A DNA stretch of 60,222 nucleotides, taken from positions 1 to 60,222 of IMG/VR virus record IMGVR_UViG_3300042898_005595; one strand, written 5' to 3'. Of the stretch, positions 1 through 60,222 are shown one piece after another. Origin of the DNA: a virus. Taxonomy: Duplodnaviria > Caudoviricetes. Numbering within the stretch: position 1 is the stretch's first letter; the number at the start of each line of letters is the position of its first letter. Made by a program: the position numbers and the translations under genes. The notes below the pieces were generated by a model that ran no database searches, was not told where the DNA came from, and worked only from the letters and a program-made list of their open reading frames with translations.

Positions 1-18
1 TGTACCATACTAGCTTCC
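1..18 (-). tRNA. 5' end of a probable further tRNA-like gene, cut by the window edge
   Basis: Minus strand reads GGAAGCTAGTATGGTACA, 10 nt after the preceding tRNA-like gene in the cluster; no anticodon visible. Confidence 0.3.
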
Positions 19-28
19 AATCAATATG

Positions 29-109
29 TCGGCGTGACTGGAATCGAACCAGCATTTTCACTTACCAATTACCCGTAGCAATCTTATCAGGATTGAGGGT
101 TACACGCCG
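29..109 (-). tRNA. Atypical tRNA-Ile(GAU)-like gene without a normal D arm
   Basis: Acceptor CGGCGTG/CACGCCG+A, anticodon arm CAATC-CTGATAA-GATTG, T arm GCTGG-TTCGATT-CCAGT; only 7 nt between acceptor and anticodon stems. Confidence 0.6.
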
Positions 110-824
110 TTTTCTCTTCAAAATGTGTTTCCTTATGACAATTAGAACATAATAAAATACACTTATCAACTTCATTTTTTAATCTTTCAAAAGACCAAGA
201 TTTACCTGAAATGGTGAAATCTTTTTCATTTGGATCCCTATGGTGAAATTCAAGAGCATCTATACATTTTTTATATCTACATCTTTCACACTCACCACCT
301 TTATATTCTACAAGTTCAATTTTCTTTCTCCTTCTCCATTCAACTACTCCTTTTACTAATTGTTTTTTTCTTTTTTGTGAAACAATATTCATAACAGAAT
401 CTCTCGAAACATTTAGTAGTTTGGCTACCTTTCTAGTACTTTTAACTTCTTTATATGTTTCTCTTATCTTTGATTTAGTATCATTTGATATTTCAGAAAA
501 TTTCCTATTCATTATTAGTTCATATTCTCTACATATTTTTCCTATTATTGATTTCGATAGTCCTGTTATTTTTTTAATTTCTTCATAAGTTTTTAATTCT
601 TTTCTTAGTTCAATTACTTCATCAATTTTATCTGTTTCTAGTAAAAAAGAATTTGATTTTTCTTGTCTCTTATTTTTTATTTTTAAATTATTTTTTATTT
701 TCTCGTCATTATTCTCGATTTTAGAACAGTGATAAGAAATTGTGGATTTAGAACAATTTAATTTTTTAGCAATTTCATTATAACTAAATCCAAGTTTTCT
801 GAGTTCTAATATTTCTTTTTTCAT
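87..824 (-). CDS. HNH homing endonuclease with N-terminal helix-turn-helix repeats
   Basis: HTH-like repeats (FSYNEIAKKLNCSKSTISYH); C-terminal CERC..LEFHHRDP..CILLCSNCHKETH. Confidence 0.85.
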   Translation of the reverse strand: MKKEILELRKLGFSYNEIAKKLNCSKSTISYHCSKIENNDEKIKNNLKIKNKRQEKSNSFLLETDKIDEVIELRKELKTYEEIKKITGLSKSIIGKICREYELIMNRKFSEISNDTKSKIRETYKEVKSTRKVAKLLNVSRDSVMNIVSQKRKKQLVKGVVEWRRRKKIELVEYKGGECERCRYKKCIDALEFHHRDPNEKDFTISGKSWSFERLKNEVDKCILLCSNCHKETHFEEKTACNPQS

Positions 825-868
825 TTTGATTAACTTATTTTGTTAATCATATATATTAAAAATCTTTG

Positions 869-939
869 CTCCCCAGGTAGGTTACGATCCTACTTCCTAC
901 GTGTTAACAGCACGTTGCTCGCCACTGAGCTTCTGAGGA
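869..939 (-). tRNA. tRNA-Asn(GUU)
   Basis: Acceptor TCCTCAG/CTGGGGA+G; anticodon arm ACGTG-CTGTTAA-CACGT. Confidence 0.9.
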
Positions 940-952
940 ATATTTCTGTTTG

Positions 953-1025
953 TAGCTCCTGCGGGATTCGAACCCACATTCTCGCTTTAGAAGAGCGATG
1001 TCCTGTCCAGTTGGACGAAGGAGCT
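953..1025 (-). tRNA. tRNA-Arg(UCU)
   Basis: Acceptor AGCTCCT/AGGAGCT; anticodon arm TCGCT-CTTCTAA-AGCGA; GGTTCGAATCC T arm. Confidence 0.92.
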
Positions 1026-1030
1026 TTTTG

Positions 1031-1119
1031 TACCTCAGGTCGGACTCGAACCGACAGTGTTTTCCACGAGGGTGCTAGTTTCTAAAACTAGTGCGTTTCA
1101 ACCGTTTCGCCACTGAGGC
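1031..1119 (-). tRNA. tRNA-Leu(UAG)
   Basis: Anticodon arm CTAGT-TTTAGAA-ACTAG, long variable arm, canonical T arm. Confidence 0.92.
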
Positions 1120-1158
1120 ATCTTGTACCATTTTTTAAAAGGTGGTACTTCCTTTTTG

Positions 1159-1233
1159 TACTCCCCATCGGATTCGAACCGATACCTGTACAGGGTTTAA
1201 GTCTGTTGCCTCTTCCAATTGGGCTACGGGACC
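1159..1233 (-). tRNA. tRNA-Leu(UAA) with short variable arm and acceptor mismatches
   Basis: Anticodon loop CTTAAAC, T arm ATCGG-TTCGAAT-CCGAT; acceptor GGTCCCG/GGGGAGT has two G-G mismatches. Confidence 0.75.
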
Positions 1234-1237
1234 ATAT

Positions 1238-1275
1238 AAAACAAAAAACCCGAACTTCTTTCGAGGTTCGGGTTT
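1238..1275 (-). terminator. Attenuator terminator of the Leu/Arg/Asn/Ile tRNA operon
   Basis: AAACCCGAACCTC-GAAA-GAAGTTCGGGTTT then TTTGTTTT, directly before tRNA-Leu(UAA). Confidence 0.85.
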
Positions 1276-1302
1276 ATATCTTATTTGGAGTTATTTACTT
1301 CA

Positions 1303-1410
1303 TCATGAGATAAATCCAAATTTTGCACAACCCGAACCAGCGGTTCTAATACATAACGTATTCACCACCATCGTGAGATTCAAATTGATATTTAGATTCA
1401 TTGTTTTCAT
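1303..1410 (-). CDS. Leader peptide (35 aa, Asn/Leu-rich) of a tRNA operon attenuator
   Basis: MKTMNLNINLNLTMVVNTLCIRTAGSGCAKFGFIS*; contains GGTTCGGGTT, fully complementary to the terminator 5' arm. Confidence 0.75.
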   Translation of the reverse strand: MKTMNLNINLNLTMVVNTLCIRTAGSGCAKFGFIS

Positions 1411-1457
1411 TATTTCTTATATATTAAAAAGTTTATGTTCCTTTTGATTTTGTTTTA

Positions 1458-1489
1458 CAAATATATGGTGTATTTTTTACACCACCAAA
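1458..1489 (-). promoter_or_regulatory. Bacteroidota-type primary sigma promoter
   Basis: TTTG-N20-TATATTTG matches the -33/-7 consensus TTTG/TAnnTTTG; a second TATATTTG lies at 1524-1531. Confidence 0.75.
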
Positions 1490-1548
1490 TTTATTTTATT
1501 ATTTTTCTGTTTTTATTGTATTACAAATATACAATAAAGTTTTTAAAG

Positions 1549-2316
1549 TTATAGAGATATATTATTACTCTTTAAAACTTCGGCTAGAACTTCAATAGAT
1601 TCTTCTACTCTATCGTATTGAAATATTCCATTACTATTTGGCTTTGGCCAGTAGTTTATTTTCCACTCATATCTTGGATAAACATTGACTACTCTACTTT
1701 CAATATTTTTGTATTTTAAATAGTAACTAAAAATATGATCATCATGCATCGCAATCATATCGTGAAGCTTATATCCATCGATGAACATATTTACCCAATT
1801 ATATAAATCCTCATAATTTAGAATATTTGCTGGGTAAAGAACTCCACGATATCCACCTAACAAATCAACAATATGATAGTCACCATTTATAAATTCACCA
1901 TGGACAAATTTATCATCTTTAATACCCATTATTCCATATACAGAGTCACTACCACACTTATCATGAATATTTTTCAAACATTCTATAGCAGTTGGGAATA
2001 ATCCATTATCATCATCAAATATTAATATTTGATCATCAGATTGTAAGTTATGTTCCTTTAGTGGAGTTAATAGTTTAAGACAAGGTCCTATATCCTGATC
2101 ATAAAAAACTATCCTATTCTCGATAGGATAGTTTTTTAATTTTTCAGATATTTTTTCAATATCAGATTCATCTATAGACTTATTGAGTCTAGGATAAAAT
2201 CTCGATATCGAAACATATAAAAAGTCTGGAATTATTGTACTTAATAATAATTCATCAAGTGTTTTGATGAAATCATCAGTTCTATCGGGTAAAGTAATAA
2301 CAGAAGAGATTATCAT
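1549..2316 (-). CDS. GT-A fold glycosyltransferase-like protein
   Basis: TLPDR start, DIGPCLKL, IFDDD motif, GGYRGVLYP, HDD. Confidence 0.65.
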   Translation of the reverse strand: MIISSVITLPDRTDDFIKTLDELLLSTIIPDFLYVSISRFYPRLNKSIDESDIEKISEKLKNYPIENRIVFYDQDIGPCLKLLTPLKEHNLQSDDQILIFDDDNGLFPTAIECLKNIHDKCGSDSVYGIMGIKDDKFVHGEFINGDYHIVDLLGGYRGVLYPANILNYEDLYNWVNMFIDGYKLHDMIAMHDDHIFSYYLKYKNIESRVVNVYPRYEWKINYWPKPNSNGIFQYDRVEESIEVLAEVLKSNNISL

Positions 2317-2738
2317 TAAACAACTTCTAAAATTTCAATATCAAATACTAATGTCTCACCAGCCAATGGATGATTCGCATCAACTAAGATATTAGAGTCA
2401 TTTATTTCCTTAACTATAAAAGGTACTTCTTGTCCGTTCTTTAGAGTACCTTTCAATGTTTGTCCAATCACAACATTATCAGGAGCCATATTTTTAGGAA
2501 CACTAAGAATCATCTCCTGATTTATCTCACCATATCCTCTTTCTGGATCAATCTGAACAGTTTTTTTCTCACCTGGAATCATACCCAAAACAGCTTCCTC
2601 AAATCCCTGAATTAATTGACCTTCTCCAACAACAAACTCAAGAGCTGTTCTATCATCACGATATGAGGTGTCAAAAATACTATCATTAGTATATTTACCA
2701 GTATAATGTACCTTTACTTTACTTCCGTTTTTAATCAT
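2316..2738 (-). CDS. FKBP-type peptidyl-prolyl isomerase, SlyD-like
   Basis: VKVHYTG..FDTS..GEGQLIQGFEEA..YG..VDANHPLAGETLVFDIEIL. Confidence 0.92.
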   Translation of the reverse strand: MIKNGSKVKVHYTGKYTNDSIFDTSYRDDRTALEFVVGEGQLIQGFEEAVLGMIPGEKKTVQIDPERGYGEINQEMILSVPKNMAPDNVVIGQTLKGTLKNGQEVPFIVKEINDSNILVDANHPLAGETLVFDIEILEVV

Positions 2739-2790
2739 TTCTAATATTTATTTTTAATTTTATTAAAAATAATAGAATAAGTTTAAAATC

Positions 2791-3096
2791 TTAATGTTCC
2801 TGATCATCCCATTCCGTATCATCAGTATATAAATCATCTATATACAAGGATATTTCTTGATATATTTTTTCAACTTGACTATAATCAAACCATCTTGTTT
2901 CAGATTCTAATTCTTGTAAAAATCTAACAAAACTATCTGTACCTGGTTTAAACATTTCAATAAGTTCCTCCTTTGAATGCTCTGGATATTTTAAATCAAT
3001 CCACTCATGGAATATCTCAAAAAGATCTTCTTCTTGTTCAGATGGCAATCCTTGATAATCTTCTTCAAAATCTTCGTACATTTTTAAATAGTTCAT
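2791..3096 (-). CDS. Acidic hypothetical protein with CTS-like N-terminus
   Basis: ORF starting MNYLKMYEDF; TATATA motif upstream. Confidence 0.6.
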   Translation of the reverse strand: MNYLKMYEDFEEDYQGLPSEQEEDLFEIFHEWIDLKYPEHSKEELIEMFKPGTDSFVRFLQELESETRWFDYSQVEKIYQEISLYIDDLYTDDTEWDDQEH

Positions 3097-3137
3097 TACA
3101 AAAAATAATTTTAATTATATATTAAAAATAATTTTAA

Positions 3138-3401
3138 TTAATCAAGATCAAAGATCATTTTATAATATTTTCTAATGTAGTTCGGAAGTTTACCATGTTT
3201 CTCCTCACACCTTTTAAAAAGATCAGCTTGTACAATTGCATTATATTGATCTAAATTATTTGAAAAGACTTTAGTTCGTATATCGATATGTGCATCTGCA
3301 CCATCTTCACCCTTATAAGCGTCTATCAAACTTTTATAAGAACCTGATATCTTTGCAGGTAATACATTATTAGACTCGTTAAACTTTTTTAAATGCTTCA
3401 T
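3138..3401 (-). CDS. Hypothetical protein with CTS-like N-terminus
   Basis: MKHLKKFNES. Confidence 0.6.
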   Translation of the reverse strand: MKHLKKFNESNNVLPAKISGSYKSLIDAYKGEDGADAHIDIRTKVFSNNLDQYNAIVQADLFKRCEEKHGKLPNYIRKYYKMIFDLD

Positions 3402-3469
3402 ATTTTGTAAATGATTTAATTATATATTAAAAAGTCTAATTAAAAATTTCATATTTTAATATATAATAT

Positions 3470-3952
3470 ATGAAATACTTAAAACTATTTGAATCATTTG
3501 ACATAGATGAAGACGCTGAACATCTTAAAGATTTATCTTTGGATTTAAAAGATGAAGGCGAATGGAGTATAACTATTCACACAAATGTTGAAAAGTATAA
3601 TGACGATGATTATTCTACAAGAGTTATTCTTGAACCATTAGATGAATTTGATTGGGATGGTCCGGGAGTTGCCGAGGGTAATACTAAAGGTGGTAAGATA
3701 AATGATACACTAATTCAATATCTGGAAGACATTGTAGAGTATATGGAGGATTATGATTATAAAATAATAGTTGTAGGTGATGGTGATAACCCTATAACGA
3801 TCAACAGCTCACATCATGAAATAAACATAGAAAATGTTGAAGAGTTTAAAAAATGGACACAAAGAGAATTAAAATATCAAAGAAGTGACATAATGACATT
3901 TGGATTTAAAGGTGATTTAATCATTATAGAATTCTATGAAAAAGATATATAA
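3470..3952 (+). CDS. Acidic hypothetical protein with CTS-like N-terminus
   Basis: MKYLKLFESF; AATATATA directly upstream. Confidence 0.65.
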   Translation: MKYLKLFESFDIDEDAEHLKDLSLDLKDEGEWSITIHTNVEKYNDDDYSTRVILEPLDEFDWDGPGVAEGNTKGGKINDTLIQYLEDIVEYMEDYDYKIIVVGDGDNPITINSSHHEINIENVEEFKKWTQRELKYQRSDIMTFGFKGDLIIIEFYEKDI

Positions 3953-3955
3953 CAT

Positions 3956-4822
3956 ATGAAAAAATTCTCTGAGTCACAGATTTCAATTTTTGAATCTCCA
4001 GAACCTCTCGACTTTGTATCACTATTTGAAAAGATGAAAAATCTTAAGTCTTGGCTTTACACGTCAACTGGTCTTGGTATGATGTCTATAATTGATGATA
4101 TATTCAAAGAATATAATTATGAAACATCATTAAATCAAAATCAAATTGATAAGTTTAATAGAGGTGTTGAATTATTGAAAAAAACCTCAATGCCATTAGA
4201 CCACATAAATTTACGACTATCTCAAAAATTACCAGGTGGCATACAAAGTAAAAAATTAGTTTTAGATGAGAATGGCGAATGGGATTATGTCAATAAATTA
4301 AATACAAATTATTTAGATTTATCTGATCTTTTAGTTGAATTAATAAAAAGAGGATGTGATAACAACTATGAAAAGGGTAAATTAGTATATGATTCAATTA
4401 TGAATAATCCCAAACAAGGATTGTTAGAAATAAAACCATACTTAAAAAGATTAATAGTACTTTACTTTATTGAAAAGGGGAAAGGATTGGATGATTTTAA
4501 AAAATTTACGGTATATTCAAAGAAAATGTCTAAGATAGGAGAAGTAGCTGAAGATTCAGTAACAGCCTTTTTACAATCTAAAGGATTTTTAATCGCACAC
4601 TCTGGTGGAAATGGAGATTTTATAGATATGGTTTTCGGTGTTGATTTGATAATTTTTTGTCATACTAATAAAAATCCAGATCTTGTTGGATACAAAAGCG
4701 TCCAGATAAAAAATAGGATTGATGATTGGTCTAAATTAAGTTACTATAAAGTTGATATAGTAGCAGAAACAAACCCAGTAAGGTTCTATAACCTTAAAGA
4801 TAAATCTATTTTAGATCTTTAA
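3956..4822 (+). CDS. Hypothetical protein, possible C-terminal PD-(D/E)xK nuclease fold
   Basis: GEVAE..DMVFGVDLII..SVQIK pattern. Confidence 0.45.
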   Translation: MKKFSESQISIFESPEPLDFVSLFEKMKNLKSWLYTSTGLGMMSIIDDIFKEYNYETSLNQNQIDKFNRGVELLKKTSMPLDHINLRLSQKLPGGIQSKKLVLDENGEWDYVNKLNTNYLDLSDLLVELIKRGCDNNYEKGKLVYDSIMNNPKQGLLEIKPYLKRLIVLYFIEKGKGLDDFKKFTVYSKKMSKIGEVAEDSVTAFLQSKGFLIAHSGGNGDFIDMVFGVDLIIFCHTNKNPDLVGYKSVQIKNRIDDWSKLSYYKVDIVAETNPVRFYNLKDKSILDL

Positions 4823-5405
4823 TTTGGATCATCTTTCTAACAACCGTTTTCAATCCCGGATTCACCAATAGTGCCTCTGGTACAATATTGTGACGAATAC
4901 GATTTCTTGAATAATCAACACAAGAATTAGATTCATCTTCAACAAATGGTACATTTTTATTCTGACACCATTTATAAAATACTGATTTTTCATTAAGTAA
5001 GAATGGTCGAATCACATTTCCTCTAGAATAAGGAATAACCGATTGAAATCCTCTAAGACAAGAGAATAAGTAAGTCTCTACACAATCATCTAAATGATGG
5101 CAAGTAATAATAGGAAAATCAAATTGTGAGAAAAATTCATATCTCAAATCACTCCAAATCTTTTCTTTGTTAGATTTAGGACTTAAATCAGTTCTTCCAA
5201 CAAATAATTTTAAGTTATGAGTTCTACAATATTTTGTAACTAATTCTTCGGCTTTATCTCCATTTTCTGTATTATGATTGAAGTATAGAATATTAGGATA
5301 ATATCCACCATTCAATAGAAAGTTAGCAATCGCCATTGAATCAACTCCACCAGAACAAGCAAGTCCGAATTCTCCTTTTGGAATATTACCTAAAACTTTA
5401 ATCAT
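4806..5405 (-). CDS. tilS: tRNA(Ile)-lysidine synthetase, catalytic domain only
   Basis: SGGVDS PP-loop, FNH, LRY, HHLDDCVET, IRPFL, DESN..RNRIRH; likely ATG at 5405 just after TATATTTG. Confidence 0.88.
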   Translation of the reverse strand: MIKVLGNIPKGEFGLACSGGVDSMAIANFLLNGGYYPNILYFNHNTENGDKAEELVTKYCRTHNLKLFVGRTDLSPKSNKEKIWSDLRYEFFSQFDFPIITCHHLDDCVETYLFSCLRGFQSVIPYSRGNVIRPFLLNEKSVFYKWCQNKNVPFVEDESNSCVDYSRNRIRHNIVPEALLVNPGLKTVVRKMIQIKDLK

Positions 5406-5450
5406 ATACAAATATAATCAAATTATTGTAAATTTCAAGATAATTAATTG

Positions 5451-5525
5451 TGGAGCGTAAGGGAATCGAACCCTGTTTTTCAGAACAACTTGCAAAGTTG
5501 TTTGGTCACGCCTGTACAACGCCCC
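5451..5525 (-). tRNA. tRNA-Ala(UGC) with atypical D region
   Basis: Acceptor GGGGCGT/ACGCTCC+A with G3:U70; anticodon arm ACAAC-TTTGCAA-GTTGT; TTCGATT T loop. Confidence 0.7.
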
Positions 5526-5534
5526 TTTATTTTG

Positions 5535-5608
5535 TGGAGAATATCGGATTTGAACCGATTACCTTTTGTATGCCATACAAACTCTCTAGCCAACTGAGCT
5601 AATTCCCC
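5535..5608 (-). tRNA. tRNA-Ala(GGC)
   Basis: Acceptor GGGGAAT/ATTCTCC with G3:U70; anticodon arm TTTGT-ATGGCAT-ACAAA. Confidence 0.88.
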
Positions 5609-5646
5609 TGGAGCCGGACCCTGGGACTAACAGGGAGTCCTCCGGC
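5609..5646 (-). ncRNA. 38-nt tRNA-minihelix-like element ending in UCCA
   Basis: GCCGGA-GGACT-CCCTG-TTAGTCC-CAGGG-TCCGGC-TCCA, abutting G1 of tRNA-Ala(GGC). Confidence 0.5.
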
Positions 5647-5649
5647 ATT

Positions 5650-6300
5650 TTAAATATCAACTTTTTTAATAACTCTTCCTTTTATCCATCCAATACTTAT
5701 ATAATCATTTAAATCATTTTTATTAATTTTTTTATTTCCGAATTCAATATGATATATCCAACAAGTTCCATATTGAGAATTTTTCTCACCTTTTTGACTT
5801 TTAGAATTTTTTTCACCAATCTTCTTTTTCGATTCTTCTTTATGACTCTTTCCTGTCCAATCAGGTGCCTTTAAAATTCCCAATTCTCTAAGATTTCTAT
5901 TCTGTATAACCATTCTTTCTTTATTTCTTTTTCTGAATTCTGGATTATTCCAATTAATTTTATTCATTGAAATAGCAGCTTTTTTATTTTTTTCCTTTCT
6001 TAGTACAATGTTAGAATTTATTGATTCAAAACAATCACCACCTACAATTATATTATACACATCAATTCTTTTTATAAAACTCTCATTAACTATTTTTTTC
6101 TCCATTTCGTATGCCTCATTCTCACTATCTAATATAAATAATATATCCTTTACAAAATTTTCAACTCCATATTTAATTATGGCTCTTCTAATATATTTTC
6201 CACTTCCCATATAACCATCATTTATATCAGTCGTTGAGTGTTTACCTATGTAAATTTTACCATTTAAGATATTTGTAATTTTATAAATTATATGCAACAT
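5650..6300 (-). CDS. GIY-YIG homing endonuclease (Seg-like) within the tRNA cluster
   Basis: IIYKITNILNGKIYIGKH..YMGSG..YN; NUMOD3-like GKSHKEESKKKIG. Confidence 0.9.
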   Translation of the reverse strand: MLHIIYKITNILNGKIYIGKHSTTDINDGYMGSGKYIRRAIIKYGVENFVKDILFILDSENEAYEMEKKIVNESFIKRIDVYNIIVGGDCFESINSNIVLRKEKNKKAAISMNKINWNNPEFRKRNKERMVIQNRNLRELGILKAPDWTGKSHKEESKKKIGEKNSKSQKGEKNSQYGTCWIYHIEFGNKKINKNDLNDYISIGWIKGRVIKKVDI

Positions 6301-6346
6301 AACAAGAACTATTTATTTTATATATTAAATAGTTCGAGTCCTGTTA
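6299..6346 (-). promoter_or_regulatory. Hairpin occluding the endonuclease start, with TATATA in the loop
   Basis: TAACAG..GAACTATTT-AATATATAAAAT-AAATAGTTC-TTGTTATG. Confidence 0.6.
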
Positions 6347-6354
6347 CTCACAAG

Positions 6355-6425
6355 AGCAAAATGTGGGAATCAAACCCCGTCCCCACATTGGAAGTGTGGT
6401 GCTTTATCATTAAGCTACATTTTGC
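6355..6425 (-). tRNA. tRNA-Gly(UCC), apparent 8-bp acceptor and 4-nt T stem
   Basis: GCAAAATG/CATTTTGC+T; anticodon arm CCACA-CTTCCAA-TGTGG. Confidence 0.75.
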
Positions 6426-6430
6426 TTATG

Positions 6431-6504
6431 TTGGTGAGGTGGGTAACGATCCCACTATCTTGTGTGTATAAGACACATGCTTCTACCGTCTAAGCTACTC
6501 ACCA
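6431..6504 (-). tRNA. tRNA-Ile(UAU)
   Basis: Acceptor TGGTGAG/CTCACCA; anticodon arm TGTGT-CTTATAC-ACACA; T loop ATCGTTA. Confidence 0.85.
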
Positions 6505-6541
6505 AAATAAAAAAACCCAGTCAATTTTCATCGACTGGGTT
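6505..6541 (-). terminator. Attenuator terminator of the Ile/Gly/Ala tRNA operon
   Basis: AACCCAGTCGAT-GAAA-ATTGACTGGGTT then TTTTTATTT. Confidence 0.88.
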
Positions 6542-6568
6542 AAGTTTTTTAGTTTTTAATATTATAAT

Positions 6569-6655
6569 TTAAAAACTTTTTGACATAACACAGTCATTGA
6601 CACCCGCTCCCGCGCCGCCTCCGATTATTGCTATTGTTATGTTTAAAGTTTTCAT
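6569..6655 (-). CDS. Leader peptide (28 aa, Ile/Gly/Ala-rich)
   Basis: MKTLNITIAIIGGGAGAGVNDCVMSKSF*; ATAx3, ATC, GGA GGC GGC GCG GGA GCG GGT. Confidence 0.85.
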   Translation of the reverse strand: MKTLNITIAIIGGGAGAGVNDCVMSKSF

Positions 6656-6716
6656 TTTATTCTATTTTTAATTATATTATTATATATTAGAAAAGTTTTC
6701 TTTCCTAAATTTTTTG

Positions 6717-6799
6717 TTGGAAGAGAGGGATTCGAACCCCCGTACTCCGAAGAGATTTGATTTACAGTCAAACGCATTTAGCCACTCTGCCACCTTCCA
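6717..6799 (-). tRNA. tRNA-Tyr(GUA)
   Basis: Anticodon arm TTTGA-CTGTAAA-TCAAA, long variable arm, GGTTCGAATCC. Confidence 0.92.
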
Positions 6800-6808
6800 A
6801 TATTTTTG

Positions 6809-6879
6809 TAGCCCGTAGGGGTAACGATCCCCTCTTTTTTGGTTGAAAACCAAGAGTCCTTCCTCTAGACGAACGGGCC
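6809..6879 (-). tRNA. tRNA-Glu(UUC)
   Basis: GGCCCGTTCGTCTAG..GGAC; anticodon loop TTTTCAA; T loop ATCGTTA. Confidence 0.88.
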
Positions 6880-6885
6880 AATTTG

Positions 6886-6959
6886 CACTCTTGACGGGAA
6901 TCGAACCCACATCTACATCGGTCTGAGAAACCGGAGTCCTACCGTTAGACGACAAGAGC
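6886..6959 (-). tRNA. tRNA-Glu(CUC)
   Basis: GCTCTTGTCGTCTAACGGTAGGAC; anticodon loop TTCTCAG; GGGTTCGATTCCC. Confidence 0.88.
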
Positions 6960-6965
6960 ATTTAG

Positions 6966-7036
6966 TGGGATAAGAGAGAATCGAACTCTCGTAGCTATGT
7001 TTTACAGACATTCTTGGTTGCCCTGACCTTTATCCC
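6966..7036 (-). tRNA. Atypical tRNA-Tyr(GUA) with short variable arm and odd D arm
   Basis: Acceptor GGGATAA/TTATCCC+A; ATGT-CTGTAAA-ACAT; GAGAG-TTCGATT-CTCTC. Confidence 0.7.
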
Positions 7037-7042
7037 AATTTG

Positions 7043-7116
7043 TACTCTTGACGGGAATCGAACCCGCATCTACATCTGTTTGAAAAACAGGAGTCCTACC
7101 GTTAGACGACAAGAGC
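7043..7116 (-). tRNA. tRNA-Glu(UUC)
   Basis: Near-duplicate of 6886-6959 with anticodon loop TTTTCAA. Confidence 0.88.
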
Positions 7117-7131
7117 ATTTACAATATATTT

Positions 7132-7168
7132 AAAACAAAAAACCCAGTCAATTTGATTTGACTGGGTT
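7132..7168 (-). terminator. Attenuator terminator of the Glu/Tyr tRNA operon
   Basis: AACCCAGTCAA-ATCAAA-TTGACTGGGTT then TTTTGTTTT. Confidence 0.88.
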
Positions 7169-7195
7169 ACTTGTGTTTTTAGTTAATATTTTATA

Positions 7196-7276
7196 TCAAC
7201 TTTTCACAGACATAGTATCTCCAGTCGCTGAGTGTTCTTCATACGCTTCATAATAATATGTTGTTACAGTTGTCAT
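7196..7276 (-). CDS. Leader peptide (26 aa, Tyr/Glu-rich)
   Basis: MTTVTTYYYEAYEEHSATGDTMSVKS*; TAT TAT TAT GAA GCG TAT GAA GAA. Confidence 0.85.
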   Translation of the reverse strand: MTTVTTYYYEAYEEHSATGDTMSVKS

Positions 7277-7311
7277 GATTTCTTTATTTTAAATTGTTCT
7301 ATTTTGTTTTA

Positions 7312-7342
7312 CAAATATACGGAGATTTTTTAAACCACCAAA
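7312..7342 (-). promoter_or_regulatory. Bacteroidota-type promoter driving the Tyr/Glu leader
   Basis: TTTG-N19-TATATTTG. Confidence 0.78.
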
Positions 7343-7361
7343 TATTTGTAAAACTTTTTTG

Positions 7362-7433
7362 TAGCGGGGGGTGGAATCGAACCACCGACCTTTAGGTTAT
7401 GAGCCTAACGAGCTGCCTCTGCTCTACCCCGCA
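7362..7433 (-). tRNA. tRNA-Met(CAU), initiator-like
   Basis: TGCGGGGTAGAGCAG..AGCTCG, anticodon arm TTAGG-CTCATAA-CCTAA, 1:72 mismatch; own TATATTTG at 7451-7458. Confidence 0.88.
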
Positions 7434-7538
7434 ATATTTAGTATATATTACAAATATACTTCTTTGTTTTAATTTTTTTAATATATAATTTTATAATTAA
7501 CTTTTTTTTATTATATTTGTAAAACAAACAACAGAACT

Positions 7539-7886
7539 ATGACAAATTTCCTATCAATAGATGAACGTAATCAAATTGAGAAAGCAAAGGCTGAAATTAA
7601 GTCAGAACTATCTCGATTAAGAAACAAAATTAATAATTTTGTAGGTATTGAAATATTTACTTTTATTCTAACACTTTCATATCTCAATAATCAATCTTTT
7701 CTATTTGATACCAATCCAATTGTTGCATGGTCAATCCTTACAGGATTAGTCCTATTTCAAGTTATTCTAGTAATGGCCACACGAGTGGCTCTATACAATT
7801 GGAATACTAACCAACGTGTATTAGAGATTTATGACATGTCAGACGAAGAGTTTGACAGAAAATTCAAAGAATTCTGTGAAAAATAA
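7539..7886 (+). CDS. Two-TM membrane protein
   Basis: Two hydrophobic segments; TATATTTG at 7512-7519. Confidence 0.7.
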   Translation: MTNFLSIDERNQIEKAKAEIKSELSRLRNKINNFVGIEIFTFILTLSYLNNQSFLFDTNPIVAWSILTGLVLFQVILVMATRVALYNWNTNQRVLEIYDMSDEEFDRKFKEFCEK

Positions 7887-7909
7887 AAAAGACCTTTTAG
7901 GTCTTTTTT
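7885..7909. terminator. Bidirectional intrinsic terminator
   Basis: AAAAAAGACCT-TTT-AGGTCTTTTTT between convergent genes. Confidence 0.8.
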
Positions 7910-7919
7910 ATTTTAATTT

Positions 7920-8345
7920 TTAATTAGTTGAATCAACTAAGATATCATCTTCATCGGGAAGATCAAAAACTTCTTCATCATCTTTATCAACTTCATTATA
8001 GAGATTTTTGATGAAGTTTGGTGCAGGAACTTTTGCTGTTTTAAAATCTACTAAACTTGGAACTGTTGTTCTAAAAGTAGATAAAAGATAAACTACACTC
8101 CAAACAAAATTTAAATCTTTTAAACATAGTAGAGAGAATACTACTGGAACTAAAATTGGAGAGAATGCTACTAGTCGAACTTGAGTTAGAGTGTTAAGGT
8201 TAGAAATATAAATCCTAACACAGTCAAGTCTCTTGATACGGATCTTATTAATTCTACTGAAAAGTAGAAGAGCAACAAGTATATGTGATAACTCGTGTAG
8301 AACAAGAGCGGGTAAACACCAGATATTTTTATAGAATTTAATCAT
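7920..8345 (-). CDS. Membrane protein with HExxH motif (zincin/M50-like)
   Basis: LVLHELSHILVA..VAFSP. Confidence 0.6.
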   Translation of the reverse strand: MIKFYKNIWCLPALVLHELSHILVALLLFSRINKIRIKRLDCVRIYISNLNTLTQVRLVAFSPILVPVVFSLLCLKDLNFVWSVVYLLSTFRTTVPSLVDFKTAKVPAPNFIKNLYNEVDKDDEEVFDLPDEDDILVDSTN

Positions 8346-8403
8346 GTCTATATGTTGTTTGTTTTACAAATATATGAAAAAAAATGATTAATAAAAAAAT
8401 TAT

Positions 8404-8826
8404 TTAGGTGTTTTGTAAAATTTTTAGGTCAATATCATCAAGAGAATCTCTACCATATTCATTAATTTTATCTAACACATCATCAGTATTTAAATTTTGA
8501 ATACGGATTTGATCAATACTCCATTTAAAAATTTCGTTGTACTTATAAACTCGATGTAGAAGAGGATCAACATCAATCATCTTAACAACTGATTGAGTGA
8601 TATCTGTATAAGAAAAAGAAACACCTTCAGAAACTAATTTTGAAATATATTCATTAGTTTTCTGAGGTGTTTCAGTTAAAAATATTATGTGTCTCTTTCC
8701 TTCTGTTGGAGTTAATCCCCAAGATTGAAAATCTCTTTGATCGATTTCACAATCTTTAGCAATCATTTCAAACTTAAAGACGACCAATCCAAGTGTGTTA
8801 GTGATTCTTTTATTTTCCGGAAGCAT
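8404..8826 (-). CDS. Hypothetical protein with C-terminal rhomboid-tail-like (DUF6576-like) motif
   Basis: DDVLDKINEYGRDSLDDIDLKIL. Confidence 0.55.
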   Translation of the reverse strand: MLPENKRITNTLGLVVFKFEMIAKDCEIDQRDFQSWGLTPTEGKRHIIFLTETPQKTNEYISKLVSEGVSFSYTDITQSVVKMIDVDPLLHRVYKYNEIFKWSIDQIRIQNLNTDDVLDKINEYGRDSLDDIDLKILQNT

Positions 8827-8901
8827 TTTGAATTTTTTATGGTCTAAATATATAAAAAAATTTATATAAAAACAAATTTTTTAAAATTATTAACCGTGTT
8901 G

Positions 8902-9324
8902 TTACGTTCCACTACCAAATCCATGAGGTTGTTTACCTTTAACAAACGAATCAATTACTTGGTAGATATATCTGTAAGCCTTTTTAATTTTTTCATCGGC
9001 CTCTTTGAAAAATTTTGGAGGCCCACCTAACATCGGTCCAGATGGATTTGCCCATCTATTAGATTCACCCATTTCAATCGCTTTTTTATAATCATCCATA
9101 GTTAAATCTGAAAGATCAACTATTCCGTCTATTTTCTTATCAGGGTTTCTAGCTTCCAAATCTATGTACTTCTTTGGTAATGGGTCAAGAGAATCCGGAA
9201 TTACACCAACTTTATCAGCCATCATTTTTTTTCTATTATCCTCATCCTGAAGATATTTGTATACAGGTGAGTCTAAAATTCCTTCGTTTATTTGAAAACT
9301 TTCAAATGTTTTTAAGTGTTTCAT
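8902..9324 (-). CDS. Hypothetical protein with CTS-like N-terminus
   Basis: MKHLKTFESFQINE. Confidence 0.65.
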   Translation of the reverse strand: MKHLKTFESFQINEGILDSPVYKYLQDEDNRKKMMADKVGVIPDSLDPLPKKYIDLEARNPDKKIDGIVDLSDLTMDDYKKAIEMGESNRWANPSGPMLGGPPKFFKEADEKIKKAYRYIYQVIDSFVKGKQPHGFGSGT

Positions 9325-9391
9325 AATTTTTTAAATTATTTTTTTATATTGTATATATTAGTTTTTTAAATCACTTTTTTATATATATGAT

Positions 9392-9868
9392 ATGAAACAT
9401 ATAAATAATTATAAGTTATTTCTTGAATCTAAATCTTATTCAAACTCTTTAATAAGGGATGATAATTTCTATGTTGATTATACATTTGAAGATGATTTAG
9501 GTAATAGATTTCTTGTTCAATTTAAAAATATAACGATAGGTAAAGGAAATTTAAGTAAAGAATATACAATGTCTTATTTTGTTTGGGATGATGATATACA
9601 AGATTGGTCAGTCTCAAAACTAGCAGAATCAAATCCTTGGAGGATTTTATCAACGGTATTAGGAGATATCACAAATGACTTCCTAAAAAGAAAATCATTT
9701 ATTTGTAATAAACTTCAATTTGAAGGATTAGCTAAGGAAAATGAAAAGGGATATATGACACAAAGAACAAAGATGTATCTAAGACATTTAGAAAATAACC
9801 CAATACCTAATTTTAGAATGAGTAATTACGGTAATAACACTATTACACTCACAAGAATTAATAAATAA
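9392..9868 (+). CDS. Hypothetical protein with CTS-like N-terminus, paralog of 39107-39643
   Basis: MKHINNYKLFLES; shared Y.F..D, NP..ILSTV..IT..FLK and R..Y motifs. Confidence 0.65.
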   Translation: MKHINNYKLFLESKSYSNSLIRDDNFYVDYTFEDDLGNRFLVQFKNITIGKGNLSKEYTMSYFVWDDDIQDWSVSKLAESNPWRILSTVLGDITNDFLKRKSFICNKLQFEGLAKENEKGYMTQRTKMYLRHLENNPIPNFRMSNYGNNTITLTRINK

Positions 9869-9871
9869 GTT

Positions 9872-10219
9872 ATGAACAGACCAGAGGTTAGAATAATACA
9901 AGACCAACAAGAAGAGATTAAACCAGCTGATATTTCACAAAATGAAGCTGAAATGCTTCTTGCTAGATATGGTTATGCATCACAACCACAATCTTACCAA
10001 CCTACTCAAAATAATGGATTAACATTTGAGGAAATGATAAGATTACAAGAACAAGAAAATCAACAAAGATTACAAGAACAAATGAAAAAAGTTAATGGTC
10101 CAAAACCATATACATTTGGTGGTAATTACGATACAAATACTGTGTATGGAACAGATGATGGATTCACTTTTAAAGTAAATATAGTAAGTGATATGCCACT
10201 ACCAAAAAGAGATTATTAA
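9872..10219 (+). CDS. Gln-rich hypothetical protein
   Basis: ORF track. Confidence 0.6.
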   Translation: MNRPEVRIIQDQQEEIKPADISQNEAEMLLARYGYASQPQSYQPTQNNGLTFEEMIRLQEQENQQRLQEQMKKVNGPKPYTFGGNYDTNTVYGTDDGFTFKVNIVSDMPLPKRDY

Positions 10220-10220
10220 T

Positions 10221-10910
10221 ATGAAACACATTAAATCATTTCAAAAACACAATGAAGAAATTAGTTTAAAAGGAGTCTTAGCAACAGGAGCCGTAATTGG
10301 TGGTCTTGCCACTGGAGGTGCTTATTTACATGATAAAAATATTGAACCTAAAGAGATTGTGCAATCAAACCATGTTGATATACCAAACTCTTTCCAATTA
10401 AAAAAGAAAATTCTTTCTATTGGAACAGATATGTATATCACAAATGATAATAGAGATAATTTTGGAAAAATAGAAGAAAGAGTCTTATCTTGGGGGAAAA
10501 CTTTCCAATACTATGATAATACTGGGAAGATATTATCAACTGCTAAACAAGAGGTATTCAGTTTTGGAACTAAAATTAATATCACTAATGAAAATGGTCA
10601 AAAAATTGGTTCAGTAGAACAGGAAATAATTGAGTCTATGTTTTCACTACACTCGATTTATAGTATAAAAGATGAAAATGATGAAGTAATTGCTACTTCA
10701 AAAAAACTAGACTTCTTCACATCATATGTTGATATTTTTGATGTATCAGGTAAATTTGTAGCAAATTTTGATCAGAGAGCATTTACAATAGCAGATAAAT
10801 GGAATTGTAAGATTGAATCAACACCAATTGATAAAAGACTAATAATATTCATACCATCTTTTGTATCATCAGCACAATCTGATAAAAGAGAAAAAGAAGG
10901 AAAAAAATAA
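10221..10910 (+). CDS. LURP-one/scramblase-like protein with N-terminal hydrophobic helix
   Basis: MKHIKSF start; repeated KKILSIG/ERVLSWG/QEVFSFG beta units. Confidence 0.6.
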   Translation: MKHIKSFQKHNEEISLKGVLATGAVIGGLATGGAYLHDKNIEPKEIVQSNHVDIPNSFQLKKKILSIGTDMYITNDNRDNFGKIEERVLSWGKTFQYYDNTGKILSTAKQEVFSFGTKINITNENGQKIGSVEQEIIESMFSLHSIYSIKDENDEVIATSKKLDFFTSYVDIFDVSGKFVANFDQRAFTIADKWNCKIESTPIDKRLIIFIPSFVSSAQSDKREKEGKK

Positions 10911-10912
10911 GA

Positions 10913-11392
10913 TTAATCTAAATGTCTCATATCTTTATGAGAAGCCTTTGGTTTATTATTATGTGTCCATAATCTGGTAAAAGGTGTTGTAAAGAAATCA
11001 TTATAAATTAATGTATCATCAATATGCAATGATATACCATGTTCTCTACAATATTCTCCTTTAGCCTTATCCCAAGCATCACCTGCAAATTTCTTTTGAA
11101 TTGTACCATCTGGAAATTTAATTTCACCAGTAGTTGGTGTGTCTATTTCAATTAGGTGATCATAAACTGAAAAATTATGAGTCCATTTAACCCCATAAGA
11201 ATTAATTAAATCTTCTAAATCTTGATTCCAAGATCCACCTGTGATGATATGAATTTCTCCACCATTTTTAATTACAGAATCAGTTAAGAATGCGAAAAAT
11301 TCAGGAAGAGCATCTATTACACCATGTAAGTCTAAACCAATTTTAAACTTTGAAGATGTTGGTTCTGTTAATTTTGAAAATTTACTTATCAT
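10913..11392 (-). CDS. HAD-superfamily-like protein
   Basis: IGLDLHGVI, IITG, K, LHIDD. Confidence 0.6.
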   Translation of the reverse strand: MISKFSKLTEPTSSKFKIGLDLHGVIDALPEFFAFLTDSVIKNGGEIHIITGGSWNQDLEDLINSYGVKWTHNFSVYDHLIEIDTPTTGEIKFPDGTIQKKFAGDAWDKAKGEYCREHGISLHIDDTLIYNDFFTTPFTRLWTHNNKPKASHKDMRHLD

Positions 11393-11408
11393 AAATTATA
11401 TATTAAGG

Positions 11409-11795
11409 TTAATAAACTAAATCTCTCCAATATGGATCTTCGACATGAACAACCAAAATACCTAGTTCTGAAATCATTTTAACTTCAATTTCTGAATTCT
11501 CAAAATGCTTGTTAATACCAAGAGATTTGATCGTATCAGATTTCCATTCTCTGTTTGTAAATATACAATTATTTTGGTTAATATTCAAATCTTTAGCTAA
11601 ATCCCAAACTTTTAAATGTTCATTTGTTAATCCAAGGTTTTTAAATTCTGGACCATACCTCTTTGTTATTATATAAATATCATGTCCTTGACTGATATAG
11701 TTAGAAGCAATTCTCTGGACCTCAACTTTTTGTTTATTAAAAGTTCCATCAAAATCATCTTCAAGAGTTCCATCAAAGTCAAAAGATATCCGCAT
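11409..11795 (-). CDS. HAD-superfamily hydrolase
   Basis: ISFDFDGTL, IITKR, WK. Confidence 0.7.
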   Translation of the reverse strand: MRISFDFDGTLEDDFDGTFNKQKVEVQRIASNYISQGHDIYIITKRYGPEFKNLGLTNEHLKVWDLAKDLNINQNNCIFTNREWKSDTIKSLGINKHFENSEIEVKMISELGILVVHVEDPYWRDLVY

Positions 11796-12259
11796 TATTT
11801 AATACTTAAAATTTCTAATTTCATTAATCCAGAAGGTACTTGAACATCAACAATTTCACCAACTTTTTTACCAATCAGTGCCATCCCAATAGGAGAATTG
11901 AAAGATATCTTACCATTTTTTGTATCAATCTCATTTTCAGAAACTAATTTCCAAACCTGAATCATATTCATTTTATGGTTTTTTATTTCAACAGTTGATA
12001 ACATATTTACACGATCTTGAGAAAGAGCACTTTCAGTTATTATCTCAGATGTTCTAATCTTTTCTTTTAATTGTGCAATTTTATTCATAACATTTGCATG
12101 ATATTCCTTAGCGGCATCATACTCAGCATTCTCAGATAAATCTCCTTTATCACGAGCTTCTTGGAGCATCTGTATCGCATTTCTATACTCAACAGATGTT
12201 AAATTTTCCAAATCATCTGTCATCATTTTATACCCAATTTTTGTTGTATAATTTTTCAT
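11795..12259 (-). CDS. greA: Transcription elongation factor GreA
   Basis: AR.KGDLSENAEYDAAKE, ISFNSPIGMALIGKKVGE. Confidence 0.92.
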   Translation of the reverse strand: MKNYTTKIGYKMMTDDLENLTSVEYRNAIQMLQEARDKGDLSENAEYDAAKEYHANVMNKIAQLKEKIRTSEIITESALSQDRVNMLSTVEIKNHKMNMIQVWKLVSENEIDTKNGKISFNSPIGMALIGKKVGEIVDVQVPSGLMKLEILSIK

Positions 12260-12308
12260 ATTTTTAAATATTTTTAATAGAAAGTTATATCTAAATTATT
12301 TGAAAAGT

Positions 12309-12923
12309 TTAATTTTCAAAAGTTTTTTTATAAACATCCTTAATAGCGTCAATGCCATCAATTGTTATCTCACGAGTTCCAATACCAGCAAAGTTTTGTG
12401 TTTTAATTTTTGGAGTATCATCAAGTTTAATAAAACTCATTGATGAATAAGACCATCTAAACCAAGACAATTTTAATTGATCAAATACATATATATCTTT
12501 ATTATGATTTACCCCCATTTGAACAGCATATCCAGTCCCACCATCAACTATTTGATATTTAGACTTTGAGTAAAATCCTTTGGGTGATTTCACACCAGGA
12601 TCAATAATATACCCAATAGCAAATATTTGAGTAGAATATTTTACTTGTGACCAGTTTCTAGCAAGTAAACTCATATACTTACTAATACCATATCTACACA
12701 AAACCTTATTAGCCTTAATGATTTCATCAACTCCTTGTTGATAATCTTCATCAGAAATCTCTACCTTATTTTTACCAGTATGGTAACTTGTCTTATATGA
12801 ATAAGCATTCGTTTTAACACCAAATGGTTCACCTAATTGGTCCCAATAAGTATCAGCTCCCAGAGCACCACCTGAATGACAAGTCACATTTGTCAAATCT
12901 ATTTTATCTATTTCAAAAATCAT
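12309..12923 (-). CDS. SLOG-superfamily-like protein
   Basis: HSGGALGAD..W, ARN, GGTGYAV, FAGIGTR. Confidence 0.55.
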   Translation of the reverse strand: MIFEIDKIDLTNVTCHSGGALGADTYWDQLGEPFGVKTNAYSYKTSYHTGKNKVEISDEDYQQGVDEIIKANKVLCRYGISKYMSLLARNWSQVKYSTQIFAIGYIIDPGVKSPKGFYSKSKYQIVDGGTGYAVQMGVNHNKDIYVFDQLKLSWFRWSYSSMSFIKLDDTPKIKTQNFAGIGTREITIDGIDAIKDVYKKTFEN

Positions 12924-13786
12924 AATTTTACTTTTAGATTATCAATTGCCCAAATAGCCTTTCTACCATTACTTTTAAAGTAAAGATCACGAATATCTAA
13001 TTCTTCACCGGTTATATACTCTTTAAATTTAATAAAAAACAAAGTACCATCAACTCCCATCATTTCTCGATGAACTAAATTCCCATCAATATCATAGAGA
13101 TTGTCAATTCTAAAATCCTCTACACGATCAATAGTAAAGATTTTTGTTTTATACTTATCATGATCTATTTCACCGTATATACTCTCAATCTCTTTAAAAT
13201 CTTTAAATGAAAAAATTACCTCATCATTCCTAACACCTTCGACTTGAAGTTTGTCTTGATATTTACGAACCATCTCTTGTATTAGATGCCTCTGAACTTT
13301 AATCAGTCTTTTTGGATTAACATTACCAAAAATAAATTGTCGAAGATATTTAGAATGTAAAAATACCTTAGGTAGATTAAATTTACTCAGAAAATCAATG
13401 TAATCATTACCCAATTCATTTATATGATCAGGATCATAGTGTTTAAGAGCAACCCAATTTGCACTCCTTAAGTCAATTGAGAGATACTTAATTTCTTCTA
13501 CATACTCAATTGACTTAGCAGTTGGATAGTCAATTAGGTTTTTATCATAACACAACTCATTATAAGCATTAGTGCCCTTAATAAAATCTATAATCTCCTG
13601 TGATTTATTTTTTCTAAATTCATACGCATCAGAAATTTCCATTTCCGACTCTTCATAAAGAGATAAGAAATGCTTAATGTCTTTATACTTTTGGGTCTTA
13701 GACATCTGATCGATATAATAATCTAAATGTTCTATTACCGGAACATTTAGATCAAATAACTTAACAAAACTTTTCGGGTCTTTCAT
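12920..13786 (-). CDS. Hypothetical protein, possible divergent polymerase-palm-like fold
   Basis: YLSIDLRSANW and RNDEVIF acidic motifs. Confidence 0.35.
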   Translation of the reverse strand: MKDPKSFVKLFDLNVPVIEHLDYYIDQMSKTQKYKDIKHFLSLYEESEMEISDAYEFRKNKSQEIIDFIKGTNAYNELCYDKNLIDYPTAKSIEYVEEIKYLSIDLRSANWVALKHYDPDHINELGNDYIDFLSKFNLPKVFLHSKYLRQFIFGNVNPKRLIKVQRHLIQEMVRKYQDKLQVEGVRNDEVIFSFKDFKEIESIYGEIDHDKYKTKIFTIDRVEDFRIDNLYDIDGNLVHREMMGVDGTLFFIKFKEYITGEELDIRDLYFKSNGRKAIWAIDNLKVKL

Positions 13787-14000
13787 CTAAAATACTGTTT
13801 ATCTTACTATCTCTTATTTTAGATAGTACATTGTTTATATCATCTTTAATATCTGAATTTTGTAAATGTTCTATCAAATCTGGAAGAATCTTCTTATTGT
13901 CGGAATGTTTAACTAATTCAATAAGAATAGATTCAATAAATTCATCGTAATCTAAATTGAGAAAGTTTGAAATATCTTCTTCCGCTATTGGTTTATACAT
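13761..14000 (-). CDS. Hypothetical protein
   Basis: ORF with C-terminal RDSKINSIL. Confidence 0.55.
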   Translation of the reverse strand: MYKPIAEEDISNFLNLDYDEFIESILIELVKHSDNKKILPDLIEHLQNSDIKDDINNVLSKIRDSKINSILDERPEKFC

Positions 14001-14473
14001 TTATAAATTCTTTTATCGTGGTTAAAAGCAAAATTATAGTTTGGTAGTTCATCACCAGTGATCCACTTAATATCTAATGTCTCACCTGGATCAACACTAG
14101 ATAAGTCATATTTTGGTTCAGTTTCAGAATCAATAGTGATTCTGAAGTGTATTGCGATATCTTGTTTCCAATTTACTCCAGGTTCGGTAACTAATTCATA
14201 AGGTGATTCTAAACCCGATACTTTATAAATTCTCAAGTCAATACCACTCTCTTCATAAATTTCTCTAACAGCACATTCTGATGCTGATTCACCCCAATCC
14301 AAATATCCACAAGGTGAGCACCACTTTGTAGGACAAGATACTTGTGGTCCTCTCTGTAAAACCAAAAATTTATCTCGCCACATTACAACCGCAACAATAG
14401 CAACAGATCGTGAAATCCAATGGATCTTACCACTTTCATCACGAATCATTTCATTTGGTTTATTATTGAACAT
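13985..14473 (-). CDS. Nudix hydrolase
   Basis: GYLDWGESASECAVREIYEESG Nudix box; AFNH. Confidence 0.9.
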   Translation of the reverse strand: MFNNKPNEMIRDESGKIHWISRSVAIVAVVMWRDKFLVLQRGPQVSCPTKWCSPCGYLDWGESASECAVREIYEESGIDLRIYKVSGLESPYELVTEPGVNWKQDIAIHFRITIDSETEPKYDLSSVDPGETLDIKWITGDELPNYNFAFNHDKRIYKCINQ

Positions 14474-14844
14474 AATTCTATAATTTACTTTCTAAAAATT
14501 ATTCTATCAATTTTAAGAAATGTGTTTTTAATAACACCAAATATAGTATTATTTCTCTTAATATCCAAAATTTGATCTATTTTATCTGATGCCTTATCCG
14601 TCAATATATTATCAGAATCAGATAAAATAGACTTCAACCTATCATAAGGTTTAAGTTTTAATTCATCATTTTCCATCATTGATATCAGTTGTTGAGAATT
14701 TAGCAGAATAAAAGTTCTTTTTAATAATAGAAACCAATTTGGACCTTTCTTCCTTTGATAAATTTGTATTAATAAAGAAAGAGTCTAATTCCTTAAGAAA
14801 ATCATCTGGTAGGTCAGATATAGTGTTCAATTCATTTACGTATT

Positions 14845-15060
14845 TCATAGTATATAATTAATTTCGTGATCAAATCTTTTTTTAATAATTTGTTGTAGGA
14901 TTTGACAATCCTCGTATCTTTCATACCTCTCAAGATAAATAAGAACCTTCTCTAAGAATTCTTGAGAATAAAATTTAATATTTTTATCATGATAGATACC
15001 AGACTTTAATCTTAAAAAGGTATCATTCATAATCAAATCATGTGACTTCAATCGTATCAT
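14845..15060 (-). CDS. Small protein with UVR-like motif
   Basis: ERYEDCQILQ. Confidence 0.45.
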   Translation of the reverse strand: MIRLKSHDLIMNDTFLRLKSGIYHDKNIKFYSQEFLEKVLIYLERYERYEDCQILQQIIKKRFDHEINYIL

Positions 15061-15620
15061 TTACTGCAATTTTTTAAAAATTCTTTTTCTTTTTCAGTTA
15101 AATTATCATAACCAACAATATTAATCTTATCTAAGACTTCATCTAAAGTAAGATTATCCTTTTTCACTTTCTTTTTGGGTTGGTTATTAGATGAAAGTCT
15201 CATATACGTCTGTCTATCAATAATATTATTTTGAAGATAAACCACATCATTAATCATTAAACTAAATCTAGACCATACTTTGGCATTTATTTTATCCAAT
15301 AAATCTTGATTCACAATCTCACTAGTATAAATACATTCAGCTCCCTTAAAAATAGAAATATCCTTCTTATCTATGAAAAGCATAACCTGTATTTCGCCTT
15401 CGAGAGGAATAATCGTGTCAATCTGTATTACATGATTGACACGATTATTAAAATTAGTTTCATCAGAATCTAAATTTTCTAAAACCTGAGAGAATACTTT
15501 AGTTTGAATCCTCTTTAATTTAATTTTATTAAAAAGTGAAATTAAATAAACTGAAAGAGTCGTCAGTAATATACCAACGAAAATACCAAATATCCAAAAA
15601 TAAAAGAATATTATCTGCAT
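15057..15620 (-). CDS. Membrane-anchored protein with rhomboid-tail-like (DUF6576-like) C-terminus
   Basis: N-terminal TM; LDEVLDKINIVGYDNLTEKEKEFL. Confidence 0.6.
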   Translation of the reverse strand: MQIIFFYFWIFGIFVGILLTTLSVYLISLFNKIKLKRIQTKVFSQVLENLDSDETNFNNRVNHVIQIDTIIPLEGEIQVMLFIDKKDISIFKGAECIYTSEIVNQDLLDKINAKVWSRFSLMINDVVYLQNNIIDRQTYMRLSSNNQPKKKVKKDNLTLDEVLDKINIVGYDNLTEKEKEFLKNCSK

Positions 15621-16804
15621 AAGTTATAAATTTCTTTTCTAATATTAATCAAAATTTGTTCCACAAGATTCATATCAACTTTATCCGGTAAAGTTGAGTT
15701 CTTATATAGAATATCAATTTCCTTGATTTCACTCTCAACATGATCAATCAAAGTTTGAAGATCTACCTTACCTTGACGAATATCGATCAACTCCTGAGCA
15801 TTTGGTCGTCTAACAACAATACCCTTACCCTCAGCAATTTCACGAGCCATATCCATCAATCTTCGACAGTGCATCATATTCTTACCATCGATCTTTTGGC
15901 CATGAGATTCAACATCAACCCATCTTTGTTCATTACGTTGATCTAACCAAGTTTGATAAGATTTATAATCATTACAATGTTGAGTATAACCATCTTTATT
16001 GTAAGTGATAATACAAATAGGAGTTTCACCTTTTGGAATAGAAGATAATCTTAATTGATTTGATTCGGCTGAGGTAGCACCTTCTCCAGTTTTAACCAAA
16101 CCTTTATAACCAAACCCCATAGATAGTTCTGATTCTTTTCTTAGATATTTTGCAGACTCTCTTACATTTTCAGGAACTGATTCACTAAAACACATGTGAG
16201 CAATTTCGTCAAAGTAAACAGCATAAATATCTCTAGCATTTGGAACATTGACAATCCCAATAAATTTTTCATCATATTGAAAATCTTCATTCCAAACTTT
16301 CCAAGGAATAGATTTTCCACCTTCAATAACGTAACAAAAGTCTAATACATCTTTACGAGTCACTTTATCCTTCTCCCAGTTTTGTTTTTTATTCTGGCCT
16401 TTTGCTTTACTAATTTGCTCTTTAGCGTAACCACCAAAAGAATTAGCACAAATTTTAGTCAATAGATTATCTTTGTTTTGGAGAATCTTATCAAACAAAG
16501 GATGTTTATAAACAACACAATCTTCTGGAGTATTAAGAAGTTCTAAAACAGTCGGATTATTTTTAGCAAGAAGTTCTAGGAATCTACGAAGTTCATAGAT
16601 TACAATATCATTTTTATCATCGTTGATTTGATCAACGTATGACATACCAAGAATAGAATCTAAGTTCTGTACAAAAACTCCAGAATAATCAGTATCGGAA
16701 GTTGGAATATTAGTTCCATAAGCATGAGAACCACGAATCACAAGGTAAAGTGGAATACTTCCTGGTGATTTAGATTCAATTAGCTGAATAAGTTCATTTT
16801 TCAT
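15611..16804 (-). CDS. Pol-beta-superfamily nucleotidyltransferase (RlaP/YcgL-like)
   Basis: GSHAYGTNIPTSDTDYSG, NNPTVLELL, DGKNMMHCRRL. Confidence 0.8.
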   Translation of the reverse strand: MKNELIQLIESKSPGSIPLYLVIRGSHAYGTNIPTSDTDYSGVFVQNLDSILGMSYVDQINDDKNDIVIYELRRFLELLAKNNPTVLELLNTPEDCVVYKHPLFDKILQNKDNLLTKICANSFGGYAKEQISKAKGQNKKQNWEKDKVTRKDVLDFCYVIEGGKSIPWKVWNEDFQYDEKFIGIVNVPNARDIYAVYFDEIAHMCFSESVPENVRESAKYLRKESELSMGFGYKGLVKTGEGATSAESNQLRLSSIPKGETPICIITYNKDGYTQHCNDYKSYQTWLDQRNEQRWVDVESHGQKIDGKNMMHCRRLMDMAREIAEGKGIVVRRPNAQELIDIRQGKVDLQTLIDHVESEIKEIDILYKNSTLPDKVDMNLVEQILINIRKEIYNLCR

Positions 16805-16933
16805 ATTTTACAAATATATGTAATTTTTATAAACAAATTATTTAATTATTATATAAATTTAAGATTTCTTTGTTTGAGTTAAAAATAAAGTGGTGGAACC
16901 CGGCGCATTACATTAAAAAGTCGGCCCTGATTT

Positions 16934-16960
16934 AAAAGACCTCGAAAGAGGTCTTTTTTT
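16934..16960. terminator. Intrinsic terminator
   Basis: AAAAGACCTC-GAAA-GAGGTCTTTTTTT. Confidence 0.8.
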
Positions 16961-17408
16961 ATTTCAAAACTACCCAATTTCTCAATATGATAAAAATCCA
17001 TAATATAGAGAATAACAAATTACTTATAATTGATAGATTAGGTCTAATGTCAAAAAAGTACAAAATAATTTGTATAAATAATAAAGAAATACCAACAACT
17101 ATTGTAATATTTTGAATTTTATCGAAATTTTTATGAACTAAATACTCACCTAATAAGTCAAAATAAAATTTTGGACGTGAATTAATCTGATAAATCCTAA
17201 GCTCACGAAAACAGGACTTACATCGCCAAACTTTATCTTCATTAGTTATTTCACTTGTATTGAAAGTCGAGCAACCGTGACAAATATAACCATCACGTTT
17301 CATTTTTAAACGACCTATAAGATGTTTTAATCCACCAGATCTTCGGACCTGAATAAAAGCGATTAAAATTAAAATAAGTGGAAATAAGCTAATAATAAAT
17401 GATATCAT
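16959..17408 (-). CDS. Membrane protein with zinc ribbon
   Basis: TM segments; CHGC..CKSC. Confidence 0.6.
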   Translation of the reverse strand: MISFIISLFPLILILIAFIQVRRSGGLKHLIGRLKMKRDGYICHGCSTFNTSEITNEDKVWRCKSCFRELRIYQINSRPKFYFDLLGEYLVHKNFDKIQNITIVVGISLLFIQIILYFFDIRPNLSIISNLLFSILWIFIILRNWVVLK

Positions 17409-17818
17409 TTTGATCTACTTTTAGAACATTCTGGGCCAAATCCACTTTCAATACTTTTAGGAACTGTTAATACTTTACCACATTTACCACATCTACCTTG
17501 ATGCCAAATTTCAATTAACGGAGAGAGTGTTCCAGTATTCAACTTGGAAAGAACGAAATCAAATACTTTCACACTTTGTGATGTATCATAAATCCTTGAC
17601 TTTTTAGAATGTCTGAAGACATTAGATTTAATAGATCCAATAAATTCAAACATATCTGGGTTGGTCAAAACACTTACAAAGTAAACATCGTCTAATTTAT
17701 GTTTTTTAACTTTGAACGTGAATCTGTTACCGGATTCAGCATTTAAGAGGGTGAATAAAGAGTTACCACCTAAAATAAAGTCGAGTGCTAATGTGTGATC
17801 AATTTTATTTGATTTCAT
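17405..17818 (-). CDS. DUF6011-like zinc-finger protein
   Basis: GRCGKCGKVLTVPKSIESGFGPEC; likely ATG at 17818 after TTTG-N19-TATTTTTG. Confidence 0.7.
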   Translation of the reverse strand: MKSNKIDHTLALDFILGGNSLFTLLNAESGNRFTFKVKKHKLDDVYFVSVLTNPDMFEFIGSIKSNVFRHSKKSRIYDTSQSVKVFDFVLSKLNTGTLSPLIEIWHQGRCGKCGKVLTVPKSIESGFGPECSKSRSK

Positions 17819-17863
17819 TTCACAAAAATACAAAAAAAGTTTTAAAAAACAAATATATAATGT

Positions 17864-18217
17864 ATGAAACACTTAAAAAAATTTGAAAACTTCAAAATCA
17901 ACGAATTCTTTGATTTTGAGAAAGAATTCGATATCGATGAGGATGTACTATCATATGTATTTGAAGACTTATTAACTAAATATACATATCTATCAGTAAA
18001 ACTAGTAGAGGTTGATAAAAGTAACTTCAAAGTAGAAATATATGATCAGAGTCCTGATACTAAAGATAATCTAGAAGACGAATATAACTTCCTTAAAAAA
18101 GAGGAAAATATGTATCAAATTAAAGGACACTTTGATGTTATGGACTTTAAGATAACCGATTTTAAATATGATAAAGGACGTAATAAAATTATATTTACAA
18201 TTAACAAAATTAGTTAA
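17864..18217 (+). CDS. Hypothetical protein with CTS-like N-terminus
   Basis: MKHLKKFENFKINE. Confidence 0.65.
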   Translation: MKHLKKFENFKINEFFDFEKEFDIDEDVLSYVFEDLLTKYTYLSVKLVEVDKSNFKVEIYDQSPDTKDNLEDEYNFLKKEENMYQIKGHFDVMDFKITDFKYDKGRNKIIFTINKIS

Positions 18218-18572
18218 TATCTACAATACCGTTTAAAATGTCTCTTACGGTTGCTGCCTCTTCGTATCTCTCAACAGATACACAGAGTTCTAATACTTTG
18301 TTTAAAACATCAATTTGACAATCATCTCTTATCAAATCAATAAAATTAGGATCATATTTGAATATTCTGTTTGCAGTAACATTCTTGGTCTTAGGTGATA
18401 TCCATTGCTCATCAATGATAATATCATCATCTTCATTTTGATAGACAACATATGATGCTTTAAGTCCGAACTTATCTATTATCGAATCAAAATAATCGTG
18501 GGAATCATCTCCAAATATATCCTCAAAATTCATTCTACTCATAAACTTATATATTAACTTATATTTCCACAT
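18210..18572 (-). CDS. Protein with C-terminal UVR (UvrB/C) motif
   Basis: ERYEEAATVRD. Confidence 0.55.
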   Translation of the reverse strand: MWKYKLIYKFMSRMNFEDIFGDDSHDYFDSIIDKFGLKASYVVYQNEDDDIIIDEQWISPKTKNVTANRIFKYDPNFIDLIRDDCQIDVLNKVLELCVSVERYEEAATVRDILNGIVDIN

Positions 18573-19261
18573 TTTAATATATGATATATTAAGACAGCAT
18601 CATTAATATCTTCATGTGGTTTCTGTATATCTTTAACAGATAAGACCTCTTCTCTAACTGATTTCAAATATTTGAACCACGGGTCTTCAATTTTATCATT
18701 CTCCATTATAGCCATTGCCATATCTCTTTTAGTGAATTTACCACCGGATAAACCTAACTTATTTCTATACTCATACTCAATTCTTTTAACCTTTTTACCA
18801 ACTTCTTTAACAATTGGTTCATAAGTTAATTTACAAGCCTCTAACTTTAGAGTAGATGGAGACATAACAATAATTCTTTCCGAAACACTATCAAACAACT
18901 TTTTTCTTAATAAAGTTGAAAAAGTAACTAAATCAACCAAATCACCAACAGTTGCTCCAAAATTATATCCTTCAATTCCTATTATTGATTCTTCATCAGG
19001 GTTAATTCTTTGTAAAATATCATCAATAATCATTTCAGTTATAGTATCATAATCTTTTAGTTTAGTCAATTCACCATCTGAATAATTATCAAAGTTCCTA
19101 TAATTAATATAACGGTAGGTACAATATTGTTCAGCAGACTTAAACCACTTAGACATTCCATTTTTTAACATAACTTTAGACTCTCTACAATAATTTAATA
19201 TTGTACCATTTACAACAACAGCGGTAGATATTAATGACGGATCAATTCCTATAAAATTCAC
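18554..19261 (-). CDS. RuvC-like Holliday junction resolvase
   Basis: FIGIDPS, IGIEGY, SPSTLK, DINDA. Confidence 0.7.
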   Translation of the reverse strand: MNFIGIDPSLISTAVVVNGTILNYCRESKVMLKNGMSKWFKSAEQYCTYRYINYRNFDNYSDGELTKLKDYDTITEMIIDDILQRINPDEESIIGIEGYNFGATVGDLVDLVTFSTLLRKKLFDSVSERIIVMSPSTLKLEACKLTYEPIVKEVGKKVKRIEYEYRNKLGLSGGKFTKRDMAMAIMENDKIEDPWFKYLKSVREEVLSVKDIQKPHEDINDAVLIYHILKCGNIS

Positions 19262-19326
19262 AAATTTTAAACATTTTTTTATTATATATCAAATAAACTA
19301 ACCTTAGTAGCGATTATATAATCCGT

Positions 19327-19854
19327 ATGAAGAAAAAAGCTTTGAAAAAGATAATTGAAAATAGTATTTCAAATTCATTAAATTATCGAAATGATAAATA
19401 TGATAAATATGAGGTAATGGCGGAAAAAAACTCATACAATGACTTTATATTTACAAGTTCAAGTGATGAAACAAAAAAAAGAAGCCGAAACCTTATCTAT
19501 AGAATAATATCTTTAAGAGATAAGTTAAATTTTAATATTAGTGATAATTCTATAAATATAAACTCAGAATTATCAAGACTTAAAAATAATCATAAGTCTG
19601 TATCAAGTCCAACTTCAATATATTCAGACGAATATTTTAGTTTAGAAATTATAAAAAATGTTGGATATCTACTATCATTTAATGAACAAAGACTTGGATT
19701 TAAAGATGAAAGTCTTTATGATGATACAATCGATCAAATTAGAACTACATTTGATAAATTGAATCAAGAAAATTTCCTTGAAATTTATTCAAAAATAATG
19801 AAAGATTCAGGTCTTGCTAGGAATTCAAATCTTGATGAGTTATTAGAGGACTAA
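19327..19854 (+). CDS. Hypothetical protein
   Basis: ORF track. Confidence 0.6.
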   Translation: MKKKALKKIIENSISNSLNYRNDKYDKYEVMAEKNSYNDFIFTSSSDETKKRSRNLIYRIISLRDKLNFNISDNSININSELSRLKNNHKSVSSPTSIYSDEYFSLEIIKNVGYLLSFNEQRLGFKDESLYDDTIDQIRTTFDKLNQENFLEIYSKIMKDSGLARNSNLDELLED

Positions 19855-21843
19855 TTACTTATCAATCTTTTTTAAATCCTCATGAGAATCAACGATCCAG
19901 TTACGAACACTGCCAAACTTCTCAATAACTTCTTTTAGACTAGAATCCCTTTTATTTCCTATTTTGTAGTTTTGCTCAGAGCAAGTTACTTTACCACTAT
20001 CGATATATCCCTGTAATCTATCCAGAACTTCCAATTTCTTAGAAGCCGGTTGTATCTTTTGAGTATGACCACACCATTTAATAACTTGTTCAAAACCTTC
20101 TGCATAAGTCCCACCCTTTCCTATGAAATATTCTAAAATATCCCAGTATTGATACTCTGCAGCATGTTTAGTATTCATCTGTCTCCGGTTATCACTATTA
20201 ACATCATAACCTTCTAACATTTTAACTAGATTTATCTTACCATTTTTAATAGCTGTTCTCATTGGCATATTATCATTAAAGTTAGGATCTAATCCATTAT
20301 CTAAACAGAATTTAACAGCATCTTCATCTTCAACTAAAGATTTAAATACCTGTGGAGTTATCTCAGCACCTTTACTAATTAAAAGTTTTAATATATCAAA
20401 TGATTTTACTTTATTAACAGTTGCTTCTTGTCTAGATCTTAAATTAGCAGAAGCACCATAATCTAATAGAAATTCAACTTTTTTAATATCATCATCAGAT
20501 ACTGCATTATCAAGAGCGGCACCATTACCAGCATTAACATCAGCACCATCCTCTACGATATACTTTTTAAGTTCTTCTATAGACAATCCTTTTTTAACCA
20601 CTTCTCTATTTGCTATAATTCTTCTTTTTTTCTCACTTATTTCCGCATCAGTCATTGGCTCTAAACCAGACCAAATAAATCCCTTTTCTAATCCTAATTC
20701 AGCTTCAAATTTATTAAAAATTCCCTGAAAAGTACTAGATGCACCAGCATCATTTTTCAAGTGACAAGCCCTAACTTGTTGTTTAGGTGCAATAGTAATA
20801 CCAATAATTGACTCATTATTAGATGGTGATAAGTTAAAGTTTAAAATTGAATATTGTTTATTAAAAACATCATCACCACCAACATAACTATTCCACTGTC
20901 CTAAATATTGAGCAATACACCAAGATGTATTTGAGAATAGGTCTTTACAAGCTGCAAATGATTTAACTTCCATTACCAATAGACCACCATCATCATACAT
21001 AACTTTTACACCATAATCTCCATACTTTTTATTACATTTATCAATTGCTTCATAAAATTTAACAACATCCGCATTTGACTCTGCCTTTAAGAAACTCTCA
21101 GCTCCCGCAGTTAATTCTCTAATTGTTTTATATCTTCCAATCTTATCGAAGAATCTTTTTTGAATAGTTCTTTGCTTTTCAAAATCTATTCTATTTGTAT
21201 CACTATCTTTACCTAAATCATCAAAAGCTCCTGCAATATCCATCAATTTATCTTTGAAGAATTTAGGAGAGTTAGCATAATCTCTTTTTAAATCTGAATT
21301 AAACTCATCTATAAATCTCTTCAACTTTCTATATCTTTTGATATCTTCTATATCATCAATAAGTTGTTCTGTGTTATTTGGAATATTTGCATCAATATAA
21401 TTAGAAATTGGTCTTCTTAATTTGTTAAGTAGATCACCATATGTTACTAAATCATCAAATATTCCTTTTAATTCAGTTATCTCTGTTCTTTCTTTAAAAT
21501 ATAAATATGTAAACATTTGAGCCCATCCTAATTTATCTCCTAAAAGATCTCTAATTTCTTGAAACTTAGGATGTCTTTCAACTTGTCTTAATTCATCTTC
21601 AGATAGTTTAATCTCACGAACTTTCTTTCTAGCCTCACCTTTTATTTCTTCAGGTAAATCATTAAAGTTTATTGAAACTCCATCTTTATCCAATAAAAAC
21701 ATTCCAGAAGGATCTGTTTTTGTAGGAGAAAGTTCTTTTACCGCTTTGTTTAGAATAAAAGTATCTTTTAATATCTTTTTAGCACCAGCGACATTTTCGT
21801 TGATTTTTAAATTATTATTAAATTCTGAATATCTAAATAACAT
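19855..21843 (-). CDS. Ankyrin-repeat protein with central PcfJ-like (TSWCIA) domain
   Basis: GADVNAGNGAAL..VEFLLDYGA..LLISKGA..NGLDPN repeats; NTSWCIA..WNSY. Confidence 0.7.
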   Translation of the reverse strand: MLFRYSEFNNNLKINENVAGAKKILKDTFILNKAVKELSPTKTDPSGMFLLDKDGVSINFNDLPEEIKGEARKKVREIKLSEDELRQVERHPKFQEIRDLLGDKLGWAQMFTYLYFKERTEITELKGIFDDLVTYGDLLNKLRRPISNYIDANIPNNTEQLIDDIEDIKRYRKLKRFIDEFNSDLKRDYANSPKFFKDKLMDIAGAFDDLGKDSDTNRIDFEKQRTIQKRFFDKIGRYKTIRELTAGAESFLKAESNADVVKFYEAIDKCNKKYGDYGVKVMYDDGGLLVMEVKSFAACKDLFSNTSWCIAQYLGQWNSYVGGDDVFNKQYSILNFNLSPSNNESIIGITIAPKQQVRACHLKNDAGASSTFQGIFNKFEAELGLEKGFIWSGLEPMTDAEISEKKRRIIANREVVKKGLSIEELKKYIVEDGADVNAGNGAALDNAVSDDDIKKVEFLLDYGASANLRSRQEATVNKVKSFDILKLLISKGAEITPQVFKSLVEDEDAVKFCLDNGLDPNFNDNMPMRTAIKNGKINLVKMLEGYDVNSDNRRQMNTKHAAEYQYWDILEYFIGKGGTYAEGFEQVIKWCGHTQKIQPASKKLEVLDRLQGYIDSGKVTCSEQNYKIGNKRDSSLKEVIEKFGSVRNWIVDSHEDLKKIDK

Positions 21844-21855
21844 ATTTCTATTTTT

Positions 21856-23283
21856 TTATTTATTAGGAAATCTTCTTTCTATTTCATCTCTGATTTCTGA
21901 TGCTCTTTCATATTCTTCTTTAGCTTCAGCATCTTTCAATTCACCCTGTAAATCCGATAAAGTTTTTTCACCTGAAACAGGAGCTTTAGCAACTTCCGCT
22001 TTAGTTGGACTTGACTTACTTTGTTGATATTTAAACTCTTGTTCAAGTGATGCAACAGAACTAGCAACAATAGGGAAAAATAAACTTTCAATATCATCTT
22101 TCTTATCTGCTAAAACACCATAAACAACTTTTAACATTTCTTTTGCATCATCCTTACCCATAGCAGCTAAGAATCCAAAAACATAAAAGAATAATTGTTC
22201 TTGAAAAGAAGCTAATTGATTTTCAGCATCTGATATCTCCTCTGCTCTACCATTAACTATATTTCTTGTTAAATTATCTATAATAATTTTAACTTTAGGA
22301 TGAGTGTTGATTACTTTTTCAAACTGTCCTTGCATTGATGGACCATATTTAAACTCTTGTGGCTCATCAAGTGTAGTATCAGTATTTTGTAATACTTGCT
22401 TAGCAATTTCTTCTGGTAGATGTTCTAAACTCATCTGAGTACATAGTTTATAAATACCTTTTAATGACTCGTGAATTAGAATACCTAAATCAACACCTCT
22501 TGCTTTAATTCTAACCTCAACCTCACTTAAAATATCTGATTCAGTTTCAGTCAAATCTACACCGTTTTCCAAGTCTTTAATTAACTTTTCAGCATCTTTT
22601 TGTGTTTCTTCTTCATCTTTCTTTTTTTCTTCAATCTCAATATCACAAGCTCCTTGAGCATTTGATTTAATTGCTCTTGAAATTTGTGCCTCTGATAAAG
22701 TAGCATCAAAAAATGCCATAACTTTAACTATATTATTCAAATTATCAATATATGATTGAGCTCTAGTTCCAAGAATTTCTTTGATACCATCCTTAAATAA
22801 AGGTAAATTCAACAATGCTTTAGAATTAAGACCTTTTCCTTGTTGAATAGTTCTTAATATTTTTCTCTTCATTATTTCATTTAAAACTCTCTCATCAACA
22901 ATATCTTCAATACTTTGTCTTGGCGGTGCCTCAGGTGTTCCAGACATCATTTGTCTAGCCTCATTACCTATTTTAAAATCCAAAGTAACATCATTTAATA
23001 ATGTACCAAACAATTGATAGAAAGCTTTTTCACACAGTTCAGATAATTCTGTTTCTTTACCACTTTGTAGTCTTTGAGAATCTTGAATAAATCTTGGGAA
23101 GTTTTGTAATAATCCCATGTTATTTCTTTCAAAATCTCTAACTTTATCTTGTTGTTCTCTATTAGTTTTATCCAACCAAGATGGTCCTTGAGTATCACCT
23201 TCACCAGGAATACCTATATTTCCTTTTAATGATGCCTCATTTACATCACTCATAAATTGTTTAAAGTTTTTAGAGATTCCCAT
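21856..23283 (-). CDS. Hypothetical protein with C-terminal UVR motif
   Basis: LIHESLKG; EEYERASEIRDEI. Confidence 0.6.
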   Translation of the reverse strand: MGISKNFKQFMSDVNEASLKGNIGIPGEGDTQGPSWLDKTNREQQDKVRDFERNNMGLLQNFPRFIQDSQRLQSGKETELSELCEKAFYQLFGTLLNDVTLDFKIGNEARQMMSGTPEAPPRQSIEDIVDERVLNEIMKRKILRTIQQGKGLNSKALLNLPLFKDGIKEILGTRAQSYIDNLNNIVKVMAFFDATLSEAQISRAIKSNAQGACDIEIEEKKKDEEETQKDAEKLIKDLENGVDLTETESDILSEVEVRIKARGVDLGILIHESLKGIYKLCTQMSLEHLPEEIAKQVLQNTDTTLDEPQEFKYGPSMQGQFEKVINTHPKVKIIIDNLTRNIVNGRAEEISDAENQLASFQEQLFFYVFGFLAAMGKDDAKEMLKVVYGVLADKKDDIESLFFPIVASSVASLEQEFKYQQSKSSPTKAEVAKAPVSGEKTLSDLQGELKDAEAKEEYERASEIRDEIERRFPNK

Positions 23284-23770
23284 ATTTACTTTCTATATTT
23301 TTTAACATTTCTTGACCTTCTGAAGTATCTTTTACTTTGTTTAATTCACTAAAAAACATATTCATAACCTCGTCAAATGTTCCCATTGGTTTTTCCTGTG
23401 TACCTGGACTAGGTTTTTGTGTTGGAATTGGTCTCCAAGGTCTTGGAGTTGTACCAGGTGTTGTAGTTGGAGGAGCTGTTACCGGAGCAGTTTCAACTTC
23501 ACCACCCATTCTAAATTCCTCATATGTCTTCATCATACCCATCGGTCTTTCTTTAGTACTTGGATCTGGTTTTTGTGTTGGAACCGGTCTCCAAGGTCTT
23601 GTTATAGGTTCCTTTGGCTTAACTGGTGGAGCAATAGTTACTTCTTCTGTATCTGTCGATGAACCATCTAAAGTAGCAAACCTATTTTCAATAGCACTCT
23701 TATAAACATCAGATAATTCCTTACTAACAGGCTTAGTACCAAAACTCTCAAACTTTTTTATATACTTCAT
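23270..23770 (-). CDS. Pro/Thr-rich protein with two internal repeats, each led by a CTS-like motif
   Basis: MKYIKKFESF..RPWRPVPTQKP..PMG and MKTYEEF..RPWRPIPTQKP..PMG. Confidence 0.7.
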   Translation of the reverse strand: MKYIKKFESFGTKPVSKELSDVYKSAIENRFATLDGSSTDTEEVTIAPPVKPKEPITRPWRPVPTQKPDPSTKERPMGMMKTYEEFRMGGEVETAPVTAPPTTTPGTTPRPWRPIPTQKPSPGTQEKPMGTFDEVMNMFFSELNKVKDTSEGQEMLKNIESKYGNL

Positions 23771-23819
23771 ATATAAGCGTTAAATTTTATTTATATATTA
23801 AATTTAGAAATACACATTT

Positions 23820-24308
23820 ATGAAAATATTACCTATAAAAACAAAGGAAGAATACTACACATATTCTAAATATTTAGATACTCTTTATGGAATAGAATTA
23901 GATGAAGAACAAACAAATGAGGTACTTGTTATTCAACAACTTCTGGAACACTACGAACAAAATAATTTATCAAAAGTTGGTGAAGAATTTGATACATCGG
24001 AAGATTTAGATTATATTTATGAACTAATACAAGGTGTCTCATCTTTAGAAAAATTTGGTTTATTAGAAAGAGTTTGCAAATTACAAGAAGAGTTAGGAGA
24101 ACTATCAGCAGAGGTACTAAAATCAATAGGATTTAAAAATTCAGATCTAACTCTTGATCAAATTAGGGAGAATATTTTACTAGAGTCAGTTGATTGTCTA
24201 ATAATGTCTCTAGATATTCTATCATATCAAGGTTTCTCTAGAAAAGAAATAGTGGATATGGCAAATAGTCAAATTGAAAAATGGATTTTAAACATAAAAA
24301 CAAAATAA
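23820..24308 (+). CDS. MazG-like NTP pyrophosphohydrolase with HigA-like N-terminus
   Basis: KLQEELGEL..LESVD; IKTKEEY..LLEHYE. Confidence 0.65.
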   Translation: MKILPIKTKEEYYTYSKYLDTLYGIELDEEQTNEVLVIQQLLEHYEQNNLSKVGEEFDTSEDLDYIYELIQGVSSLEKFGLLERVCKLQEELGELSAEVLKSIGFKNSDLTLDQIRENILLESVDCLIMSLDILSYQGFSRKEIVDMANSQIEKWILNIKTK

Positions 24309-24309
24309 A

Positions 24310-24741
24310 ATGAAAGCATACGTAATTTTACAAAGAGGGTTTGAATATAATGATGAAATATATTCCTCACAAGATAGTGGATGTGGATTTCCAAAAAAGA
24401 TATTCTACACAAAAGAAGGCGCTAAAGAAGAAGTGTTAAGATTAAATATTAATGAGATGAAATCATCTAATATAACAGATTATGCTTATGATGTAGAAGA
24501 TATTTGTGATGATGTAGAAGAACTAACAAATTTTTGTAAAAAGATGTTAGAAACATACGGACCAGTTCCTACAAGTGATAACATATGGGATAGAGCAGAT
24601 GAATATAGATTACATCCATCTGCAACAGATGAAGACTCAAAAAAATATATGAAAATAGTAGATCTTGATTTCTTTGAAATCGTAGAAACGGAAATAGATC
24701 AACAGGATTTAATCGACTCAAGAATAAAATCTATAATTTAA
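24310..24741 (+). CDS. Hypothetical protein
   Basis: ORF track. Confidence 0.6.
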   Translation: MKAYVILQRGFEYNDEIYSSQDSGCGFPKKIFYTKEGAKEEVLRLNINEMKSSNITDYAYDVEDICDDVEELTNFCKKMLETYGPVPTSDNIWDRADEYRLHPSATDEDSKKYMKIVDLDFFEIVETEIDQQDLIDSRIKSII

Positions 24742-24770
24742 AAAAAACCCACTTTTAAGTGGGTTTTTTT
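24740..24770 (+). terminator. Intrinsic terminator
   Basis: AAAAAAACCCACTT-TT-AAGTGGGTTTTTTT. Confidence 0.8.
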
Positions 24771-24781
24771 ATATATACATT

Positions 24782-25225
24782 ATGAAACGATTTACATCAA
24801 TATTAGAGTCTTCTGATAAATACTATAAAATTCTAGTTGAATTAGAATTAATATTAAAGGCTAATAACGAAGGAGAGGCTAGTTATCTATCAGATTCTAT
24901 AGTTAGTTCAATAAAAGGTCAATCCGACTTTAAAATTAAAAGTGTAGAAGAGGAAACTACCAATCTTCAAGCAAAATTTGAAAATATGAATACCAGCGAT
25001 TGGTCAGTCATAAATGGAAAACTACAAAAAATATTCACACTTGATGATTTCCAAAAAGCTATTTATTTTGTCAATAAAATTGCAAAGCTCGCTGAAGAAG
25101 AGAATCATCATCCTGAAATAAATATAGATCATAATACAGTAATTGTAAGATTATTCACAAAGGATCAAAATAAAGTATCAGAACTAGACGAGCAAATGTC
25201 TAATAAAATAAATAAATTATTATAA
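24782..25225 (+). CDS. Pterin-4a-carbinolamine dehydratase-domain protein
   Basis: W..L.K.F..DF..A..FVN.IA..AEEENHHPEI. Confidence 0.8.
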   Translation: MKRFTSILESSDKYYKILVELELILKANNEGEASYLSDSIVSSIKGQSDFKIKSVEEETTNLQAKFENMNTSDWSVINGKLQKIFTLDDFQKAIYFVNKIAKLAEEENHHPEINIDHNTVIVRLFTKDQNKVSELDEQMSNKINKLL

Positions 25226-25255
25226 TTTAATATATAAAAAAAATAAAAATCTATT

Positions 25256-25774
25256 ATGAAAAGATTTTCAACAGTACAAAAAGAATCTAAAGTTAGAAAA
25301 ATAAATGAGCAAGAATTAACTCTACCTCAAAATACAGAGATTACTAAACAAGAACAAACAGAACCTCAAGGACAGGAACAAGAACAAACTGGAGAATCTA
25401 CACCTGTTAAATTCTTTTCAAAGTTATTTGAAGCTAGACAAATGGCACACATTTTCCATTTACAAGTTAAAGCAGAAATGGGATCAGGTTGGGAACACGA
25501 CGCACTTAAAGATTTTTATGATGGTATTTTAGAATTTGCGGATGATTTGATAGAAACTTATCAAGGACAATATGGAATTGTCGAAGGATATGAGATTATT
25601 GATCCATCAGCAACTGGTCAAATGAAATCAATAGAATATATAAAACAAACTGTTGATTATATAAGATCTGAAAGAAAAGCAATTAAAGAAGAAGATACAC
25701 ATCTTCACAATGTAATTGATGAGATTATAGCTCTGTTTTATAAAACAATTTATAAATTAACTAACTTAAAGTAA
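25256..25774 (+). CDS. Ferritin/Dps-like protein (DUF5856-like)
   Basis: HIFHLQ..EHDALKDFYD..DDLIETYQG..DEI..YKLTNL. Confidence 0.7.
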   Translation: MKRFSTVQKESKVRKINEQELTLPQNTEITKQEQTEPQGQEQEQTGESTPVKFFSKLFEARQMAHIFHLQVKAEMGSGWEHDALKDFYDGILEFADDLIETYQGQYGIVEGYEIIDPSATGQMKSIEYIKQTVDYIRSERKAIKEEDTHLHNVIDEIIALFYKTIYKLTNLK

Positions 25775-25991
25775 CATTAAAATCCTCGATATTCTCGAGG
25801 ATTTTTTTTATCTTTTTAATTTTAGGATTTATCATTGTCTGTATGTTTGTGGAAGAATATCTACTTGAAATTGACATTGCAGGATTGAAATTAGATTCTA
25901 TAATTATTGCTGGTTTATCCACGATTATATATGGTACCCAAACATAACCCGGATTTAAATTGCTACCTTTTTTACCAATTAATTGACTCAT
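25761..25991 (-). CDS. Mini-protein resembling the C-terminal segment of T4-type major capsid protein
   Basis: PGYVWVPYI..NFNPAMSISSRYS, compared with recalled gp23 AGIYYAPYV..NFQPVMGFKTRYG. Confidence 0.6.
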   Translation of the reverse strand: MSQLIGKKGSNLNPGYVWVPYIIVDKPAIIIESNFNPAMSISSRYSSTNIQTMINPKIKKIKKILENIEDFNVTLS

Positions 25992-25994
25992 TAA

Positions 25995-26300
25995 TTAGTA
26001 TATGTATTTACGACCTGATTTGTTGTAATCTTCCAAAGATAAAATTATATTATCCAATTTATCATAAGCATCAATTAATGATCCTCTAACCAATTGTAAA
26101 TTTGAAACAGAATCATCTATTTGATCATTCTTTGACTTAGTTTTATTTTGAAAGTTACCCAACTCATTAATATATGAGTCAATATTTTCAACCTTCTGAT
26201 TCAAGAATGTCACCATCTGTTGTAAGTCTTCGATTATATCATTTGTTCTATCACCAGATATGTCGGGAATTTCATTTTCAAAAAACTTTTTAATTCTCAT
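25995..26300 (-). CDS. Coiled-coil protein with CTS-like N-terminus
   Basis: Likely start MRIKKFFENE at 26300. Confidence 0.6.
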   Translation of the reverse strand: MRIKKFFENEIPDISGDRTNDIIEDLQQMVTFLNQKVENIDSYINELGNFQNKTKSKNDQIDDSVSNLQLVRGSLIDAYDKLDNIILSLEDYNKSGRKYIY

Positions 26301-26316
26301 ATTTGAATTTACAATT

Positions 26317-26330
26317 TTAATATATATTAA
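26317..26330. promoter_or_regulatory. Palindromic late-promoter-like element between divergent genes
   Basis: TTAATATATATTAA; the AATATATA motif recurs before many genes. Confidence 0.55.
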
Positions 26331-26334
26331 GTAT

Positions 26335-27015
26335 ATGAAATCAAAAAACAAATTAATACTAGAATTCTCTGAATTTAATCTACAAAGAATGAGTCCAGAC
26401 TCAGCGAGAGCATCAGTACATGTTGATGATCCTAGCTTATCAATCAATGCCTTTGATAAACATGAAGATACTATTAGACAAGCAATGTCTCAAATTGGTC
26501 AAATAAGTAAGGCTCTTCAACACACAACATCATATAGATCTTTAAAATCTAAGATATCATTAAGTGAGCAAGATTTACAAGGTTTAACAATTATTAAAAT
26601 TGTTAAAGACATCGGTGTTAATTATGATATTTATATCAAATTTAAAATATCTGATGAAGAATATTGGGGAGTTATTAAGAGTATTAACTTTGAACCTGAA
26701 GTTAGATCCGAAGTATTCAAAGATGAAGAATTATTACAAACCAAAGAATGGAATATTAAGACTAAAGGTCTTATACTAAAATCAATAAAATCTTGGCTTA
26801 AACCACAGTTTGGTTTTTTTAAATTAATTAAAGATGAGATTCAATGTTTTTCAAGCATAAGTGGAAAACTTCTAATTCTACCAAAAGATTCTGTAATAGA
26901 AGTATTAAAATCCTACGATGATAAAATCATTTTTAAATTTAAAGATGATCAATACACAATAACTGGAGATAATTTCTTTTATTTTAACTGGTGGTTTGAA
27001 CCTGTCAAGGATTAA
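26335..27015 (+). CDS. Hypothetical protein
   Basis: Likely start MKSKNKLILEFSEFN. Confidence 0.6.
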   Translation: MKSKNKLILEFSEFNLQRMSPDSARASVHVDDPSLSINAFDKHEDTIRQAMSQIGQISKALQHTTSYRSLKSKISLSEQDLQGLTIIKIVKDIGVNYDIYIKFKISDEEYWGVIKSINFEPEVRSEVFKDEELLQTKEWNIKTKGLILKSIKSWLKPQFGFFKLIKDEIQCFSSISGKLLILPKDSVIEVLKSYDDKIIFKFKDDQYTITGDNFFYFNWWFEPVKD

Positions 27016-28547
27016 GAACCCACACCAGTATTAATTACAGCAGTGAAAGATACCGTAGAATGTCCAGATGTTAATTGAAATGCTTGTTTAAACTTAACAG
27101 TATTAGCAACTCCTACATCAAAATAACCAGAACCTATGGATCCGGCAGAACCACCTAAACTTCTCAACATAGCCAAACTAATACCACTAGTACCGGAAAA
27201 TGGAGGATCTGTTGAATTTTGACCTGTTATAACACCACTTGAATTAACAGCATAAGATGCAATTAGTTTATTTGTTTTAAATCCTTTAGGTGAAGGAAGA
27301 GCGGCAGTGAATGTCGCCTCTATACTGAAATAACAATTACTAGGAACTGTTATACTACCAACCTCTAGAGTACCAAATCCGGAAATAAAATTAGATTTTG
27401 TACCATATATAGTTCTGTATCCACCATTTGAATTTAATGTTGGAAAATCCACACCATTTGAACCAGAGTAAATAGTAAAAGTATTCCTATCTATTTTATG
27501 AAAGTAATTACCATTTGTAAAACCAAACAAAAATGAATTATTATTAGTTCTTGATTGAAATGTAGGATAACCAAATGAACTAACACCAACTAAAAACCCA
27601 TTAGCAGCTCCAGTACCAGTAATTGAGCCAGAAGTAAATTGTATATAAGATGCGACTCCACTTCCACTATCAAGATGTAACTTATTTTGTGGAACAATAA
27701 GTGAGCCTGCCGCTCCACCCAACAAAAGCCCAGTTGATGTTAATCTTGCTCTTTGTGTTCCTTGTATAGAAAATCCAATTTGATGAAAAGCTGGATGAAA
27801 AATACCTGTATTATCATCATTATACCAAGCTATATCAGGACCATTGTTGGCTGAGGCAGCGGCTGTTGAAAAAGTATTCTGTGATCTTAGAAATAAAGAA
27901 GTTGTAGGAACTGTAGTATTTCCACTTAAAATTAGATTTTTAAATAAATAAGCCCAACCTGTACCACTTTGAATTTGAAATGCAAGATTATCATCATTAC
28001 CTGAATTAATAGCTGGAATACCAACACCAGCACTCCTAGTAAGAAAGTCTATATTTCCAGAATCTGAAAATCTTATAGCACCAGAACCTACGCCTGGAGT
28101 AAAGGATTTGTTTGTTCCATCATTATAGAAATTGTAAGCAAGTAAAGTAGATGTTCCCTTATGTATAACAAAAGGTTGTGATAGTCCGGTATCTGAATTT
28201 ATCTGTAACACTGCTTGTGGAGAAGATGTATTGATACCAACATTTCCCTTATTAATACTTGAACCAACTGTATAATATATACCAGATGATGTAAGTCCGG
28301 TTGATGATGACCATCTGGTCATATAATTTGTTTGACCAGTACCATTGATATCAGCAACTACCCAATCACCCGATGGTGAAATATTTGGATTCCAAACATA
28401 TGTGATTCTATTGGATGTATCAAATACTCTTAATCCATCATATTTGAATTGTATAGCTCCTCTAGCGGTAGATCCACTAGCAACTATTCTAGAATCGATT
28501 GGTAATGCTACATTTACTTTAAATTGGTCTGCTATATTTATTGGCAT
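27012..28547 (-). CDS. Tail fiber-like structural protein
   Basis: Gly/Ser/Thr-rich; GNVGINTSSPQAVLQI, DDNTGIF..IGFS, PQNKLHL motifs. Confidence 0.7.
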   Translation of the reverse strand: MPINIADQFKVNVALPIDSRIVASGSTARGAIQFKYDGLRVFDTSNRITYVWNPNISPSGDWVVADINGTGQTNYMTRWSSSTGLTSSGIYYTVGSSINKGNVGINTSSPQAVLQINSDTGLSQPFVIHKGTSTLLAYNFYNDGTNKSFTPGVGSGAIRFSDSGNIDFLTRSAGVGIPAINSGNDDNLAFQIQSGTGWAYLFKNLILSGNTTVPTTSLFLRSQNTFSTAAASANNGPDIAWYNDDNTGIFHPAFHQIGFSIQGTQRARLTSTGLLLGGAAGSLIVPQNKLHLDSGSGVASYIQFTSGSITGTGAANGFLVGVSSFGYPTFQSRTNNNSFLFGFTNGNYFHKIDRNTFTIYSGSNGVDFPTLNSNGGYRTIYGTKSNFISGFGTLEVGSITVPSNCYFSIEATFTAALPSPKGFKTNKLIASYAVNSSGVITGQNSTDPPFSGTSGISLAMLRSLGGSAGSIGSGYFDVGVANTVKFKQAFQLTSGHSTVSFTAVINTGVGS

Positions 28548-28549
28548 AA

Positions 28550-30136
28550 TTAGAAATTAAATTTATAATCTTGAGAAGTTGGCATAGTTGATAACTGTGT
28601 CTTCTTATATATGTTATATGGATGGCTAAGCCATCTTCCAAATGGATCAGATATATCAACATTTTGAGAATATGTCCAAGAAGCTCCTACACCACTCAAA
28701 GATTCGGAAAATCCATTACCATCGAGAATTTCAGACAACAATCCATAGTGTGATGGATACATAAAATACAAATACTTAGGAGTAGTTGGATTCGAAAGAG
28801 GAATAGATTGACTACCATAGTTATTAATAATCTTATTATAATCAGTTCCGAAAAGTGTGTTCATATCTCCTGATGTTAAAGGATGATTAACTATATCAAA
28901 ACTATAAATATATGGATAAACAAACTCAATAGTTTGACTAGCTGTAAAAATATAGGTCCCATCACTTGGTACAACCGAGAAAGTAAATAAACCAGATTGA
29001 GTATTTCCACTGATAGCTGCAGAAGGTAAATTATAGGTATAACTTATATTATTACTAGTGATTAATCCTGGACCACTAAGTACTAAACCGGTTCCATCAT
29101 CAACTGCGAAGGCACCATTTGGTCGTTGAGCTCTTAAATACGTACTTGTAATATCATTTGTTCTCTTTATAACTGAGTAAGAAATATAAACGGGTGTATT
29201 ACTAATATGATTTCTTTCAAATGTTCTATTTTGAAACAATGTTGTTGGCGATGCTCCTGCCGCTGTTATATTCATTAATGCGAATGGTCCCAATGTAGGA
29301 TAAAGTATTTGATCGAAGAGTAATGAGAATGCAAGACTACTAAATGTTGTACCGACTGTTACACCACCAATACTTTGTACTATAGGATCTGGGTTTGTGT
29401 ATTCTAATTCGTGCCCATTTAGAGTAGTTGGAGATCCTAAAATTGTGGTTGTACTTCCTGTTGATCCTAACTGACCACCAAGACTCGTATAAGTTCTCAA
29501 CTCTAAGTAATTAGGAGAACCATTACCTCTCATAACCAAGAATAGGTCATTCCCATTAGAAGCTAAAGGTGATGCTATAGAAGCAGCAACTTGAGCAGTA
29601 GATGGCCAATATAAATCATTAATTACAACACTAGCTGAAGAACCACTTTCAATAGTTATTGTACCATAAGTTGCTGGATTTATTAAATTAAGTGATATAT
29701 AAGGATTACCACCAGAAACTTGAGTAGATTGAATATAAGGTGCAAATCCAAATAATGATGTATCAGTACCAGCCAAAATACTCATTTTAAAATCTTGAGG
29801 CGATGTTGGATCTGATTTGGTATTATAAAGAAAAATATCAGTATCACTAGTTAATAGTGATGATGACATTATATTAGAACCAGATATTTGTTTTTTACCA
29901 AAAAATATCTTTTTATCCTTTATCTCATCTCTTGAAAATCCAATGTGTTCAACACCATCTACAGTTACATATTTAAATACTGTACTTTCCCAAGCTGAGA
30001 AAACAGCATCACGAACATCACGAGGTGTAATTTCTTTAGCAGTATTATCTGGAAGTAATTGTAAAACATCTTGTAATGCCGTTTTATTCTGAGCATAATA
30101 TGTTGTTGCTGGATATTCACTAAATGTATAAGCCAT
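28550..30136 (-). CDS. Virion structural protein (tail-associated)
   Basis: LPDNTAKEITPRDVRDA start, Ser/Thr-rich beta content, YLYFMYP C-terminus. Confidence 0.6.
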   Translation of the reverse strand: MAYTFSEYPATTYYAQNKTALQDVLQLLPDNTAKEITPRDVRDAVFSAWESTVFKYVTVDGVEHIGFSRDEIKDKKIFFGKKQISGSNIMSSSLLTSDTDIFLYNTKSDPTSPQDFKMSILAGTDTSLFGFAPYIQSTQVSGGNPYISLNLINPATYGTITIESGSSASVVINDLYWPSTAQVAASIASPLASNGNDLFLVMRGNGSPNYLELRTYTSLGGQLGSTGSTTTILGSPTTLNGHELEYTNPDPIVQSIGGVTVGTTFSSLAFSLLFDQILYPTLGPFALMNITAAGASPTTLFQNRTFERNHISNTPVYISYSVIKRTNDITSTYLRAQRPNGAFAVDDGTGLVLSGPGLITSNNISYTYNLPSAAISGNTQSGLFTFSVVPSDGTYIFTASQTIEFVYPYIYSFDIVNHPLTSGDMNTLFGTDYNKIINNYGSQSIPLSNPTTPKYLYFMYPSHYGLLSEILDGNGFSESLSGVGASWTYSQNVDISDPFGRWLSHPYNIYKKTQLSTMPTSQDYKFNF

Positions 30137-30179
30137 TTAATTTAAAAAAGTTTTAAGTATATATAAACTTTTTATAATC

Positions 30180-30581
30180 TTATTCGAATAAAAAATCAAT
30201 TTTAATTAGATCCTTAATTTTAGCTGTTTTTAAGCCTAAATTTTCAAAAGATATTTTATCAAAAGGTATTTCATTTTCAATTTCATATAGATCACTCATC
30301 TCTTTAGAGAATTTATCAATATCTTTTAATAGAACAGTATCTGGAATATTCTGACCATTTTCATCCTTAGCTGATATTGGGTTACCATCCTCATCTATTT
30401 GTATCCATTTATTATAGATTTTTTTCTCTAACTTAAGTTTATCTTCAACTATTGGTGATATAAATTTAATAATTCTGGTCAATTTAAAAGCTGCTGAAGC
30501 ATCTATATCTTGGTCTAAAAGGTTATTAATAGATTCAAGAGATTCATTTGATAGTTGTGAGTTTTTTATTTTGAAAGACAT
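30180..30581 (-). CDS. Hypothetical tail-region protein (DUF1617-like)
   Basis: Helical AFKLTRIIK..DEDGNP pattern next to fiber genes. Confidence 0.45.
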   Translation of the reverse strand: MSFKIKNSQLSNESLESINNLLDQDIDASAAFKLTRIIKFISPIVEDKLKLEKKIYNKWIQIDEDGNPISAKDENGQNIPDTVLLKDIDKFSKEMSDLYEIENEIPFDKISFENLGLKTAKIKDLIKIDFLFE

Positions 30582-30597
30582 AAATTATTTTTTCTTT

Positions 30598-31299
30598 TTA
30601 TATATTATTTTCAATTCGTTGTTTGCAATTATCGATTCTAATCTTTGATATTTCATAATATTTCTCATCCCTCTCAACACAGATAAACCTTCTTTCAGTC
30701 TCAATACAAGCAATTGCAGTTGTTGATGTCCCAGCGAATGTATCTAAAACAATATCTTCTTTATTAGAATGTTTAACTATTAAATCTTTAATCAATCCAA
30801 GTGGTTTTTGAGTCGGATGTTCCAATCTCTCCTTGCCATGGCAAAGTGGATAATTATAAATCGCATTATCATATTCCGAATTAAAAATTGCATTTTTATC
30901 TTTAACAAATGTGAAAAAGTATTCAGAACAATTTGATAAATAATTAATTTTTGAATTAACAGGAACTGGATTATTCTTTAACCATTGCCCTACTCTTGGT
31001 TGCTTAAATTTATTCTTTGCTGCAAATTCTTTAATAATTGATGACTTCCAAATGTCATAAAATAGAACTAATGTTCCTCCTTTTCTCAAAACTCTATAAT
31101 ATTCTTTAAATAAAGTATCTAAATCTATTTCAGTGTCCCAATATCCGAAATCAATTGATATTTGATTAAATTTAGATAATTTACCAGAACTAAAACCAGA
31201 TTTTTTTGAAATATCGTAGGGTGGATCCGTAAGTATTAAGTCTATTGAATTATCTTCAATCTTACTTAAATAATTAAAACAATCATCAAAAACTAACAC
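30598..31299 (-). CDS. DNA N6-adenine/N4-cytosine methyltransferase (beta class)
   Basis: DLILTDPPY, HPTQKP, VLDTFAGTSTT. Confidence 0.9.
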   Translation of the reverse strand: MLVFDDCFNYLSKIEDNSIDLILTDPPYDISKKSGFSSGKLSKFNQISIDFGYWDTEIDLDTLFKEYYRVLRKGGTLVLFYDIWKSSIIKEFAAKNKFKQPRVGQWLKNNPVPVNSKINYLSNCSEYFFTFVKDKNAIFNSEYDNAIYNYPLCHGKERLEHPTQKPLGLIKDLIVKHSNKEDIVLDTFAGTSTTAIACIETERRFICVERDEKYYEISKIRIDNCKQRIENNI

Positions 31300-31334
31300 T
31301 TATATAACTTAATTTTAATTATATATACTCTAAC

Positions 31335-32462
31335 ATGAAACTTCTATTAGAATTTAAAGACTATAATGATTTATCTTTTGTAAAAGATAACGTTGAAGAT
31401 TCTATTCTATCAGAAATAGATGAATCTATTAATCCTGTAGTTCATCAGTCATTTATCACTATATCAGATGGTGAAGTAACTTGTAAAGACCTAAAAAGAA
31501 GTGAGTATAGTAGTACTGATTTTGATTTTAAGAGTTATTTAGTATCCTTTAATGAAAGAATGGAAGAGGAAAGTTTTGATAACATATCTCAAAGATTAGA
31601 ATCAATATTATCTATGGAATTTGATGATAAAATAAAGTGTATTGCTTTACAATCATTTCCAATAAATGAGTTTGTTATTTGCAGTGACAATGAATATCAG
31701 ATTTTAAAATGTATTTGTAATTTTGAATATTCTATAGAAGACGAGATATGGGAGATCAAAAATAATCCTTACACATCAGTTATAGATCTAACAACCGATG
31801 ACTTTAATAACTTCAAGAGTCTAACCATATGGATAAGAAAATATCTAAGCAAACTTGGAGTAAATTTAAAATTAAACAGAGAAAATATTGAATCTAATTA
31901 TTTAAATTATAAAATATCAACAAGTTTTTTCTTCAACAGCTCAAGAAATCTAAATGATAGATGGATACAAGATCTAGATTTAATCAAAACAGATGGTAAA
32001 AATAAAACTGATATAAATGTAAGAACTTGGATGAGAGATAATTTACCAATACATTATGATACTCTAAATAATCTCAAAAAGATTGGTGATAAAATAAATT
32101 CAATGAATTTACCATTTCAATTAGACCTAAATTCTGATCCTAATGTGGAGGCAAAAAGATTATTAGATATCATTCGTGAAAAAGTTTTTCCTATTTTCTC
32201 AAATAGTGAGACAGATGATATATCAAATCTATATAAACAATTTGAAAAATTAGAAGAACTTGGAATAGATGCTGAATGGACTCACGAAGGAAACTATTTT
32301 TATTTATTTGATATAAATTATAAAGGAAAACATTATATAGTACATACAAAATATGATGTTAAGAAAAAATTAGTAAAAATTGAAATAAAAGATAAAAATA
32401 TTGAGCAAGAAATACCAATAGAAGATTTTTGTGATACAATATTTCTACTTTTAAGTGAATAA
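31335..32462 (+). CDS. Hypothetical protein with CTS-like N-terminus
   Basis: MKLLLEFKDY. Confidence 0.6.
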   Translation: MKLLLEFKDYNDLSFVKDNVEDSILSEIDESINPVVHQSFITISDGEVTCKDLKRSEYSSTDFDFKSYLVSFNERMEEESFDNISQRLESILSMEFDDKIKCIALQSFPINEFVICSDNEYQILKCICNFEYSIEDEIWEIKNNPYTSVIDLTTDDFNNFKSLTIWIRKYLSKLGVNLKLNRENIESNYLNYKISTSFFFNSSRNLNDRWIQDLDLIKTDGKNKTDINVRTWMRDNLPIHYDTLNNLKKIGDKINSMNLPFQLDLNSDPNVEAKRLLDIIREKVFPIFSNSETDDISNLYKQFEKLEELGIDAEWTHEGNYFYLFDINYKGKHYIVHTKYDVKKKLVKIEIKDKNIEQEIPIEDFCDTIFLLLSE

Positions 32463-32478
32463 AAATTAATTAAAAACA

Positions 32479-33249
32479 ATGAGTTTAACTTCAATAATTA
32501 AGGGAATTTTAAATATCCAAAAAAAAATTGATCTTAAAACCCTACCATCACAGGGAATTTTCTATAATGATGGATTTGAAATCTACATAAAAAAGGCTAA
32601 TCTAGAAGATATAATCGAATACGAATACGATTATGATGAAGAACAACTTGGTTCAGTTATTAGTAAAATAAAAAAAATTGTAGAAAAAAACACTACTATC
32701 ACACCACCAAATACATATAATAGTGTTAAAAGTATTGATGTTATTTTTTTATTTCTTGAAATAGTAAAATTCACAAATAATAAACCAATAAATATTGCTT
32801 TTTTTAACGACCTATTAGCCAAAGAAGAGTATATAAAATTTGAATCTACTAACTTTAACTATTTCCAACTAGACGAGAAAATACTAGAGAAATACGATAG
32901 TAAAACAAAAGAATTTAATTTCGAAGGATTTAAATACTCAGTACCCAGTATAGGAGTTGAGAACTCACTAACACAATTTCTAATATCAAAATCATTATCC
33001 AAAGATTCGGAAGCTTATAATACATATTCATATGATTTTCTATACTTCTTAGGACATAAATCAATTTTAAACTTCGATGAGATTGAAAATCTTATTCAAA
33101 TTTTTAATCACGATATTGATGAACAAGACAGAAAAAAAATTGAAAAAATAGTAAAAAAACTATCAGTAATAGGTAAATACTCACTTAAAAAAGATTCACA
33201 GATTATTGATGTCACTGCTAAAATTAATTTATCTAATATTTGGAAATAA
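32479..33249 (+). CDS. Baseplate hub subunit-like protein (T4 gp26-like)
   Basis: LPSQGIFY, D..FLFL.I. Confidence 0.5.
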   Translation: MSLTSIIKGILNIQKKIDLKTLPSQGIFYNDGFEIYIKKANLEDIIEYEYDYDEEQLGSVISKIKKIVEKNTTITPPNTYNSVKSIDVIFLFLEIVKFTNNKPINIAFFNDLLAKEEYIKFESTNFNYFQLDEKILEKYDSKTKEFNFEGFKYSVPSIGVENSLTQFLISKSLSKDSEAYNTYSYDFLYFLGHKSILNFDEIENLIQIFNHDIDEQDRKKIEKIVKKLSVIGKYSLKKDSQIIDVTAKINLSNIWK

Positions 33250-33267
33250 TTTCTAAATATATAGATT

Positions 33268-34101
33268 ATGAATATACTTAATTGGCAATTATTTCTTGAA
33301 GAGATAGTTGGTAAAAAACCAATCTCAAATCTACAATCATACATCGAGGGTATGAACTATTCAATGAAGGATAAATTATTCTTCACCGATATAGTTGATT
33401 TTGATGTAGTAGTTGATTTTGGATGTGCTGATGGAACTTTTCTAGAAGAATTAGCTAGAATAAAACCTAATGTTAAATTAATCGGATACGATTTAGATGA
33501 TGAAATGTTATCTAAAGCTCAATCAAGACTAGGTAGAAAAGCATTATTTACTAATAACTGGTACGATGCGGTTAAATATACAAGTTCGTTTAAAAATCCA
33601 TTATTAAATCTAAGTTCAGTAATTCATGAGGTTTATTCTTATTCTAGACCAAATGTAATTTCACAATTTTGGAATTCTCAAGTATTTGGAGGTGATTTTA
33701 AATATATTACAATCCGTGATATGATACCTTCTCTAGAAATGGAAAAACAAGAAATCAATCACTTTAAAGATGATGTTAGAAAAGTTAGATCTAAAACTGA
33801 TAAATTTTATTTAGACTCATTTGAAAAAAAATGGGGAACTATTAATGACAATTATAGAACATTTGTACATTACTTGATGAAATATAGATTTACAGATAAC
33901 TGGGATAGAGAAGTTAATGAGAACTATCTTCCAGTTTCATTAGAAACTGTTAAGTCTAAAATTCCAGGAGATTATAAAATTGTTTATGAAGAAGACTTTT
34001 TATTACAGTTTTTAAAAGATCAAGTTAAAAAAGATTTTAATGTTGAATTGACACACTCTACTCATACTAAAATGATTCTTAAAAATAGAAAATTCAAATA
34101 A
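33268..34101 (+). CDS. SAM-dependent methyltransferase
   Basis: VVDFGCADG, GYDLD, SSVIHEVYSY. Confidence 0.8.
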   Translation: MNILNWQLFLEEIVGKKPISNLQSYIEGMNYSMKDKLFFTDIVDFDVVVDFGCADGTFLEELARIKPNVKLIGYDLDDEMLSKAQSRLGRKALFTNNWYDAVKYTSSFKNPLLNLSSVIHEVYSYSRPNVISQFWNSQVFGGDFKYITIRDMIPSLEMEKQEINHFKDDVRKVRSKTDKFYLDSFEKKWGTINDNYRTFVHYLMKYRFTDNWDREVNENYLPVSLETVKSKIPGDYKIVYEEDFLLQFLKDQVKKDFNVELTHSTHTKMILKNRKFK

Positions 34102-34110
34102 TGGTAAAAT

Positions 34111-34140
34111 AAAAAACCTCTAATTTCTTAGAGGTTTTTT
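34111..34140. terminator. Bidirectional terminator
   Basis: AAAAAACCTCTAA-TTTC-TTAGAGGTTTTT. Confidence 0.8.
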
Positions 34141-34144
34141 ATTT

Positions 34145-35593
34145 TTAAATTGATATTTCATCAATCATTTCATATAACTTATTCTTATCTGTCTCAAGCC
34201 ACTGCATAATATCAAAAACTTTATCAGAAAATCCAGCCAAAGCAAATACATTTTGTTCTGGAAGTTGCATTGTTCCAAGACCAGATAAATCCCAAGAATA
34301 AACATAAGGATTACAATTGAACTTCTTTTTGTAAAGATTAAATTCAGATGCTGGTGTTGTCTTACCTATCCAACCTTGCATATCTGATAAGATAATTACA
34401 CGATCATATTTCTTATTAGCCTTTAAGAAAATATCTTTAAAGTTTGTTCCACCACCAGAGAAACGGAATCCATTTCTAATAGTAATAATTGAATCCATCG
34501 GATTATATGCCTTGTAATTAGCACTTGTAGCAAATGTCATAACATCACAGTTATTAGCCTTAGCCAACATCGATCCAAATAAAGAAGCTATCTCAGATGG
34601 TCTTCCACTCATAGATCCTGATACATCAAGAACTACTAAAGTATCACCATCAAACTTAGGAACGTTAATTGCAGATATATCTAATGCTTGATGTAATGCA
34701 GTCATTACCATTCTGACATCGGATGATGAACCTAACTTAGAAATCTCTTCATAAGCAGTTGAAAATCTAAATGGAAGAATACGACTTGATTTAATCAACT
34801 TCTCATCAACTAACATATCACACGCAAGTCCAACAAATTGTGGTGCTTGATTAATGATATTTCTCAAGTTTCTAAGAAGTGCAAAATATCCGATCTTTTT
34901 TGTTGTAAGAAGCTCACCCCATGCATCTGATTTTAACTGTGATAATTCCTCACTATTAGATGCATCTTGACCAGCTTTAGATAATTTAGACTCCCAAGTA
35001 TCAGTTGATTTTAAATCACCTAAAACAAGTTTAGAAAGTGCTTCCTTATTTGAAGGAGTTGGAACAGGATGTACTAAATTAACAATGTCAATAAGCTTAA
35101 CTTCTTTATTTTCACTCTTATATTTAGCAAGTTGATAACTATCAAAACGATTAAAAGCTGAAGCAAATCCCTTTTTCAAAGAGTTTGGAAACTTTGGCTT
35201 GATCTTATCTGTTTTATTCTCAAGATAGTAGGACATAATTTCAGTCATATCATCAACACGAACAACTACTTTATCGTAAAAATCTTTTGACCATTCTTGT
35301 CCTGAAACTCTTGATGTTAATTCTCCAGCGAGTGCGTGTGTGATACTTCTCATACCAAACTTATCACGAGCAAATATTGCAGCCTTAGCAGCAAATTTAG
35401 GATCAACTTTATCTAAAATAGTTTTAAGTCTATCTAGTGTGACATTAGATGAACGATAAAATTGATCATCTACGAATGAGTTTAATAAAATAGAAATCAA
35501 TTCTAATTCATGTGATTGAGTGTAAGCCTGACCACCGGCTAAATTAGTGGTTAAAGTCTTTGGTTCTTTTAAAGTTAGGTTAAATTTTGACAT
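34145..35593 (-). CDS. Ro60/Rsr ortholog (TROVE + vWA domains)
   Basis: TNLAGGQAY, FDSYQLAKY, TWESKLS, ALLRNLRN, LPFRF, vWA DVSGSM..GGGT..ILSDMQ. Confidence 0.92.
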   Translation of the reverse strand: MSKFNLTLKEPKTLTTNLAGGQAYTQSHELELISILLNSFVDDQFYRSSNVTLDRLKTILDKVDPKFAAKAAIFARDKFGMRSITHALAGELTSRVSGQEWSKDFYDKVVVRVDDMTEIMSYYLENKTDKIKPKFPNSLKKGFASAFNRFDSYQLAKYKSENKEVKLIDIVNLVHPVPTPSNKEALSKLVLGDLKSTDTWESKLSKAGQDASNSEELSQLKSDAWGELLTTKKIGYFALLRNLRNIINQAPQFVGLACDMLVDEKLIKSSRILPFRFSTAYEEISKLGSSSDVRMVMTALHQALDISAINVPKFDGDTLVVLDVSGSMSGRPSEIASLFGSMLAKANNCDVMTFATSANYKAYNPMDSIITIRNGFRFSGGGTNFKDIFLKANKKYDRVIILSDMQGWIGKTTPASEFNLYKKKFNCNPYVYSWDLSGLGTMQLPEQNVFALAGFSDKVFDIMQWLETDKNKLYEMIDEISI

Positions 35594-35613
35594 AATTAAG
35601 TTTTTATTTTAAT

Positions 35614-35654
35614 AAAAAAGACCAGAAATAACTTTGTAGTTAAATCTGGCCTTT
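35614..35654 (-). terminator. Terminator between the ncRNAs and the Ro60 gene
   Basis: GGCCAGA-TTTAACT-ACAA-AGTTATT-TCTGGTC followed by TTTTTT. Confidence 0.7.
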
Positions 35655-35662
35655 TATATTAA

Positions 35663-35913
35663 TGTAACAAACAAGTAAATCTAGACTGAGGTGTCGTCCG
35701 GACCTCATCTCGAGGGCAGGGACCGATATTCTTTAGGATTTATATCTTATCCTACTCTTTTATTTACAAGAAGTGGTAAATTCTTGTGATCATTAAGTGA
35801 TCAAATCTATCCTTTTTTATTATTGTTTAACCAATAATCTGATTGCTTGGATTAGCTTTCAGTCTTTCGTATAGTTATCGAAGTAACTCAATCTATCGCT
35901 ATGTTTGTTTACA
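35663..35913 (-). ncRNA. Y-RNA-like ncRNA 2 (about 250 nt) with a multi-hairpin insert
   Basis: Ends pair (AACAAACA/TGTTTGTT; TAGATTGAG/CTCAGTCTA); GAGTTACTTCG shared with RNA 1; upstream of Ro60. Confidence 0.7.
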
Positions 35914-35927
35914 CTTATATTAATAGA

Positions 35928-35990
35928 CCAGAGATAATTTATTAAGAGTATTTTTTTCATTGCCGAAGTAACTCTCAAAATCACTACTGG
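35928..35990 (-). ncRNA. Y-RNA-like ncRNA 1 (about 63 nt)
   Basis: CCAG-TAGTGAT..GAGAGT-TACTTCG..ACTCTT..ATTATCT-CTGG bulged terminal stem. Confidence 0.65.
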
Positions 35991-36104
35991 ATTATTTCTA
36001 ATTGATTGTTTTTATTTTATATCCAAAAATTAAAAAGTTTAAATAATTTAAGATTAATGTTATATATGATGTTAGAAAATTAAAAAAATTCAAAGGTGGA
36101 TTTT

Positions 36105-37583
36105 TTATATAGCAGATGGTGGTCTTCTAATCCTTCTTAACTTAATACTAGAAAGTCCTTCCCAATTTTTAATCTCTTGATCCAGATTCACCAATTCCTC
36201 CTTTACTCTTTCTAATTCATTTTCCCTCTCATTTAATTCTTCTTCTCTAGATTCTAATTTACCAGATAAAGAATCTAAATCTTCTCTATCCTCTAATAGT
36301 TTCTTTTTAAAATTATTAAAATCTTTTCGGTCTCTTTTCAGATCTTGTGAATCATGTTCTATTTTATTTCTTTGTTCTTCGAGTTTAGATTTATACTCTT
36401 CTTCTTCTTTTAGAATTAACTCTCGATAATTTTCTGTTTTCTGTTGTAAATCTCTTTGTAGATCTTCCAATTCTAATCTTTTTCCTTCTAGTTCCAACTT
36501 TTCAGAATCAACATAGGATTCAAATCCCCTTTCTTTTGTTTGAAAATTTAAATTTATTTCTTCAGCCTTAATTCTAATTTGTTCATCCAAATCATTTATT
36601 TCCTTCTCTCTTTCACCGGCTTCCTTAAGCCGATCAGAAATTCTCTCTAATGATTTAGATTCACTTTCTTCAATTTTTCTTAATTTTGATTGAAATTCTT
36701 GTTCTAATTGATTGAATTCTTTCTCCCTCTCTTCAAAATTTTGAATTTTTGAATCAATTAATTTAACTTTTTCTAGCTTTTCCTTCTCTTTATTCTTATC
36801 TCCAAAAATAACATTGGCACCAACAACAAGTGATACGGCTAATGGGTCAAATACTAACATAAGAGCAATAATAAACCAGTTAATAACCTGATCCATCGAA
36901 CTACCTGTTAATTTAGCAATATATTTTAAAGGACCAACCTCTCCCGCTAAATCAGTATTGGTTTCTAAATCTAATTTCTTTAGGTCTATCTTTGTAATAG
37001 AGTCGTTTAGGGCAGTTTCCGTTAATAATATATCATCCCGTCTTTTTTGAGAAGATTTGAGTTGTTCCTCATAAACTTTTCTATTAGCCGAGGATGATGT
37101 GGTGATAATATTACCACTTTTATCTTTTGATTGAACAAAGTTATTTGAAACAGCTTTTGTCAATTCAGTAATATTTGAAGTAATTCGTTCTTTTTCAGAT
37201 CTTGCATCATTCAGTTGAGTTTGAAACATCTCACGTTTTACATCAAGAACTTTAACTTGTTTATCAATATTCTCAACTTTATTAGATGTTTCAGAATATG
37301 CTGATGAAAGGTATCCATAGATACCAGCAGATGTAATCATCATAAGAACAAATAGTGCAACGAAATAGTAGAACTTCAATGCTTTATTTAATCTACCCCA
37401 ATATTGATATAATAATGAAGCTAAAACTAATTTAGCAATCTCAAGTGATCCCATCATAATCATCACTTGCATACTAGCCCCAGAGAACATTTTCCCGAGT
37501 CCAGTAACTGAGTAGAATGCTGCTGATAATGAAACTGAAAGAGCTGAAAAAACTACTAAATAAGGTAATATCTTTTTTTCCAT
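36105..37583 (-). CDS. Multi-TM protein with long coiled coils
   Basis: SAAFYSVTGL..EIAKL..SAGIYGYLS, GPLKY, VFDPLAV; charged coiled-coil tail. Confidence 0.7.
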   Translation of the reverse strand: MEKKILPYLVVFSALSVSLSAAFYSVTGLGKMFSGASMQVMIMMGSLEIAKLVLASLLYQYWGRLNKALKFYYFVALFVLMMITSAGIYGYLSSAYSETSNKVENIDKQVKVLDVKREMFQTQLNDARSEKERITSNITELTKAVSNNFVQSKDKSGNIITTSSSANRKVYEEQLKSSQKRRDDILLTETALNDSITKIDLKKLDLETNTDLAGEVGPLKYIAKLTGSSMDQVINWFIIALMLVFDPLAVSLVVGANVIFGDKNKEKEKLEKVKLIDSKIQNFEEREKEFNQLEQEFQSKLRKIEESESKSLERISDRLKEAGEREKEINDLDEQIRIKAEEINLNFQTKERGFESYVDSEKLELEGKRLELEDLQRDLQQKTENYRELILKEEEEYKSKLEEQRNKIEHDSQDLKRDRKDFNNFKKKLLEDREDLDSLSGKLESREEELNERENELERVKEELVNLDQEIKNWEGLSSIKLRRIRRPPSAI

Positions 37584-37623
37584 TAGTTATATATTAAATT
37601 AGATTTTAGACTAACAATAAATA

Positions 37624-37659
37624 AAAAGTTTCAATTCTCTAATGAGAATTGAAACTTTA
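37624..37659 (-). terminator. Terminator after nrdB
   Basis: AAAGTTTCAATTCTC/GAGAATTGAAACTTT inverted repeat. Confidence 0.7.
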
Positions 37660-37679
37660 TAATATTAGATGTGTTTTAA

Positions 37680-38756
37680 TTAAAAGTCAAATTCATCGTA
37701 ACTTTCCTCATCAACATCTTGCTTATATGCACCGACTACATAAGTTTCAATTTCTGTTTCCTGTGGTGCATTTTGAACTGATGTAGATCCAGATGTCCAG
37801 TTATTAATCCAAGAAATTGGATTTTGAACTTTATCAAAAAGAGGCTCTAATCCAATAATCTTCATACGATTATTTGTTAACCACTTCATATATTGAGTTA
37901 GAATCTCAGCATTTAAACCAATCATTGAACCATCTTTAAATAGATACTCAGCCCACTCTAATTCTTCTTTAGCTGCGTCCTGATACATTTTAATTACTAG
38001 TGGCTCACATTCAGTTGCAATCTGTTGGAAACCTTCTGACCACTCTTCTTTTAAAGTCTTCAACAAGAATGACGTGAATCCCATATGTAGATTTTCATCA
38101 CGATTAATTAATGAAATAATCTTAGCATTTCCTTCCATTTTCTTATTCTGAGCAAAACAATATGAACAAGCAAATGAAACGTAGAATCTAATACCTTCAA
38201 GAATATTGATAGATACAAGAGTTAAGTATAATTTCTTTTTTCTATCATGCTCTGTATCACTATCAAGAGAATTAATTAATTCATCATAGTAATGTGTTAC
38301 AGAAGTTGTTCTTTTAACAATTTCCTCATCTTTTAATATATTATCTAACATCTCACTCGGATTAGAATAGATATTCTTAATAATATAAGTGTAAGAATAG
38401 GAGTGTATTGTTTCAAAAAATTCCCAAGTTTTTGAAAATAATTCTACTTCTTGATTTGAACAATCTGCTAATAGATTAGAAATACCACGACTTTGAACTG
38501 AATCCAAAAGAATTTGATATCCTAAATTTTTAGTAAAGATAAATTTCTCATGTTCTGTCAATGACTGAAAATCTGCCTTATCTTTTGACAAATTGATTTC
38601 CTCGGGTCTCCAGAAATAAGAGATATGTTGCTTAAACATATTAAAAATCTTCTCATATCTAAACTTATCATATCTCTGTAATGATAAGTCACCACCGAAG
38701 AATAGTGGCACTTTTGTAAAATCTAAATCTGTATTTAGGTTAATTATTGACTTCAT
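37680..38756 (-). CDS. nrdB: Ribonucleotide reductase class Ia beta subunit
   Basis: FWRPEE, LDSVQ, ETIHSYSY, EGIRFYVSF, RDENLH, APQETE. Confidence 0.96.
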   Translation of the reverse strand: MKSIINLNTDLDFTKVPLFFGGDLSLQRYDKFRYEKIFNMFKQHISYFWRPEEINLSKDKADFQSLTEHEKFIFTKNLGYQILLDSVQSRGISNLLADCSNQEVELFSKTWEFFETIHSYSYTYIIKNIYSNPSEMLDNILKDEEIVKRTTSVTHYYDELINSLDSDTEHDRKKKLYLTLVSINILEGIRFYVSFACSYCFAQNKKMEGNAKIISLINRDENLHMGFTSFLLKTLKEEWSEGFQQIATECEPLVIKMYQDAAKEELEWAEYLFKDGSMIGLNAEILTQYMKWLTNNRMKIIGLEPLFDKVQNPISWINNWTSGSTSVQNAPQETEIETYVVGAYKQDVDEESYDEFDF

Positions 38757-38781
38757 ATTTTATAATTTTGTTTTTATTATA

Positions 38782-39063
38782 TTAATTTTCCTCTTTAGGT
38801 TGTATTCTATTTAAAATTCTTTCTATTTTCTTAATCTTAGTAAATGGGCTTGGAAACCAATAATTATTTGGAAAAGGCGCCGGTGTTTGATATTGATTCC
38901 TTAATTGGTTTAAGTATTTTTCAGCTTCTTCTTTAGACAAATTACCAACAGGTATTTTATATACGATTCTATTGTTAGTTCTACTAATTGTCCAGTTATT
39001 TGGAGAAAGAGGATCAATTGGTTCCTCTTTCTTTTTAAATAAATTTTTAATCCAGTTTATCAT
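38782..39063 (-). CDS. Mini-protein resembling a T4-type portal protein segment
   Basis: RIVYKIPVGNLSKEEAEKYL..NYWFP, compared with recalled gp20 RRVWYVDTGNMP..KA..DYWL. Confidence 0.55.
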   Translation of the reverse strand: MINWIKNLFKKKEEPIDPLSPNNWTISRTNNRIVYKIPVGNLSKEEAEKYLNQLRNQYQTPAPFPNNYWFPSPFTKIKKIERILNRIQPKEEN

Positions 39064-39106
39064 GATATTTATATAAATTCTACTATTAATTGTTTATATA
39101 TAAAAC

Positions 39107-39643
39107 ATGAGACACTTGAAATACTTTGAAGAAATAGAACTAACAAATAGAAAAAATCCCTTTAATAAAATCAGTGACAATAGTTATGAATTTACAACTG
39201 ATGAATTAACTTATAAAGTCGATTTCATTCCATCTTTTACTAAAGAATATAAATCTTGTTGGTCTAGACAATATGATTTAAAAACTAACAGAGAAATCGG
39301 ATTCCACCAGTCAAATAAAAATCCATATAACATACTCTCAACGGTCACTGAAATTACCGAAAACTTTTTAAAAGAGAAAAATGTTGAAGTTTTGATAATA
39401 ATGCACACACTTATGGAGAATGAAAATTGTCCGATTGATAAACTAAATAAAAGATCTAGAATAAATTATCAATATTTAAAATCAATAGATGGATATCAAA
39501 TTAGATACTTTAATCAACCACTTTACTCAGGGGGCGGATCCGTATGTACAAATTGTATAATTTTTAAAACAGGTATTGATATAGATCCAATAATTGAAGT
39601 ATGGAACAAATTTAAACCACATTTTGAAGTGATTGTAGAATGA
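39107..39643 (+). CDS. Hypothetical protein with CTS-like N-terminus
   Basis: MRHLKYFEE; paralog of 9392-9868. Confidence 0.65.
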   Translation: MRHLKYFEEIELTNRKNPFNKISDNSYEFTTDELTYKVDFIPSFTKEYKSCWSRQYDLKTNREIGFHQSNKNPYNILSTVTEITENFLKEKNVEVLIIMHTLMENENCPIDKLNKRSRINYQYLKSIDGYQIRYFNQPLYSGGGSVCTNCIIFKTGIDIDPIIEVWNKFKPHFEVIVE

Positions 39644-40820
39644 AATCAATTGATTTTTCTATATTAGAATCAAAAACATCATCAGACCAGATCTCTAAAT
39701 ATTGAAATCCATTATCCAAGGCCAAATCTCTCTTTTTACAATCATATTTATACTTAGTATCAGCATCAATATCCTCGTTAAATAAACATCTCCAGTTTTT
39801 CCATTCTTCTTCTGTTAGACTATACTTTCTTGGATGAAATTTGGAACCATTATATTCTATAATAATCTTTAAATCATCCTTTAGTGTTGTAAAGTCATAA
39901 AAGTAATATCTTTTTTCACTCTTATCATATAGAAAATACTCTTTCTTATCAATTTTAGGATCACCATAATAAACACATATATTAGTCAAGTCTTTTATTC
40001 TTTCGTAAATAACTGAAAATATTTTCAATGATTCTTTAGAAACATTAGAATTGTTTTTATAACAATGTTCTTTCCAATACTCATAACTTAAATCATTAGA
40101 TTCTTCAATTGTATGTCCTAGCTTTTGATAATATTCTGAACAAAACATCGAAGACTCTTTTTTTATCTTAGATATAATCTCTTTAGCTTCTTTTTCAGTA
40201 TATCCTCTATTCAAATAATATTCAACTCTCCAAGGTGAGTTAGACCTATGATATTCTTGAATATATTCTTTTGACTTATTTTCTAGATGTTTTTTTGTAT
40301 GGCTAGATTGTAAATCACTTAATATTTTATATGAATCTGCCTCTGAATATCCATTTTCCATCCAATAGTTAATACTATATCTTGATTTATTTTTTTGTAA
40401 TTGTGAGTATTCTTTATATTTAATCTCTCCTTTTTCTTCACCATATCTTTTTATAAATTTATCCAAAGATAGTCCATATTTATTCCTATGTTCCTTATTA
40501 ATAAATCCAAATCTGAGTAAGTGATAATCATCCGACATTCTATCTTTTGGTTTTATTTGAACATAATTAACAAATTTTCTCAATCTATTTAAGTCAAATA
40601 ATTTATCATTAAAATTATTAGAATTAATAAATAAAATAAATGTTTCAATCTTGAAAAGATATTCCTTTAATAGTTTGATAAATTTTATTTTATTTTCAAT
40701 AAAATATTCAATTTTTAAAACCTTCTCCAAATCTCCTGAAAATGAATGAATATCATTACTCTTTATAAAAAGAATTAAGGACTTGCGACTATTAATATTT
40801 ATATCATTACATATAATCAT
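39612..40820 (-). CDS. Putative free-standing homing endonuclease (Vsr/PD-(D/E)xK-type C-terminus)
   Basis: YW..GY.E.EA repeats; FYDF..IIEYNGSKFH..D..K..A..GFQYLEIW; lies between nrdA and nrdB. Confidence 0.7.
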   Translation of the reverse strand: MIICNDININSRKSLILFIKSNDIHSFSGDLEKVLKIEYFIENKIKFIKLLKEYLFKIETFILFINSNNFNDKLFDLNRLRKFVNYVQIKPKDRMSDDYHLLRFGFINKEHRNKYGLSLDKFIKRYGEEKGEIKYKEYSQLQKNKSRYSINYWMENGYSEADSYKILSDLQSSHTKKHLENKSKEYIQEYHRSNSPWRVEYYLNRGYTEKEAKEIISKIKKESSMFCSEYYQKLGHTIEESNDLSYEYWKEHCYKNNSNVSKESLKIFSVIYERIKDLTNICVYYGDPKIDKKEYFLYDKSEKRYYFYDFTTLKDDLKIIIEYNGSKFHPRKYSLTEEEWKNWRCLFNEDIDADTKYKYDCKKRDLALDNGFQYLEIWSDDVFDSNIEKSIDFILQSLQNVV

Positions 40821-40860
40821 ATAATATATATTAGACAACCACAAGTCCCTATTTCACAAA

Positions 40861-43182
40861 TCAGATGGAGCAGGCACCACTAGCACAATCACCATCCATA
40901 CCCATTGAGTCTAGATCATCTGATTTTTTATCATCTGTATTAGCATAATACAATGTTTTCAACCCGTATTTGTATGCGTATAATACATCTTTAATAACAC
41001 CACCAATTGAAATACCATCTGATGAATATTGATAATAGTGATTTGCTGAAATTGATTGATCAATCCATTTTTGAATAACCGCACAAATGTTAGTATATCC
41101 ACGATTATCCGGCATTTCAAATGCCATTTCATATTTATTCTTCAATTTAATACACTCTGGTGCCACTTGTTTAACAAGTCCTGATTTAGATTTCTTAGTG
41201 ATGACAAGAGAACGAATTGGTTCAATACCATTAGTTGCATTTTGAACAACTGCTGAAGATTCTGCTGGCATTATAGCTGTTAATACAGAGTTTCTTAAAC
41301 CAAATTCTTCAATATCTTTTCTTAATGTAACCCAATCACAAGAGTAATCTCTTTTAACTAGTTCATCAACATTTTTGTTATAACGATCAATTGGCATAAT
41401 TCCTTTAGAATATGTAGTTTTATCATACCATTCACATTTTCCAAACTCTTGTGCCAATTTATTTGAAGCTTTCAATAAAGAATATTGAATATTCTCAAAT
41501 AACTCATCAACATAAAAAAGTGCTTCTTTATCAGAATATTTAATACCTTGTTTAGCTAACCAATAAGCAAAATTTGTAACACCAACACCAATTGATCGAC
41601 GCTTTAACATCTTTTTAGCTGCGTTAATTGGATAATCCTGATTTTCAACAACATATTCAAGAATTCTAACAATATATTCAGCAACTTTATGTAGTTCTGT
41701 CATAGATTTAATGTTTCCTAAATTGAAAGCCGCTAATGTACAAAGTGCAATTTCAGCATCTGAGTATTGTTCAGTTTCTGGTTTATTATCAATGTCATAA
41801 ATATTTTCAATCGGTGATGTTGGTAAAACAATTTCAACACATAGATTAGACATTTTCAATCTTTCGGTGAAAGGTGAGTTAGTATTAACATTATCTATGT
41901 TCATAACATACATACGTCCAGTACCAATTCTTTCTTGAGCGAAAGAGTTCATCAAGTCTCTTGCTTTAACAATCTTTTTAGGAATCTTTTTATCAGATTC
42001 ATATTTCATATAAAGTTCTTCAAATTGTGGAAGACCAAATACATCATAAAGTCCAGGAACATCAGAAGGTGAGAAAAGTGCAATATCACCATTTGAAATA
42101 AATCTATTATAAAATGTTTTCTCAAACTGAATACCATAATCCATGTGTCTCACACGGTTATCATCAGTTCCTTTGTTATTTTTCAATACAAGAACATCTT
42201 CAATTTCTTTATGCCACCAAGGGAAATAAAGAGTTGCTGATCCTTTACGAATACCACCTTGAGAACAAGAGTGTAATGTAGATTGGAACATCTTGAAGAA
42301 AGGAATAACACCAGTATGAACTACTTCACCGTTACGAACTTTAGATCCAAGAGCTCTAATTTGACCAGCATTAATACCAATACCAGCTCTTTTAGCAACA
42401 TATTGACCAATTGCAACATTACCGTGAAATATAGAATCTAATGAATCACCAACTTCAATCAAAGTACAACTTGAGAACTGACGATTTGGAGTTCTAATAC
42501 CAGCCATAATTGGTGTTGGTAGAGAAATCTTATGCTCAGAAATCATATCATATAACTCTTTTACAAAATCTATTCTTGTGGATTTATCATAGTCCGCAAA
42601 AACAGTCATCGCAATCATCATAAAGCAAAATTGTGGTGTCTCATATGATTTACCAGTACTTCTATCTTTAACAAGATATTTATCAATTAATTGTTGAAGA
42701 CCAGCATATGTTAAATCGTAATCTCTTTCGTGTTTGATGTAAGAATCATACTTAGCAATTTCTTCTTGAGTATATTTTTTTAATATTAATGAATCATAAA
42801 GATCTACTTTAATGTTTCTATTGATACATTCTAATAGAGATGGTAATTCTTTCTTCGTTTCAAAAACTTCTTTACGAAGTAAATAATTCAATAGGTTCGA
42901 AGCAACATATTGATAATTTGGATTTTTATCAGAAATCAAATCAACGGCCGATTGTACTAAAACTTTATGAATTTCACTAGTTTTAATATTTGGATAAAAT
43001 TGTAAGTGTGAGTTCATTGCCACATCAGAAGCAGATACTCCACTAATACCAGATGTTGCCCAAATGAGCACTTTATTTATTTTTTCTGCCTCGAATATTT
43101 CTGTTTGTCCGTTTCTTTTTCTTACAATTATTTCGTTGCTACGAGTTTGTTTTTTTGTTTCTTTAGATATAATATCTTCCAT
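40861..43182 (-). CDS. nrdA: Ribonucleotide reductase class Ia alpha subunit
   Basis: ATP cone, PTP, QFSSC, SNLCVEI, MPAESS, DQSIS, KTLYY, C-terminal CASGAC. Confidence 0.97.
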   Translation of the reverse strand: MEDIISKETKKQTRSNEIIVRKRNGQTEIFEAEKINKVLIWATSGISGVSASDVAMNSHLQFYPNIKTSEIHKVLVQSAVDLISDKNPNYQYVASNLLNYLLRKEVFETKKELPSLLECINRNIKVDLYDSLILKKYTQEEIAKYDSYIKHERDYDLTYAGLQQLIDKYLVKDRSTGKSYETPQFCFMMIAMTVFADYDKSTRIDFVKELYDMISEHKISLPTPIMAGIRTPNRQFSSCTLIEVGDSLDSIFHGNVAIGQYVAKRAGIGINAGQIRALGSKVRNGEVVHTGVIPFFKMFQSTLHSCSQGGIRKGSATLYFPWWHKEIEDVLVLKNNKGTDDNRVRHMDYGIQFEKTFYNRFISNGDIALFSPSDVPGLYDVFGLPQFEELYMKYESDKKIPKKIVKARDLMNSFAQERIGTGRMYVMNIDNVNTNSPFTERLKMSNLCVEIVLPTSPIENIYDIDNKPETEQYSDAEIALCTLAAFNLGNIKSMTELHKVAEYIVRILEYVVENQDYPINAAKKMLKRRSIGVGVTNFAYWLAKQGIKYSDKEALFYVDELFENIQYSLLKASNKLAQEFGKCEWYDKTTYSKGIMPIDRYNKNVDELVKRDYSCDWVTLRKDIEEFGLRNSVLTAIMPAESSAVVQNATNGIEPIRSLVITKKSKSGLVKQVAPECIKLKNKYEMAFEMPDNRGYTNICAVIQKWIDQSISANHYYQYSSDGISIGGVIKDVLYAYKYGLKTLYYANTDDKKSDDLDSMGMDGDCASGACSI

Positions 43183-43254
43183 AGGTGATTAATTTTTTAT
43201 TAGAGTTTTATATATTGATGATACTTAACTTTAAATTTCCTCTTTTTTGAAAAT

Positions 43255-44199
43255 TTAAAGAAAATCTATGTTGTTTAATTTATTTAAATTATATTTAAAT
43301 TTAGTATTGTTGAGTATCTTGGTAATAGAGGAAATATGAATTTCATAAGTATTTTCAAAAGAATCTATATCAAATGTTGAAATATGATAATATGTCTCCA
43401 TTACTACACCAGTAAATATTTTAGAGTTATCTAATAAATCGACATACTCAAACTCCACTTCTGTACCGATATGAATATTTCTATTAGTTATTTCTTTAGA
43501 GTTTGAATATTTTCCAATATGATCTTGTAATTCCATTATTATTAAATTTCTCCACTTATTATCAAGTAGTTTAAACATATTAAATAAATTATCGGAAAAA
43601 TAGATTGACAATTCATTGAATAACTCAACATTAGTAAATCCATCATCCTCTAAGTTAATTTTTAATAAATGATAATATTGGTTAAAATCAGATCTAGATG
43701 GTTTTCTTCGATTATTTAAAAAATTAATACTTGTTTTATCAAGTAAAACCTGATATACCTTTTCCTTAATATTCTTTGTCCTTATATATGATTCATTATC
43801 TTGAGACTCGGAATAAAAATGTGAAGATTTATCGACCTCAAATTTTTCATTAAAATACATTGATGTATAATCCTCATCATCTTCGGTGACTTTTTCTTCC
43901 TTTTTACCTTTAAAAATAGAATCATATTTCAATGAATGTTTTCCTTGAACTTTATGTTTAGATATAACCACCTCATCTTCTACAGCAGTATTTTCTTCTA
44001 TCTCTGGTTCTTCTTCCTCTGATATCTCTATTATTATATCAATATCATCAGAATCATCAGATATTAATGATTCACCAGAACCATCATTAGAGAACTCTGA
44101 CTCATCTTCGGTGACTTCTTCTTCAAAATTAGAACTATCTTCTAATTCTTCAAAATTTTCCAAATCGTCATCCTCCTCATGTTTTTTCTTTTTACTCAT
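43255..44199 (-). CDS. Acidic hypothetical protein
   Basis: Asp/Glu-rich N-terminal half. Confidence 0.65.
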   Translation of the reverse strand: MSKKKKHEEDDDLENFEELEDSSNFEEEVTEDESEFSNDGSGESLISDDSDDIDIIIEISEEEEPEIEENTAVEDEVVISKHKVQGKHSLKYDSIFKGKKEEKVTEDDEDYTSMYFNEKFEVDKSSHFYSESQDNESYIRTKNIKEKVYQVLLDKTSINFLNNRRKPSRSDFNQYYHLLKINLEDDGFTNVELFNELSIYFSDNLFNMFKLLDNKWRNLIIMELQDHIGKYSNSKEITNRNIHIGTEVEFEYVDLLDNSKIFTGVVMETYYHISTFDIDSFENTYEIHISSITKILNNTKFKYNLNKLNNIDFL

Positions 44200-44214
44200 A
44201 AGTATTTTATTTTT

Positions 44215-45543
44215 TTAAGAATCTAAAAACTGATCGTTCTCAAGTGTCAAATAAGTAGAGTTTAAAGTCAATTTTATCTGGCTTTTTAAAAAGTCACCGT
44301 CTCTTTGTTTTAAAAGTTTAAATCTATACATATTTAAACGTTTCATTTCTTCGGTTCTTATTATAGCAAAAAAAGTATCACTAGTTTCAGCAATCGCTTT
44401 ACTCTCAGGAACACTTTCTAATGTTATATCAGATGCATTCCAAGCATCCTTAGCAACTTGAACACCGGTAATAATTGGACATTTATATTTTGAACCCAAA
44501 GCTCTTAAACCCTCTGCTAAATGTTTACCCTTTGTATAAAGATTATCACTCGCACCCTTTGGAGCCGCTATCAATGTTATATAATCAACAATAATTAAAT
44601 CAAATTTAATTCCTTTTTTCTGTCCTATCTTTTGAATATAATTATCAAAATCATTTATATTGGTAGTCCCAGCTGCCCAAAATTTAGTGTAAATCTTACC
44701 AACCTTGTTAGTAAATAAATCTCCACCTTCTTTCATCGAACCAAGTGATTTAATCTTCTTACGAATTAATTCAGTATCCTTACTAACAGTATCATAATCA
44801 TTAATAGGAATTTTTAAACGCATTGCTCCCATTCTTTTAAGAACTTTACGCTCACTCATCTCAAGAGTCACATATAAAACATTATAACCCATATCAGCCG
44901 ACCTAACAGCAAAATTCTGCATCCATAATGATTTACCATTATTAGTTTCTGCCATTATACAATTAAAAGTACCAATATCCCAACCACCACCTAAAATGTG
45001 GTCGATTGTTTCAAATCCTGATTTAACTTTAAATCTTGAACTGTCTTGAATGTGCAATTCTGCTTCATCGAAATCAGAACCCATGTCATCATCATCAACA
45101 AAACTAGTAGAAGACATATCATCAACTATTGCTCTTATTCTATTAGCAGCTTCTATAGCTGTATCAAAATCAGATATATTATCGAAGTTTCTTGTTTCAT
45201 CAATAATATCTACTGTTCCAGTTTTAATTCGATTCGTTAAAACCCAAGCATTAAACTTAGGTTCAACAAAATTCTTTTCATCGTAGTCTTTTAAATTATC
45301 AGTAAGTAAAGATTTAAGAATTTCTTTTGTAATTATACCCTCCTTGTCTTCTAAGGCTACCATATCCAAGATTTGTCTTGGTGTAGGTATTTGAGCTTCT
45401 GAATTTTTGGTAATGTATTCTCGAATTATACCGAATACAAATTGAACTTCAGTGTTTCTAAAAAAATAGGGCCGTACAATTTCAAAATATTTCTTATTCT
45501 TTAAAATGTAATTAAAAAAGACCTTTTCTAGTGATGAGGTCAT
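44215..45543 (-). CDS. Replicative helicase, T4 gp41/DnaB-like
   Basis: AETNNGKS, YVTLEM, IIVDY, ES..IAETSD, LKQR. Confidence 0.9.
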   Translation of the reverse strand: MTSSLEKVFFNYILKNKKYFEIVRPYFFRNTEVQFVFGIIREYITKNSEAQIPTPRQILDMVALEDKEGIITKEILKSLLTDNLKDYDEKNFVEPKFNAWVLTNRIKTGTVDIIDETRNFDNISDFDTAIEAANRIRAIVDDMSSTSFVDDDDMGSDFDEAELHIQDSSRFKVKSGFETIDHILGGGWDIGTFNCIMAETNNGKSLWMQNFAVRSADMGYNVLYVTLEMSERKVLKRMGAMRLKIPINDYDTVSKDTELIRKKIKSLGSMKEGGDLFTNKVGKIYTKFWAAGTTNINDFDNYIQKIGQKKGIKFDLIIVDYITLIAAPKGASDNLYTKGKHLAEGLRALGSKYKCPIITGVQVAKDAWNASDITLESVPESKAIAETSDTFFAIIRTEEMKRLNMYRFKLLKQRDGDFLKSQIKLTLNSTYLTLENDQFLDS

Positions 45544-45603
45544 AATGTTTTAATATATTTTAATTTTATAGTTAAAAATATTTTATTGTTTGCTACTTTT
45601 TTC

Positions 45604-47934
45604 CTATTTTAGAAAAGTTAAAAAATTGTTATAGACTTCAATTGATTTTTCATTTTCATCTCTATATCTATCCATATTGTTTTCATCCAAAACAGATTTA
45701 ACAAGTGAGTCATATCTATCAACTTCCCTTCTAATAATATTTATACTTCTGGAAAAATTACCACCAACATCATTATATCTACCATAATTACAAATAAGTC
45801 CTTGAGTTCTAGTATTTGAATCGATCGAGTTTTGAGTTAAATATGATTCAAGTCGATATCTTGCATAATCTGAATCATTAAAAACAATATACCAATAGGA
45901 AAAATATAATATTGAATCTTTAAATGTTTTAATAAACTTTCTCAACTTATCTTTTAAAATATCATCACTATCTCTAGTATCTACAAAAACTTCTTTTTTA
46001 TCTAAATCCTCAAAGGTAAAATCTCGAGAAGAACCTCGGATGTCCGATAAAAATTGGTCTATCGATTCATCACTTAACACTTTTTCAATAACCAAATTAT
46101 CTTTATACAATTTTGATACAATACTATTAAAATAAGATGTATAAGATCCATATTCTTTAACACCATTGTACGAATCATTTATAGTTCTATAAGACCCAAC
46201 ATTATTTGAATATAAATAATCACCAATCTCTTTTAAATTTTTTAATAAAGGTTCAGGATTACATCCCTCAATAGACGCCGTGTATTTCTTAATTATATCA
46301 ACACTATACTTATAACACATTCTACTATATCCTTTATAGTAATCTTCATTTTGTATATAAACAACCGGTCTATCACCAATTTCAAAATTAAAATACTCTA
46401 ATGTTTCTTTAGTAGAATATTTTTTTCTACTAGTTTGTGTTTTATCATAAAAATTTAAAAATATAGGAAACTTTGTATATTTATCATCAATCCCCCATGA
46501 GTGATAATAAACACTTAAGGTGTCAAGTAAGTCATTAAATATCCTATCAGAGTGATTAAATTCATCACTATCTATCATATAGAGTGTGATATATTCATTA
46601 TCTAATCTATCTGTTTTTATAATATTATTTCCATTATAGGCGTCCCATAAACAAAACTTACTATTAATCCAATAGTCATTGAAGCCAATTTCAACGTTTA
46701 AATAGTTTGAATTATCTAATTTAGATCGTAAAAACTTTTTAGGATCAGAAGGTCGTCCATCTTTAACACCATCATAAACAGTGATTATATCATTAGAATC
46801 AACTAATCCAAATCCTTCTAGATTGACCGCATTATCTTTATCAATATAAGATTTATAATAATCTGAATAAATTGAATTATCTTTAAAAATCCAATTATCA
46901 TCATAACCTCTCACACAATCAGACTCTAAATAGTAATCATTAAGACTATTAACATAAATAGATTCTCTATTTGAAAGCCATCTTTGATAATGATCGGACC
47001 AATCATGATTAGGTACATTTGGATCACCTTCAGTATTTTGAATATGAAATTGTAATTTCGATCTATCCTCTATTGCATATGTTCCTAAAACACCATCTTC
47101 ATAGTCAAGAACAGATAGAGTATCCATATATGGATACTTATCAAACTTCCATTTTTTCAATTGTATTTTACTTTCCCTTGTTTTCCCCATAAAATGTGAC
47201 ATATAATCATCATCAGTTGCCTTTATAAAATCTTTATACCAATCATGAATCTTTTCAGCATCATTATCAAATCTTGTATAAATTCTATCTAAATAATAAC
47301 CATATTTATTAACACCTCCAATTAATTTCCAAAGTAAAGCTCTTCCAAGTAATCTATTTTTATCATCAACTAGAATTACTAATTGACAGACATCAGGATT
47401 TTCTGTGTAAATATTTAAAAAAGATTGAGTTTCTTCATATCTCATACAAGAACTATTCAATTGACCACCACCAGGTACATATTTATCTACATGATACCAA
47501 TCTCTAATATCCTCACCTGAAACTACATGAATACCTTCTCCAGTTTTTTTAAATAATTTATCCCAAGCATTTTTATAAGTATTAACAAATTTTTCAATTT
47601 GCGGATCGGTTACAGAAATACTATTAGTTGTTAAAATTTGTCTAACTGTTCTACCAATCTTAGCACTATTTGTAGCTCTATCAAATGGATCTTGACCCGC
47701 ATCAATAAATCTTTTTACTTGTGTATCATTTACAAATTTCATGTCATCATTTTTATCAGATGGCTTTAGATAATTAACATTAGTTTTAATATCTTTATCT
47801 ATCAATGATAATAACATTTTAGCGACAGGATCTTTATCAGAAATTGATCTAATTAATTCATCAAATTCTGGATTAACTTTTAAAATTGACTCTAAAAGTA
47901 AAAAAAAACTAAAATCGAAATATTTTTTAATCAT
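45604..47934 (-). CDS. Large SCM/RALLW/DRIY-family protein
   Basis: KIGR, NSSCMR, GRALLW, YLDRIY, YPYMDT. Confidence 0.65.
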   Translation of the reverse strand: MIKKYFDFSFFLLLESILKVNPEFDELIRSISDKDPVAKMLLSLIDKDIKTNVNYLKPSDKNDDMKFVNDTQVKRFIDAGQDPFDRATNSAKIGRTVRQILTTNSISVTDPQIEKFVNTYKNAWDKLFKKTGEGIHVVSGEDIRDWYHVDKYVPGGGQLNSSCMRYEETQSFLNIYTENPDVCQLVILVDDKNRLLGRALLWKLIGGVNKYGYYLDRIYTRFDNDAEKIHDWYKDFIKATDDDYMSHFMGKTRESKIQLKKWKFDKYPYMDTLSVLDYEDGVLGTYAIEDRSKLQFHIQNTEGDPNVPNHDWSDHYQRWLSNRESIYVNSLNDYYLESDCVRGYDDNWIFKDNSIYSDYYKSYIDKDNAVNLEGFGLVDSNDIITVYDGVKDGRPSDPKKFLRSKLDNSNYLNVEIGFNDYWINSKFCLWDAYNGNNIIKTDRLDNEYITLYMIDSDEFNHSDRIFNDLLDTLSVYYHSWGIDDKYTKFPIFLNFYDKTQTSRKKYSTKETLEYFNFEIGDRPVVYIQNEDYYKGYSRMCYKYSVDIIKKYTASIEGCNPEPLLKNLKEIGDYLYSNNVGSYRTINDSYNGVKEYGSYTSYFNSIVSKLYKDNLVIEKVLSDESIDQFLSDIRGSSRDFTFEDLDKKEVFVDTRDSDDILKDKLRKFIKTFKDSILYFSYWYIVFNDSDYARYRLESYLTQNSIDSNTRTQGLICNYGRYNDVGGNFSRSINIIRREVDRYDSLVKSVLDENNMDRYRDENEKSIEVYNNFLTFLK

Positions 47935-48779
47935 TGTTCTTTTATTAATTTATTACCACCTAAAGTTTCTTGATCAGTATCGGAATCAACTATATCATAA
48001 GATCTTACAGCCGTTGGGACATCTAATCCCTTTGTATTAAATCCAAATTTATTTTTAAATTTATTAACTAACCAATCAAATCCATATTTTGATAAAAATA
48101 TGGATATTCCTAGTACAATTGCTGATGTATTTCCTATAAGAGTATCCATAGTTATATCATATTTACCAATTATTGCACTTATACCATTCATAGCAGGTAT
48201 AAGAATACTGGTATATCCTAACATATCAATTAATCCATTAACAATATATGGTGTGTTTTTAAATAAATCTTTTAAAATTTTTCCTAAAAAATTAAAGCAT
48301 TCTGCCATTTTTTTAATTATACCATTTCCAATTCCTCTAAGTTTAAGTTCTTCTAAAATAGTTCTAGCATCTTGTTTAGTAACAACACTCTTAATCATTC
48401 CAGTACCACCACAATTTTTACAATCTTTAGATTTGATTTTACAGTCACAAGGAACTTCTGGATCACCTACATTATTTTTAGATTCTTCTAAATAAGTTAT
48501 TGTAAGTGCGGCGATAGAAACAAGTACAATATTTTCCATAGTTGGTTCTACTTTTAGAACACCATTTTTAATTAAACCTTCTACGATAGGATACATTGCT
48601 CTAACACCAACACCAAATGTAAATACCAATCCATAATTAAATCTTAAATCATTTGATAGTTTTTTCAAAATACCATCAATTTGAGGATCTTTGTCATCGG
48701 ATTCATTAATAATTGGATTTGCAATAAAATTGGCTAGATCTTCTGCCATTTGATATTGTTTATAACTCAAAACTTTCAT
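47931..48779 (-). CDS. Membrane protein with CxxCxGxG motif
   Basis: Hydrophobic helices; CKNCGGTG. Confidence 0.6.
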   Translation of the reverse strand: MKVLSYKQYQMAEDLANFIANPIINESDDKDPQIDGILKKLSNDLRFNYGLVFTFGVGVRAMYPIVEGLIKNGVLKVEPTMENIVLVSIAALTITYLEESKNNVGDPEVPCDCKIKSKDCKNCGGTGMIKSVVTKQDARTILEELKLRGIGNGIIKKMAECFNFLGKILKDLFKNTPYIVNGLIDMLGYTSILIPAMNGISAIIGKYDITMDTLIGNTSAIVLGISIFLSKYGFDWLVNKFKNKFGFNTKGLDVPTAVRSYDIVDSDTDQETLGGNKLIKEQ

Positions 48780-48789
48780 TAATTATATA

Positions 48790-49974
48790 TTAATTTTTAA
48801 TTTTAATCCAACCATCTTTTTCATTAAAAATGAATCCATTTTTAGGATCTTTTAAATAGTCTAATGAGAAAAAATCTTTCTCAGATGCAACATAATATCC
48901 CCTTCTTCTATATACCCAACCATTCTGGGTATTAGACCACTCATAATTATCTAAATCATCAGTTTCAATTCTTTGACCATCAACAGTATATTGTGGTATA
49001 ACTTCTAATGGTTCTCCATCTGTATCTGTAAGTACATAATATTTATTATTAAATGGTTCATTATTAGATAGAGTATTCTTTTGACCGTATATAAAAGTAT
49101 CCATATATGGAATATCTCTTACTTTTCCGGTAAATTCTTCTTTACTATATTCGTCAATACTAAACTTTAAACTTATTATCATTGGAAACCATGAAACTTT
49201 ACCATCTTTAACATATTCAACACTTGGACCACTCTTATTTTCATTTTTATAGATTATATTATTTGATTTAGCATAGTCTTTAAATTTAAAATAATCCGAA
49301 TCATTTATTACATAGATTCTATCCATAAATAAACCTTTATCAGTTTGCCAAATAAGTGATCTTCCAAAAATATGACCATCAGAATTTAATAAAACTAAAA
49401 GTTTTACCGGAACATATTGATAAAAATCAATTAAATGTAGTTCATCATTCATACAAGAATTCATAAGTGAATTAGAACTTGAACCATCATAATTATAATT
49501 TTTAGATTGATAACCGGAAATAATTTTATTTCCCTCCCAAATTTCAAAATTTAAAGAAGTTTCTTCTCTAATCGATTTATACTGATTAACAAAACTTTCA
49601 ATTTCTTGATCTGTAAATTCATCAAGAAATATTTTTTTTATAAATCTACCAACTCTAATATTTGTATTATTTTTAAAATAAATAGGAGTTTCATTCCTAA
49701 GTGGTCTGACTAGTGTAGATAGTTTAGGATAATCATATGTATTAAAGTGTTGTGATAGTTTAGTTGCTGTTGTAAAAGAAATAGTATCCACATCATCACC
49801 AACCATTATTAATGAAAAATCACTTGGTTCGGTATGTAAATTCAATAAAGCTACACATATAGGAGAATCTATTCTTTCTAGAATATTTTCAAAATCATAA
49901 GACATAATAAAAGGAACTTTTATAGTTTCTTTAACACTCTCTAAAATAAATTCAAAAAATTTAAATAATCTCAT
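48790..49974 (-). CDS. SCM/RSLIW/DRIY-family protein, paralog of 45604-47934
   Basis: RVGR, NSCMN, GRSLIW, FMDRIY, IPYMDT. Confidence 0.65.
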   Translation of the reverse strand: MRLFKFFEFILESVKETIKVPFIMSYDFENILERIDSPICVALLNLHTEPSDFSLIMVGDDVDTISFTTATKLSQHFNTYDYPKLSTLVRPLRNETPIYFKNNTNIRVGRFIKKIFLDEFTDQEIESFVNQYKSIREETSLNFEIWEGNKIISGYQSKNYNYDGSSSNSLMNSCMNDELHLIDFYQYVPVKLLVLLNSDGHIFGRSLIWQTDKGLFMDRIYVINDSDYFKFKDYAKSNNIIYKNENKSGPSVEYVKDGKVSWFPMIISLKFSIDEYSKEEFTGKVRDIPYMDTFIYGQKNTLSNNEPFNNKYYVLTDTDGEPLEVIPQYTVDGQRIETDDLDNYEWSNTQNGWVYRRRGYYVASEKDFFSLDYLKDPKNGFIFNEKDGWIKIKN

Positions 49975-50042
49975 CTTTTTATATATAAAATCAATAAATC
50001 GATTTATTTTTATTAATATATAAATAAAAATAAATCCATAAT

Positions 50043-50546
50043 ATGAGATTCATAAAAAAATTTGAAAACTTTTTCCTCACACCAGATGTTGAGTCAGACG
50101 AAGAAGAATATTTAAGAAATAAAAGAAATTCTATCATGAATCCAGAACCGGATAGTGAAGATACGGAATTAGACAGTATGCCAATGGGTGATGAAGATAC
50201 GGAATTAGACAGTATGCCAATGTCACATCACGATATGCCAATGGATGAAATGCCAGAAGAAGAATTTGAAGGAGAAGGTGAATATGAAGAAGATGAAGAA
50301 AACAACTTCAATAACAACCATATTATGAGCTTCGAAGCTAAAAATAATTCATATAAAAAAGCCAAAAGTAAATCTAAACCAGATTTCTTAGATTTAGATA
50401 AAGATGGTGATAAAAAAGAATCCATGAAAAAGGCAGCTAAAGATGCTAAATCTAAAGATGTTAAAAGTGATAAAAAAGGACTAACAGCAGCTCAAAAGAA
50501 ACTTCCAGCTGGTCTTCAAAAAGCAATTTTGGCTAAAAAGAAATAA
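50043..50546 (+). CDS. Acidic/basic low-complexity protein with CTS-like start and EF-hand-like motif
   Basis: MRFIKKFENF; PDFLDLDKDGDKKE. Confidence 0.7.
   Translation: MRFIKKFENFFLTPDVESDEEEYLRNKRNSIMNPEPDSEDTELDSMPMGDEDTELDSMPMSHHDMPMDEMPEEEFEGEGEYEEDEENNFNNNHIMSFEAKNNSYKKAKSKSKPDFLDLDKDGDKKESMKKAAKDAKSKDVKSDKKGLTAAQKKLPAGLQKAILAKKK
50156..50222 (+). repeat. In-frame direct repeat, 31 nt x2 at 36-nt period
   Basis: TGAAGATACGGAATTAGACAGTATGCCAATG twice (EDTELDSMPM). Confidence 0.9.
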
Positions 50547-50559
50547 TAAAAATAAAAAT

Positions 50560-50591
50560 AAAAAAAAACACACTAACTAGTGTGTTTTTTT
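50560..50591 (+). terminator. Intrinsic terminator
   Basis: AAAAAAACACACTA-AC-TAGTGTGTTTTTTT. Confidence 0.75.
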
Positions 50592-50607
50592 ATTTAATAT
50601 ATACCAT

Positions 50608-51333
50608 ATGAGAATAATTAAATTTAATGAGTCTTTATCAAAAGAAGAAATTGATGACATTCTTTTAGATCTTAAAGATGATGGTTACGAAATTGAATCA
50701 ACTATTTTTGGTGGATTTGTTAACATAACTGGTAAAATTCCATCTGTTGAAATAGATAGAATTAAATTTCTTAAAGATATTATTGATTTAAATACTAGAA
50801 TATCATCAATTGGATATGAGCCCATCAATGATATTTTACATGTTTATATGGGAAGGTTAAATGGGCAACCCTATTGTCAATTTATGTTAAAATTCAAAGA
50901 TAATGAGACATCAGCAAATAAAGATGTAAACTCATTTGAAGAGTTTAAAGAATATGTTGAAAAAGCATTAAGTCTCGAGTTCTATGAGTGGGACACAGAA
51001 GTGTATATTCCAGATTTAGAAAATAGACCTCGTTTAAAATTAGATATAAATAAAACCATTAGCTCATCAGGAAATATCCCAGCTGGATTTACAATAGGAT
51101 TTGAAAGAGGAAGTCTAAATGATATAGAAAATAGTATAGACAGAAAAGAACTATCAGAATTAGTAATGACTGATGATGAGTATTACTCTGTAAATTTATG
51201 GTCTGTTCCTGAAAGGGAAAAAGAAAATTATTCAGACCCAGAACTTATAAAAAGAGCCAGGTCTAAACAATTTAAATTTGATAAAAGAGGAATAGAAGCA
51301 GTAGAAAGATGCCTAAAAGCCTTTAAGCGTTAA
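50608..51333 (+). CDS. Hypothetical protein with CTS-like N-terminus
   Basis: MRIIKFNES..EIDDILLDLKD. Confidence 0.65.
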   Translation: MRIIKFNESLSKEEIDDILLDLKDDGYEIESTIFGGFVNITGKIPSVEIDRIKFLKDIIDLNTRISSIGYEPINDILHVYMGRLNGQPYCQFMLKFKDNETSANKDVNSFEEFKEYVEKALSLEFYEWDTEVYIPDLENRPRLKLDINKTISSSGNIPAGFTIGFERGSLNDIENSIDRKELSELVMTDDEYYSVNLWSVPEREKENYSDPELIKRARSKQFKFDKRGIEAVERCLKAFKR

Positions 51334-52990
51334 TTTTAACATTAACCCTTTTAATAGCCTCCTGAAACCAATTTGGGAAAAAGTGACCAGAATATTTTAA
51401 TAAATCTGAAAAAGATCCATCAATTATAATAGTATCAGCATAATCTTCATTTGATCTAACAGCTCTACCAGTCATTTGAATCAATCCAGAAACCGTTTTC
51501 CAAGTATACCAATCAGGATTCATTTTCTGTCTTAACTTATTTTTCTGAGAAGCCAAAGTTGGATAAGGAATTTTAGCGATTACTTGAAATCTTGCTTTAT
51601 CATCATCAAAACTAACACCGGTATCCATACTTGGAGAAACTATAACGGTTGGTTTTTCAGTAGCATAATGTTCCTGTAATACTAAATCCTTATTAGATGA
51701 ATCATGATAAACTAATCGTGGATTTCGAACATCACGAGACACCCAACTTGCTAACTCAAAGGAATTAGTATGTATAATTCCTTTCTTATCAGGATATTTA
51801 TTCAATATCTTCTGAATAAACGGTACATAATTCTTAAAGGTATCTTCTTTTGATTTATAAGACATCTTACCAAGTGGCATATAATAGATTGGTCGATTCT
51901 TAACTGGAAAAGGAGATTCAATTGAATAATAAACAGCCTTATCAACATCCAAACCATTCAATTGACAGAATAAACTCTTATCGAGAATAGTTCCAGACAT
52001 TAGAAAAACCATATCATATTTTGAAAAAACGTACTTATCAAGATAATCAAATGCCCAAATAGGCTCTAGTGATAATTCTTTTTGTTTAGTTTTTTCATTA
52101 TAGTTTGATTCTAATACCCAATTATCAGGATTAGCTTTATATTCATTTAAAAATATTTCAATTTTAGATTGATATTGTTGCAAATCAGTTATAACTTGCA
52201 TTAACTTAAAATCCGAGTTTTTACCTCCCAATACTTTATTAACAGAATTTTCTCTTTTAACAGATTTTGCACTTCTTTTCTCAGCACTTAAAGATCTTTC
52301 AACATCACCAATAGTTGTTCCAATTTCACCTTGTAACTCTTTAAGAAATTCAATATATCCACTAATACTACTAACACTCTTTAGATCCTTAATAATCTTA
52401 GATTCATTAGAAAATTTTAATTTTTTAACAACAGACTCAGTTATTTTAATTGTTATAAAATCTGACATCACATCATCAAAATCATGAGCTTCATCAACAA
52501 TTAACACATTACTGCCTCTAGCATCCATCATCTTAGTCATATATAACTGAAATAGAATATAAAGATAGAAATTGGTCAATGACATTCTACCAGAAACATA
52601 ACCATCTCTAGCTCCAGAGTGTGGACAAAACTCACAAGTTGTTTTATTTAATCTATTGAATTCATTGCCCTGAGCACATGAACAAGCATATTGAGCACAC
52701 TCATAGTTTTCTTTACCTTTTAAATCGTTTATAGATTCATATGTCTCAACATATTGATCTTGTAAAATTTTACTATTTGTAATGACATCAAACTTAGCAT
52801 TACCATTGACATTTTTTAAATACCAATCAGCAATCATCAATGCTAAATGGGATTTTCCGCTCCCGACTGGGAGGTTTAGAAGAAAGAATTTATTTTCTTT
52901 ATTCTTTTTATATTCTGCATCGATAAAATCAATACATTCTTGTTGCTCTTTACGAGGTTGATATTTGAGTAAATCTTTTTTAAGTGACAT
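51323..52990 (-). CDS. DinG/Rad3-like superfamily 2 helicase
   Basis: PRKEQ, LPVGSGKS, Cys cluster, DEAH, MSGT, KIPYP, QMTGRAVR. Confidence 0.85.
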   Translation of the reverse strand: MSLKKDLLKYQPRKEQQECIDFIDAEYKKNKENKFFLLNLPVGSGKSHLALMIADWYLKNVNGNAKFDVITNSKILQDQYVETYESINDLKGKENYECAQYACSCAQGNEFNRLNKTTCEFCPHSGARDGYVSGRMSLTNFYLYILFQLYMTKMMDARGSNVLIVDEAHDFDDVMSDFITIKITESVVKKLKFSNESKIIKDLKSVSSISGYIEFLKELQGEIGTTIGDVERSLSAEKRSAKSVKRENSVNKVLGGKNSDFKLMQVITDLQQYQSKIEIFLNEYKANPDNWVLESNYNEKTKQKELSLEPIWAFDYLDKYVFSKYDMVFLMSGTILDKSLFCQLNGLDVDKAVYYSIESPFPVKNRPIYYMPLGKMSYKSKEDTFKNYVPFIQKILNKYPDKKGIIHTNSFELASWVSRDVRNPRLVYHDSSNKDLVLQEHYATEKPTVIVSPSMDTGVSFDDDKARFQVIAKIPYPTLASQKNKLRQKMNPDWYTWKTVSGLIQMTGRAVRSNEDYADTIIIDGSFSDLLKYSGHFFPNWFQEAIKRVNVKINA

Positions 52991-53013
52991 AATTGTTATA
53001 GGGTATTTTATAA

Positions 53014-54018
53014 TTATAGTTCTAATATTCTCTTTTCAAAAAATTGTGGATAATGTTTTTTTCGAAATGTATAAAATTCACCATCATTCTCACCAACAGC
53101 TGAAGTTTTATTTCTTTTTACTAATTTGTACTTCATATTATCTAACTCAAATTCATCATTAATTTTAAAAATGAATGAATTTTTCAATTCCAAACTTTCT
53201 TGATTTTTAAATTTAAAGATATATTTTCTTGGTTTTTTTATTACTCCTCTACAACATTTGCCAATTATTGATTCAGAACATCCTGTTTCAATAGCAGCAT
53301 CTTTTATTGAGAAAAATTCTTTAATAAACTCACCATCAAGGTTAAATTGTAAAACCGATTTAGAATTTAATTCTTTTGATAATTGTGTCATTTTATCTTG
53401 ATCGACACCAGCATTTCTCCTTTCTCTAATCTTTTGTATAGTCTCCTCGTTATGTTTTTTACCCCACATTGGATGATTCGTTCCAGAAACTCTAAGTGAG
53501 TGTTCTTCCTTTACTTCTTCTGTATGATTTTTTCCGAAAAATGGATTATTTTCTCCTTGATTGATTTTTTTTATATGTTCTCTTTGCTCTTGTGTCATAG
53601 GATTTACAGAATATGCTATAATTTTTTGAGACTTTTTTGTCTCAGATATTTTTCTCTTAGTTTCATCACTATGTGGAGATGTAAGTCTTCCATCTCCACC
53701 ATCAGTCTGATTGACTAAAGGACCCACTTTTAAATCTCTTCGTCCTATTTTTTTTATTACTTCAATCTCCTTCTCTAAAGCCACGTCATTTTCTAAATTT
53801 TCAAATAATTTTATTTTTAGAATCTCGCCTCCAGATTTTTTAATCTTTTTAATTTTATTAACTTTGAATGGACTCTCTCTATCTAGAGATGAAGTTGTGA
53901 TTCTATCACCAGTTCCTTTTCCAATATAAAACGGTTCATAATCAAAATTTAAATCACCATAATTAAAATCACCAGGCTTTGATTTATCAAGAAAGGCATA
54001 AACATAATATTTTTTCAT
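53014..54018 (-). CDS. GIY-YIG homing endonuclease with NUMOD3/NUMOD1-like repeats
   Basis: YYVY..PFYIGKG..R; HSDETKRKIS repeats; VLQFNLDGEFIKEF. Confidence 0.88.
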   Translation of the reverse strand: MKKYYVYAFLDKSKPGDFNYGDLNFDYEPFYIGKGTGDRITTSSLDRESPFKVNKIKKIKKSGGEILKIKLFENLENDVALEKEIEVIKKIGRRDLKVGPLVNQTDGGDGRLTSPHSDETKRKISETKKSQKIIAYSVNPMTQEQREHIKKINQGENNPFFGKNHTEEVKEEHSLRVSGTNHPMWGKKHNEETIQKIRERRNAGVDQDKMTQLSKELNSKSVLQFNLDGEFIKEFFSIKDAAIETGCSESIIGKCCRGVIKKPRKYIFKFKNQESLELKNSFIFKINDEFELDNMKYKLVKRNKTSAVGENDGEFYTFRKKHYPQFFEKRILEL

Positions 54019-54063
54019 ATTCGATTTTTTATTTTATATATAAAAATACTTTATCTCCCTATG

Positions 54064-55605
54064 TCATAATTCCGATTCTAATTGTTTAATTTCATCCATG
54101 ACTGCTTTATATTCTTCTTTCTTCTGCATCATGATTTTTTTATTTGTTTTACGATCTAGATAAACATCTTCAATCATCCTTAGAGTTGGTGACAATCTTT
54201 TTTCAAAAACCACACCATTTATACAAACAACATGTTTATCCAAATCAATCTTTATTCTTTGATTACCATTAAAACAATAATCATCCTCTTCTTCTGTTTT
54301 AACACCAATGAATGTTTCTGGAGCAATATAAAACTGCAACATCGTTGTTGGATATAAACTTGCGAAGTCATAAATTACGCACCATTTATTCATACCAACA
54401 ATTGGATCTTTAACCCACCCACCTGCAATTCCAGATTCTCCACCACGAACAGCATTTTCATCTTTAAACAAAATGATATTCTCCATATCACGGAATCTAT
54501 TTCTCAATACACCCTCTGTAATAGCAAGTGATCCAAGAGCATTATTCATCTGAGAAACAATATCAACTACTCTAATTTTAGCAAGAGCTGAAATAGCAAA
54601 AATAATAGAGATATAATTTCTGGCTTCGTGTATCTTTTGAACCAGAACGGAGTCAACCGCGTTATAATACATAAAAGTTTCAAAATCTTCTTCATAGAGT
54701 TTTTGGAGCGAACCGGTATATTTAATTTTATCCACACCAACCAACTTATTAGAAACAAAGTCTAATGAAGAGCTTTCTTTAACTTTAATTGAAGTATCAC
54801 ATATCTCATATAATTGCATGTAGTCAAATATCATTCTATGAGCGGGTACTTCATATTCAGTAGACCAAACTTTATTTAATCTTTTAGTAAATGATGAAGC
54901 AGCTGGATCAATTTTAATTTGCTTACCATTAATCCATTTGCTTAATTTTCTAGAACGATTTACAAGATATAACCAGTCATAGTTTAGAAAGTTCCAACCA
55001 GTAATAAGCGGCATCTTCGGAACCATTTTATTAAAAAAGTTGTACAACATATCAAATTCATCCTCATATTTAATGTATTTGAATTTATATTCAACTTTTG
55101 ATTTTTCAAAATATTTATTCGTATTATCTAAAATTCGATCCTGCATATCTTGTGGCATATCTTTCAATCCCAAAAGAATTATCTTATCATCATAAACAAC
55201 AGATATAGATAAAACTTGAGTAGAAGCCCCTTCTTTTTTAACTGAACCATCAGCATTCAATATATCGGCAGCTTCTGGAAATCCATCTACGATTTCAGTC
55301 TCAATATCTACAAAGAATATTTTAGGTAAGTTAAATTCAAAAATCTCATCTCTTTCTTTTTCAGGAAGAGCATCTAAGAACTCATAAACCGCATATCTAT
55401 CAGGGTGATTTACATCAATCTGTTTAACATGTTTATTATCCCAAGATTTATAATCTGGATGTCTTTGAGGGTCATTTTCTTCACAAGTAACATACTTTAG
55501 TGGATTTTCCCAATCATAATATTTTAATTTAATTTCGCCGGTTTTATCAACGTAACTTACAACTAATTTCTTCGTATTTACCAAATATTGAGTATCTATC
55601 AGCAC
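54064..55605 (-). CDS. Family B DNA polymerase, N-terminal part (exonuclease plus palm region II)
   Basis: DIET, TGWNF..YD, SLD, YN..D, GGWV..P, YDFASLYP; stops before KxxxNSxYG and YGDTDS. Confidence 0.88.
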   Translation of the reverse strand: MLIDTQYLVNTKKLVVSYVDKTGEIKLKYYDWENPLKYVTCEENDPQRHPDYKSWDNKHVKQIDVNHPDRYAVYEFLDALPEKERDEIFEFNLPKIFFVDIETEIVDGFPEAADILNADGSVKKEGASTQVLSISVVYDDKIILLGLKDMPQDMQDRILDNTNKYFEKSKVEYKFKYIKYEDEFDMLYNFFNKMVPKMPLITGWNFLNYDWLYLVNRSRKLSKWINGKQIKIDPAASSFTKRLNKVWSTEYEVPAHRMIFDYMQLYEICDTSIKVKESSSLDFVSNKLVGVDKIKYTGSLQKLYEEDFETFMYYNAVDSVLVQKIHEARNYISIIFAISALAKIRVVDIVSQMNNALGSLAITEGVLRNRFRDMENIILFKDENAVRGGESGIAGGWVKDPIVGMNKWCVIYDFASLYPTTMLQFYIAPETFIGVKTEEEDDYCFNGNQRIKIDLDKHVVCINGVVFEKRLSPTLRMIEDVYLDRKTNKKIMMQKKEEYKAVMDEIKQLESEL

Positions 55606-55647
55606 TATTTTTAATTATTTTTTTATATACTTTTTTATATATATCTC

Positions 55648-56055
55648 ATGTATATTATTTCAAAATTTGAAAGTTTTTCTAACCAACCAGATATAGAAGA
55701 AATAAAAGATATTTTTCTAGAACTGGTTGATAAATGGGATATGGTATTTGAAGGTGATTCTGGTGCTATTGGATATAAATTTATAGAAAAGAATGATATA
55801 CTATCTTTTCATAAATTTATAATGTTAGGTAAAGAAATAAAAAATATAGAACAAGTTTATTTAGTAATATACATTGATTTGACTGGACTTAATGATTTCT
55901 ATAAAACTGTATATGATTTTAATAAAGATTGTGAGGATTTATTAAAAAGATTTCAGTCCGAATTTAATTGCGAATTATTAACAGCATATGGAAATGAGTA
56001 TTTACAATCTAAAGGTATACCGACATCAAGGTTTATATTCGTTTTTAGTAATTAA
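55648..56055 (+). CDS. Hypothetical protein with CTS-like N-terminus
   Basis: ISKFESF..EIKDIFLEL. Confidence 0.6.
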   Translation: MYIISKFESFSNQPDIEEIKDIFLELVDKWDMVFEGDSGAIGYKFIEKNDILSFHKFIMLGKEIKNIEQVYLVIYIDLTGLNDFYKTVYDFNKDCEDLLKRFQSEFNCELLTAYGNEYLQSKGIPTSRFIFVFSN

Positions 56056-56262
56056 AAATCAAAAAATTGAAAGTTTTTCCATTCTTTCCAATTGTCAAAG
56101 TCATTTAATTTTACCAACTCGTCTTCAATTTCAGAAATCAATTGGTCTCTTCTTTTCTTATAACTTTCAATTGATACATCACTTGAATTTTTCAGTTCAA
56201 TTAATTTAATAGTTTCTTTAAGTTCTTTTATTTTAAATTGTATCATAAAATTTTATTTATTT

Positions 56263-56757
56263 TTAAAAATCACAATCAATATAATTCATGACCTCTAATG
56301 TTCTTTTATTAGTAAAAGTCATATCATCTCTATGATATACCTGTTCTTGATAATGCACAGATCCCTTAAATAAAGTTCTAATAAATGGTATACTCTCACC
56401 AATCTTTATATCTTCTTCATTAACCATTAAGCATAAAACCTTTTTATCATCTTCTGTTAACATCTGAATCTCTGTATAATCTTCGGCATCCTTAAAAGAA
56501 TTTTGCTTACCAAAACATATAAATGTGGTATTTAATTCTTCACCAGATTTATACTTTATAACAAATTCGTCACCATCTTTTATATTAGAAATCTCCTCTT
56601 TTAAATAGAGGCGAATCCAAATATAAACCATTTGTTTTTCAACTTCCGACATTGTTGGTGTCTGACTAACATCATCCGATAAATCATCAGTATCAATACT
56701 CTTAATTTGCTCAACCAATTGGTCGTAAATTGAATATTCTATTTCATCTTCACTCAT
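56263..56757 (-). CDS. Hypothetical protein
   Basis: ORF track. Confidence 0.6.
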   Translation of the reverse strand: MSEDEIEYSIYDQLVEQIKSIDTDDLSDDVSQTPTMSEVEKQMVYIWIRLYLKEEISNIKDGDEFVIKYKSGEELNTTFICFGKQNSFKDAEDYTEIQMLTEDDKKVLCLMVNEEDIKIGESIPFIRTLFKGSVHYQEQVYHRDDMTFTNKRTLEVMNYIDCDF

Positions 56758-56782
56758 ATTATTTAATTATTTTTTAATGTTT

Positions 56783-58075
56783 TTAATTACTTAAAGGGGC
56801 TTTAATTGTTGGATGTGATTGGTAGTTTTCTAATTGAAAATCAATATTATCTAAATGACCGATCATTGATATATCTTCTGATAGTGATTTATAAAAATCA
56901 TCAGTTTTCATATGTTTTAATGTTGGCAATGGAAAAGGAATTCTGGATTTCAAAGGAATTTCGCTCTTATTCAATCTAACCATTTGAATCTCAGGAGGAA
57001 GAGAGTCAAAATCTTCTACTACATCTCTATTTGGCTTAGAATTATGAAACCACCAATCAATTCTTTCTTGATGTGTGAGGTCTACACCAATCTGTTCTTT
57101 TGCTTGTTCAATGTGATTCAAATATAAATGAACATCACCTAAATTACCAATCAATTCATCTGGAATCATATTAACTTCTTTAGCTAATATTTCTAATAAC
57201 AATCCATAAGAAGCAATATTGAAAGGAATTCCCAAAAATAAATCACATGATCTTTGATTCCACATTAGAGAGATTGCTCTGGTTGGTATGTTTTTTTCAT
57301 CTAACACCTCTTTTATTCTATCAGTACCTAAACTTTGCCAATTTACAAACTGAGTATGTTTATCTTCCTCAATCAAATTATATCGTTCTTCCAAACTCAA
57401 CTCTCTTGTATAAACTTGAAATCCATAATGACAAGGTGGCAAAACCATCTCATCAATTTCACCTACATTCCAAGCATTAACCATTAATCGTCTTGAGTCT
57501 GGATTTGTTTTAAGTTCGGAGATTAGGTTTGCGATTTGGTCTATTTGATTCCAAGTAATAATTCTTGTTCCGTTTTCATCCTTTTCACCAATCTTGCCAT
57601 CTTGACCTCTCCATTTTCTCCATTGCTTACCATAAATTGGACCTAAATCACCCCATCTCTCAGCAAAAACATTATTAGTTCTAATTGTATTGATAAATTC
57701 TTCCATAGTATATGCTCTATTAGAAGAACCATTTATTCCATTAATAACAACATCCTCTTTTACATTATCTCTATTAGAAAAAGAATCTCTATTCTTTAAA
57801 TATGATTTATATGCATCACCATCCCAAATATGACAATTATTTTGAACCAAGCTTTGAATATTAGTATCACCACGTAAGAACCATAGTAATTCAGTTATAA
57901 CACCCTTCATATACATTTTCTTAGTAGTAAGTAAAGGAAATCCTTCTGACATTTTATGTCTAATTTGGCGACCAAATACTGAAATTGTTCCAGTTCCAGT
58001 TCTATCTTTTTTTTCAACACCATTATCAAGAATATCTTGAAGCAGTGAGGTATATGTTTTATCTAGGTTGTTCAT
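56783..58075 (-). CDS. thyA: Thymidylate synthase with insertions
   Basis: DRTGTGT, FPLLTTK, ELLWFL, LGPIYGKQWR, SRR, LPPCH, QRSCD, PFNIASY, HLY.NH. Confidence 0.95.
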   Translation of the reverse strand: MNNLDKTYTSLLQDILDNGVEKKDRTGTGTISVFGRQIRHKMSEGFPLLTTKKMYMKGVITELLWFLRGDTNIQSLVQNNCHIWDGDAYKSYLKNRDSFSNRDNVKEDVVINGINGSSNRAYTMEEFINTIRTNNVFAERWGDLGPIYGKQWRKWRGQDGKIGEKDENGTRIITWNQIDQIANLISELKTNPDSRRLMVNAWNVGEIDEMVLPPCHYGFQVYTRELSLEERYNLIEEDKHTQFVNWQSLGTDRIKEVLDEKNIPTRAISLMWNQRSCDLFLGIPFNIASYGLLLEILAKEVNMIPDELIGNLGDVHLYLNHIEQAKEQIGVDLTHQERIDWWFHNSKPNRDVVEDFDSLPPEIQMVRLNKSEIPLKSRIPFPLPTLKHMKTDDFYKSLSEDISMIGHLDNIDFQLENYQSHPTIKAPLSN

Positions 58076-58268
58076 TAAATTTATTTATTTTTTCTAATAT
58101 TTTATTAATTTTATCCTTTTTGAAATCACTGAATAAATTCTTCATAATCTCAGCGTCTATTGATTTAGCCAATTCTTCGGATAACATTGAAGTCAATTCA
58201 CTCTCTGCATCTATTCCATAATGATCTGAGATATTCTTCACATCGTTTTTAGTAATTTGTCCCTTCAT
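58059..58268 (-). CDS. Mini-protein resembling a central segment of T4-type major capsid protein
   Basis: YGIDAESELTSMLSEELAKSIDAEI, compared with recalled gp23 HGMDADAELSGILATEIMLEINRE. Confidence 0.62.
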   Translation of the reverse strand: MKGQITKNDVKNISDHYGIDAESELTSMLSEELAKSIDAEIMKNLFSDFKKDKINKILEKINKFNEQPR

Positions 58269-58741
58269 TTAGAAACCTTTTTTTCTGAATTTGAAATTTT
58301 AATCTCCTTTTCGAGTTCATCAGGATGTAGAAGACCTCTACCATATTTTTTAAATCTATCAGAGTATCTCACTTTGACATTATCCGAAATTGGAATTGGA
58401 GATCCTTCTTCATCAATTTTTACAAATACAATTTTAGTTGAACACACTATATCTTGTTTACCAGTATGTACATTATGTTTTCTAGCCTCAAGATTTAGAG
58501 TGACCGAAGTATTTCCAAATTTGTCAACTGAAGCGTAAATCTTTATAAGATTTCCAACCTTGACTGGACTTAGAAAAATAACTTCTTCAATTTTTTTTGT
58601 GACCATTTTTGCCGAATCACATATTTGACAAGCATAAGCTGCCGCTGCTTCATCTATAAACGATAGCATGTGACCACCGAATAGTGAATCATTCACACCA
58701 ATATCAAGAACCATACATATTCTAGTCGTTACCAATTCCAT
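58265..58741 (-). CDS. Acyl-CoA thioesterase (HotDog fold)
   Basis: LFGG.ML..IDEAAA, VT, F..PV..G, GNTS, FVKID. Confidence 0.88.
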   Translation of the reverse strand: MELVTTRICMVLDIGVNDSLFGGHMLSFIDEAAAAYACQICDSAKMVTKKIEEVIFLSPVKVGNLIKIYASVDKFGNTSVTLNLEARKHNVHTGKQDIVCSTKIVFVKIDEEGSPIPISDNVKVRYSDRFKKYGRGLLHPDELEKEIKISNSEKKVSK

Positions 58742-59489
58742 TTTCTAATTCCTCCCAAACCCATTTATATGTTTTTTTATTAATTATTTCGGAAATACAA
58801 CTTATAGACAAGTCAAACATTTTACTCAACTCTGAATAGCTTTTTTGACGTGTTCTTGATAAATTGAATATCATTAACACTTGATCTTTCGTAAGAGAAG
58901 CATTGTATTTAGACAACTTATCTCTTTTTTCACGAGTAATAGAAGGATCTTTACTCTCAACGTTTGTTCTTCTCAAGTTATTTTTGTGATCCTCTGTAAA
59001 CTCACGTCCTATAAGAGCGTTTCTTATTTTCAATTTTGTCTCGTCACTATGATTTCTTCCCATATTAGGAGATATATTATTTATATAAAAAAGTTTTAAT
59101 CCTTGACTTATTCCAGCTTTATTTTTATCACTCAAAGGAATACCTTTATTGATACCCTTCTTACCTTGACTTATGTTTTTTTTCCATTCTTCGATTTGAC
59201 TCTTACTCAAGAATTCTCTGATATCACCACCCTGACCACCTTCTCTTAGATTGTAAAAATTTCGACTATTTACCGCGTCAAAAAATTCGATCCAATATTT
59301 TTCAGCGATAAGTAGCTCTTCTTTTGTACTACAAATCTGCAAAATTTCCTTTTTGAAGTTATCTCGACCATATTTTTTTATTGCCTTCTTTATAAAAACA
59401 CCAGACCCTAAATAATTTGGACAATTTAAAGAATCCATACCAATATATTTTTTATTATTCAACAAATTTGTGACTAAATAAATTACCAT
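58722..59489 (-). CDS. GIY-YIG homing endonuclease
   Basis: IYLVTNLLNNKKYIG..YLGSG..FYNL..GG; HSDETKLKI; C-terminal HTH. Confidence 0.9.
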   Translation of the reverse strand: MVIYLVTNLLNNKKYIGMDSLNCPNYLGSGVFIKKAIKKYGRDNFKKEILQICSTKEELLIAEKYWIEFFDAVNSRNFYNLREGGQGGDIREFLSKSQIEEWKKNISQGKKGINKGIPLSDKNKAGISQGLKLFYINNISPNMGRNHSDETKLKIRNALIGREFTEDHKNNLRRTNVESKDPSITREKRDKLSKYNASLTKDQVLMIFNLSRTRQKSYSELSKMFDLSISCISEIINKKTYKWVWEELENGIGND

Positions 59490-59527
59490 AATCTAAATTT
59501 TTTATTATATATAAAAAAATTTAGATT
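59490..59527 (-). promoter_or_regulatory. 14-bp hairpin abutting the endonuclease ATG, with TATATA in the loop
   Basis: AATCTAAATTTTTT-TATATATAAT-AAAAAATTTAGATT-ATG. Confidence 0.7.
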
Positions 59528-59543
59528 TCCCCCGAACAGGTTA

Positions 59544-60221
59544 TTAACTCCATACTAATTGTTTAATTTTATATGGACACTCATTAGCCCATTTCTCACT
59601 AAACCAGAATGTTCTTCCGGTTTTATCAACACATGAAATACCTTTTTGATAAAAAACCCATTTATGAAACTCTTCAGAACTTAAACTTGGATTAGGATTT
59701 TGCCAATCTCTTAATTGACCTCCATTTAAAGTATAAGATTTCTCAATAACTTCACGACACATATCAAAAATATTTGGATTATCATTAATAATATCACGAG
59801 CCGATTCAAATGGATTAACATCTAAATAATAAAGAATTGTACTTCTAATGTAATTACCAACACCATCAAAATATCTTTGATCTAAAAGAACTTCACAAAT
59901 AGGTTTATCAAATATCTTAGTGTTTATATTTGAAATGACATTATCTTTGAACTTATCAAAATCTTTAACAATATCAAATCCTCTTTTTGTGTTAAATCCA
60001 CCTATTTTATATTTTGGACCCATATATCCACCATATAAAAGTAAGCTCATCCCATCATCTCTATCAAGACGCATACGAGTAAATTTAGTATCTGACCAAG
60101 ATTGTGTCGGAACTAATTTCCAATTACCACTCATACCCATGAATACCGAAATATTCATAGTATCTTGTGAATTAATAAAATTTAATTGAAGTTGTTTTCC
60201 ATAGAAATCAGCGGAAACAAC
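59544..60221 (-). CDS. Fpg/Nei-family DNA glycosylase, 5' end beyond the window
   Basis: Frame is open to the edge (GKQL..MGMSG); H2TH LLDQRYFDGVGNYIRSTILY; GRTFW. Confidence 0.85.
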   Translation of the reverse strand, partial: VVSADFYGKQLQLNFINSQDTMNISVFMGMSGNWKLVPTQSWSDTKFTRMRLDRDDGMSLLLYGGYMGPKYKIGGFNTKRGFDIVKDFDKFKDNVISNINTKIFDKPICEVLLDQRYFDGVGNYIRSTILYYLDVNPFESARDIINDNPNIFDMCREVIEKSYTLNGGQLRDWQNPNPSLSSEEFHKWVFYQKGISCVDKTGRTFWFSEKWANECPYKIKQLVWS

Positions 60222-60222
60222 A

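Follow-up and report, generated by a model that had tools for sequence, protein, structure and literature searches.

A conserved CCA-encoding minihelix gene carried by uncultivated giant phages among their tRNA genes

We found that a minihelix of 38 nt is a conserved small gene which uncultivated giant phages carry in their tRNA clusters, embedded in the arrays just like a tRNA gene with respect to strand, 'AU' leader and spacing. Acceptor/T-arm minihelices have served for decades as laboratory substrates and have been regarded as a hypothetical tRNA ancestor. In the giant-phage tRNA arrays, the minihelix is a natural, conserved, CCA-encoding gene; no description of such an element was found in the literature. 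Its sequence and gene context suggest an acceptor-arm mimic of tRNA released by RNase P, most likely acting as a competitor or decoy, a reading to which we assign a probability of slightly under one half.

Sequence, Fold and Position of the Minihelix

The window, i.e., the whole analyzed stretch of 60,222 nt from the IMG/VR virus record IMGVR_UViG_3300042898_005595, carries the gene at positions 5609–5646. An earlier note on this DNA had proposed a 38-nt CCA-ended minihelix at this place, which direct reading of the sequence bears out, albeit solely for the minus strand, read from 5646 to 5609. RNA position i corresponds to window position 5647-i. The features of the block and the parts of the minihelix, listed from upstream to downstream, are:

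6569–6655, minus strand: 28-codon leader ORF MKTLNITIAIIGGGAGAGVNDCVMSKSF, candidate attenuator leader
6509–6541, minus strand: terminator-like strong hairpin with a T run, directly before tRNA-Ile; candidate attenuator terminator
6430–6504, minus strand: tRNA-Ile(UAU), first tRNA of the block (ARAGORN, Rfam)
6354–6425, minus strand: tRNA-Gly(UCC), nearest tRNA upstream of the minihelix (ARAGORN, Rfam)
5650–6300, minus strand: SegB-like GIY-YIG homing endonuclease ORF, 216 aa (ORF, blastn, Pfam)
5646–5641 and 5618–5613, minus strand: minihelix acceptor-like stem, 6 bp (GCCGGA/UCCGGC)
5640–5636, minus strand: minihelix 5' bulge, 5 nt (GGACU)
5635–5631 and 5623–5619, minus strand: minihelix inner (T-arm-like) stem, 5 bp (CCCUG/CAGGG)
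5630–5624, minus strand: minihelix loop, 7 nt (UUAGUCC)
5612 and 5611–5609, minus strand: minihelix U73-like base and CCA
5534–5608, minus strand: tRNA-Ala(GGC) (ARAGORN 5534–5608; Rfam tRNA 5535–5608, 57.7 bits)
5450–5525, minus strand: tRNA-Ala(UGC), the closing tRNA of the block; its D region is atypical (ARAGORN)

RNAfold returned exactly the fold that had been proposed, in which a 6-bp stem encloses a 5-bp one capped by a loop of 7 nt; at -17.3 kcal/mol, it accounts for 91% of the ensemble. The alternative GGACU/AGUCC pairing put forward in the same note exists as well, at -15.5 kcal/mol, and is only 1.8 kcal/mol costlier. The 3' strand runs unbroken across the stacked acceptor and T-like stems, which together comprise 11 bp (6 + 5) in this main form and 10–11 bp in a diverged form described below, and ends in a single-stranded, DNA-encoded U-CCA. 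With one internal hairpin in 38 nt, the RNA has no cloverleaf and neither a D nor an anticodon arm, while the sizes of the inner stem and loop (5 bp, 7 nt) are those of a T-arm. The main-form loop UUAGUCC departs from the canonical T-loop consensus, to which UUGAAUCG of the diverged form is nearer. Over 5609–5646, ARAGORN called no tRNA. In Rfam, neither the tRNA model nor any other family matched there when 4800–7600 was searched at E up to 10, and a search of the whole window at the gathering threshold gave nothing over the element either. The folding energy by itself is within the range expected by chance (z -1.63), 16 of 200 shuffles being equally stable; it is conservation in other phages, not fold energy, that lifts the minihelix above chance. 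An intrinsic terminator was also considered and rejected, because the hairpin is followed by UCCA and G1 of the next tRNA and a U run is absent.

G1 of tRNA-Ala(GGC) (5608) abuts the minihelix CCA with a spacer of 0 nt, and both structures persist in the predicted precursor fold. Due to this abutment, an RNase P cut of the tRNA would leave the minihelix with a CCA-3'OH. For the second tRNA-Ala, Rfam yields only a weak tRNA-Sec match (18.5 bits). An encoded CCA, unlike in the neighboring tRNAs, was a further claim of the earlier note and holds: in a census of distinct ARAGORN tRNAs with at least six of seven acceptor pairs, taken from 15 minihelix-carrying loci, N73-CCA is encoded in 7/144 array tRNAs and N73-CAA in 86/144. 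On the other side of the minihelix, the GIY-YIG ORF, which had gone unmentioned in that note, ends 3 nt upstream and separates the minihelix from tRNA-Gly(UCC); elsewhere, tRNA-Gly fills that slot. The ORF shares ~70% nt identity with T4 segB over 268 nt (blastn, GenBank phages), segB being the only T4 match of the window region, and scores 24.4 bits with Pfam GIY-YIG (cut-off 22.6).

Copies and Conservation in Other Phages

Of the main form, we found 18 complete copies in 14 different sequence contexts and one more that is truncated by a contig end; the diverged form has two copies, of 38 nt in locus L150 and 37 nt in locus L283. In another IMG/VR contig, L008, the identical 38-mer lies within a 44-nt identity island, with most flanking columns differing. 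Metagenome contigs with the minihelix number 17. Since the search pattern fixed 22 of the 38 positions for these 17 copies, their near-invariance is unbiased at 16 positions only, whereas the positions are unforced by the pattern in the window, L008, L150, and L283. Mean pairwise identity amounts to 0.99 for the element vs. 0.60 and 0.58 for its 85-nt flanks; the abutting tRNA-Ala-like genes reach 0.68 (8 contexts). The L150 homolog came from an element-independent search with the tRNA-Ala 5' part, which gave 30 loci, 29 of them with a similar tRNA-Ala and without the minihelix. The L283 homolog was found by an interior-only pattern, and its ends are the same as in the main form. We rejected as chance 30 of the 31 matches in the search that yielded L008 and two of four matches of another search (L161, L162), all located outside tRNA contexts.

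The two forms differ at nine positions and by two indels, and bulge and loop are dissimilar, yet helix, length, acceptor sequence and UCCA are kept. UCCA is present in 5/5 sequence variants and was unforced by the search in L008, L150, and L283. The acceptor pairs G1-C, C2-G, C3-G, G4-C, and G5-C are constant, the sole exception being L130, with A1 opposite C. Across four variants, 97.7% of pair cells are paired, compared with at most 51% in slid controls. Covariation in related phages, named in the earlier note as a check, is detectable in part: two of the five inner-stem pairs have exchanged both partners (C-G replaced by A-U; U-A replaced by C-G in two lineages), but the score, derived from five distinct sequences, was reached by 20 of 500 shuffles.

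These data bear on the view that the element has no function of its own, being either what is left of a decayed tRNA or a neutral passenger carried along with adjacent cassettes in inter-array recombination. The arrays are indeed mosaic, with the same upstream tRNA-Gly followed by different downstream genes (L114, L116, L126), the minihelix is dispensable in relatives, and its T-loop is degenerate. However, the flanking tRNAs vary at many points, while changes in the minihelix are nil or compensated, and the two forms retain their common features in spite of their divergence. Where the earlier note had expected a remnant to show no structural conservation, the inner stem is compensated and the acceptor helix and UCCA are constant in 5/5 variants apart from A1 of L130; these features therefore argue against a dead tRNA, and we deem a remnant or a neutral passenger very unlikely.

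All copies are located on the tRNA strand. An adjacent upstream tRNA-Gly is found in 12 of the 14 main-form contexts and with both diverged copies, at a distance of 3–14 nt in every context except the window and L126, in the latter of which the upstream tRNA-Gly is uncalled by ARAGORN. Downstream, a tRNA follows within 0–5 nt in all contexts except L120; 0 nt follow the CCA in 8/14 main-form contexts, 1–5 nt in five and 72 nt in one, and the tRNA abuts the CCA directly in one of the two diverged copies. The base at -1 is U in 14/14 contexts and that at -2 is A in 13/14, and 'AT' precedes 71/144 of the array tRNAs.

Conservation might instead concern the DNA and not an RNA, with a homing endonuclease recognizing the element or recombination being concentrated there. 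SegB homologs associate with tRNA genes (PMC13096335). Both the window and L283 have a SegB-like gene next to the minihelix or its tRNA-Gly, and such a gene is also positioned beside tRNA-Gly in L001 (LR756502.1), which is without the main element. In addition, synteny breaks on both sides of the minihelix. On the other hand, the SegB cleavage motif RAWTSGAAC (PMC13096335) has 12 matches in the window and none in 5609–5646, the sequence directly upstream is a tRNA-type 3' end, not an endonuclease ORF, in 13 of the 14 main-form contexts, and pairing-restoring changes are unexpected for a protein-DNA site. We thus hold a DNA-level role to be highly unlikely. A host-derived element or attachment site was rejected as well, the central 22-mer (2 N) having 0 matches in the reference-genome collection.

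The distribution of the minihelix is patchy: some related giant phages carry it and others do not, and it is missing from the whole records G001 (95% complete), G002, and LR756502.1. Where present, it is single-copy per genome, with one match each in G003 and G004. Two covariance models recovered no further members, R1 in 83 sources (626 kb) and R2 in 73 sources (694 kb), and blastn of both forms vs. GenBank phages gave no match at E up to 1.

This patchiness is relevant for an interpretation as a cis processing element, in which the CCA-bearing hairpin is an RNase P entry point in a CCA-less tRNA precursor and the released hairpin a by-product; such a cut would release the trailer 3' of tRNA-Gly and liberate the 5' end of the tRNA that follows. 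The minihelix is wedged between two tRNAs at tRNA-like spacing, and these neighbors mostly have no CCA of their own. [quoted passage not shown] Processing signals that resemble tRNAs are already known from the t-elements of plant mitochondria (PMC1920247). Nevertheless, most tRNA junctions in the same arrays lack a minihelix, as do the 29 similar tRNA-Ala loci and the nearly complete relative G001. A constant Gly/Thr-type acceptor sequence is needless for a generic hairpin, and the constant position after tRNA-Gly is left unexplained. A pure processing role is therefore conceivable but unlikely in our opinion.

Two further structural observations were made. L150 possesses a bulge:loop pairing of the GGACU/AGUCC type in register, with four of five pairs formed and two changed on both sides, which is weak at -7.1 vs. 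-16.4 kcal/mol; a conserved alternative bulge:loop pairing is not established. In L001, a 46-nt minus-strand look-alike (GUCGGG...CUCGGC-UCCA) with a similar fold is located between tRNA-Ile and tRNA-Gly. The family models missed it (only a partial match, E 7.7), a pattern made from it gave 0 IMG/VR matches, and it is at best a candidate analog of the minihelix.

Acceptor-Stem Identity

The earlier note had ascribed bacterial Gly identity elements to the minihelix. Bacterial Gly determinants comprise U73, G1-C72, and C2-G71 as well as C35 and C36 (PMC9976931); the first three are present, and C35 and C36 are missing together with the anticodon arm. Their presence does not make the element Gly-specific, because cellular tRNA-Thr uses the same acceptor helix: among the 120 matches listed for the helix GCCGGA(G)/(C)UCCGGC-U plus a generic T-loop in reference genomes, 111 were tRNA-Thr, two were Cys, seven had no clear tRNA call and none was Gly. 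It is only its place beside tRNA-Gly that argues for a Gly identity.

A chargeable mini-tRNA, aminoacylated by GlyRS or ThrRS for a non-ribosomal use or for titration of the synthetase or EF-Tu, would be in keeping with these determinants, with the Thr-type helix and with the position among tRNA-Gly genes; moreover, minihelices of several systems are charged by synthetases, as reported in PMC9976931. Against this, C35/C36 for Gly and the Thr anticodon identity bases are absent (PMC9976931), the isotype is ambiguous, and no aminoacyl-tRNA-dependent transferase was seen in the 30 scanned ORFs of the window. We consider charging improbable.

The acceptor stem was also compared with the determinants of FaRel2, a CCA-modifying toxSAS. 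The published set, as given in bioRxiv 10.1101/2024.07.05.602228, consists of G1-C72, C2-G71, G4-C69, and Pu5-Py68, pair 3:70 being irrelevant. All four are found in the minihelix, along with the CCA end.

A Putative Acceptor-Arm Mimic

We favor the reading that the gene encodes a 37–38-nt RNA mimicking the acceptor/T-arm half of tRNA. Such an RNA would be transcribed together with the Ile/Gly/Ala block. Its 5' end would presumably be generated by RNase P, which cuts acceptor/T-stem-loop hairpins, and its 3' CCA-OH would arise either through RNase P action on the abutting tRNA or once a 1–5-nt trailer has been trimmed off. The exact release of the 3' end by RNase P, as the earlier note had envisaged, fits the geometry of 8/14 main-form contexts and one of the two diverged copies, but not the remaining ones, where 1–5 or 72 nt intervene. 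The free minihelix may then act in trans as a Gly/Thr-type acceptor-end mimic, most likely as a decoy or competitor for a protein recognizing acceptor stem plus CCA. Candidate targets are host CCA- or aminoacyl-modifying antiphage toxins, e.g., toxSAS.

If made and stable, the RNA would represent a minimal natural tRNA mimic, with RNase P, a synthetase, EF-Tu or a CCA-directed antiphage toxin as possible partners; if the decoy role is true, an 'acceptor-end decoy' would extend the repertoire by which tRNA genes of phages are known to counter defences aimed at tRNA. Several observations speak against the mimic. The helix has 10–11 bp, not 12, and the loop is non-canonical; exchange of the T-loop reportedly makes RNase P less efficient and displaces its cut (PMC11143913). 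The constancy of bulge and loop within the main form is needless for a decoy. FaRel2 comes from an unrelated bacterium, and an encounter of the phage RNA with such a toxin is hypothetical. Nor is there a clean contrast between escaping phage tRNAs and an attracting minihelix, since some array tRNA-Gly also start with GCGGG.

As for expression, 21 sequencing runs are listed, two of them RNA (share 0.09). The RNA contigs of these two runs cover only 5974–6239, a part of the endonuclease ORF, and RNA ends are not visible in contigs.

Relation to Known tRNA-Like RNAs

The tRNA cluster of phage T4 yields two stable RNAs, species 1 and 2, which are co-processed with tRNAs and have no known function; both are much longer than the minihelix. 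The bacterial Y RNAs of the YrlA type are small non-coding RNAs with a tRNA-like module bound by Ro60. They measure ~100 nt or more and possess a Ro-binding stem, unlike the 38-nt minihelix. The window encodes a Ro60/TROVE protein, and a Ro60 link was considered; it was dropped because G001 has Ro60 and no minihelix.

Further parallels are laboratory-made. AT1-type RNase P hairpin substrates and synthetic minihelices exhibit the same stacked acceptor/T-like stems and NCCA and have no D or anticodon arm, as described in PMC11143913 and PMC9976931, yet these constructs have 12 bp and a true T-loop, whereas the phage gene is natural, with 10–11 bp, a 5–6-nt 5' bulge and a non-canonical loop. A synthetic tRNA-Gly1-mimicking minihelix for FaRel2 shares the same four determinant pairs and CCA, and a substrate with C3-G70, as in the phage minihelix, was among the tested variants and proved harmless (bioRxiv 10.1101/2024.07.05.602228). 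Plant mitochondrial t-elements are likewise intergenic tRNA-like stem-loops that serve as RNase P/Z processing signals (PMC1920247), but they mark organelle mRNA ends and are not CCA-encoded units in tRNA arrays. The 3' tRNA-like structures of plant RNA viruses are also viral acceptor-end mimicry, some of them aminoacylatable (PMC9976931); in contrast to the phage minihelix, which a DNA phage encodes as a small gene in its own right, they are part of the RNA genome, often pseudoknotted and ~80 nt or longer.

Putative Leader-Peptide Attenuators of the tRNA Blocks

The tRNA blocks look attenuator-controlled, as codons of the leader peptides match the tRNAs downstream. The leader ORF MKTLNITIAIIGGGAGAGVNDCVMSKSF is rich in Ile (ATA three times), Gly and Ala codons, which are read by the downstream tRNAs. 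For the Ile/Gly/Ala leader type, antiterminator pairing was not significant. Leader-peptide attenuators appear to control the phage tRNA blocks, and the Ile/Gly/minihelix/Ala block seems to be turned on by stalling at Ile, Gly, and Ala codons. Leader Thr codons showed no correlation by eye with minihelix presence; L123 and L008 have the minihelix and no Thr codon in the core of the leader.

The apparent control by stalling fits co-induction of the minihelix with replacement tRNAs. In a more far-reaching and rather doubtful version of the decoy reading, the minihelix would serve as the decoy within an inducible module against host defence, together with attenuators and replacement tRNAs: the attenuators would sense the loss of usable Ile/Gly/Ala-tRNA, e.g., with toxin-blocked CCA ends, and the block, once switched on, would supply replacement tRNAs and a Gly/Thr-type mimic soaking up the toxin. 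The attenuators may matter equally in their own right, since leaders that spell the downstream isotypes suggest that these phages sense failing host tRNAs and answer with those very tRNAs.

A conserved CCA-ended minihelix in phage tRNA arrays

The earlier note had described a CCA-ended minihelix at 5609-5646, and RNAfold reproduced the claimed fold when the segment was read on the minus strand, which also carries all genes around it. The element (5646 to 5609, GCCGGA-GGACU-CCCUG-UUAGUCC-CAGGG-UCCGGC-U-CCA) forms a 6-bp outer stem, a 5-nt 5' bulge, a 5-bp inner stem and a 7-nt loop, with contiguous 3' strands, at -17.3 kcal/mol, this fold accounting for 91% of the ensemble. Compared with dinucleotide shuffles its z-score is only -1.63, with 16 of 200 shuffles equally stable; judging from the sequences compared, it is the comparison with other phages, not the folding energy, that sets the element above chance. 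The block that contains it is ordered tRNA-Ile(UAU), tRNA-Gly(UCC), endonuclease, minihelix, tRNA-Ala(GGC), tRNA-Ala(UGC), followed by a PP-loop (PF01171) gene. The base directly after the CCA (5608) is G1 of tRNA-Ala(GGC), and the predicted fold of the precursor contains both the minihelix hairpin and the tRNA-Ala cloverleaf. As the 60,222 bases of this IMG/VR viral contig are estimated at 23% completeness, its source is a giant phage.

The 216-aa endonuclease ORF, a SegB-like homing enzyme of the GIY-YIG type, terminates 3 bases upstream of the element. SegB-like genes are repeatedly inserted beside tRNA-Gly in these arrays, and that of the window occupies the site of a second tRNA-Gly in other phages.

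SegB-like genes beside tRNA-Gly
5650-6300 of the window, minus strand
~3030-3625 of phage LR756502.1 (locus L001), minus strand
upstream of tRNA-Gly 2310-2385 of locus L283, minus strand

The element could alternatively be a DNA-level site, but the motif RAWTSGAAC reported for SegB (PMC13096335) is absent from it.

When IMG/VR was scanned with the outer stems and UCCA fixed and the rest free, 31 loci were retrieved, 30 of them chance matches in unrelated DNA and one (L008, a 134-kb contig) carrying a 38-mer identical to that of the window; fixing the inner hairpin alone again led to L008. The two contigs are kin, with PP-loop proteins 86% identical, and align over a 44-nt perfectly identical island between strongly diverged flanks. 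L008 has no endonuclease at the element site; its copy lies 14 nt downstream of tRNA-Gly(GCC) and abuts a tRNA-Ala-like gene very unlike that of the window. A metagenome scan gave 17 further contigs: the full 38-mer is identical in 14, U15C and A25G turn a U-A pair into C-G in L118, L130 has A1, and the copy of L129 is cut off by the contig end. Counting the window and L008, full copies number 18, spread over 14 distinct contexts. In pairwise comparison the element averages 0.99 identity, its two 85-nt flanks 0.60 and 0.58, and the tRNA-Ala-like genes that abut it (8 contexts) 0.68. Bulge, loop, 3' strand and UCCA are invariant in the 17 metagenome copies because the scan pattern, fixing 22 of the 38 positions, specified them; the 16 free positions show three changes, two of them compensatory.

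An unbiased IMG/VR search used the 5' part of the window tRNA-Ala as query, and the upstream region was inspected in all 30 loci. No such element was present upstream of the tRNA-Ala match in 29 of them, while L150 (a 476-kb contig, 97% complete) carries a diverged element, GCCGGAUGAUCCACCGUUGAAUCGCGGUGCCGGCUCCA, 4 nt downstream of tRNA-Gly(GCC) and abutting tRNA-Ala(GGC). A pattern from its interior found a 37-nt version with the same ends in L283, 3 nt downstream of tRNA-Gly(GCC) and 1 nt upstream of an odd CAU-anticodon tRNA uncalled by ARAGORN. According to a model alignment, the main and diverged forms are separated by 9 substitutions and 2 indels; they share their length, UCCA, the first five pairs of the acceptor and an inner 5-bp stem whose C13-G27 is replaced by A-U and U15-A25 by C-G. 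In a four-sequence alignment 97.7% of cells are paired, against at most 51% in a slid-partner control, and two of the five inner pairs are changed on both sides; since 20 of 500 column shuffles match the observed covariation score, this support is real but thin. The structural conservation that the earlier note had named as a check is thus present, maintained through compensatory changes. A neutral remnant, such as the deleted tRNA to which failure of that check would have pointed, is a rival here, and we judge the element to be a functional mimic instead. The alternative GGACT/AGTCC pairing of bulge and loop is in register in L150 (4/5 pairs) but weak in the diverged form (-7.1 vs -16.4 kcal/mol), and is therefore not counted as established.

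Rfam has no family for the element, and neither 50,697 GenBank phage records nor the reference genomes gave a match; a literature search, in which most papers were judged from abstracts, found no account of phage tRNA arrays that contain a gene for a natural CCA-ended minihelix. In kind, the element belongs with tRNA mimics and tRNA-derived small RNAs. LR756502.1 (minus strand) has a 46-nt hairpin, GUCGGG...CUCGGC-UCCA, between tRNA-Ile 3930-4003 and tRNA-Gly 3764-3835, which shares the outer stem, 5'-side bulges, inner hairpin and UCCA tail. No tRNA 5' end adjoins this hairpin and our models do not detect it, so that it is at most a possible distant analogue.

Genetic context and processing

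The element lies on the tRNA strand in every copy. A tRNA-Gly called by ARAGORN ends 3-14 nt upstream in 12 of the 14 contexts; in the other two, the element is preceded by the endonuclease (window) or by an uncalled tRNA-like 3' end (L126). Both diverged copies likewise lie downstream of tRNA-Gly. Downstream, the CCA runs directly into G1 of a tRNA-Ala, or of a tRNA-Ala-like sequence with an initial GGGG, in 8 contexts (five ARAGORN calls; L008, L116 and L126 by eye), tRNA-Gly or tRNA-Arg begins 1-5 nt after the element in five, and 72 nt follow the CCA in L120. The bases before G1 are AU in 13 contexts and CU in L130, with U at -1 in all 14; ordinary array tRNAs have an AT leader in 71 of 144 cases and T at -1 in 97. 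Only 7 of these 144 tRNAs (window genes 868-7433, minus strand, and 14 related loci) encode CCA, as the earlier note had observed for the neighbouring tRNAs, and 86 have N73-CAA; the phages thus need trimming of the 3' end and addition of CCA for nearly all of them. Two related genomes (G003 and G004) have a single copy each; the relative G001, 95% complete, and the 642-kb phage LR756502.1 lack the element. Given this array placement, the leaders, the single copy and the absence in relatives, it behaves as an accessory gene, embedded like a tRNA and presumably processed like one.

RNase P is reported to cleave acceptor/T-stem-loop hairpins and to use the RCCA end (PMC11143913), and for this reason it would be expected to cut 5' of the element G1; a second cut would fall 5' of the next tRNA. 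Exact release of the 3' end by RNase P at an abutting tRNA, as previously proposed, would leave CCA-3'OH directly in the 8 abutting contexts, but not where 1-5 nt or, in L120, 72 nt intervene; five of these six would need trimming of a short trailer. The same arrangement admits a rival in which the element is a cis-acting processing aid. Under the mimic reading, these cuts would set free a mimic of the acceptor arm. Its acceptor sequence and NCCA stay constant, and the remainder is kept between the two forms as structure only; we therefore think that its partner reads the acceptor end.

Isotype and candidate partner

Gly identity had been argued from G1-C72, C2-G71 and U73, an argument that holds up to a point (PMC9976931, section 23) and agrees with the tRNA-Gly neighbours, but the acceptor helix is not specifically Gly. 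Among the 120 matches listed from a reference-genome scan for this helix with a generic T-loop, 111 were tRNA-Thr, 2 Cys and 7 without a clear tRNA call, and none was tRNA-Gly. Moreover, tRNA-Thr of the array phages starts with GCC and ends with GGC-U, as does the element, whereas position 3 of their tRNA-Gly is G or A. On these grounds its acceptor end is best called Gly/Thr type by sequence. The earlier interpretation is therefore partly supported, as regards a functional mimic though not a specifically Gly isotype; a chargeable mini-tRNA is a rival reading of the same end.

The antiphage toxSAS toxin FaRel2 reportedly selects the same isotype pair, with G1-C72, C2-G71, G4-C69 and Pu5-Py68 as determinants and 3:70 irrelevant, and a tRNA-Gly minihelix is an efficient substrate (bioRxiv 10.1101/2024.07.05.602228). 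All four determinant pairs and the CCA are common to that substrate and the phage element. The candidate role that we prefer is a decoy, for example for a CCA-directed toxin; EF-Tu, a synthetase and RNase P itself are alternative partners.

Leader ORFs upstream of tRNA blocks

Upstream of every tRNA block in the window lie a small ORF, whose codons name the tRNAs of the block, and a strong hairpin with a T run.

Leader ORFs and terminators in the window (minus strand; hairpin with T run)
ORF 7276-7196, terminator ~7162-7135, before a tRNA block
ORF 6655-6569, terminator 6541-6509, before the Ile/Gly/minihelix/Ala block
ORF 1410-1303, terminator ~1275-1243, before a tRNA block

The leader MTTVTTYYYEAYEE... 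precedes Glu, Glu, Glu, Tyr; MKTLNITIAIIGGGAGAG... precedes Ile, Gly, minihelix, Ala, Ala; MKTMNLNINLNL...CIR... precedes Leu, Leu, Arg, Asn; and ...GCDWQQE... in L041 precedes Gly, Trp, Cys, Gln, Glu, Asp. A scripted search over 26 loci gave 16 distinct leader/block units, found besides the window in L001, L008, L037, L041, L042, L114, L115, L121, L123, L125 and L130. The mean fraction of leader residues matching block isotypes, 0.373, was reached by none of 10,000 block shuffles among units, and when four unrelated leader types were permuted, the true pairing ranked first among the 24 arrangements. In 10 of the 16 units, the ORF stretch just past the regulatory codons shows complementarity to the terminator's 5' arm (duplex energy -11 to -14.4 kcal/mol, matched by a fraction of at most 0.035 among 200 ORF shuffles) and covaries with it across phages; for the Ile/Gly/Ala leader type this pairing was not significant against ORF shuffles. 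Equilibrium folding with the ORF masked retained the terminator, so any switch would have to be kinetic. These units look like transcription attenuation sensing shortage of exactly the tRNAs that the block supplies, which would place the minihelix in a stress-induced unit; our literature search found no description of such leaders.

Other RNA-related genes

The window encodes a Ro60/TROVE protein (61 bits, 34145-35593, minus), also present in G001, G003 and G004, and an RlaP-type RNA-repair nucleotidyltransferase (15611-16804, minus). The ~500-nt non-coding stretch upstream of the Ro60 gene (35600-36100, minus) may contain a Y RNA, though Rfam detected none at gathering level. Odd tRNAs occur at 6966-7036 and 5450-5525 (both minus) in the window, at 6176-6250 (plus) in L008 and downstream of the element in L126; one of them, missed by ARAGORN, has an Rfam match of 32.8 bits. 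In some tRNA-Ala genes, overlooked by tRNA finders, the D region is unusual (GGGGCAGCAUGUACCAAGG-type), and several tRNAs reach 85-88 nt through insertions. The PP-loop ATPase gene directly downstream of the tRNA block (PF01171, 107 bits, 4806-5411, minus) belongs to the family of tRNA lysidine and thiolation enzymes; its conservation extends over 250 IMG/VR stretches, beside a tRNA-Ile(UAU) gene and ATA-rich leaders.

What the first reader, a model, noticed from the sequence alone, without database searches (positions are those of the whole stretch)
6717..7276. Tyr/Glu attenuator: YYYEAYEE leader ahead of Glu-Tyr-Glu-Glu-Tyr tRNAs
Leader 7276-7196 has 4 TAT and 3 GAA within 8 codons, and all five downstream tRNAs are Glu or Tyr. 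An antiterminator can form from GACTGG/CCAGTC, TGTG/CACA and AGTTGATA/TATTAACT, sequestering the terminator 5' arm. A ribosome stalled on the Y/E run should leave GACTGG free, while one reaching the stop would melt the helix. This is the cleanest of the three cases.
Basis: partly seen in the sequence, partly recalled or inferred. Interest (0 to 1): 0.92.

Follow-up and report, generated by a model that had tools for sequence, protein, structure and literature searches.

The report
Tyr/Glu codon switch gating phage tRNAs
An uncultured lake phage places a 26-codon test gene rich in tyrosine and glutamate codons, plus a switchable transcription stop, in front of its own tyrosine and glutamate tRNA genes, so it probably makes these tRNAs only when ribosomes read those codons slowly.

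Summary
On the minus strand a 26-codon ORF (7276-7196) has 4 Tyr and 3 Glu codons within 8 codons. That is the only such run among 120,402 six-frame windows of the contig. An 11-bp intrinsic terminator follows (7168-7141), then five tRNA genes: Glu, a non-canonical GUA tRNA, Glu, Glu and Tyr. A -20.2 kcal/mol hairpin (7226-7160, z -5.6) uses up the terminator's 5' arm. A third helix ties the Tyr/Glu codons to that hairpin's 5' strand.

In 35 distinct units from about 25 phage contigs, leader composition tracks the downstream tRNAs: 310 of 1001 residues match against 161 expected, and 0 of 10,000 permutations reach that. The match reaches codon level for Ala, Ile, Arg, Thr and Val, but not Gly. 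All 7 tRNA blocks of a 635-kb phage carry such units, as does cultured Cellulophaga phage phi4:1.

The best reading is a trp-style leader-peptide attenuator applied to tRNA genes. Ten literature searches found no description of this. This scan has found the same class before on other phage DNA (for example e1-3411523, e1-5650035). There are no expression data, so the mechanism is inferred.

The parts
7312..7341 (-). Promoter-like site of Bacteroidota type: TTG at 7341-7339, a 19-nt spacer, and a -7 box matching TAnnTTTG at 7319-7312. It lies about 36 nt upstream of the leader ATG.
   Evidence: Pattern scan: 7 minus-strand matches in the contig, including one before the sister unit at 1488. Passages of PMC7641319 describe the -7 box consensus as conserved in Flavobacterium and Bacteroides. 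Function is inferred.
7196..7276 (-). Leader ORF of 26 codons plus stop
   Evidence: Near-identical ORF in L018 and related ORFs in at least 12 other phage contigs.
7235..7258 (-). Regulatory codon run: 4 TAT and 3 GAA in 8 codons (region 1)
   Evidence: Unique in the contig. Kept in population variants from 3 runs, in which one GAA becomes GAG.
7197..7272 (-). Protector (anti-antiterminator) helix. The segment holding the Tyr/Glu codons (7264-7239) pairs with 7231-7206, which includes the antiterminator 5' strand.
   Evidence: MFE of the whole leader is -36.2 kcal/mol, z -4.41, with 0 of 200 shuffles as stable. In that fold, 7 of the 11 antiterminator 5'-strand nt are held by region 1.
7160..7226 (-). 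Antiterminator hairpin. 7226-7221 pairs with 7165-7160 (the terminator 5' arm), extended by two inner helices whose apex overlaps the stop codon.
   Evidence: -20.2 kcal/mol, z -5.62. (it forms in the transcript cut before the terminator 3' arm). (shuffle and swap controls).
7131..7168 (-). Intrinsic terminator: 11-bp stem 7168-7158 / 7151-7141, 6-nt loop, T-tract. It ends about 21 nt before the first tRNA.
   Evidence: (-16.4 kcal/mol for the hairpin alone).
7042..7116 (-). tRNA-Glu (UUC)
   Evidence: Rfam 55.5 bits.
6966..7036 (-). Non-canonical tRNA with GUA (Tyr) anticodon and a short variable loop
   Evidence: Missed by ARAGORN. Rfam tRNA model 32.8 bits against a cut-off of 29, with the anticodon loop aligned.
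6885..6959 (-). tRNA-Glu (CUC)
6808..6879 (-). tRNA-Glu (UUC)
6716..6799 (-). tRNA-Tyr (GUA), long variable arm
7361..7433 (-). tRNA-Met (CAU) upstream of the leader's promoter, so outside the switch (context)
   Evidence: The same placement occurs in LR745206.1 and several IMG/VR contigs.

Best explanation
This is a ribosome-mediated (leader-peptide) transcription attenuator that gates a block of five phage tRNA genes.

Proposed mechanism (inferred):
1. Transcription starts at a Bacteroidota-type promoter, and the 26-codon leader is translated while RNA polymerase moves on.
2. If charged tRNA-Tyr and tRNA-Glu are plentiful, the ribosome runs through the Tyr/Glu codons to the stop codon. It melts the upper part of the antiterminator, the terminator 7168-7141 forms, and the tRNA genes are not transcribed.
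3. If the leader is not translated at all, the protector helix holds the antiterminator strand and termination again results.
4. If decoding of Tyr or Glu codons is slow, the ribosome stalls on 7258-7235. This breaks the protector helix and leaves 7226-7221 free to pair with 7165-7160 before the terminator's 3' arm is made.
5. Polymerase then reads through into the Glu/Tyr tRNA genes, and on into the next unit.

Because the products are the tRNAs that read the test codons, the circuit is a negative feedback on the pool of these tRNAs.

What is shown here is the anatomy, its statistical support and its conservation. Translation of the leader, transcription-translation coupling, stalling and regulated read-through are inferred.
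For: Anatomy of this unit:
- Leader ORF, terminator, five Glu/Tyr tRNAs and a promoter-like site.
- The Tyr/Glu run is unique among 120,402 six-frame windows of the contig.
- Three mutually exclusive helices. The whole-leader MFE is -36.2 kcal/mol (z -4.41) and consists of protector plus terminator. The antiterminator is -20.2 kcal/mol (z -5.62). It is the MFE of the transcript cut before the terminator 3' arm, and it is lost when a ribosome is placed on the stop codon.

Family-level support:
- 35 distinct leaders: 310 of 1001 residues match the amino acids of the downstream tRNAs against 160.8 expected. None of 10,000 leader permutations reaches this (maximum 230).
- Codons readable by the downstream anticodons: Ala 14 of 14 (7.2 expected), Ile 21 of 32 (11.5), Arg 9 of 11 (3.9), Thr 17 of 19 (9.0), Val 3 of 3 (1.0).
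- Complementarity between leader and terminator 5' arm: mean z -2.36, with 18 of 36 units at or below 5% of shuffles; this unit has z -3.82.
- Own against foreign arms: -11.0 against -7.7 kcal/mol, p 5.8e-7.
- In 29 of 35 units the truncated transcript pairs the terminator arm upstream, and in 29 of 35 the full transcript forms the terminator.
- A contig whose Tyr, Glu, Ile, Gly and Ala tRNAs sit in one block has a single leader rich in all five amino acids (L084).
- All 7 multi-tRNA blocks of the 635-kb phage LR745206.1 have a matched leader and terminator.
- The first two of cultured Cellulophaga phage phi4:1's three candidate units match their tRNA sets closely; the third is weak and lacks a clear terminator.

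Controls:
- The same terminator pattern is followed by a same-strand tRNA within 200 nt in 24 of 163 matches in viral contigs, against 0 of 146 in cellular genome contigs.
- Of 39 cellular tRNA cluster starts, 2 have an upstream terminator-like hairpin and none has a candidate sORF.

Population variants in 3 runs change leader codons 4 and 5 and make one GAA into GAG, but keep the Tyr/Glu run.
Against: - There are no expression data of any kind. Translation of the leader, termination and read-through are all unobserved.
- With a ribosome modelled on the Tyr/Glu codons, the terminator state is still the thermodynamic minimum (-32.4 to -28.5 kcal/mol). Antitermination therefore has to be kinetic, as it is in classical attenuators (textbook knowledge).
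- The last Glu codon is only 8 nt from the antiterminator strand, so a stall there would partly cover it.
- This leader uses only GAA, although one downstream tRNA (CUC) reads GAG.
- A sigma-70-like match (10 of 12) at 7151-7123 overlaps the terminator and could in principle drive the tRNAs independently. However, such matches are no commoner than in shuffles (51 against 46.7), and the host-type promoters here are of another kind.
- The family statistics have limits. Loci were picked through one terminator pattern. Many units are related by descent. The terminator and sORF finders are my own heuristics.
- 6 of 35 units fail the antiterminator test, one unit (L027) shows no codon match, and Gly shows no codon-level enrichment (30 of 49 against 29.1).
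- Only 16 of 27 Glu/Tyr run starts have the full design. Some of the other 11 appear to be mid-block starts, after inserted genes or after tRNAs that ARAGORN missed.
Confidence: 0.8

Rival explanations
1. The switch is the same, but the physiological signal is amino-acid (Tyr/Glu) starvation rather than tRNA supply. The leader would then report charging limited by the amino acids, as in biosynthetic operons.
For: A leader-peptide attenuator senses charged tRNA and cannot by itself tell lack of tRNA from lack of amino acid (established for trp and his attenuators; textbook knowledge). The anatomy fits both readings.
Against: The regulated genes are tRNAs, and more tRNA would not relieve amino-acid starvation. 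Leaders of sister units list up to six or more different amino acids that mirror their tRNA sets, down to the isoacceptor (AGA with Arg-UCU, CGN with Arg-ACG/GCG, ATA with Ile-UAU). Matching of that kind has no rationale for amino-acid sensing.
Confidence: 0.07
2. The hairpin is an ordinary constitutive terminator that ends the upstream tRNA-Met transcript. The small ORF is either fortuitous or encodes a peptide with an unrelated function. The tRNAs would be made from leaky read-through or from another promoter, such as the sigma-70-like match at 7151-7123.
For: A sigma-70-like match (10 of 12) overlaps the terminator 3' arm and ends 7 nt before the first tRNA. There are no RNA data.
Against: The Tyr/Glu run is unique in the contig and sits exactly before the only Glu/Tyr tRNAs. 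Leader content covaries with tRNA identity across 35 units, and 0 of 10,000 permutations reach the observed match. The built-in complement to the terminator arm is supported by shuffle and swap controls. Sigma-70-like matches are at shuffle level, and the sister units lack one at that place (reading). The leader has its own promoter-like site downstream of tRNA-Met.
Confidence: 0.06
3. An RNA-only or factor-binding switch, such as a T-box-like element that binds uncharged tRNA or a protein-dependent antiterminator. The ORF would not be translated.
For: The alternative helices exist whether or not the leader is translated.
Against: Rfam finds no T-box, known leader family or riboswitch at E up to 1 in 1-7700. 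In all 35 units scored, which were selected for carrying a candidate ATG-to-stop sORF, the matching codons lie in the frame of that sORF. Leader lengths differ in whole codons among orthologues.
Confidence: 0.03

Closest known systems
Leader-peptide attenuators of enterobacterial amino-acid operons (trpL, hisL, pheL, leuL; the multivalent thrL and ilvL/ivbL). Recalled textbook knowledge, not fetched here.
   Same: A short translated leader with a run of test codons. Three mutually exclusive helices (protector, antiterminator, intrinsic terminator). The ribosome's position decides which forms. Several amino acids are sensed by one leader, as in thrL and ilvL.
   Different: The genes behind the switch are tRNA genes rather than biosynthetic enzymes, so the product itself reads the test codons (direct feedback). 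The element is phage-encoded and lies behind a Bacteroidota-type promoter. Each tRNA block of a genome has its own leader, written in that block's amino acids.
pheST (phenylalanyl-tRNA synthetase) attenuator with the pheM leader in E. coli. Recalled, not fetched here.
   Same: Leader-peptide attenuation used to control a component of the translation apparatus according to how well the cognate codons are decoded.
   Different: It controls a synthetase and not tRNA genes. It senses a single amino acid. It is cellular, not viral.
T-box riboswitches (Rfam RF00230)
   Same: They couple the state of a specific tRNA to read-through of an intrinsic terminator.
   Different: A T-box binds uncharged tRNA directly through a specifier codon and needs no translation. 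No T-box match was found here, and this element has a complete ORF with many test codons.
Units of the same design noted earlier by this scan on other phage DNA (e1-3411523, e1-5650035, e1-5827249, e1-5368892, and sister units e1-6319726 and e1-6319727 in this window)
   Same: Codon-matched leader, terminator and tRNA block. Tyr/Glu leaders were reported in related huge phages.
   Different: Those are unpublished AI notes and not independent evidence. This report adds the swap control, the cellular-genome controls, the whole-record view of LR745206.1 and the population variants.

Membership tests
Ribosome-mediated (leader-peptide) transcription attenuator | Short ORF with start and stop codon in the 5' leader of the regulated genes | tested here: met
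   26 codons, 7276-7196. Conserved as an ORF in relatives.
Ribosome-mediated (leader-peptide) transcription attenuator | Cluster of codons for the sensed amino acid(s) | tested here: met
   7 of 8 consecutive codons are Tyr or Glu, unique among 120,402 windows.
Ribosome-mediated (leader-peptide) transcription attenuator | Intrinsic terminator between the leader ORF and the regulated genes | tested here: met
   7168-7141 plus T-tract. It starts 24 nt after the stop codon and ends about 21 nt before the first tRNA.
Ribosome-mediated (leader-peptide) transcription attenuator | Antiterminator that uses the terminator's 5' arm and whose 5' strand lies just downstream of the test codons | tested here: met
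   -20.2 kcal/mol, z -5.62. Shuffle z -3.82. 0 of 10 foreign arms pair as well. The strand starts 8 nt after the last test codon.
Ribosome-mediated (leader-peptide) transcription attenuator | Protector (1:2) helix that includes the test codons, giving termination without translation | tested here: met
   It is part of the MFE of the whole leader. 7 of 11 antiterminator-strand nt are held by region 1. This is prediction only.
Ribosome-mediated (leader-peptide) transcription attenuator | The leader is translated, and read-through rises when the cognate charged tRNA is scarce | not testable with these tools
   No RNA run holds the stretch. An experiment is required.
Ribosome-mediated (leader-peptide) transcription attenuator | The regulated genes are amino-acid biosynthesis or synthetase genes (all described members, as far as recalled and as far as 10 literature searches show) | tested here: not met
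   The genes behind the switch are five tRNA genes. It is therefore filed as a new variant and not as a member of a described family.
T-box riboswitch | Match to the T-box covariance model (specifier loop and T-box sequence) | tested here: not met
   No RF00230 match at E up to 1 in window 1-7700.

The most novel reading that the evidence does not exclude
The unit is one sensor of a genome-wide 'codon checklist' network. Each tRNA block of these large Bacteroidota phages is gated by its own leader, so the phage detects which host tRNAs have become limiting and switches on only the matching replacement block. Limitation could come from host anticodon nucleases fired as anti-phage defence, or from decay of the host pool after shut-off. 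That would make it an inducible counter-defence read out by ribosome speed. The non-canonical GUA tRNA (7036-6966), conserved in LR745206.1, could then be a nuclease-resistant replacement.
Probability: 0.25. Interest if true: 0.92.

Novelty: new variant of a known kind. Interest (0 to 1): 0.82.

Why it matters
Why phages carry tRNA genes is a long-standing question. The usual answers are codon-usage matching, replacement of a decaying host pool, and escape from tRNA-cleaving defences.

A switch that reads decoding speed at exactly the codons served by the tRNAs behind it would show that these phages treat tRNA supply as something to be measured and corrected, block by block. It would also extend leader-peptide attenuation from amino-acid and synthetase genes to tRNA genes. 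To my knowledge, and in ten literature searches here, attenuation has been described only for the former.

The idea is directly testable. The design also occurs in a cultured phage-host pair, Cellulophaga phage phi4:1 on C. baltica. The leaders give a ready-made list of which codons each phage 'worries about'.

Tried and rejected
Expression evidence. The look-up of sequencing runs listed 24 DNA runs from lake, freshwater and estuary metagenomes, and no RNA holder. Nothing can be said about expression. Read laying on four DNA runs gave only contig variants.

Literature. Ten full-text searches were run.
- They combined leader peptide, attenuation or attenuator, antiterminator, tRNA genes, operon or cluster, phage tRNA, ribosome stalling, tRNA depletion, huge phages and Cellulophaga phage.
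- I judged the hits from listings (titles and abstract starts) only. None concerned attenuation of tRNA genes.
- For PMC2864571 I read the matching passages, which were reference-list entries.
- For PMC7641319 I read two passages on the -7 box.
- Supplements were not available, and subscription journals are mostly not in the library.

Rfam gave no known leader, T-box or riboswitch. The weak sRNA and snoRNA matches below gathering score were ignored as chance.

BLAST of the tRNA block against phage records found only LR745206.1 as a real relative. The Pseudomonas, Vibrio and other hits are plain tRNA similarity.

The multiple alignment of 11 Tyr/Glu leaders aligns the start, the Tyr/Glu codons and the terminator. 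It is too gappy in the antiterminator region for honest pair counting. I relied on per-sequence duplex, shuffle and swap tests instead, and did not run the count of structure pairs or build a covariance model.

Under the 'longest sORF' rule, the ORFs chosen for L015 and for window unit B do not match the downstream tRNA sets (0 of 34 and 8 of 40 residues) and differ from those chosen by the rule. I kept them in that count as misses.

Other tools. Structure, complex and protein-homology tools were not used, because the element is an RNA switch with a 26-residue peptide. I did not establish the host. 'Bacteroidota' rests on the promoter consensus and on recall that the related huge phages were assigned to that phylum.
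Full report
WHAT IS THERE. The window is a 60-kb contig with 28.7% G+C. It carries phage-type replication and nucleotide-metabolism genes: ribonucleotide reductase, family B DNA polymerase, a helicase, a TROVE protein and a PP-loop ATPase. The first 7.5 kb hold 13 ARAGORN tRNA genes, all on the minus strand, plus two further matches to Rfam's tRNA model.

The finding is the stretch 7276-6716, read on the minus strand.
- A promoter-like site has TTG at 7341-7339, a 19-nt spacer and a -7 box at 7319-7312 that fits TAnnTTTG. Passages of PMC7641319 describe this box as conserved in Flavobacterium and Bacteroides.
- A 26-codon ORF follows (7276-7196). Its codons 7-14 are three TAT, GAA, one Ala codon, TAT, GAA, GAA.
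- Twenty-four nt after its stop codon comes an 11-bp terminator hairpin with a T-tract (7168-7141).
- About 21 nt later the tRNA block begins: Glu(UUC), a non-canonical tRNA with a GUA anticodon and a 5-nt variable loop (32.8 bits), Glu(CUC), Glu(UUC) and Tyr(GUA).
- A tRNA-Met lies upstream of the leader's promoter, outside the switch.

IS IT MORE THAN CHANCE. The Tyr/Glu run is the only 8-codon window with at least 7 Tyr/Glu among 120,402 six-frame windows of the contig. Shuffles give 0.02 on average. It sits directly in front of the contig's only Glu and Tyr tRNA genes. Tyr plus Glu make up 11.9% of codons in the long ORFs.

RNA ANATOMY.
- The whole leader folds to -36.2 kcal/mol (z -4.41, 0 of 200 shuffles as stable). 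That fold contains the terminator and a long helix pairing the segment with the Tyr/Glu codons (7264-7239) to 7231-7206.
7226-7221 pairs with 7165-7160, which is the terminator's 5' arm. Two inner helices extend it, and the apex overlaps the stop codon. The energy is -20.2 kcal/mol (z -5.62).
- This hairpin is the MFE of the transcript cut before the terminator's 3' arm. It disappears when 30 nt around the stop codon are blocked to mimic a terminating ribosome.
- So there are three mutually exclusive helices in the textbook order: protector 1:2, antiterminator 2:3, terminator 3:4.
- One caveat: with a ribosome placed on the Tyr/Glu codons, the terminator state is still the thermodynamic minimum. 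The decision must be kinetic, as is accepted for classical attenuators (textbook knowledge).
- A second caveat: the antiterminator strand begins 8 nt after the last Glu codon. A stall on that last codon would cover about two of its six bases, whereas stalls on the earlier Tyr/Glu codons leave it free.

RELATIVES.
- A terminator-pattern scan of IMG/VR returned 118 loci. With ARAGORN and my own terminator and sORF finder, these loci, LR745206.1 and the window gave 39 units of 'sORF, terminator, tRNA block', with 35 distinct leaders.
- Choosing the longest candidate sORF blindly, 310 of 1001 leader residues are amino acids of the downstream tRNAs, against 160.8 expected from the window's proteome. 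None of 10,000 permutations of leaders among units reaches 310 (mean 162, maximum 230).
- The classes are varied. There are leaders rich in Gln before three Gln tRNAs, in Ser/Arg before Ser/Arg tRNAs, and in His/Lys/Phe/Trp before those tRNAs. Others are rich in Pro/Gln/Lys/Tyr/Thr/Gly before that set, in Lys/Tyr before Lys/Tyr tRNAs, and in Asn/Leu before Asn/Leu/Arg blocks.
- In L084, one leader rich in Tyr, Glu, Ile, Gly and Ala stands before a fused Tyr-Glu-Ile-Gly-Ala block.
- Where a choice of synonymous codons is informative, the leader uses codons that the downstream anticodons read: Ala 14 of 14 (7.2 expected), Ile 21 of 32 (11.5), Arg 9 of 11 (3.9), Thr 17 of 19 (9.0), Val 3 of 3 (1.0). 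Gly shows no enrichment (30 of 49 against 29.1).
- Tyr/Glu-rich leaders stand before 16 of 27 distinct Glu/Tyr run starts that have enough upstream sequence; 5 more starts lacked upstream sequence. Some of the other 11 appear to be mid-block starts, after inserted genes or undetected tRNAs. One (L027) has a terminator but no matching leader.

THE ANTITERMINATOR IN RELATIVES.
- The duplex between each leader and its terminator 5' arm is stronger than in dinucleotide shuffles. Mean z is -2.36, 18 of 36 units lie at or below 5% of shuffles, and this unit has z -3.82.
- When arms are swapped between units with different stem sequences, a unit's own arm pairs better than foreign arms (-11.0 against -7.7 kcal/mol, Wilcoxon p 5.8e-7). 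For this unit the values are -13.6 and -4.8, and 0 of 10 foreign arms do as well.
- In 29 of 35 units the truncated transcript pairs at least 5 nt of the arm with a segment that mostly lies about 6-25 nt past the test codons and at or a few to about 25 nt before the stop codon, with outliers in both directions. In 29 of 35 the full transcript forms the terminator.

WHOLE-GENOME VIEW AND A CULTURED CASE.
- The closest public record, the 635-kb uncultured phage LR745206.1 (74.8% identity over 56% of the query), has 61 tRNA-model matches.
- In the four regions I read, all 7 multi-tRNA blocks start with a terminator preceded by a leader written in the block's amino acids. Three scattered tRNAs at 419.8-421.6 kb have none. 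Three isolated hits elsewhere were not read.
- Cellulophaga phage phi4:1 (NC_021788.1, host C. baltica) has the design too. Its first leader has 11 consecutive codons for Gln, Arg, Leu, His, Glu and Pro before Pro-Glu-Gln-His-Leu-Leu-Arg tRNAs. Its second leader matches the next 11 tRNAs closely. A third candidate is weak and lacks a clear terminator.

CONTROLS IN CELLULAR DNA. The same terminator pattern is followed by a same-strand tRNA within 200 nt in 24 of 163 matches in viral contigs, against 0 of 146 matches in 120 loci of bacterial and archaeal genomes. Of 39 tRNA cluster starts in those cellular loci, 2 have a terminator-like hairpin just upstream and none has a candidate sORF.

POPULATION VARIANTS. 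Contigs from three runs carry a variant of the leader that changes codons 4 and 5 (the latter to Glu) and turns one GAA into GAG. The Tyr/Glu run and the downstream structural part are unchanged. This variant equals the L018 leader.

INTERPRETATION. The best-supported reading (confidence 0.8) is a trp-style leader-peptide attenuator whose output is a set of tRNA genes. Slow decoding of Tyr/Glu codons would lead to a stall, then the antiterminator, then read-through and more Tyr/Glu tRNA. Fast decoding, or no translation, would lead to termination. Because the tRNAs read the test codons, this amounts to feedback control of their pool.

Rival readings:
- The same switch reporting amino-acid starvation (0.07).
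- A constitutive terminator with an unrelated or fortuitous sORF and an internal promoter (0.06). A sigma-70-like match at 7151-7123 exists, but such matches are at shuffle level.
- An untranslated, factor- or tRNA-binding RNA switch (0.03). No T-box or other Rfam family matches.

Everything beyond anatomy and comparative statistics is inference. No RNA data exist for this phage (see Tried and rejected).

COMPARISON WITH WHAT IS KNOWN. The element works like the enterobacterial amino-acid attenuators, especially the multivalent thr and ilv leaders, and like the pheST attenuator (both recalled, not fetched). It meets every sequence-level criterion of that class. It fails one criterion: the regulated genes are tRNA genes. 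Ten full-text searches found no paper describing leader-peptide attenuation of tRNA genes (judged from listings).

This scan has reported the same class many times on other phage DNA, including Tyr/Glu units in related huge phages. Those are unchecked AI notes. They agree with this report but are not independent evidence.

I rate the element a new variant of a known kind. The interest is high because it bears on why phages carry tRNAs, and because a cultured system is available for testing.

Noticed in passing
window 6655-5450 and 1410-868, minus strand: Two sister units of the same design. One has a leader rich in Ile (mostly ATA), Gly and Ala before Ile(UAU), Gly(UCC), Ala(GGC) and Ala(UGC). 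The other has a leader rich in Asn and Leu, with one AGA codon, before Leu(UAA), Leu(UAG), Arg(UCU) and Asn(GUU). The second has a 10-bp antiterminator (z -5.3). No terminator separates the Tyr/Glu block from the next leader, so read-through from unit A would run into unit B's switch.
   Followed up: partly
window 6966-7036 (-); L001 about 8375-8445 (+): A non-canonical tRNA with a GUA anticodon and only a 5-nt variable loop, missed by ARAGORN but above Rfam's tRNA cut-off. A similar ARAGORN-negative GUA tRNA-like gene sits right after the Tyr/Glu terminator in LR745206.1 (reading).
   Followed up: partly
window 5650-6300 (-): A GIY-YIG ORF (Pfam 24.4 bits against a cut-off of 22.6) lies inside the Ile/Gly/Ala tRNA block, between Gly(UCC) and Ala(GGC). 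It looks like a homing-endonuclease insertion. HNH-like ORFs split tRNA blocks in relatives (L012 and L048).
   Followed up: partly
leaders (window, L001-L112, L150-L152): Leaders of different amino-acid classes share a similar Thr/Ile/Asn-rich first seven residues. Many end in a similar Met/Ser-rich tail encoded by a conserved stretch just before the stop codon. Most use the same terminator stem. This suggests the units are paralogues that diversified mainly in their test codons.
   Followed up: partly
L153 (NC_021788.1) 7124-7255, 8084-8229, 10176-10339: Cultured Cellulophaga phage phi4:1 has three candidate units. Two of the leader ORFs are annotated as hypothetical proteins gp075 and gp076. 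The first two match their tRNA sets closely. The third is weak and has no clear terminator.
   Followed up: partly
window 7123-7151 (-): A sigma-70-like promoter match (10 of 12) overlaps the terminator's 3' arm and ends 7 nt before tRNA-Glu. Such matches are not enriched over shuffles.
   Followed up: no
window 29-109 (-): A tRNA-like sequence (Rfam 30.2 bits, just over the cut-off) overlaps the end of the ORF 824-87. Pfam matches in that ORF are helix-turn-helix families only.
   Followed up: no
window 4806-5411 (-): A PP-loop ATPase (Pfam ATP_bind_3, 107 bits), the family of tRNA(Ile)-lysidine synthase N-terminal domains. It lies just after the tRNA block that also carries an Ile(UAU) tRNA.
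   Followed up: no
window 7244-7246, 7226-7228 and leader 6655-6569: The leaders use GC-rich codons that are rare in this phage (GCG is 6% of Ala codons and GGC is 3% of Gly codons). This fits codon choice constrained by RNA pairing, by the downstream anticodons, or by both.
   Followed up: no

Follow-up and report, generated by a model that had tools for sequence, protein, structure and literature searches.

Small conserved genes predicted to encode tagged capsid and portal segments in a lineage of very large T4-related phages

Why would a tailed phage carry short pieces of head proteins as separate genes outside a head-gene module? The question was raised by a 60,222-nucleotide stretch of DNA from a member of the Caudoviricetes (IMG/VR record IMGVR_UViG_3300042898_005595; the whole stretch is referred to as the window), in which a preliminary description had pointed to three dispersed reading frames resembling segments of gp23 and gp20 and ending in a similar helix. 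The three frames, of 69-93 aa, were recovered at the positions given below, all on the minus strand, and are called m1, m2, and m3.

25761..25991, minus strand: m1 mini-gene, an ORF of 76 aa (capsid C-terminal segment, linker, and tag)
25833..25979, minus strand: m1 capsid-like segment, aa 5-53, corresponding to Gp23 model positions 305-354
25788..25823, minus strand: m1 tag KIKKIKKILENI, aa 57-68; columns K57 to D70 almost invariant
38782..39063, minus strand: m2 mini-gene, an ORF of 93 aa upstream of nrdB (N-terminal helix, portal segment, linker, and tag)
38884..38994, minus strand: m2 portal-like segment, aa 24-60, corresponding to Portal_T4 model positions 198-234
38803..38838, minus strand: m2 tag KIKKIERILNRI, aa 76-87, in a predicted helix (73-87); K76, K79, I80, E81, I83, L84, N85, and I87 almost invariant
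58059..58268, minus strand: m3 mini-gene, an ORF of 69 aa (capsid spine-helix segment and tag)
58128..58235, minus strand: m3 capsid-like segment, aa 12-47, corresponding to Gp23 model positions 161-196
58086..58121, minus strand: m3 tag KKDKINKILEKI, aa 50-61; K50, K53, N55, I57, L58, E59, K60, and I61 almost invariant
25779..25805, minus strand: G+C-rich hairpin (10-bp stem, 7-nt loop) within the m1 tag codons, just past the stop of a convergent gene (25256-25774)
25995..26300, minus strand: gene for a 101-aa helical protein directly upstream of m1, listed as context only, with no functional link shown

Regarding the resemblance to head proteins, m2 matched the Pfam family Portal_T4 (PF07230) with an E-value of 4.4e-6 and 26.1 bits, above the curated cut-off of 22.9, and the portal family phrog_213 with an E-value of 8.9e-6. 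The matches of m3 and m1 to Gp23 (PF07068) reached 2.5e-5 (24.3 bits) and 8.8e-4 (19.2 bits), respectively, against a cut-off of 24.4. Comparisons of family profiles with full-length proteins using hhalign, a profile check of the kind proposed in the preliminary description, gave probabilities of 97.2% for m3 (E 3e-11) and 94.4% for m1 (E 9e-8), each against 24 capsid proteins, and of 93.6% for m2 against four portals (E 2e-7), all of these E-values being pairwise. The assignments of m1 to the C-terminal segment of gp23, of m3 to its central helix, and of m2 to a segment of the gp20 portal were thereby borne out. Gp23 was also matched at E≤1e-3 by 113 of the 121 relatives of m3 and 23 of the 66 relatives of m1, which matched no other family, and a hand count from a table of precomputed matches gave PF07230 for 28 of the 109 relatives of m2. 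The m1 segment aligns without gaps to residues 509-555 of a relative's own capsid protein, the similarity of m2 to a relative's own portal runs on to a YWFP motif past a 17-residue deletion, and aa 1-50 of m3 are 42-46% identical to full-length capsid proteins of T4-like contigs. None of the three family profiles recovered a capsid or portal among the sequences of solved structures, and Foldseek at E≤0.001 returned nothing for the m2 model against the PDB or for the m3 model against BFVD. A tblastn search of GenBank phages with m3 gave no match, and that of phage genomes with m2 gave individually weak ones (E 0.2-1). Judged from the profile comparisons, the resemblance of the three segments to parts of capsid and portal proteins reflects true homology.

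The homology is confined to core segments of 36-50 residues, which is only approximately 10-13% of the family models (376 positions for Gp23 and 433 for Portal_T4). Since m1 and m3 cover the Gp23 model partially and m2 covers positions 198-234 of Portal_T4 only, none of them represents a whole subunit in the sense of most of a model matched above its cut-off, and the mini-proteins are unable to adopt an HK97 fold or to build a portal ring. The AF2 model of m2 (pLDDT 64, pTM 0.29) consists of a hairpin and helices without a compact fold (helix 3-9, strands 24-27 and 32-35, helix 44-59, a disordered stretch at 63-72, and helix 73-87), and that of m3 (pLDDT 83) of helices at 7-16, 21-45, and 48-66.

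The feature that unites the three proteins is an amphipathic C-terminal helix of the form K-I-x-K/R-I-L-x-x-I, predicted as a helix in both models and located 5-10 residues before the stop. The similar ending noticed in the preliminary description is exclusive to them in the window: among 1000 six-frame ORFs of at least 25 aa, the pattern K[IL].[KR]I[LI].[KNRE][IL] occurred in these three only. Residue shuffles produced a mean of 0.19 matches, three matches anywhere in 1 of 1000 trials, and three C-terminal matches in small ORFs in none of 1000. A profile of the tag scored 20-35 bits on mini-genes and at most 8 bits elsewhere in 195 kb, and 279 of the 294 members of the three families carry the pattern.

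The tags have hydrophobic moments of 0.42-0.65 and net charges of +2 to +5, as expected of amphipathic cationic helices, and a basic helix of this kind could bind a membrane instead of a protein. The mini-proteins may in that case be tethered peptides that bring epitopes of the capsid and portal to the inner membrane, perhaps seeding or trapping head assembly, which in T4 begins at the membrane; the additional, conserved amphipathic N-terminal helix of m2 is in line with this idea. However, in helices that target membranes it is usually the composition that is conserved, not the exact positions, whereas the tag has eight positions common to unrelated families that shift together in one lineage, and its mean hydrophobicity is negative. 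We consider membrane tethering improbable.

The joint shift was found in G009, a related genome of 312.7 kb, in which the tags read KIENIF, INKIF, and KIKNIF in its versions of m1, m3, and a further fragment, m4, respectively. This parallel change toward KIxNIF across families suggests a single co-evolving receptor. Gene conversion among the tags was considered as a source of their likeness; the tag-coding DNA differs between the three window genes, which speaks against conversion there. A short end peptide common to otherwise unrelated proteins (the three families and that of m4) and co-varying within a genome, as a peptide and its receptor would, is also what is expected if the tag targets the capsid or scaffold and loads accessory proteins into the prohead. 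The C-termini of scaffolds that bind coat proteins are likewise basic helices. On the other hand, there is no reason for such cargo to consist of shell and portal pieces, and no likeness to a known targeting peptide emerged from the general searches. We consider head-internal cargo improbable as well.

The single-sequence matches are short, two of them fall below the Pfam cut-off, the tblastn matches are weak or, for m3, missing, and homing endonuclease genes lie close by, all of which might indicate functionless remnants of structural genes or a likeness that arose by chance because the genome is AT-rich. This reading, to which we assign almost no weight, is already contradicted by the relatives. 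Homologous clusters numbered 65 for m1 (50-76 aa), 109 for m2, and 121 for m3, and the frame is kept in all families; fragment core and tag hardly vary among 294 relatives, and the linker varies by in-frame insertions and deletions only. Pairwise dN/dS, a comparison also proposed in the preliminary description, ranged from 0.12 to 0.87 and was mostly 0.2-0.5, below 1 in all 37 computed pairs, although these values are rough, being based on 31-52 synonymous sites in AT-rich DNA. They argue against neutral evolution and indicate that the mini-genes are under purifying selection. Synteny is also kept down to approximately 50% identity: m2 adjoins nrdB in six of seven related loci (an endonuclease gene lies between them in L010, and the L007 contig stops immediately after m2), and m1 follows the gene for the 101-aa protein in all five m1-bearing genomes. 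Together with the profile probabilities and a tag pattern that shuffling did not produce, these data leave little room for chance.

In the related genome G001, the capsid and portal genes are intact (576 and 569 aa, respectively, at 44-51 kb), and the mini-genes, situated at 72 kb (m3), 88 kb (m2), and 102 kb (m1), are therefore neither debris nor parts of split genes. In G001, each mini-protein is thus a part-homologue of a larger protein of the same genome, as microProteins are; the window itself is a 60-kb fragment. A second relative, G011, also possesses both a capsid gene and m3, and we rejected a split capsid gene as a general explanation on the basis of these two genomes. G009 contains capsid pieces without an intact gene, namely a 163-aa N-terminal fragment and its versions of m3, m4, and m1; its contig ends inside a block syntenic with G001, and the head module may lie off the contig, which led us to set this case aside as well. 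As controls, four near-complete ordinary T4-like genomes each gave exactly one Gp23 match, and the three of them with a portal match had the full-length portal alone. With true homology, purifying selection, and intact genes in a relative, neither the missing profile match nor the neutral evolution that the preliminary description had named as fatal to its proposal was found. On these comparisons, we regard m1, m2, and m3 as selected genes, of an expressed type, of a very large T4-related phage lineage.

They also appear to belong to a wider set of tagged fragments. The relatives also encode an m4 family, which aligns to Gp23 model positions 222-263 with E-values of 1.7e-3 and 2.8e-4; its four representatives are 63-74 aa long, and each has a tag-like end. 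Weaker candidates are a portal-crown fragment (E 0.036) and a fragment of the head maturation protease (phrog_207, E 0.012). We take the clear fragments to represent the capsid spine helix, the A-domain helix-strand, the C-terminal strands of the capsid protein, and the portal wing strand-helix.

The location of the genes outside a head module, as first described, was also upheld. Nucleotide-metabolism and replication genes surround them; in a six-frame search of the window, the Gp23 and Portal_T4 families matched at the three mini-gene places only, with no full-length capsid or portal gene in the 60 kb, and none of the 20 other small ORFs matched a structural family at E≤0.01. Three of these 20 ORFs overlap tRNA genes. 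The m3 gene shares 4 nt with the 4HBT gene upstream of it and 17 nt with thyA downstream. The late-promoter motif TATAAATA was not enriched (19 found, 31 expected from composition), and the expression timing of the mini-genes is therefore not readable from it.

This gene context would suit immune decoys, in which capsid and portal epitopes displayed early occupy or mis-assemble host sensors and the tag clusters them or recruits an inhibitor. The segments that are mimicked belong to the best-conserved parts of both families, and bacterial STAND/Avs receptors bind virion proteins, among them the capsid and portal, at their conserved core folds (10.64898/2026.01.04.697583). In the L006 locus, m2 shows 69% identity, compared with 94-96% for NrdA and NrdB, and this faster change than that of its neighbors is compatible with an arms race. 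However, the same source describes sensing through extended interfaces on whole folds (10.64898/2026.01.04.697583). A piece of 35-50 aa is unlikely to satisfy such a sensor. Furthermore, a mimic of the trigger would be expected to activate the sensor, unless it binds without activation, and m3 does not track its own capsid protein: the capsid proteins of G001 and G011 are 79% identical and their m3 proteins 68%, and the helices differ in sequence. We consider decoys, the main rival reading, unlikely, albeit less so than cargo or membrane tethers.

We favor the reading that the mini-proteins are microprotein-like competitive mimics of head-assembly interfaces, docked by their tag, and give it a probability of roughly 40%. 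Each fragment would bind, in a native-like manner, where the full-length capsid or portal protein normally makes contact (between subunits or with a scaffold or chaperone) and would thereby compete with that protein, while the tag would dock all mini-proteins on one common, co-evolving putative receptor. The outcome may be the control or sabotage of prohead assembly, either the timing of the phage's own heads or the heads of a co-infecting T4-like rival. The binding, the receptor, and the effect on assembly are inferences; given such short fragments and the lack of a compact m2 model, native-like docking is an assumption of the proposal.

In Smith-Waterman comparisons, m3 scored 104 against the capsid protein of ordinary T4-like marine phages and 63 against that of its own lineage, the spine helix of which is conserved but unlike m3. 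The similarity of m3 to T4-like marine capsids leans toward interference with rival phages, one of the functions suggested in the preliminary description. On the other hand, m1 is nearer to the capsid of its own lineage, and neither type is closer to m2 or m4; since only m3 is closer to the foreign type, neither "self" nor "rival" fits all four. A broader and more tentative version of the proposal is that the head-assembly proteins of very large phages are tiled by peptides with genes of their own (three or four capsid pieces, one or two portal pieces, and perhaps one from the head protease), each address-tagged by one co-evolving helix that leads to a single receptor; such a modular system might disrupt capsid formation in co-infecting T4-like phages or make host sensors blind to conserved virion proteins.

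Like eukaryotic microProteins, or small interfering peptides, and like experimentally derived inhibitory protein fragments (FragFold, PMC11831152), the mini-proteins are small homologues of a single part of a larger oligomeric protein that the same genome encodes, with the rest of the fold missing, and may be expected to act through native-like, non-productive contacts. Unlike both, they are phage-encoded and would be aimed at virion head proteins, with several pieces of one protein encoded separately and provided with one common C-terminal address helix. Unlike Gp23 and Gp20, the homologues of their core segments, they are fragments with intact counterparts elsewhere in a relative's genome.

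The tag is comparable to encapsulin cargo-loading peptides and the T4 capsid targeting sequence as a short terminal peptide on unrelated proteins that presumably addresses one receptor. The T4 sequence is N-terminal and cleaved, whereas the tag is C-terminal; the cargo here would be shell pieces themselves, and we know of no sequence likeness between the tag and either system. Sid, CpmB, and Ccm of phage satellites are small or capsid-like proteins that disturb the capsid assembly of another element, and the mini-proteins may act similarly. However, these are satellite-encoded whole scaffolds or whole HK97-fold homologues rather than tagged fragments, and no homology of the mini-proteins to them was found. 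If the decoy reading applied, DSAD1, an anti-defence protein that competes with a structural trigger for its sensor DSR2, might be the closest parallel in its competition for a sensor of a virion protein; to our knowledge, trigger-competing anti-defence proteins are not fragments of the trigger itself.

Literature searches, including on megaphages, retrieved, supplementary files aside, no published description of tagged capsid or portal fragment genes. The families are abundant in metagenomes, on contigs of up to approximately 640 kb, and in public data have either no name or an automatically assigned label such as hypothetical protein. If the mini-proteins act on capsid assembly or on capsid sensing, they would represent naturally evolved inhibitory fragments derived from the most conserved virion proteins, and thus a new class of phage weapon or regulator, as well as a ready-made map of the interfaces that are critical to the function of the HK97-fold capsid and the portal. 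The common co-evolving tag points to a putative hub receptor that may be found by pull-down.

The 101-aa protein encoded upstream of m1 gave only weak coiled-coil-like Pfam matches below the cut-off, and a prediction of its complex with m1 scored 0.00 in a run without controls, which speaks neither for nor against an interaction. The hairpin-bearing last 75 nt of the m1 gene folds with -16.0 kcal/mol (RNAfold), and the hairpin is retained in three of four orthologues (the window, L105, and G001) and missing in L106. Two metatranscriptome runs contain 6-8% of the words sampled from 36.0-46.0 kb of the window, an observation of word sharing only.

Regarding the three mini-genes reported in the preliminary description, all are present at their assigned positions on the minus strand. 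Each is a capsid or portal core segment followed by a linker and a common amphipathic C-terminal helix (the tag):

25761-25991, minus strand, m1, capsid segment, 76-aa ORF
38782-39063, minus strand, m2, portal segment, 93-aa ORF
58059-58268, minus strand, m3, capsid segment, 69-aa ORF

The window is the entire IMG/VR virus record (60,222 bp; G+C ~29%; CheckV completeness ~23%), and its genes include some for nucleotide metabolism and replication, namely NrdA, NrdB, ThyA, a piece of a family-B DNA polymerase, a helicase, and GIY-YIG homing endonucleases; a head module is absent from these 60,222 bp. m3 overlaps the stop of the upstream 4HBT thioesterase gene and the start of the downstream thyA, nrdB lies 25 nt downstream of m2, and m1 follows the gene for a 101-aa helical protein after a gap of 3 nt.

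Judged from sequence comparisons, the resemblance of m1, m2, and m3 to segments of capsid and portal proteins is real; the capsid likeness proposed for m1 and m3 and the portal likeness proposed for m2 were upheld by Pfam, PHROGs, family scans, and profile-profile comparisons. In Pfam, m1 matched the T4-type major capsid protein Gp23 (PF07068) with an E-value of 8.8e-4 at model positions 305-354 of 376, m3 matched the same model at positions 161-196 (E 2.5e-5), and m2 matched Portal_T4 (PF07230) at positions 198-234 of 433 with an E-value of 4.4e-6, which exceeds the curated cut-off. PHROGs were concordant (m2, portal; m3, major head protein). When family members were scanned singly, Gp23 was matched at E<=1e-3 by 113 of 121 m3 homologues and by 23 of 66 m1 homologues, and none matched other families. 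The profile-profile probabilities of the families against full-length proteins were 97.2% for m3 (E 3e-11), 94.4% for m1 (E 9e-8), and 93.6% for m2 (E 2e-7), each E-value being that of a single pairwise comparison. In tblastn searches of GenBank phages, single matches were weak; portal or "capsid assembly" genes accounted for 25 of the 30 matches listed for m2, and the individually weak matches of m1 were, where annotated, capsid proteins of very large phages. On the opposing side, none of the three family profiles reached a solved T4 structure by sequence, and fold searches with two models of the mini-proteins returned no match. We take the segments to correspond to elements of the HK97 fold or the portal, namely the spine helix, A-domain, and wing.

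The mini-genes are real genes and not debris. At a clustering threshold of 90% identity, their small-protein families comprise 109 (m2), 121 (m3), and 65 (m1) clusters, with identities reaching down to ~50% and contigs of up to ~640 kb. The linker varies by in-frame indels, with the fragment core and tag nearly invariant, and pairwise dN/dS was 0.12-0.87, mostly 0.2-0.5, a rough estimate from 31-52 synonymous sites. Synteny is fixed (nrdA-m2-nrdB; m3 then thyA; the helical gene then m1), and homing endonuclease genes around the mini-genes are variably present among relatives. The ESM Atlas contained 30 look-alike small-protein clusters, and the three shown were viral, 63-74 aa long, and carried Gp23 on 34-40% of members. 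That the mini-genes are debris or chance likenesses is, in our opinion, scarcely credible.

The nrdA-nrdB and thyA neighbourhoods are homing endonuclease hot spots. In two related loci (L005, 3139-6693; L009, 4645-8195), a GIY-YIG endonuclease gene divides nrdA into two parts, and in a third (L010) such a gene lies between m2 and nrdB.

The C-termini of m1, m2, and m3 share lysines followed by K-I-x-K/R-I-L-x-x-I, 6-8 residues from the stop. Across the six frames of the window this pattern occurred in these three genes only; shuffling residues within ORFs gave a mean of 0.19 matches, and three C-terminal matches in small ORFs arose in 0 of 1000 shuffles. With a tag profile, the mini-genes of both the window and its relatives scored 20-35 bits and everything else in 195 kb scored <=8 bits, and T4-like control loci (~1.1 Mb) yielded one internal and no C-terminal match. 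The three genes encode the tag with different DNA sequences, so that their likeness is one of protein sequence. Of 20 further small ORFs in the window, none matched a structural family, and, thus, tag and fragment go together. AlphaFold2 predicted the tag to be helical in m2 (residues 73-87) and m3 (48-66, pLDDT ~90). The tag is amphipathic and cationic, and tethering of the mini-proteins to a membrane, as well as their packaging as cargo addressed by the tag, may be considered, each being improbable in our estimation.

Between two convergent genes, the m1 tag codons (window 25779-25805) can pair into a G+C-rich hairpin, with a perfect stem of 10 bp and a loop of 7 nt, that is kept in three of four orthologues. 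The hairpin resembles a terminator lying within a coding region, and it may constrain the m1 tag further.

The mini-genes coexist with intact head genes in relatives. The 134,852-bp genome G001 carries intact capsid (576 aa) and T4-type portal (569 aa) genes at 44-51 kb, with m3 at 72 kb, m2 at 88 kb, and m1 at 102 kb, and a second relative, G011, carries an intact capsid gene plus m3. Four near-complete ordinary T4-like genomes each had one Gp23 match and no mini-genes. Between G001 and G011, identity was 79% for the capsid protein and 68% for m3, and the own-lineage capsid helix is kept between the two and unlike the m3 helix. Over 50 residues, m3 was 42-46% identical to capsid proteins from ordinary T4-like phages of marine origin, with IDAE.ELTSMLSE in common, and its Smith-Waterman score was 104 against a T4-like capsid versus 63 against that of its own lineage. 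m1 is nearer the own-lineage capsid (89 versus 63), and m2 and m4, a fourth tagged capsid fragment found in relatives, are approximately equidistant; the fragments, therefore, do not just mirror the proteins of the phage itself.

The best-supported reading, to which we assign a probability of about 0.4, is that the mini-proteins may act as microprotein-type competitive mimics of head assembly, because they appear to combine a conserved interface-type segment with an address helix, coexist with intact genes, and have a precedent in published inhibition by fragments: protein fragments can be dominant-negative inhibitors (PMC11831152). The putative target would be the head assembly of the phage itself or of a T4-like rival. 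Alternatively, they may be decoys for immune sensors of capsid and portal proteins. There are sensors that recognise the cores of capsid and portal proteins, but the interfaces they use are extended and at the level of the fold (10.64898/2026.01.04.697583), and we regard decoys as rather unlikely. Literature searches, which covered articles without their supplements, listed no description of genes for tagged capsid or portal fragments.

The fragment set exceeds three. m4, present in G012 and G009, covers Gp23 model positions 222-263 and bears the same kind of tag; a library of 1.84 billion proteins held four representatives of 63-74 aa, all with tag-like helical ends. Two further tagged ORFs are candidates with matches below significance: one of 53 aa beside the m4 counterpart in G009, with a KNILN-type crown motif and a top match to a portal profile (E 0.036), and one of 51 aa in G010, which matched phrog_207, the head maturation protease, at E 0.012. 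G009, a 312.7-kb contig in which an intact capsid or portal gene was not found, also encodes a longer fragment:

257471-257959 (L131:17471-17959), minus strand, 163-aa N-terminal capsid fragment, equivalent to the first ~110 residues of the capsid protein, with no terminal tag

This protein has an internal insertion with a tag-like RDRKIDSI and a lysine-rich tail. The G009 tag is altered alike in every family (KIENIF, INKIF, KIKNIF), and 10 of 18 occurrences of the variant motif lie <=10 residues from a stop, versus 3.5 expected. Such a concerted change among unrelated proteins encoded together would be expected if they shared a putative, co-evolving receptor. Small ORFs at G009 240406-240666 and 20617-20763 also end in the variant tag (KIKRIFE and KIRKIFN), and their N-terminal parts had no family match.

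Elsewhere in the window, the minus strand bears 13 tRNA genes grouped into two clusters (868-7433), and the small ORFs listed at 840-1085, 1142-1447, and 6680-6961, which overlap these tRNA genes, are probably not genes. The ORF at 34145-35593 encodes a TROVE/Ro60-like protein that carries a vWA domain, and an Rfam gathering scan detected no Y RNA in the window. The family-B DNA polymerase ORF (53014-55605) stops after 513 aa, comprising the exonuclease and the beginning of the polymerase domain, and its neighbour is a gene for a homing endonuclease of the GIY-YIG/NUMOD type; this polymerase is possibly split. The thymidylate synthase (56783-58075, 430 aa) has ~100 additional residues within the Pfam match and a long C-terminal part, and the corresponding position in G001 is occupied by the gene for a ThyA-like protein of 278 aa.
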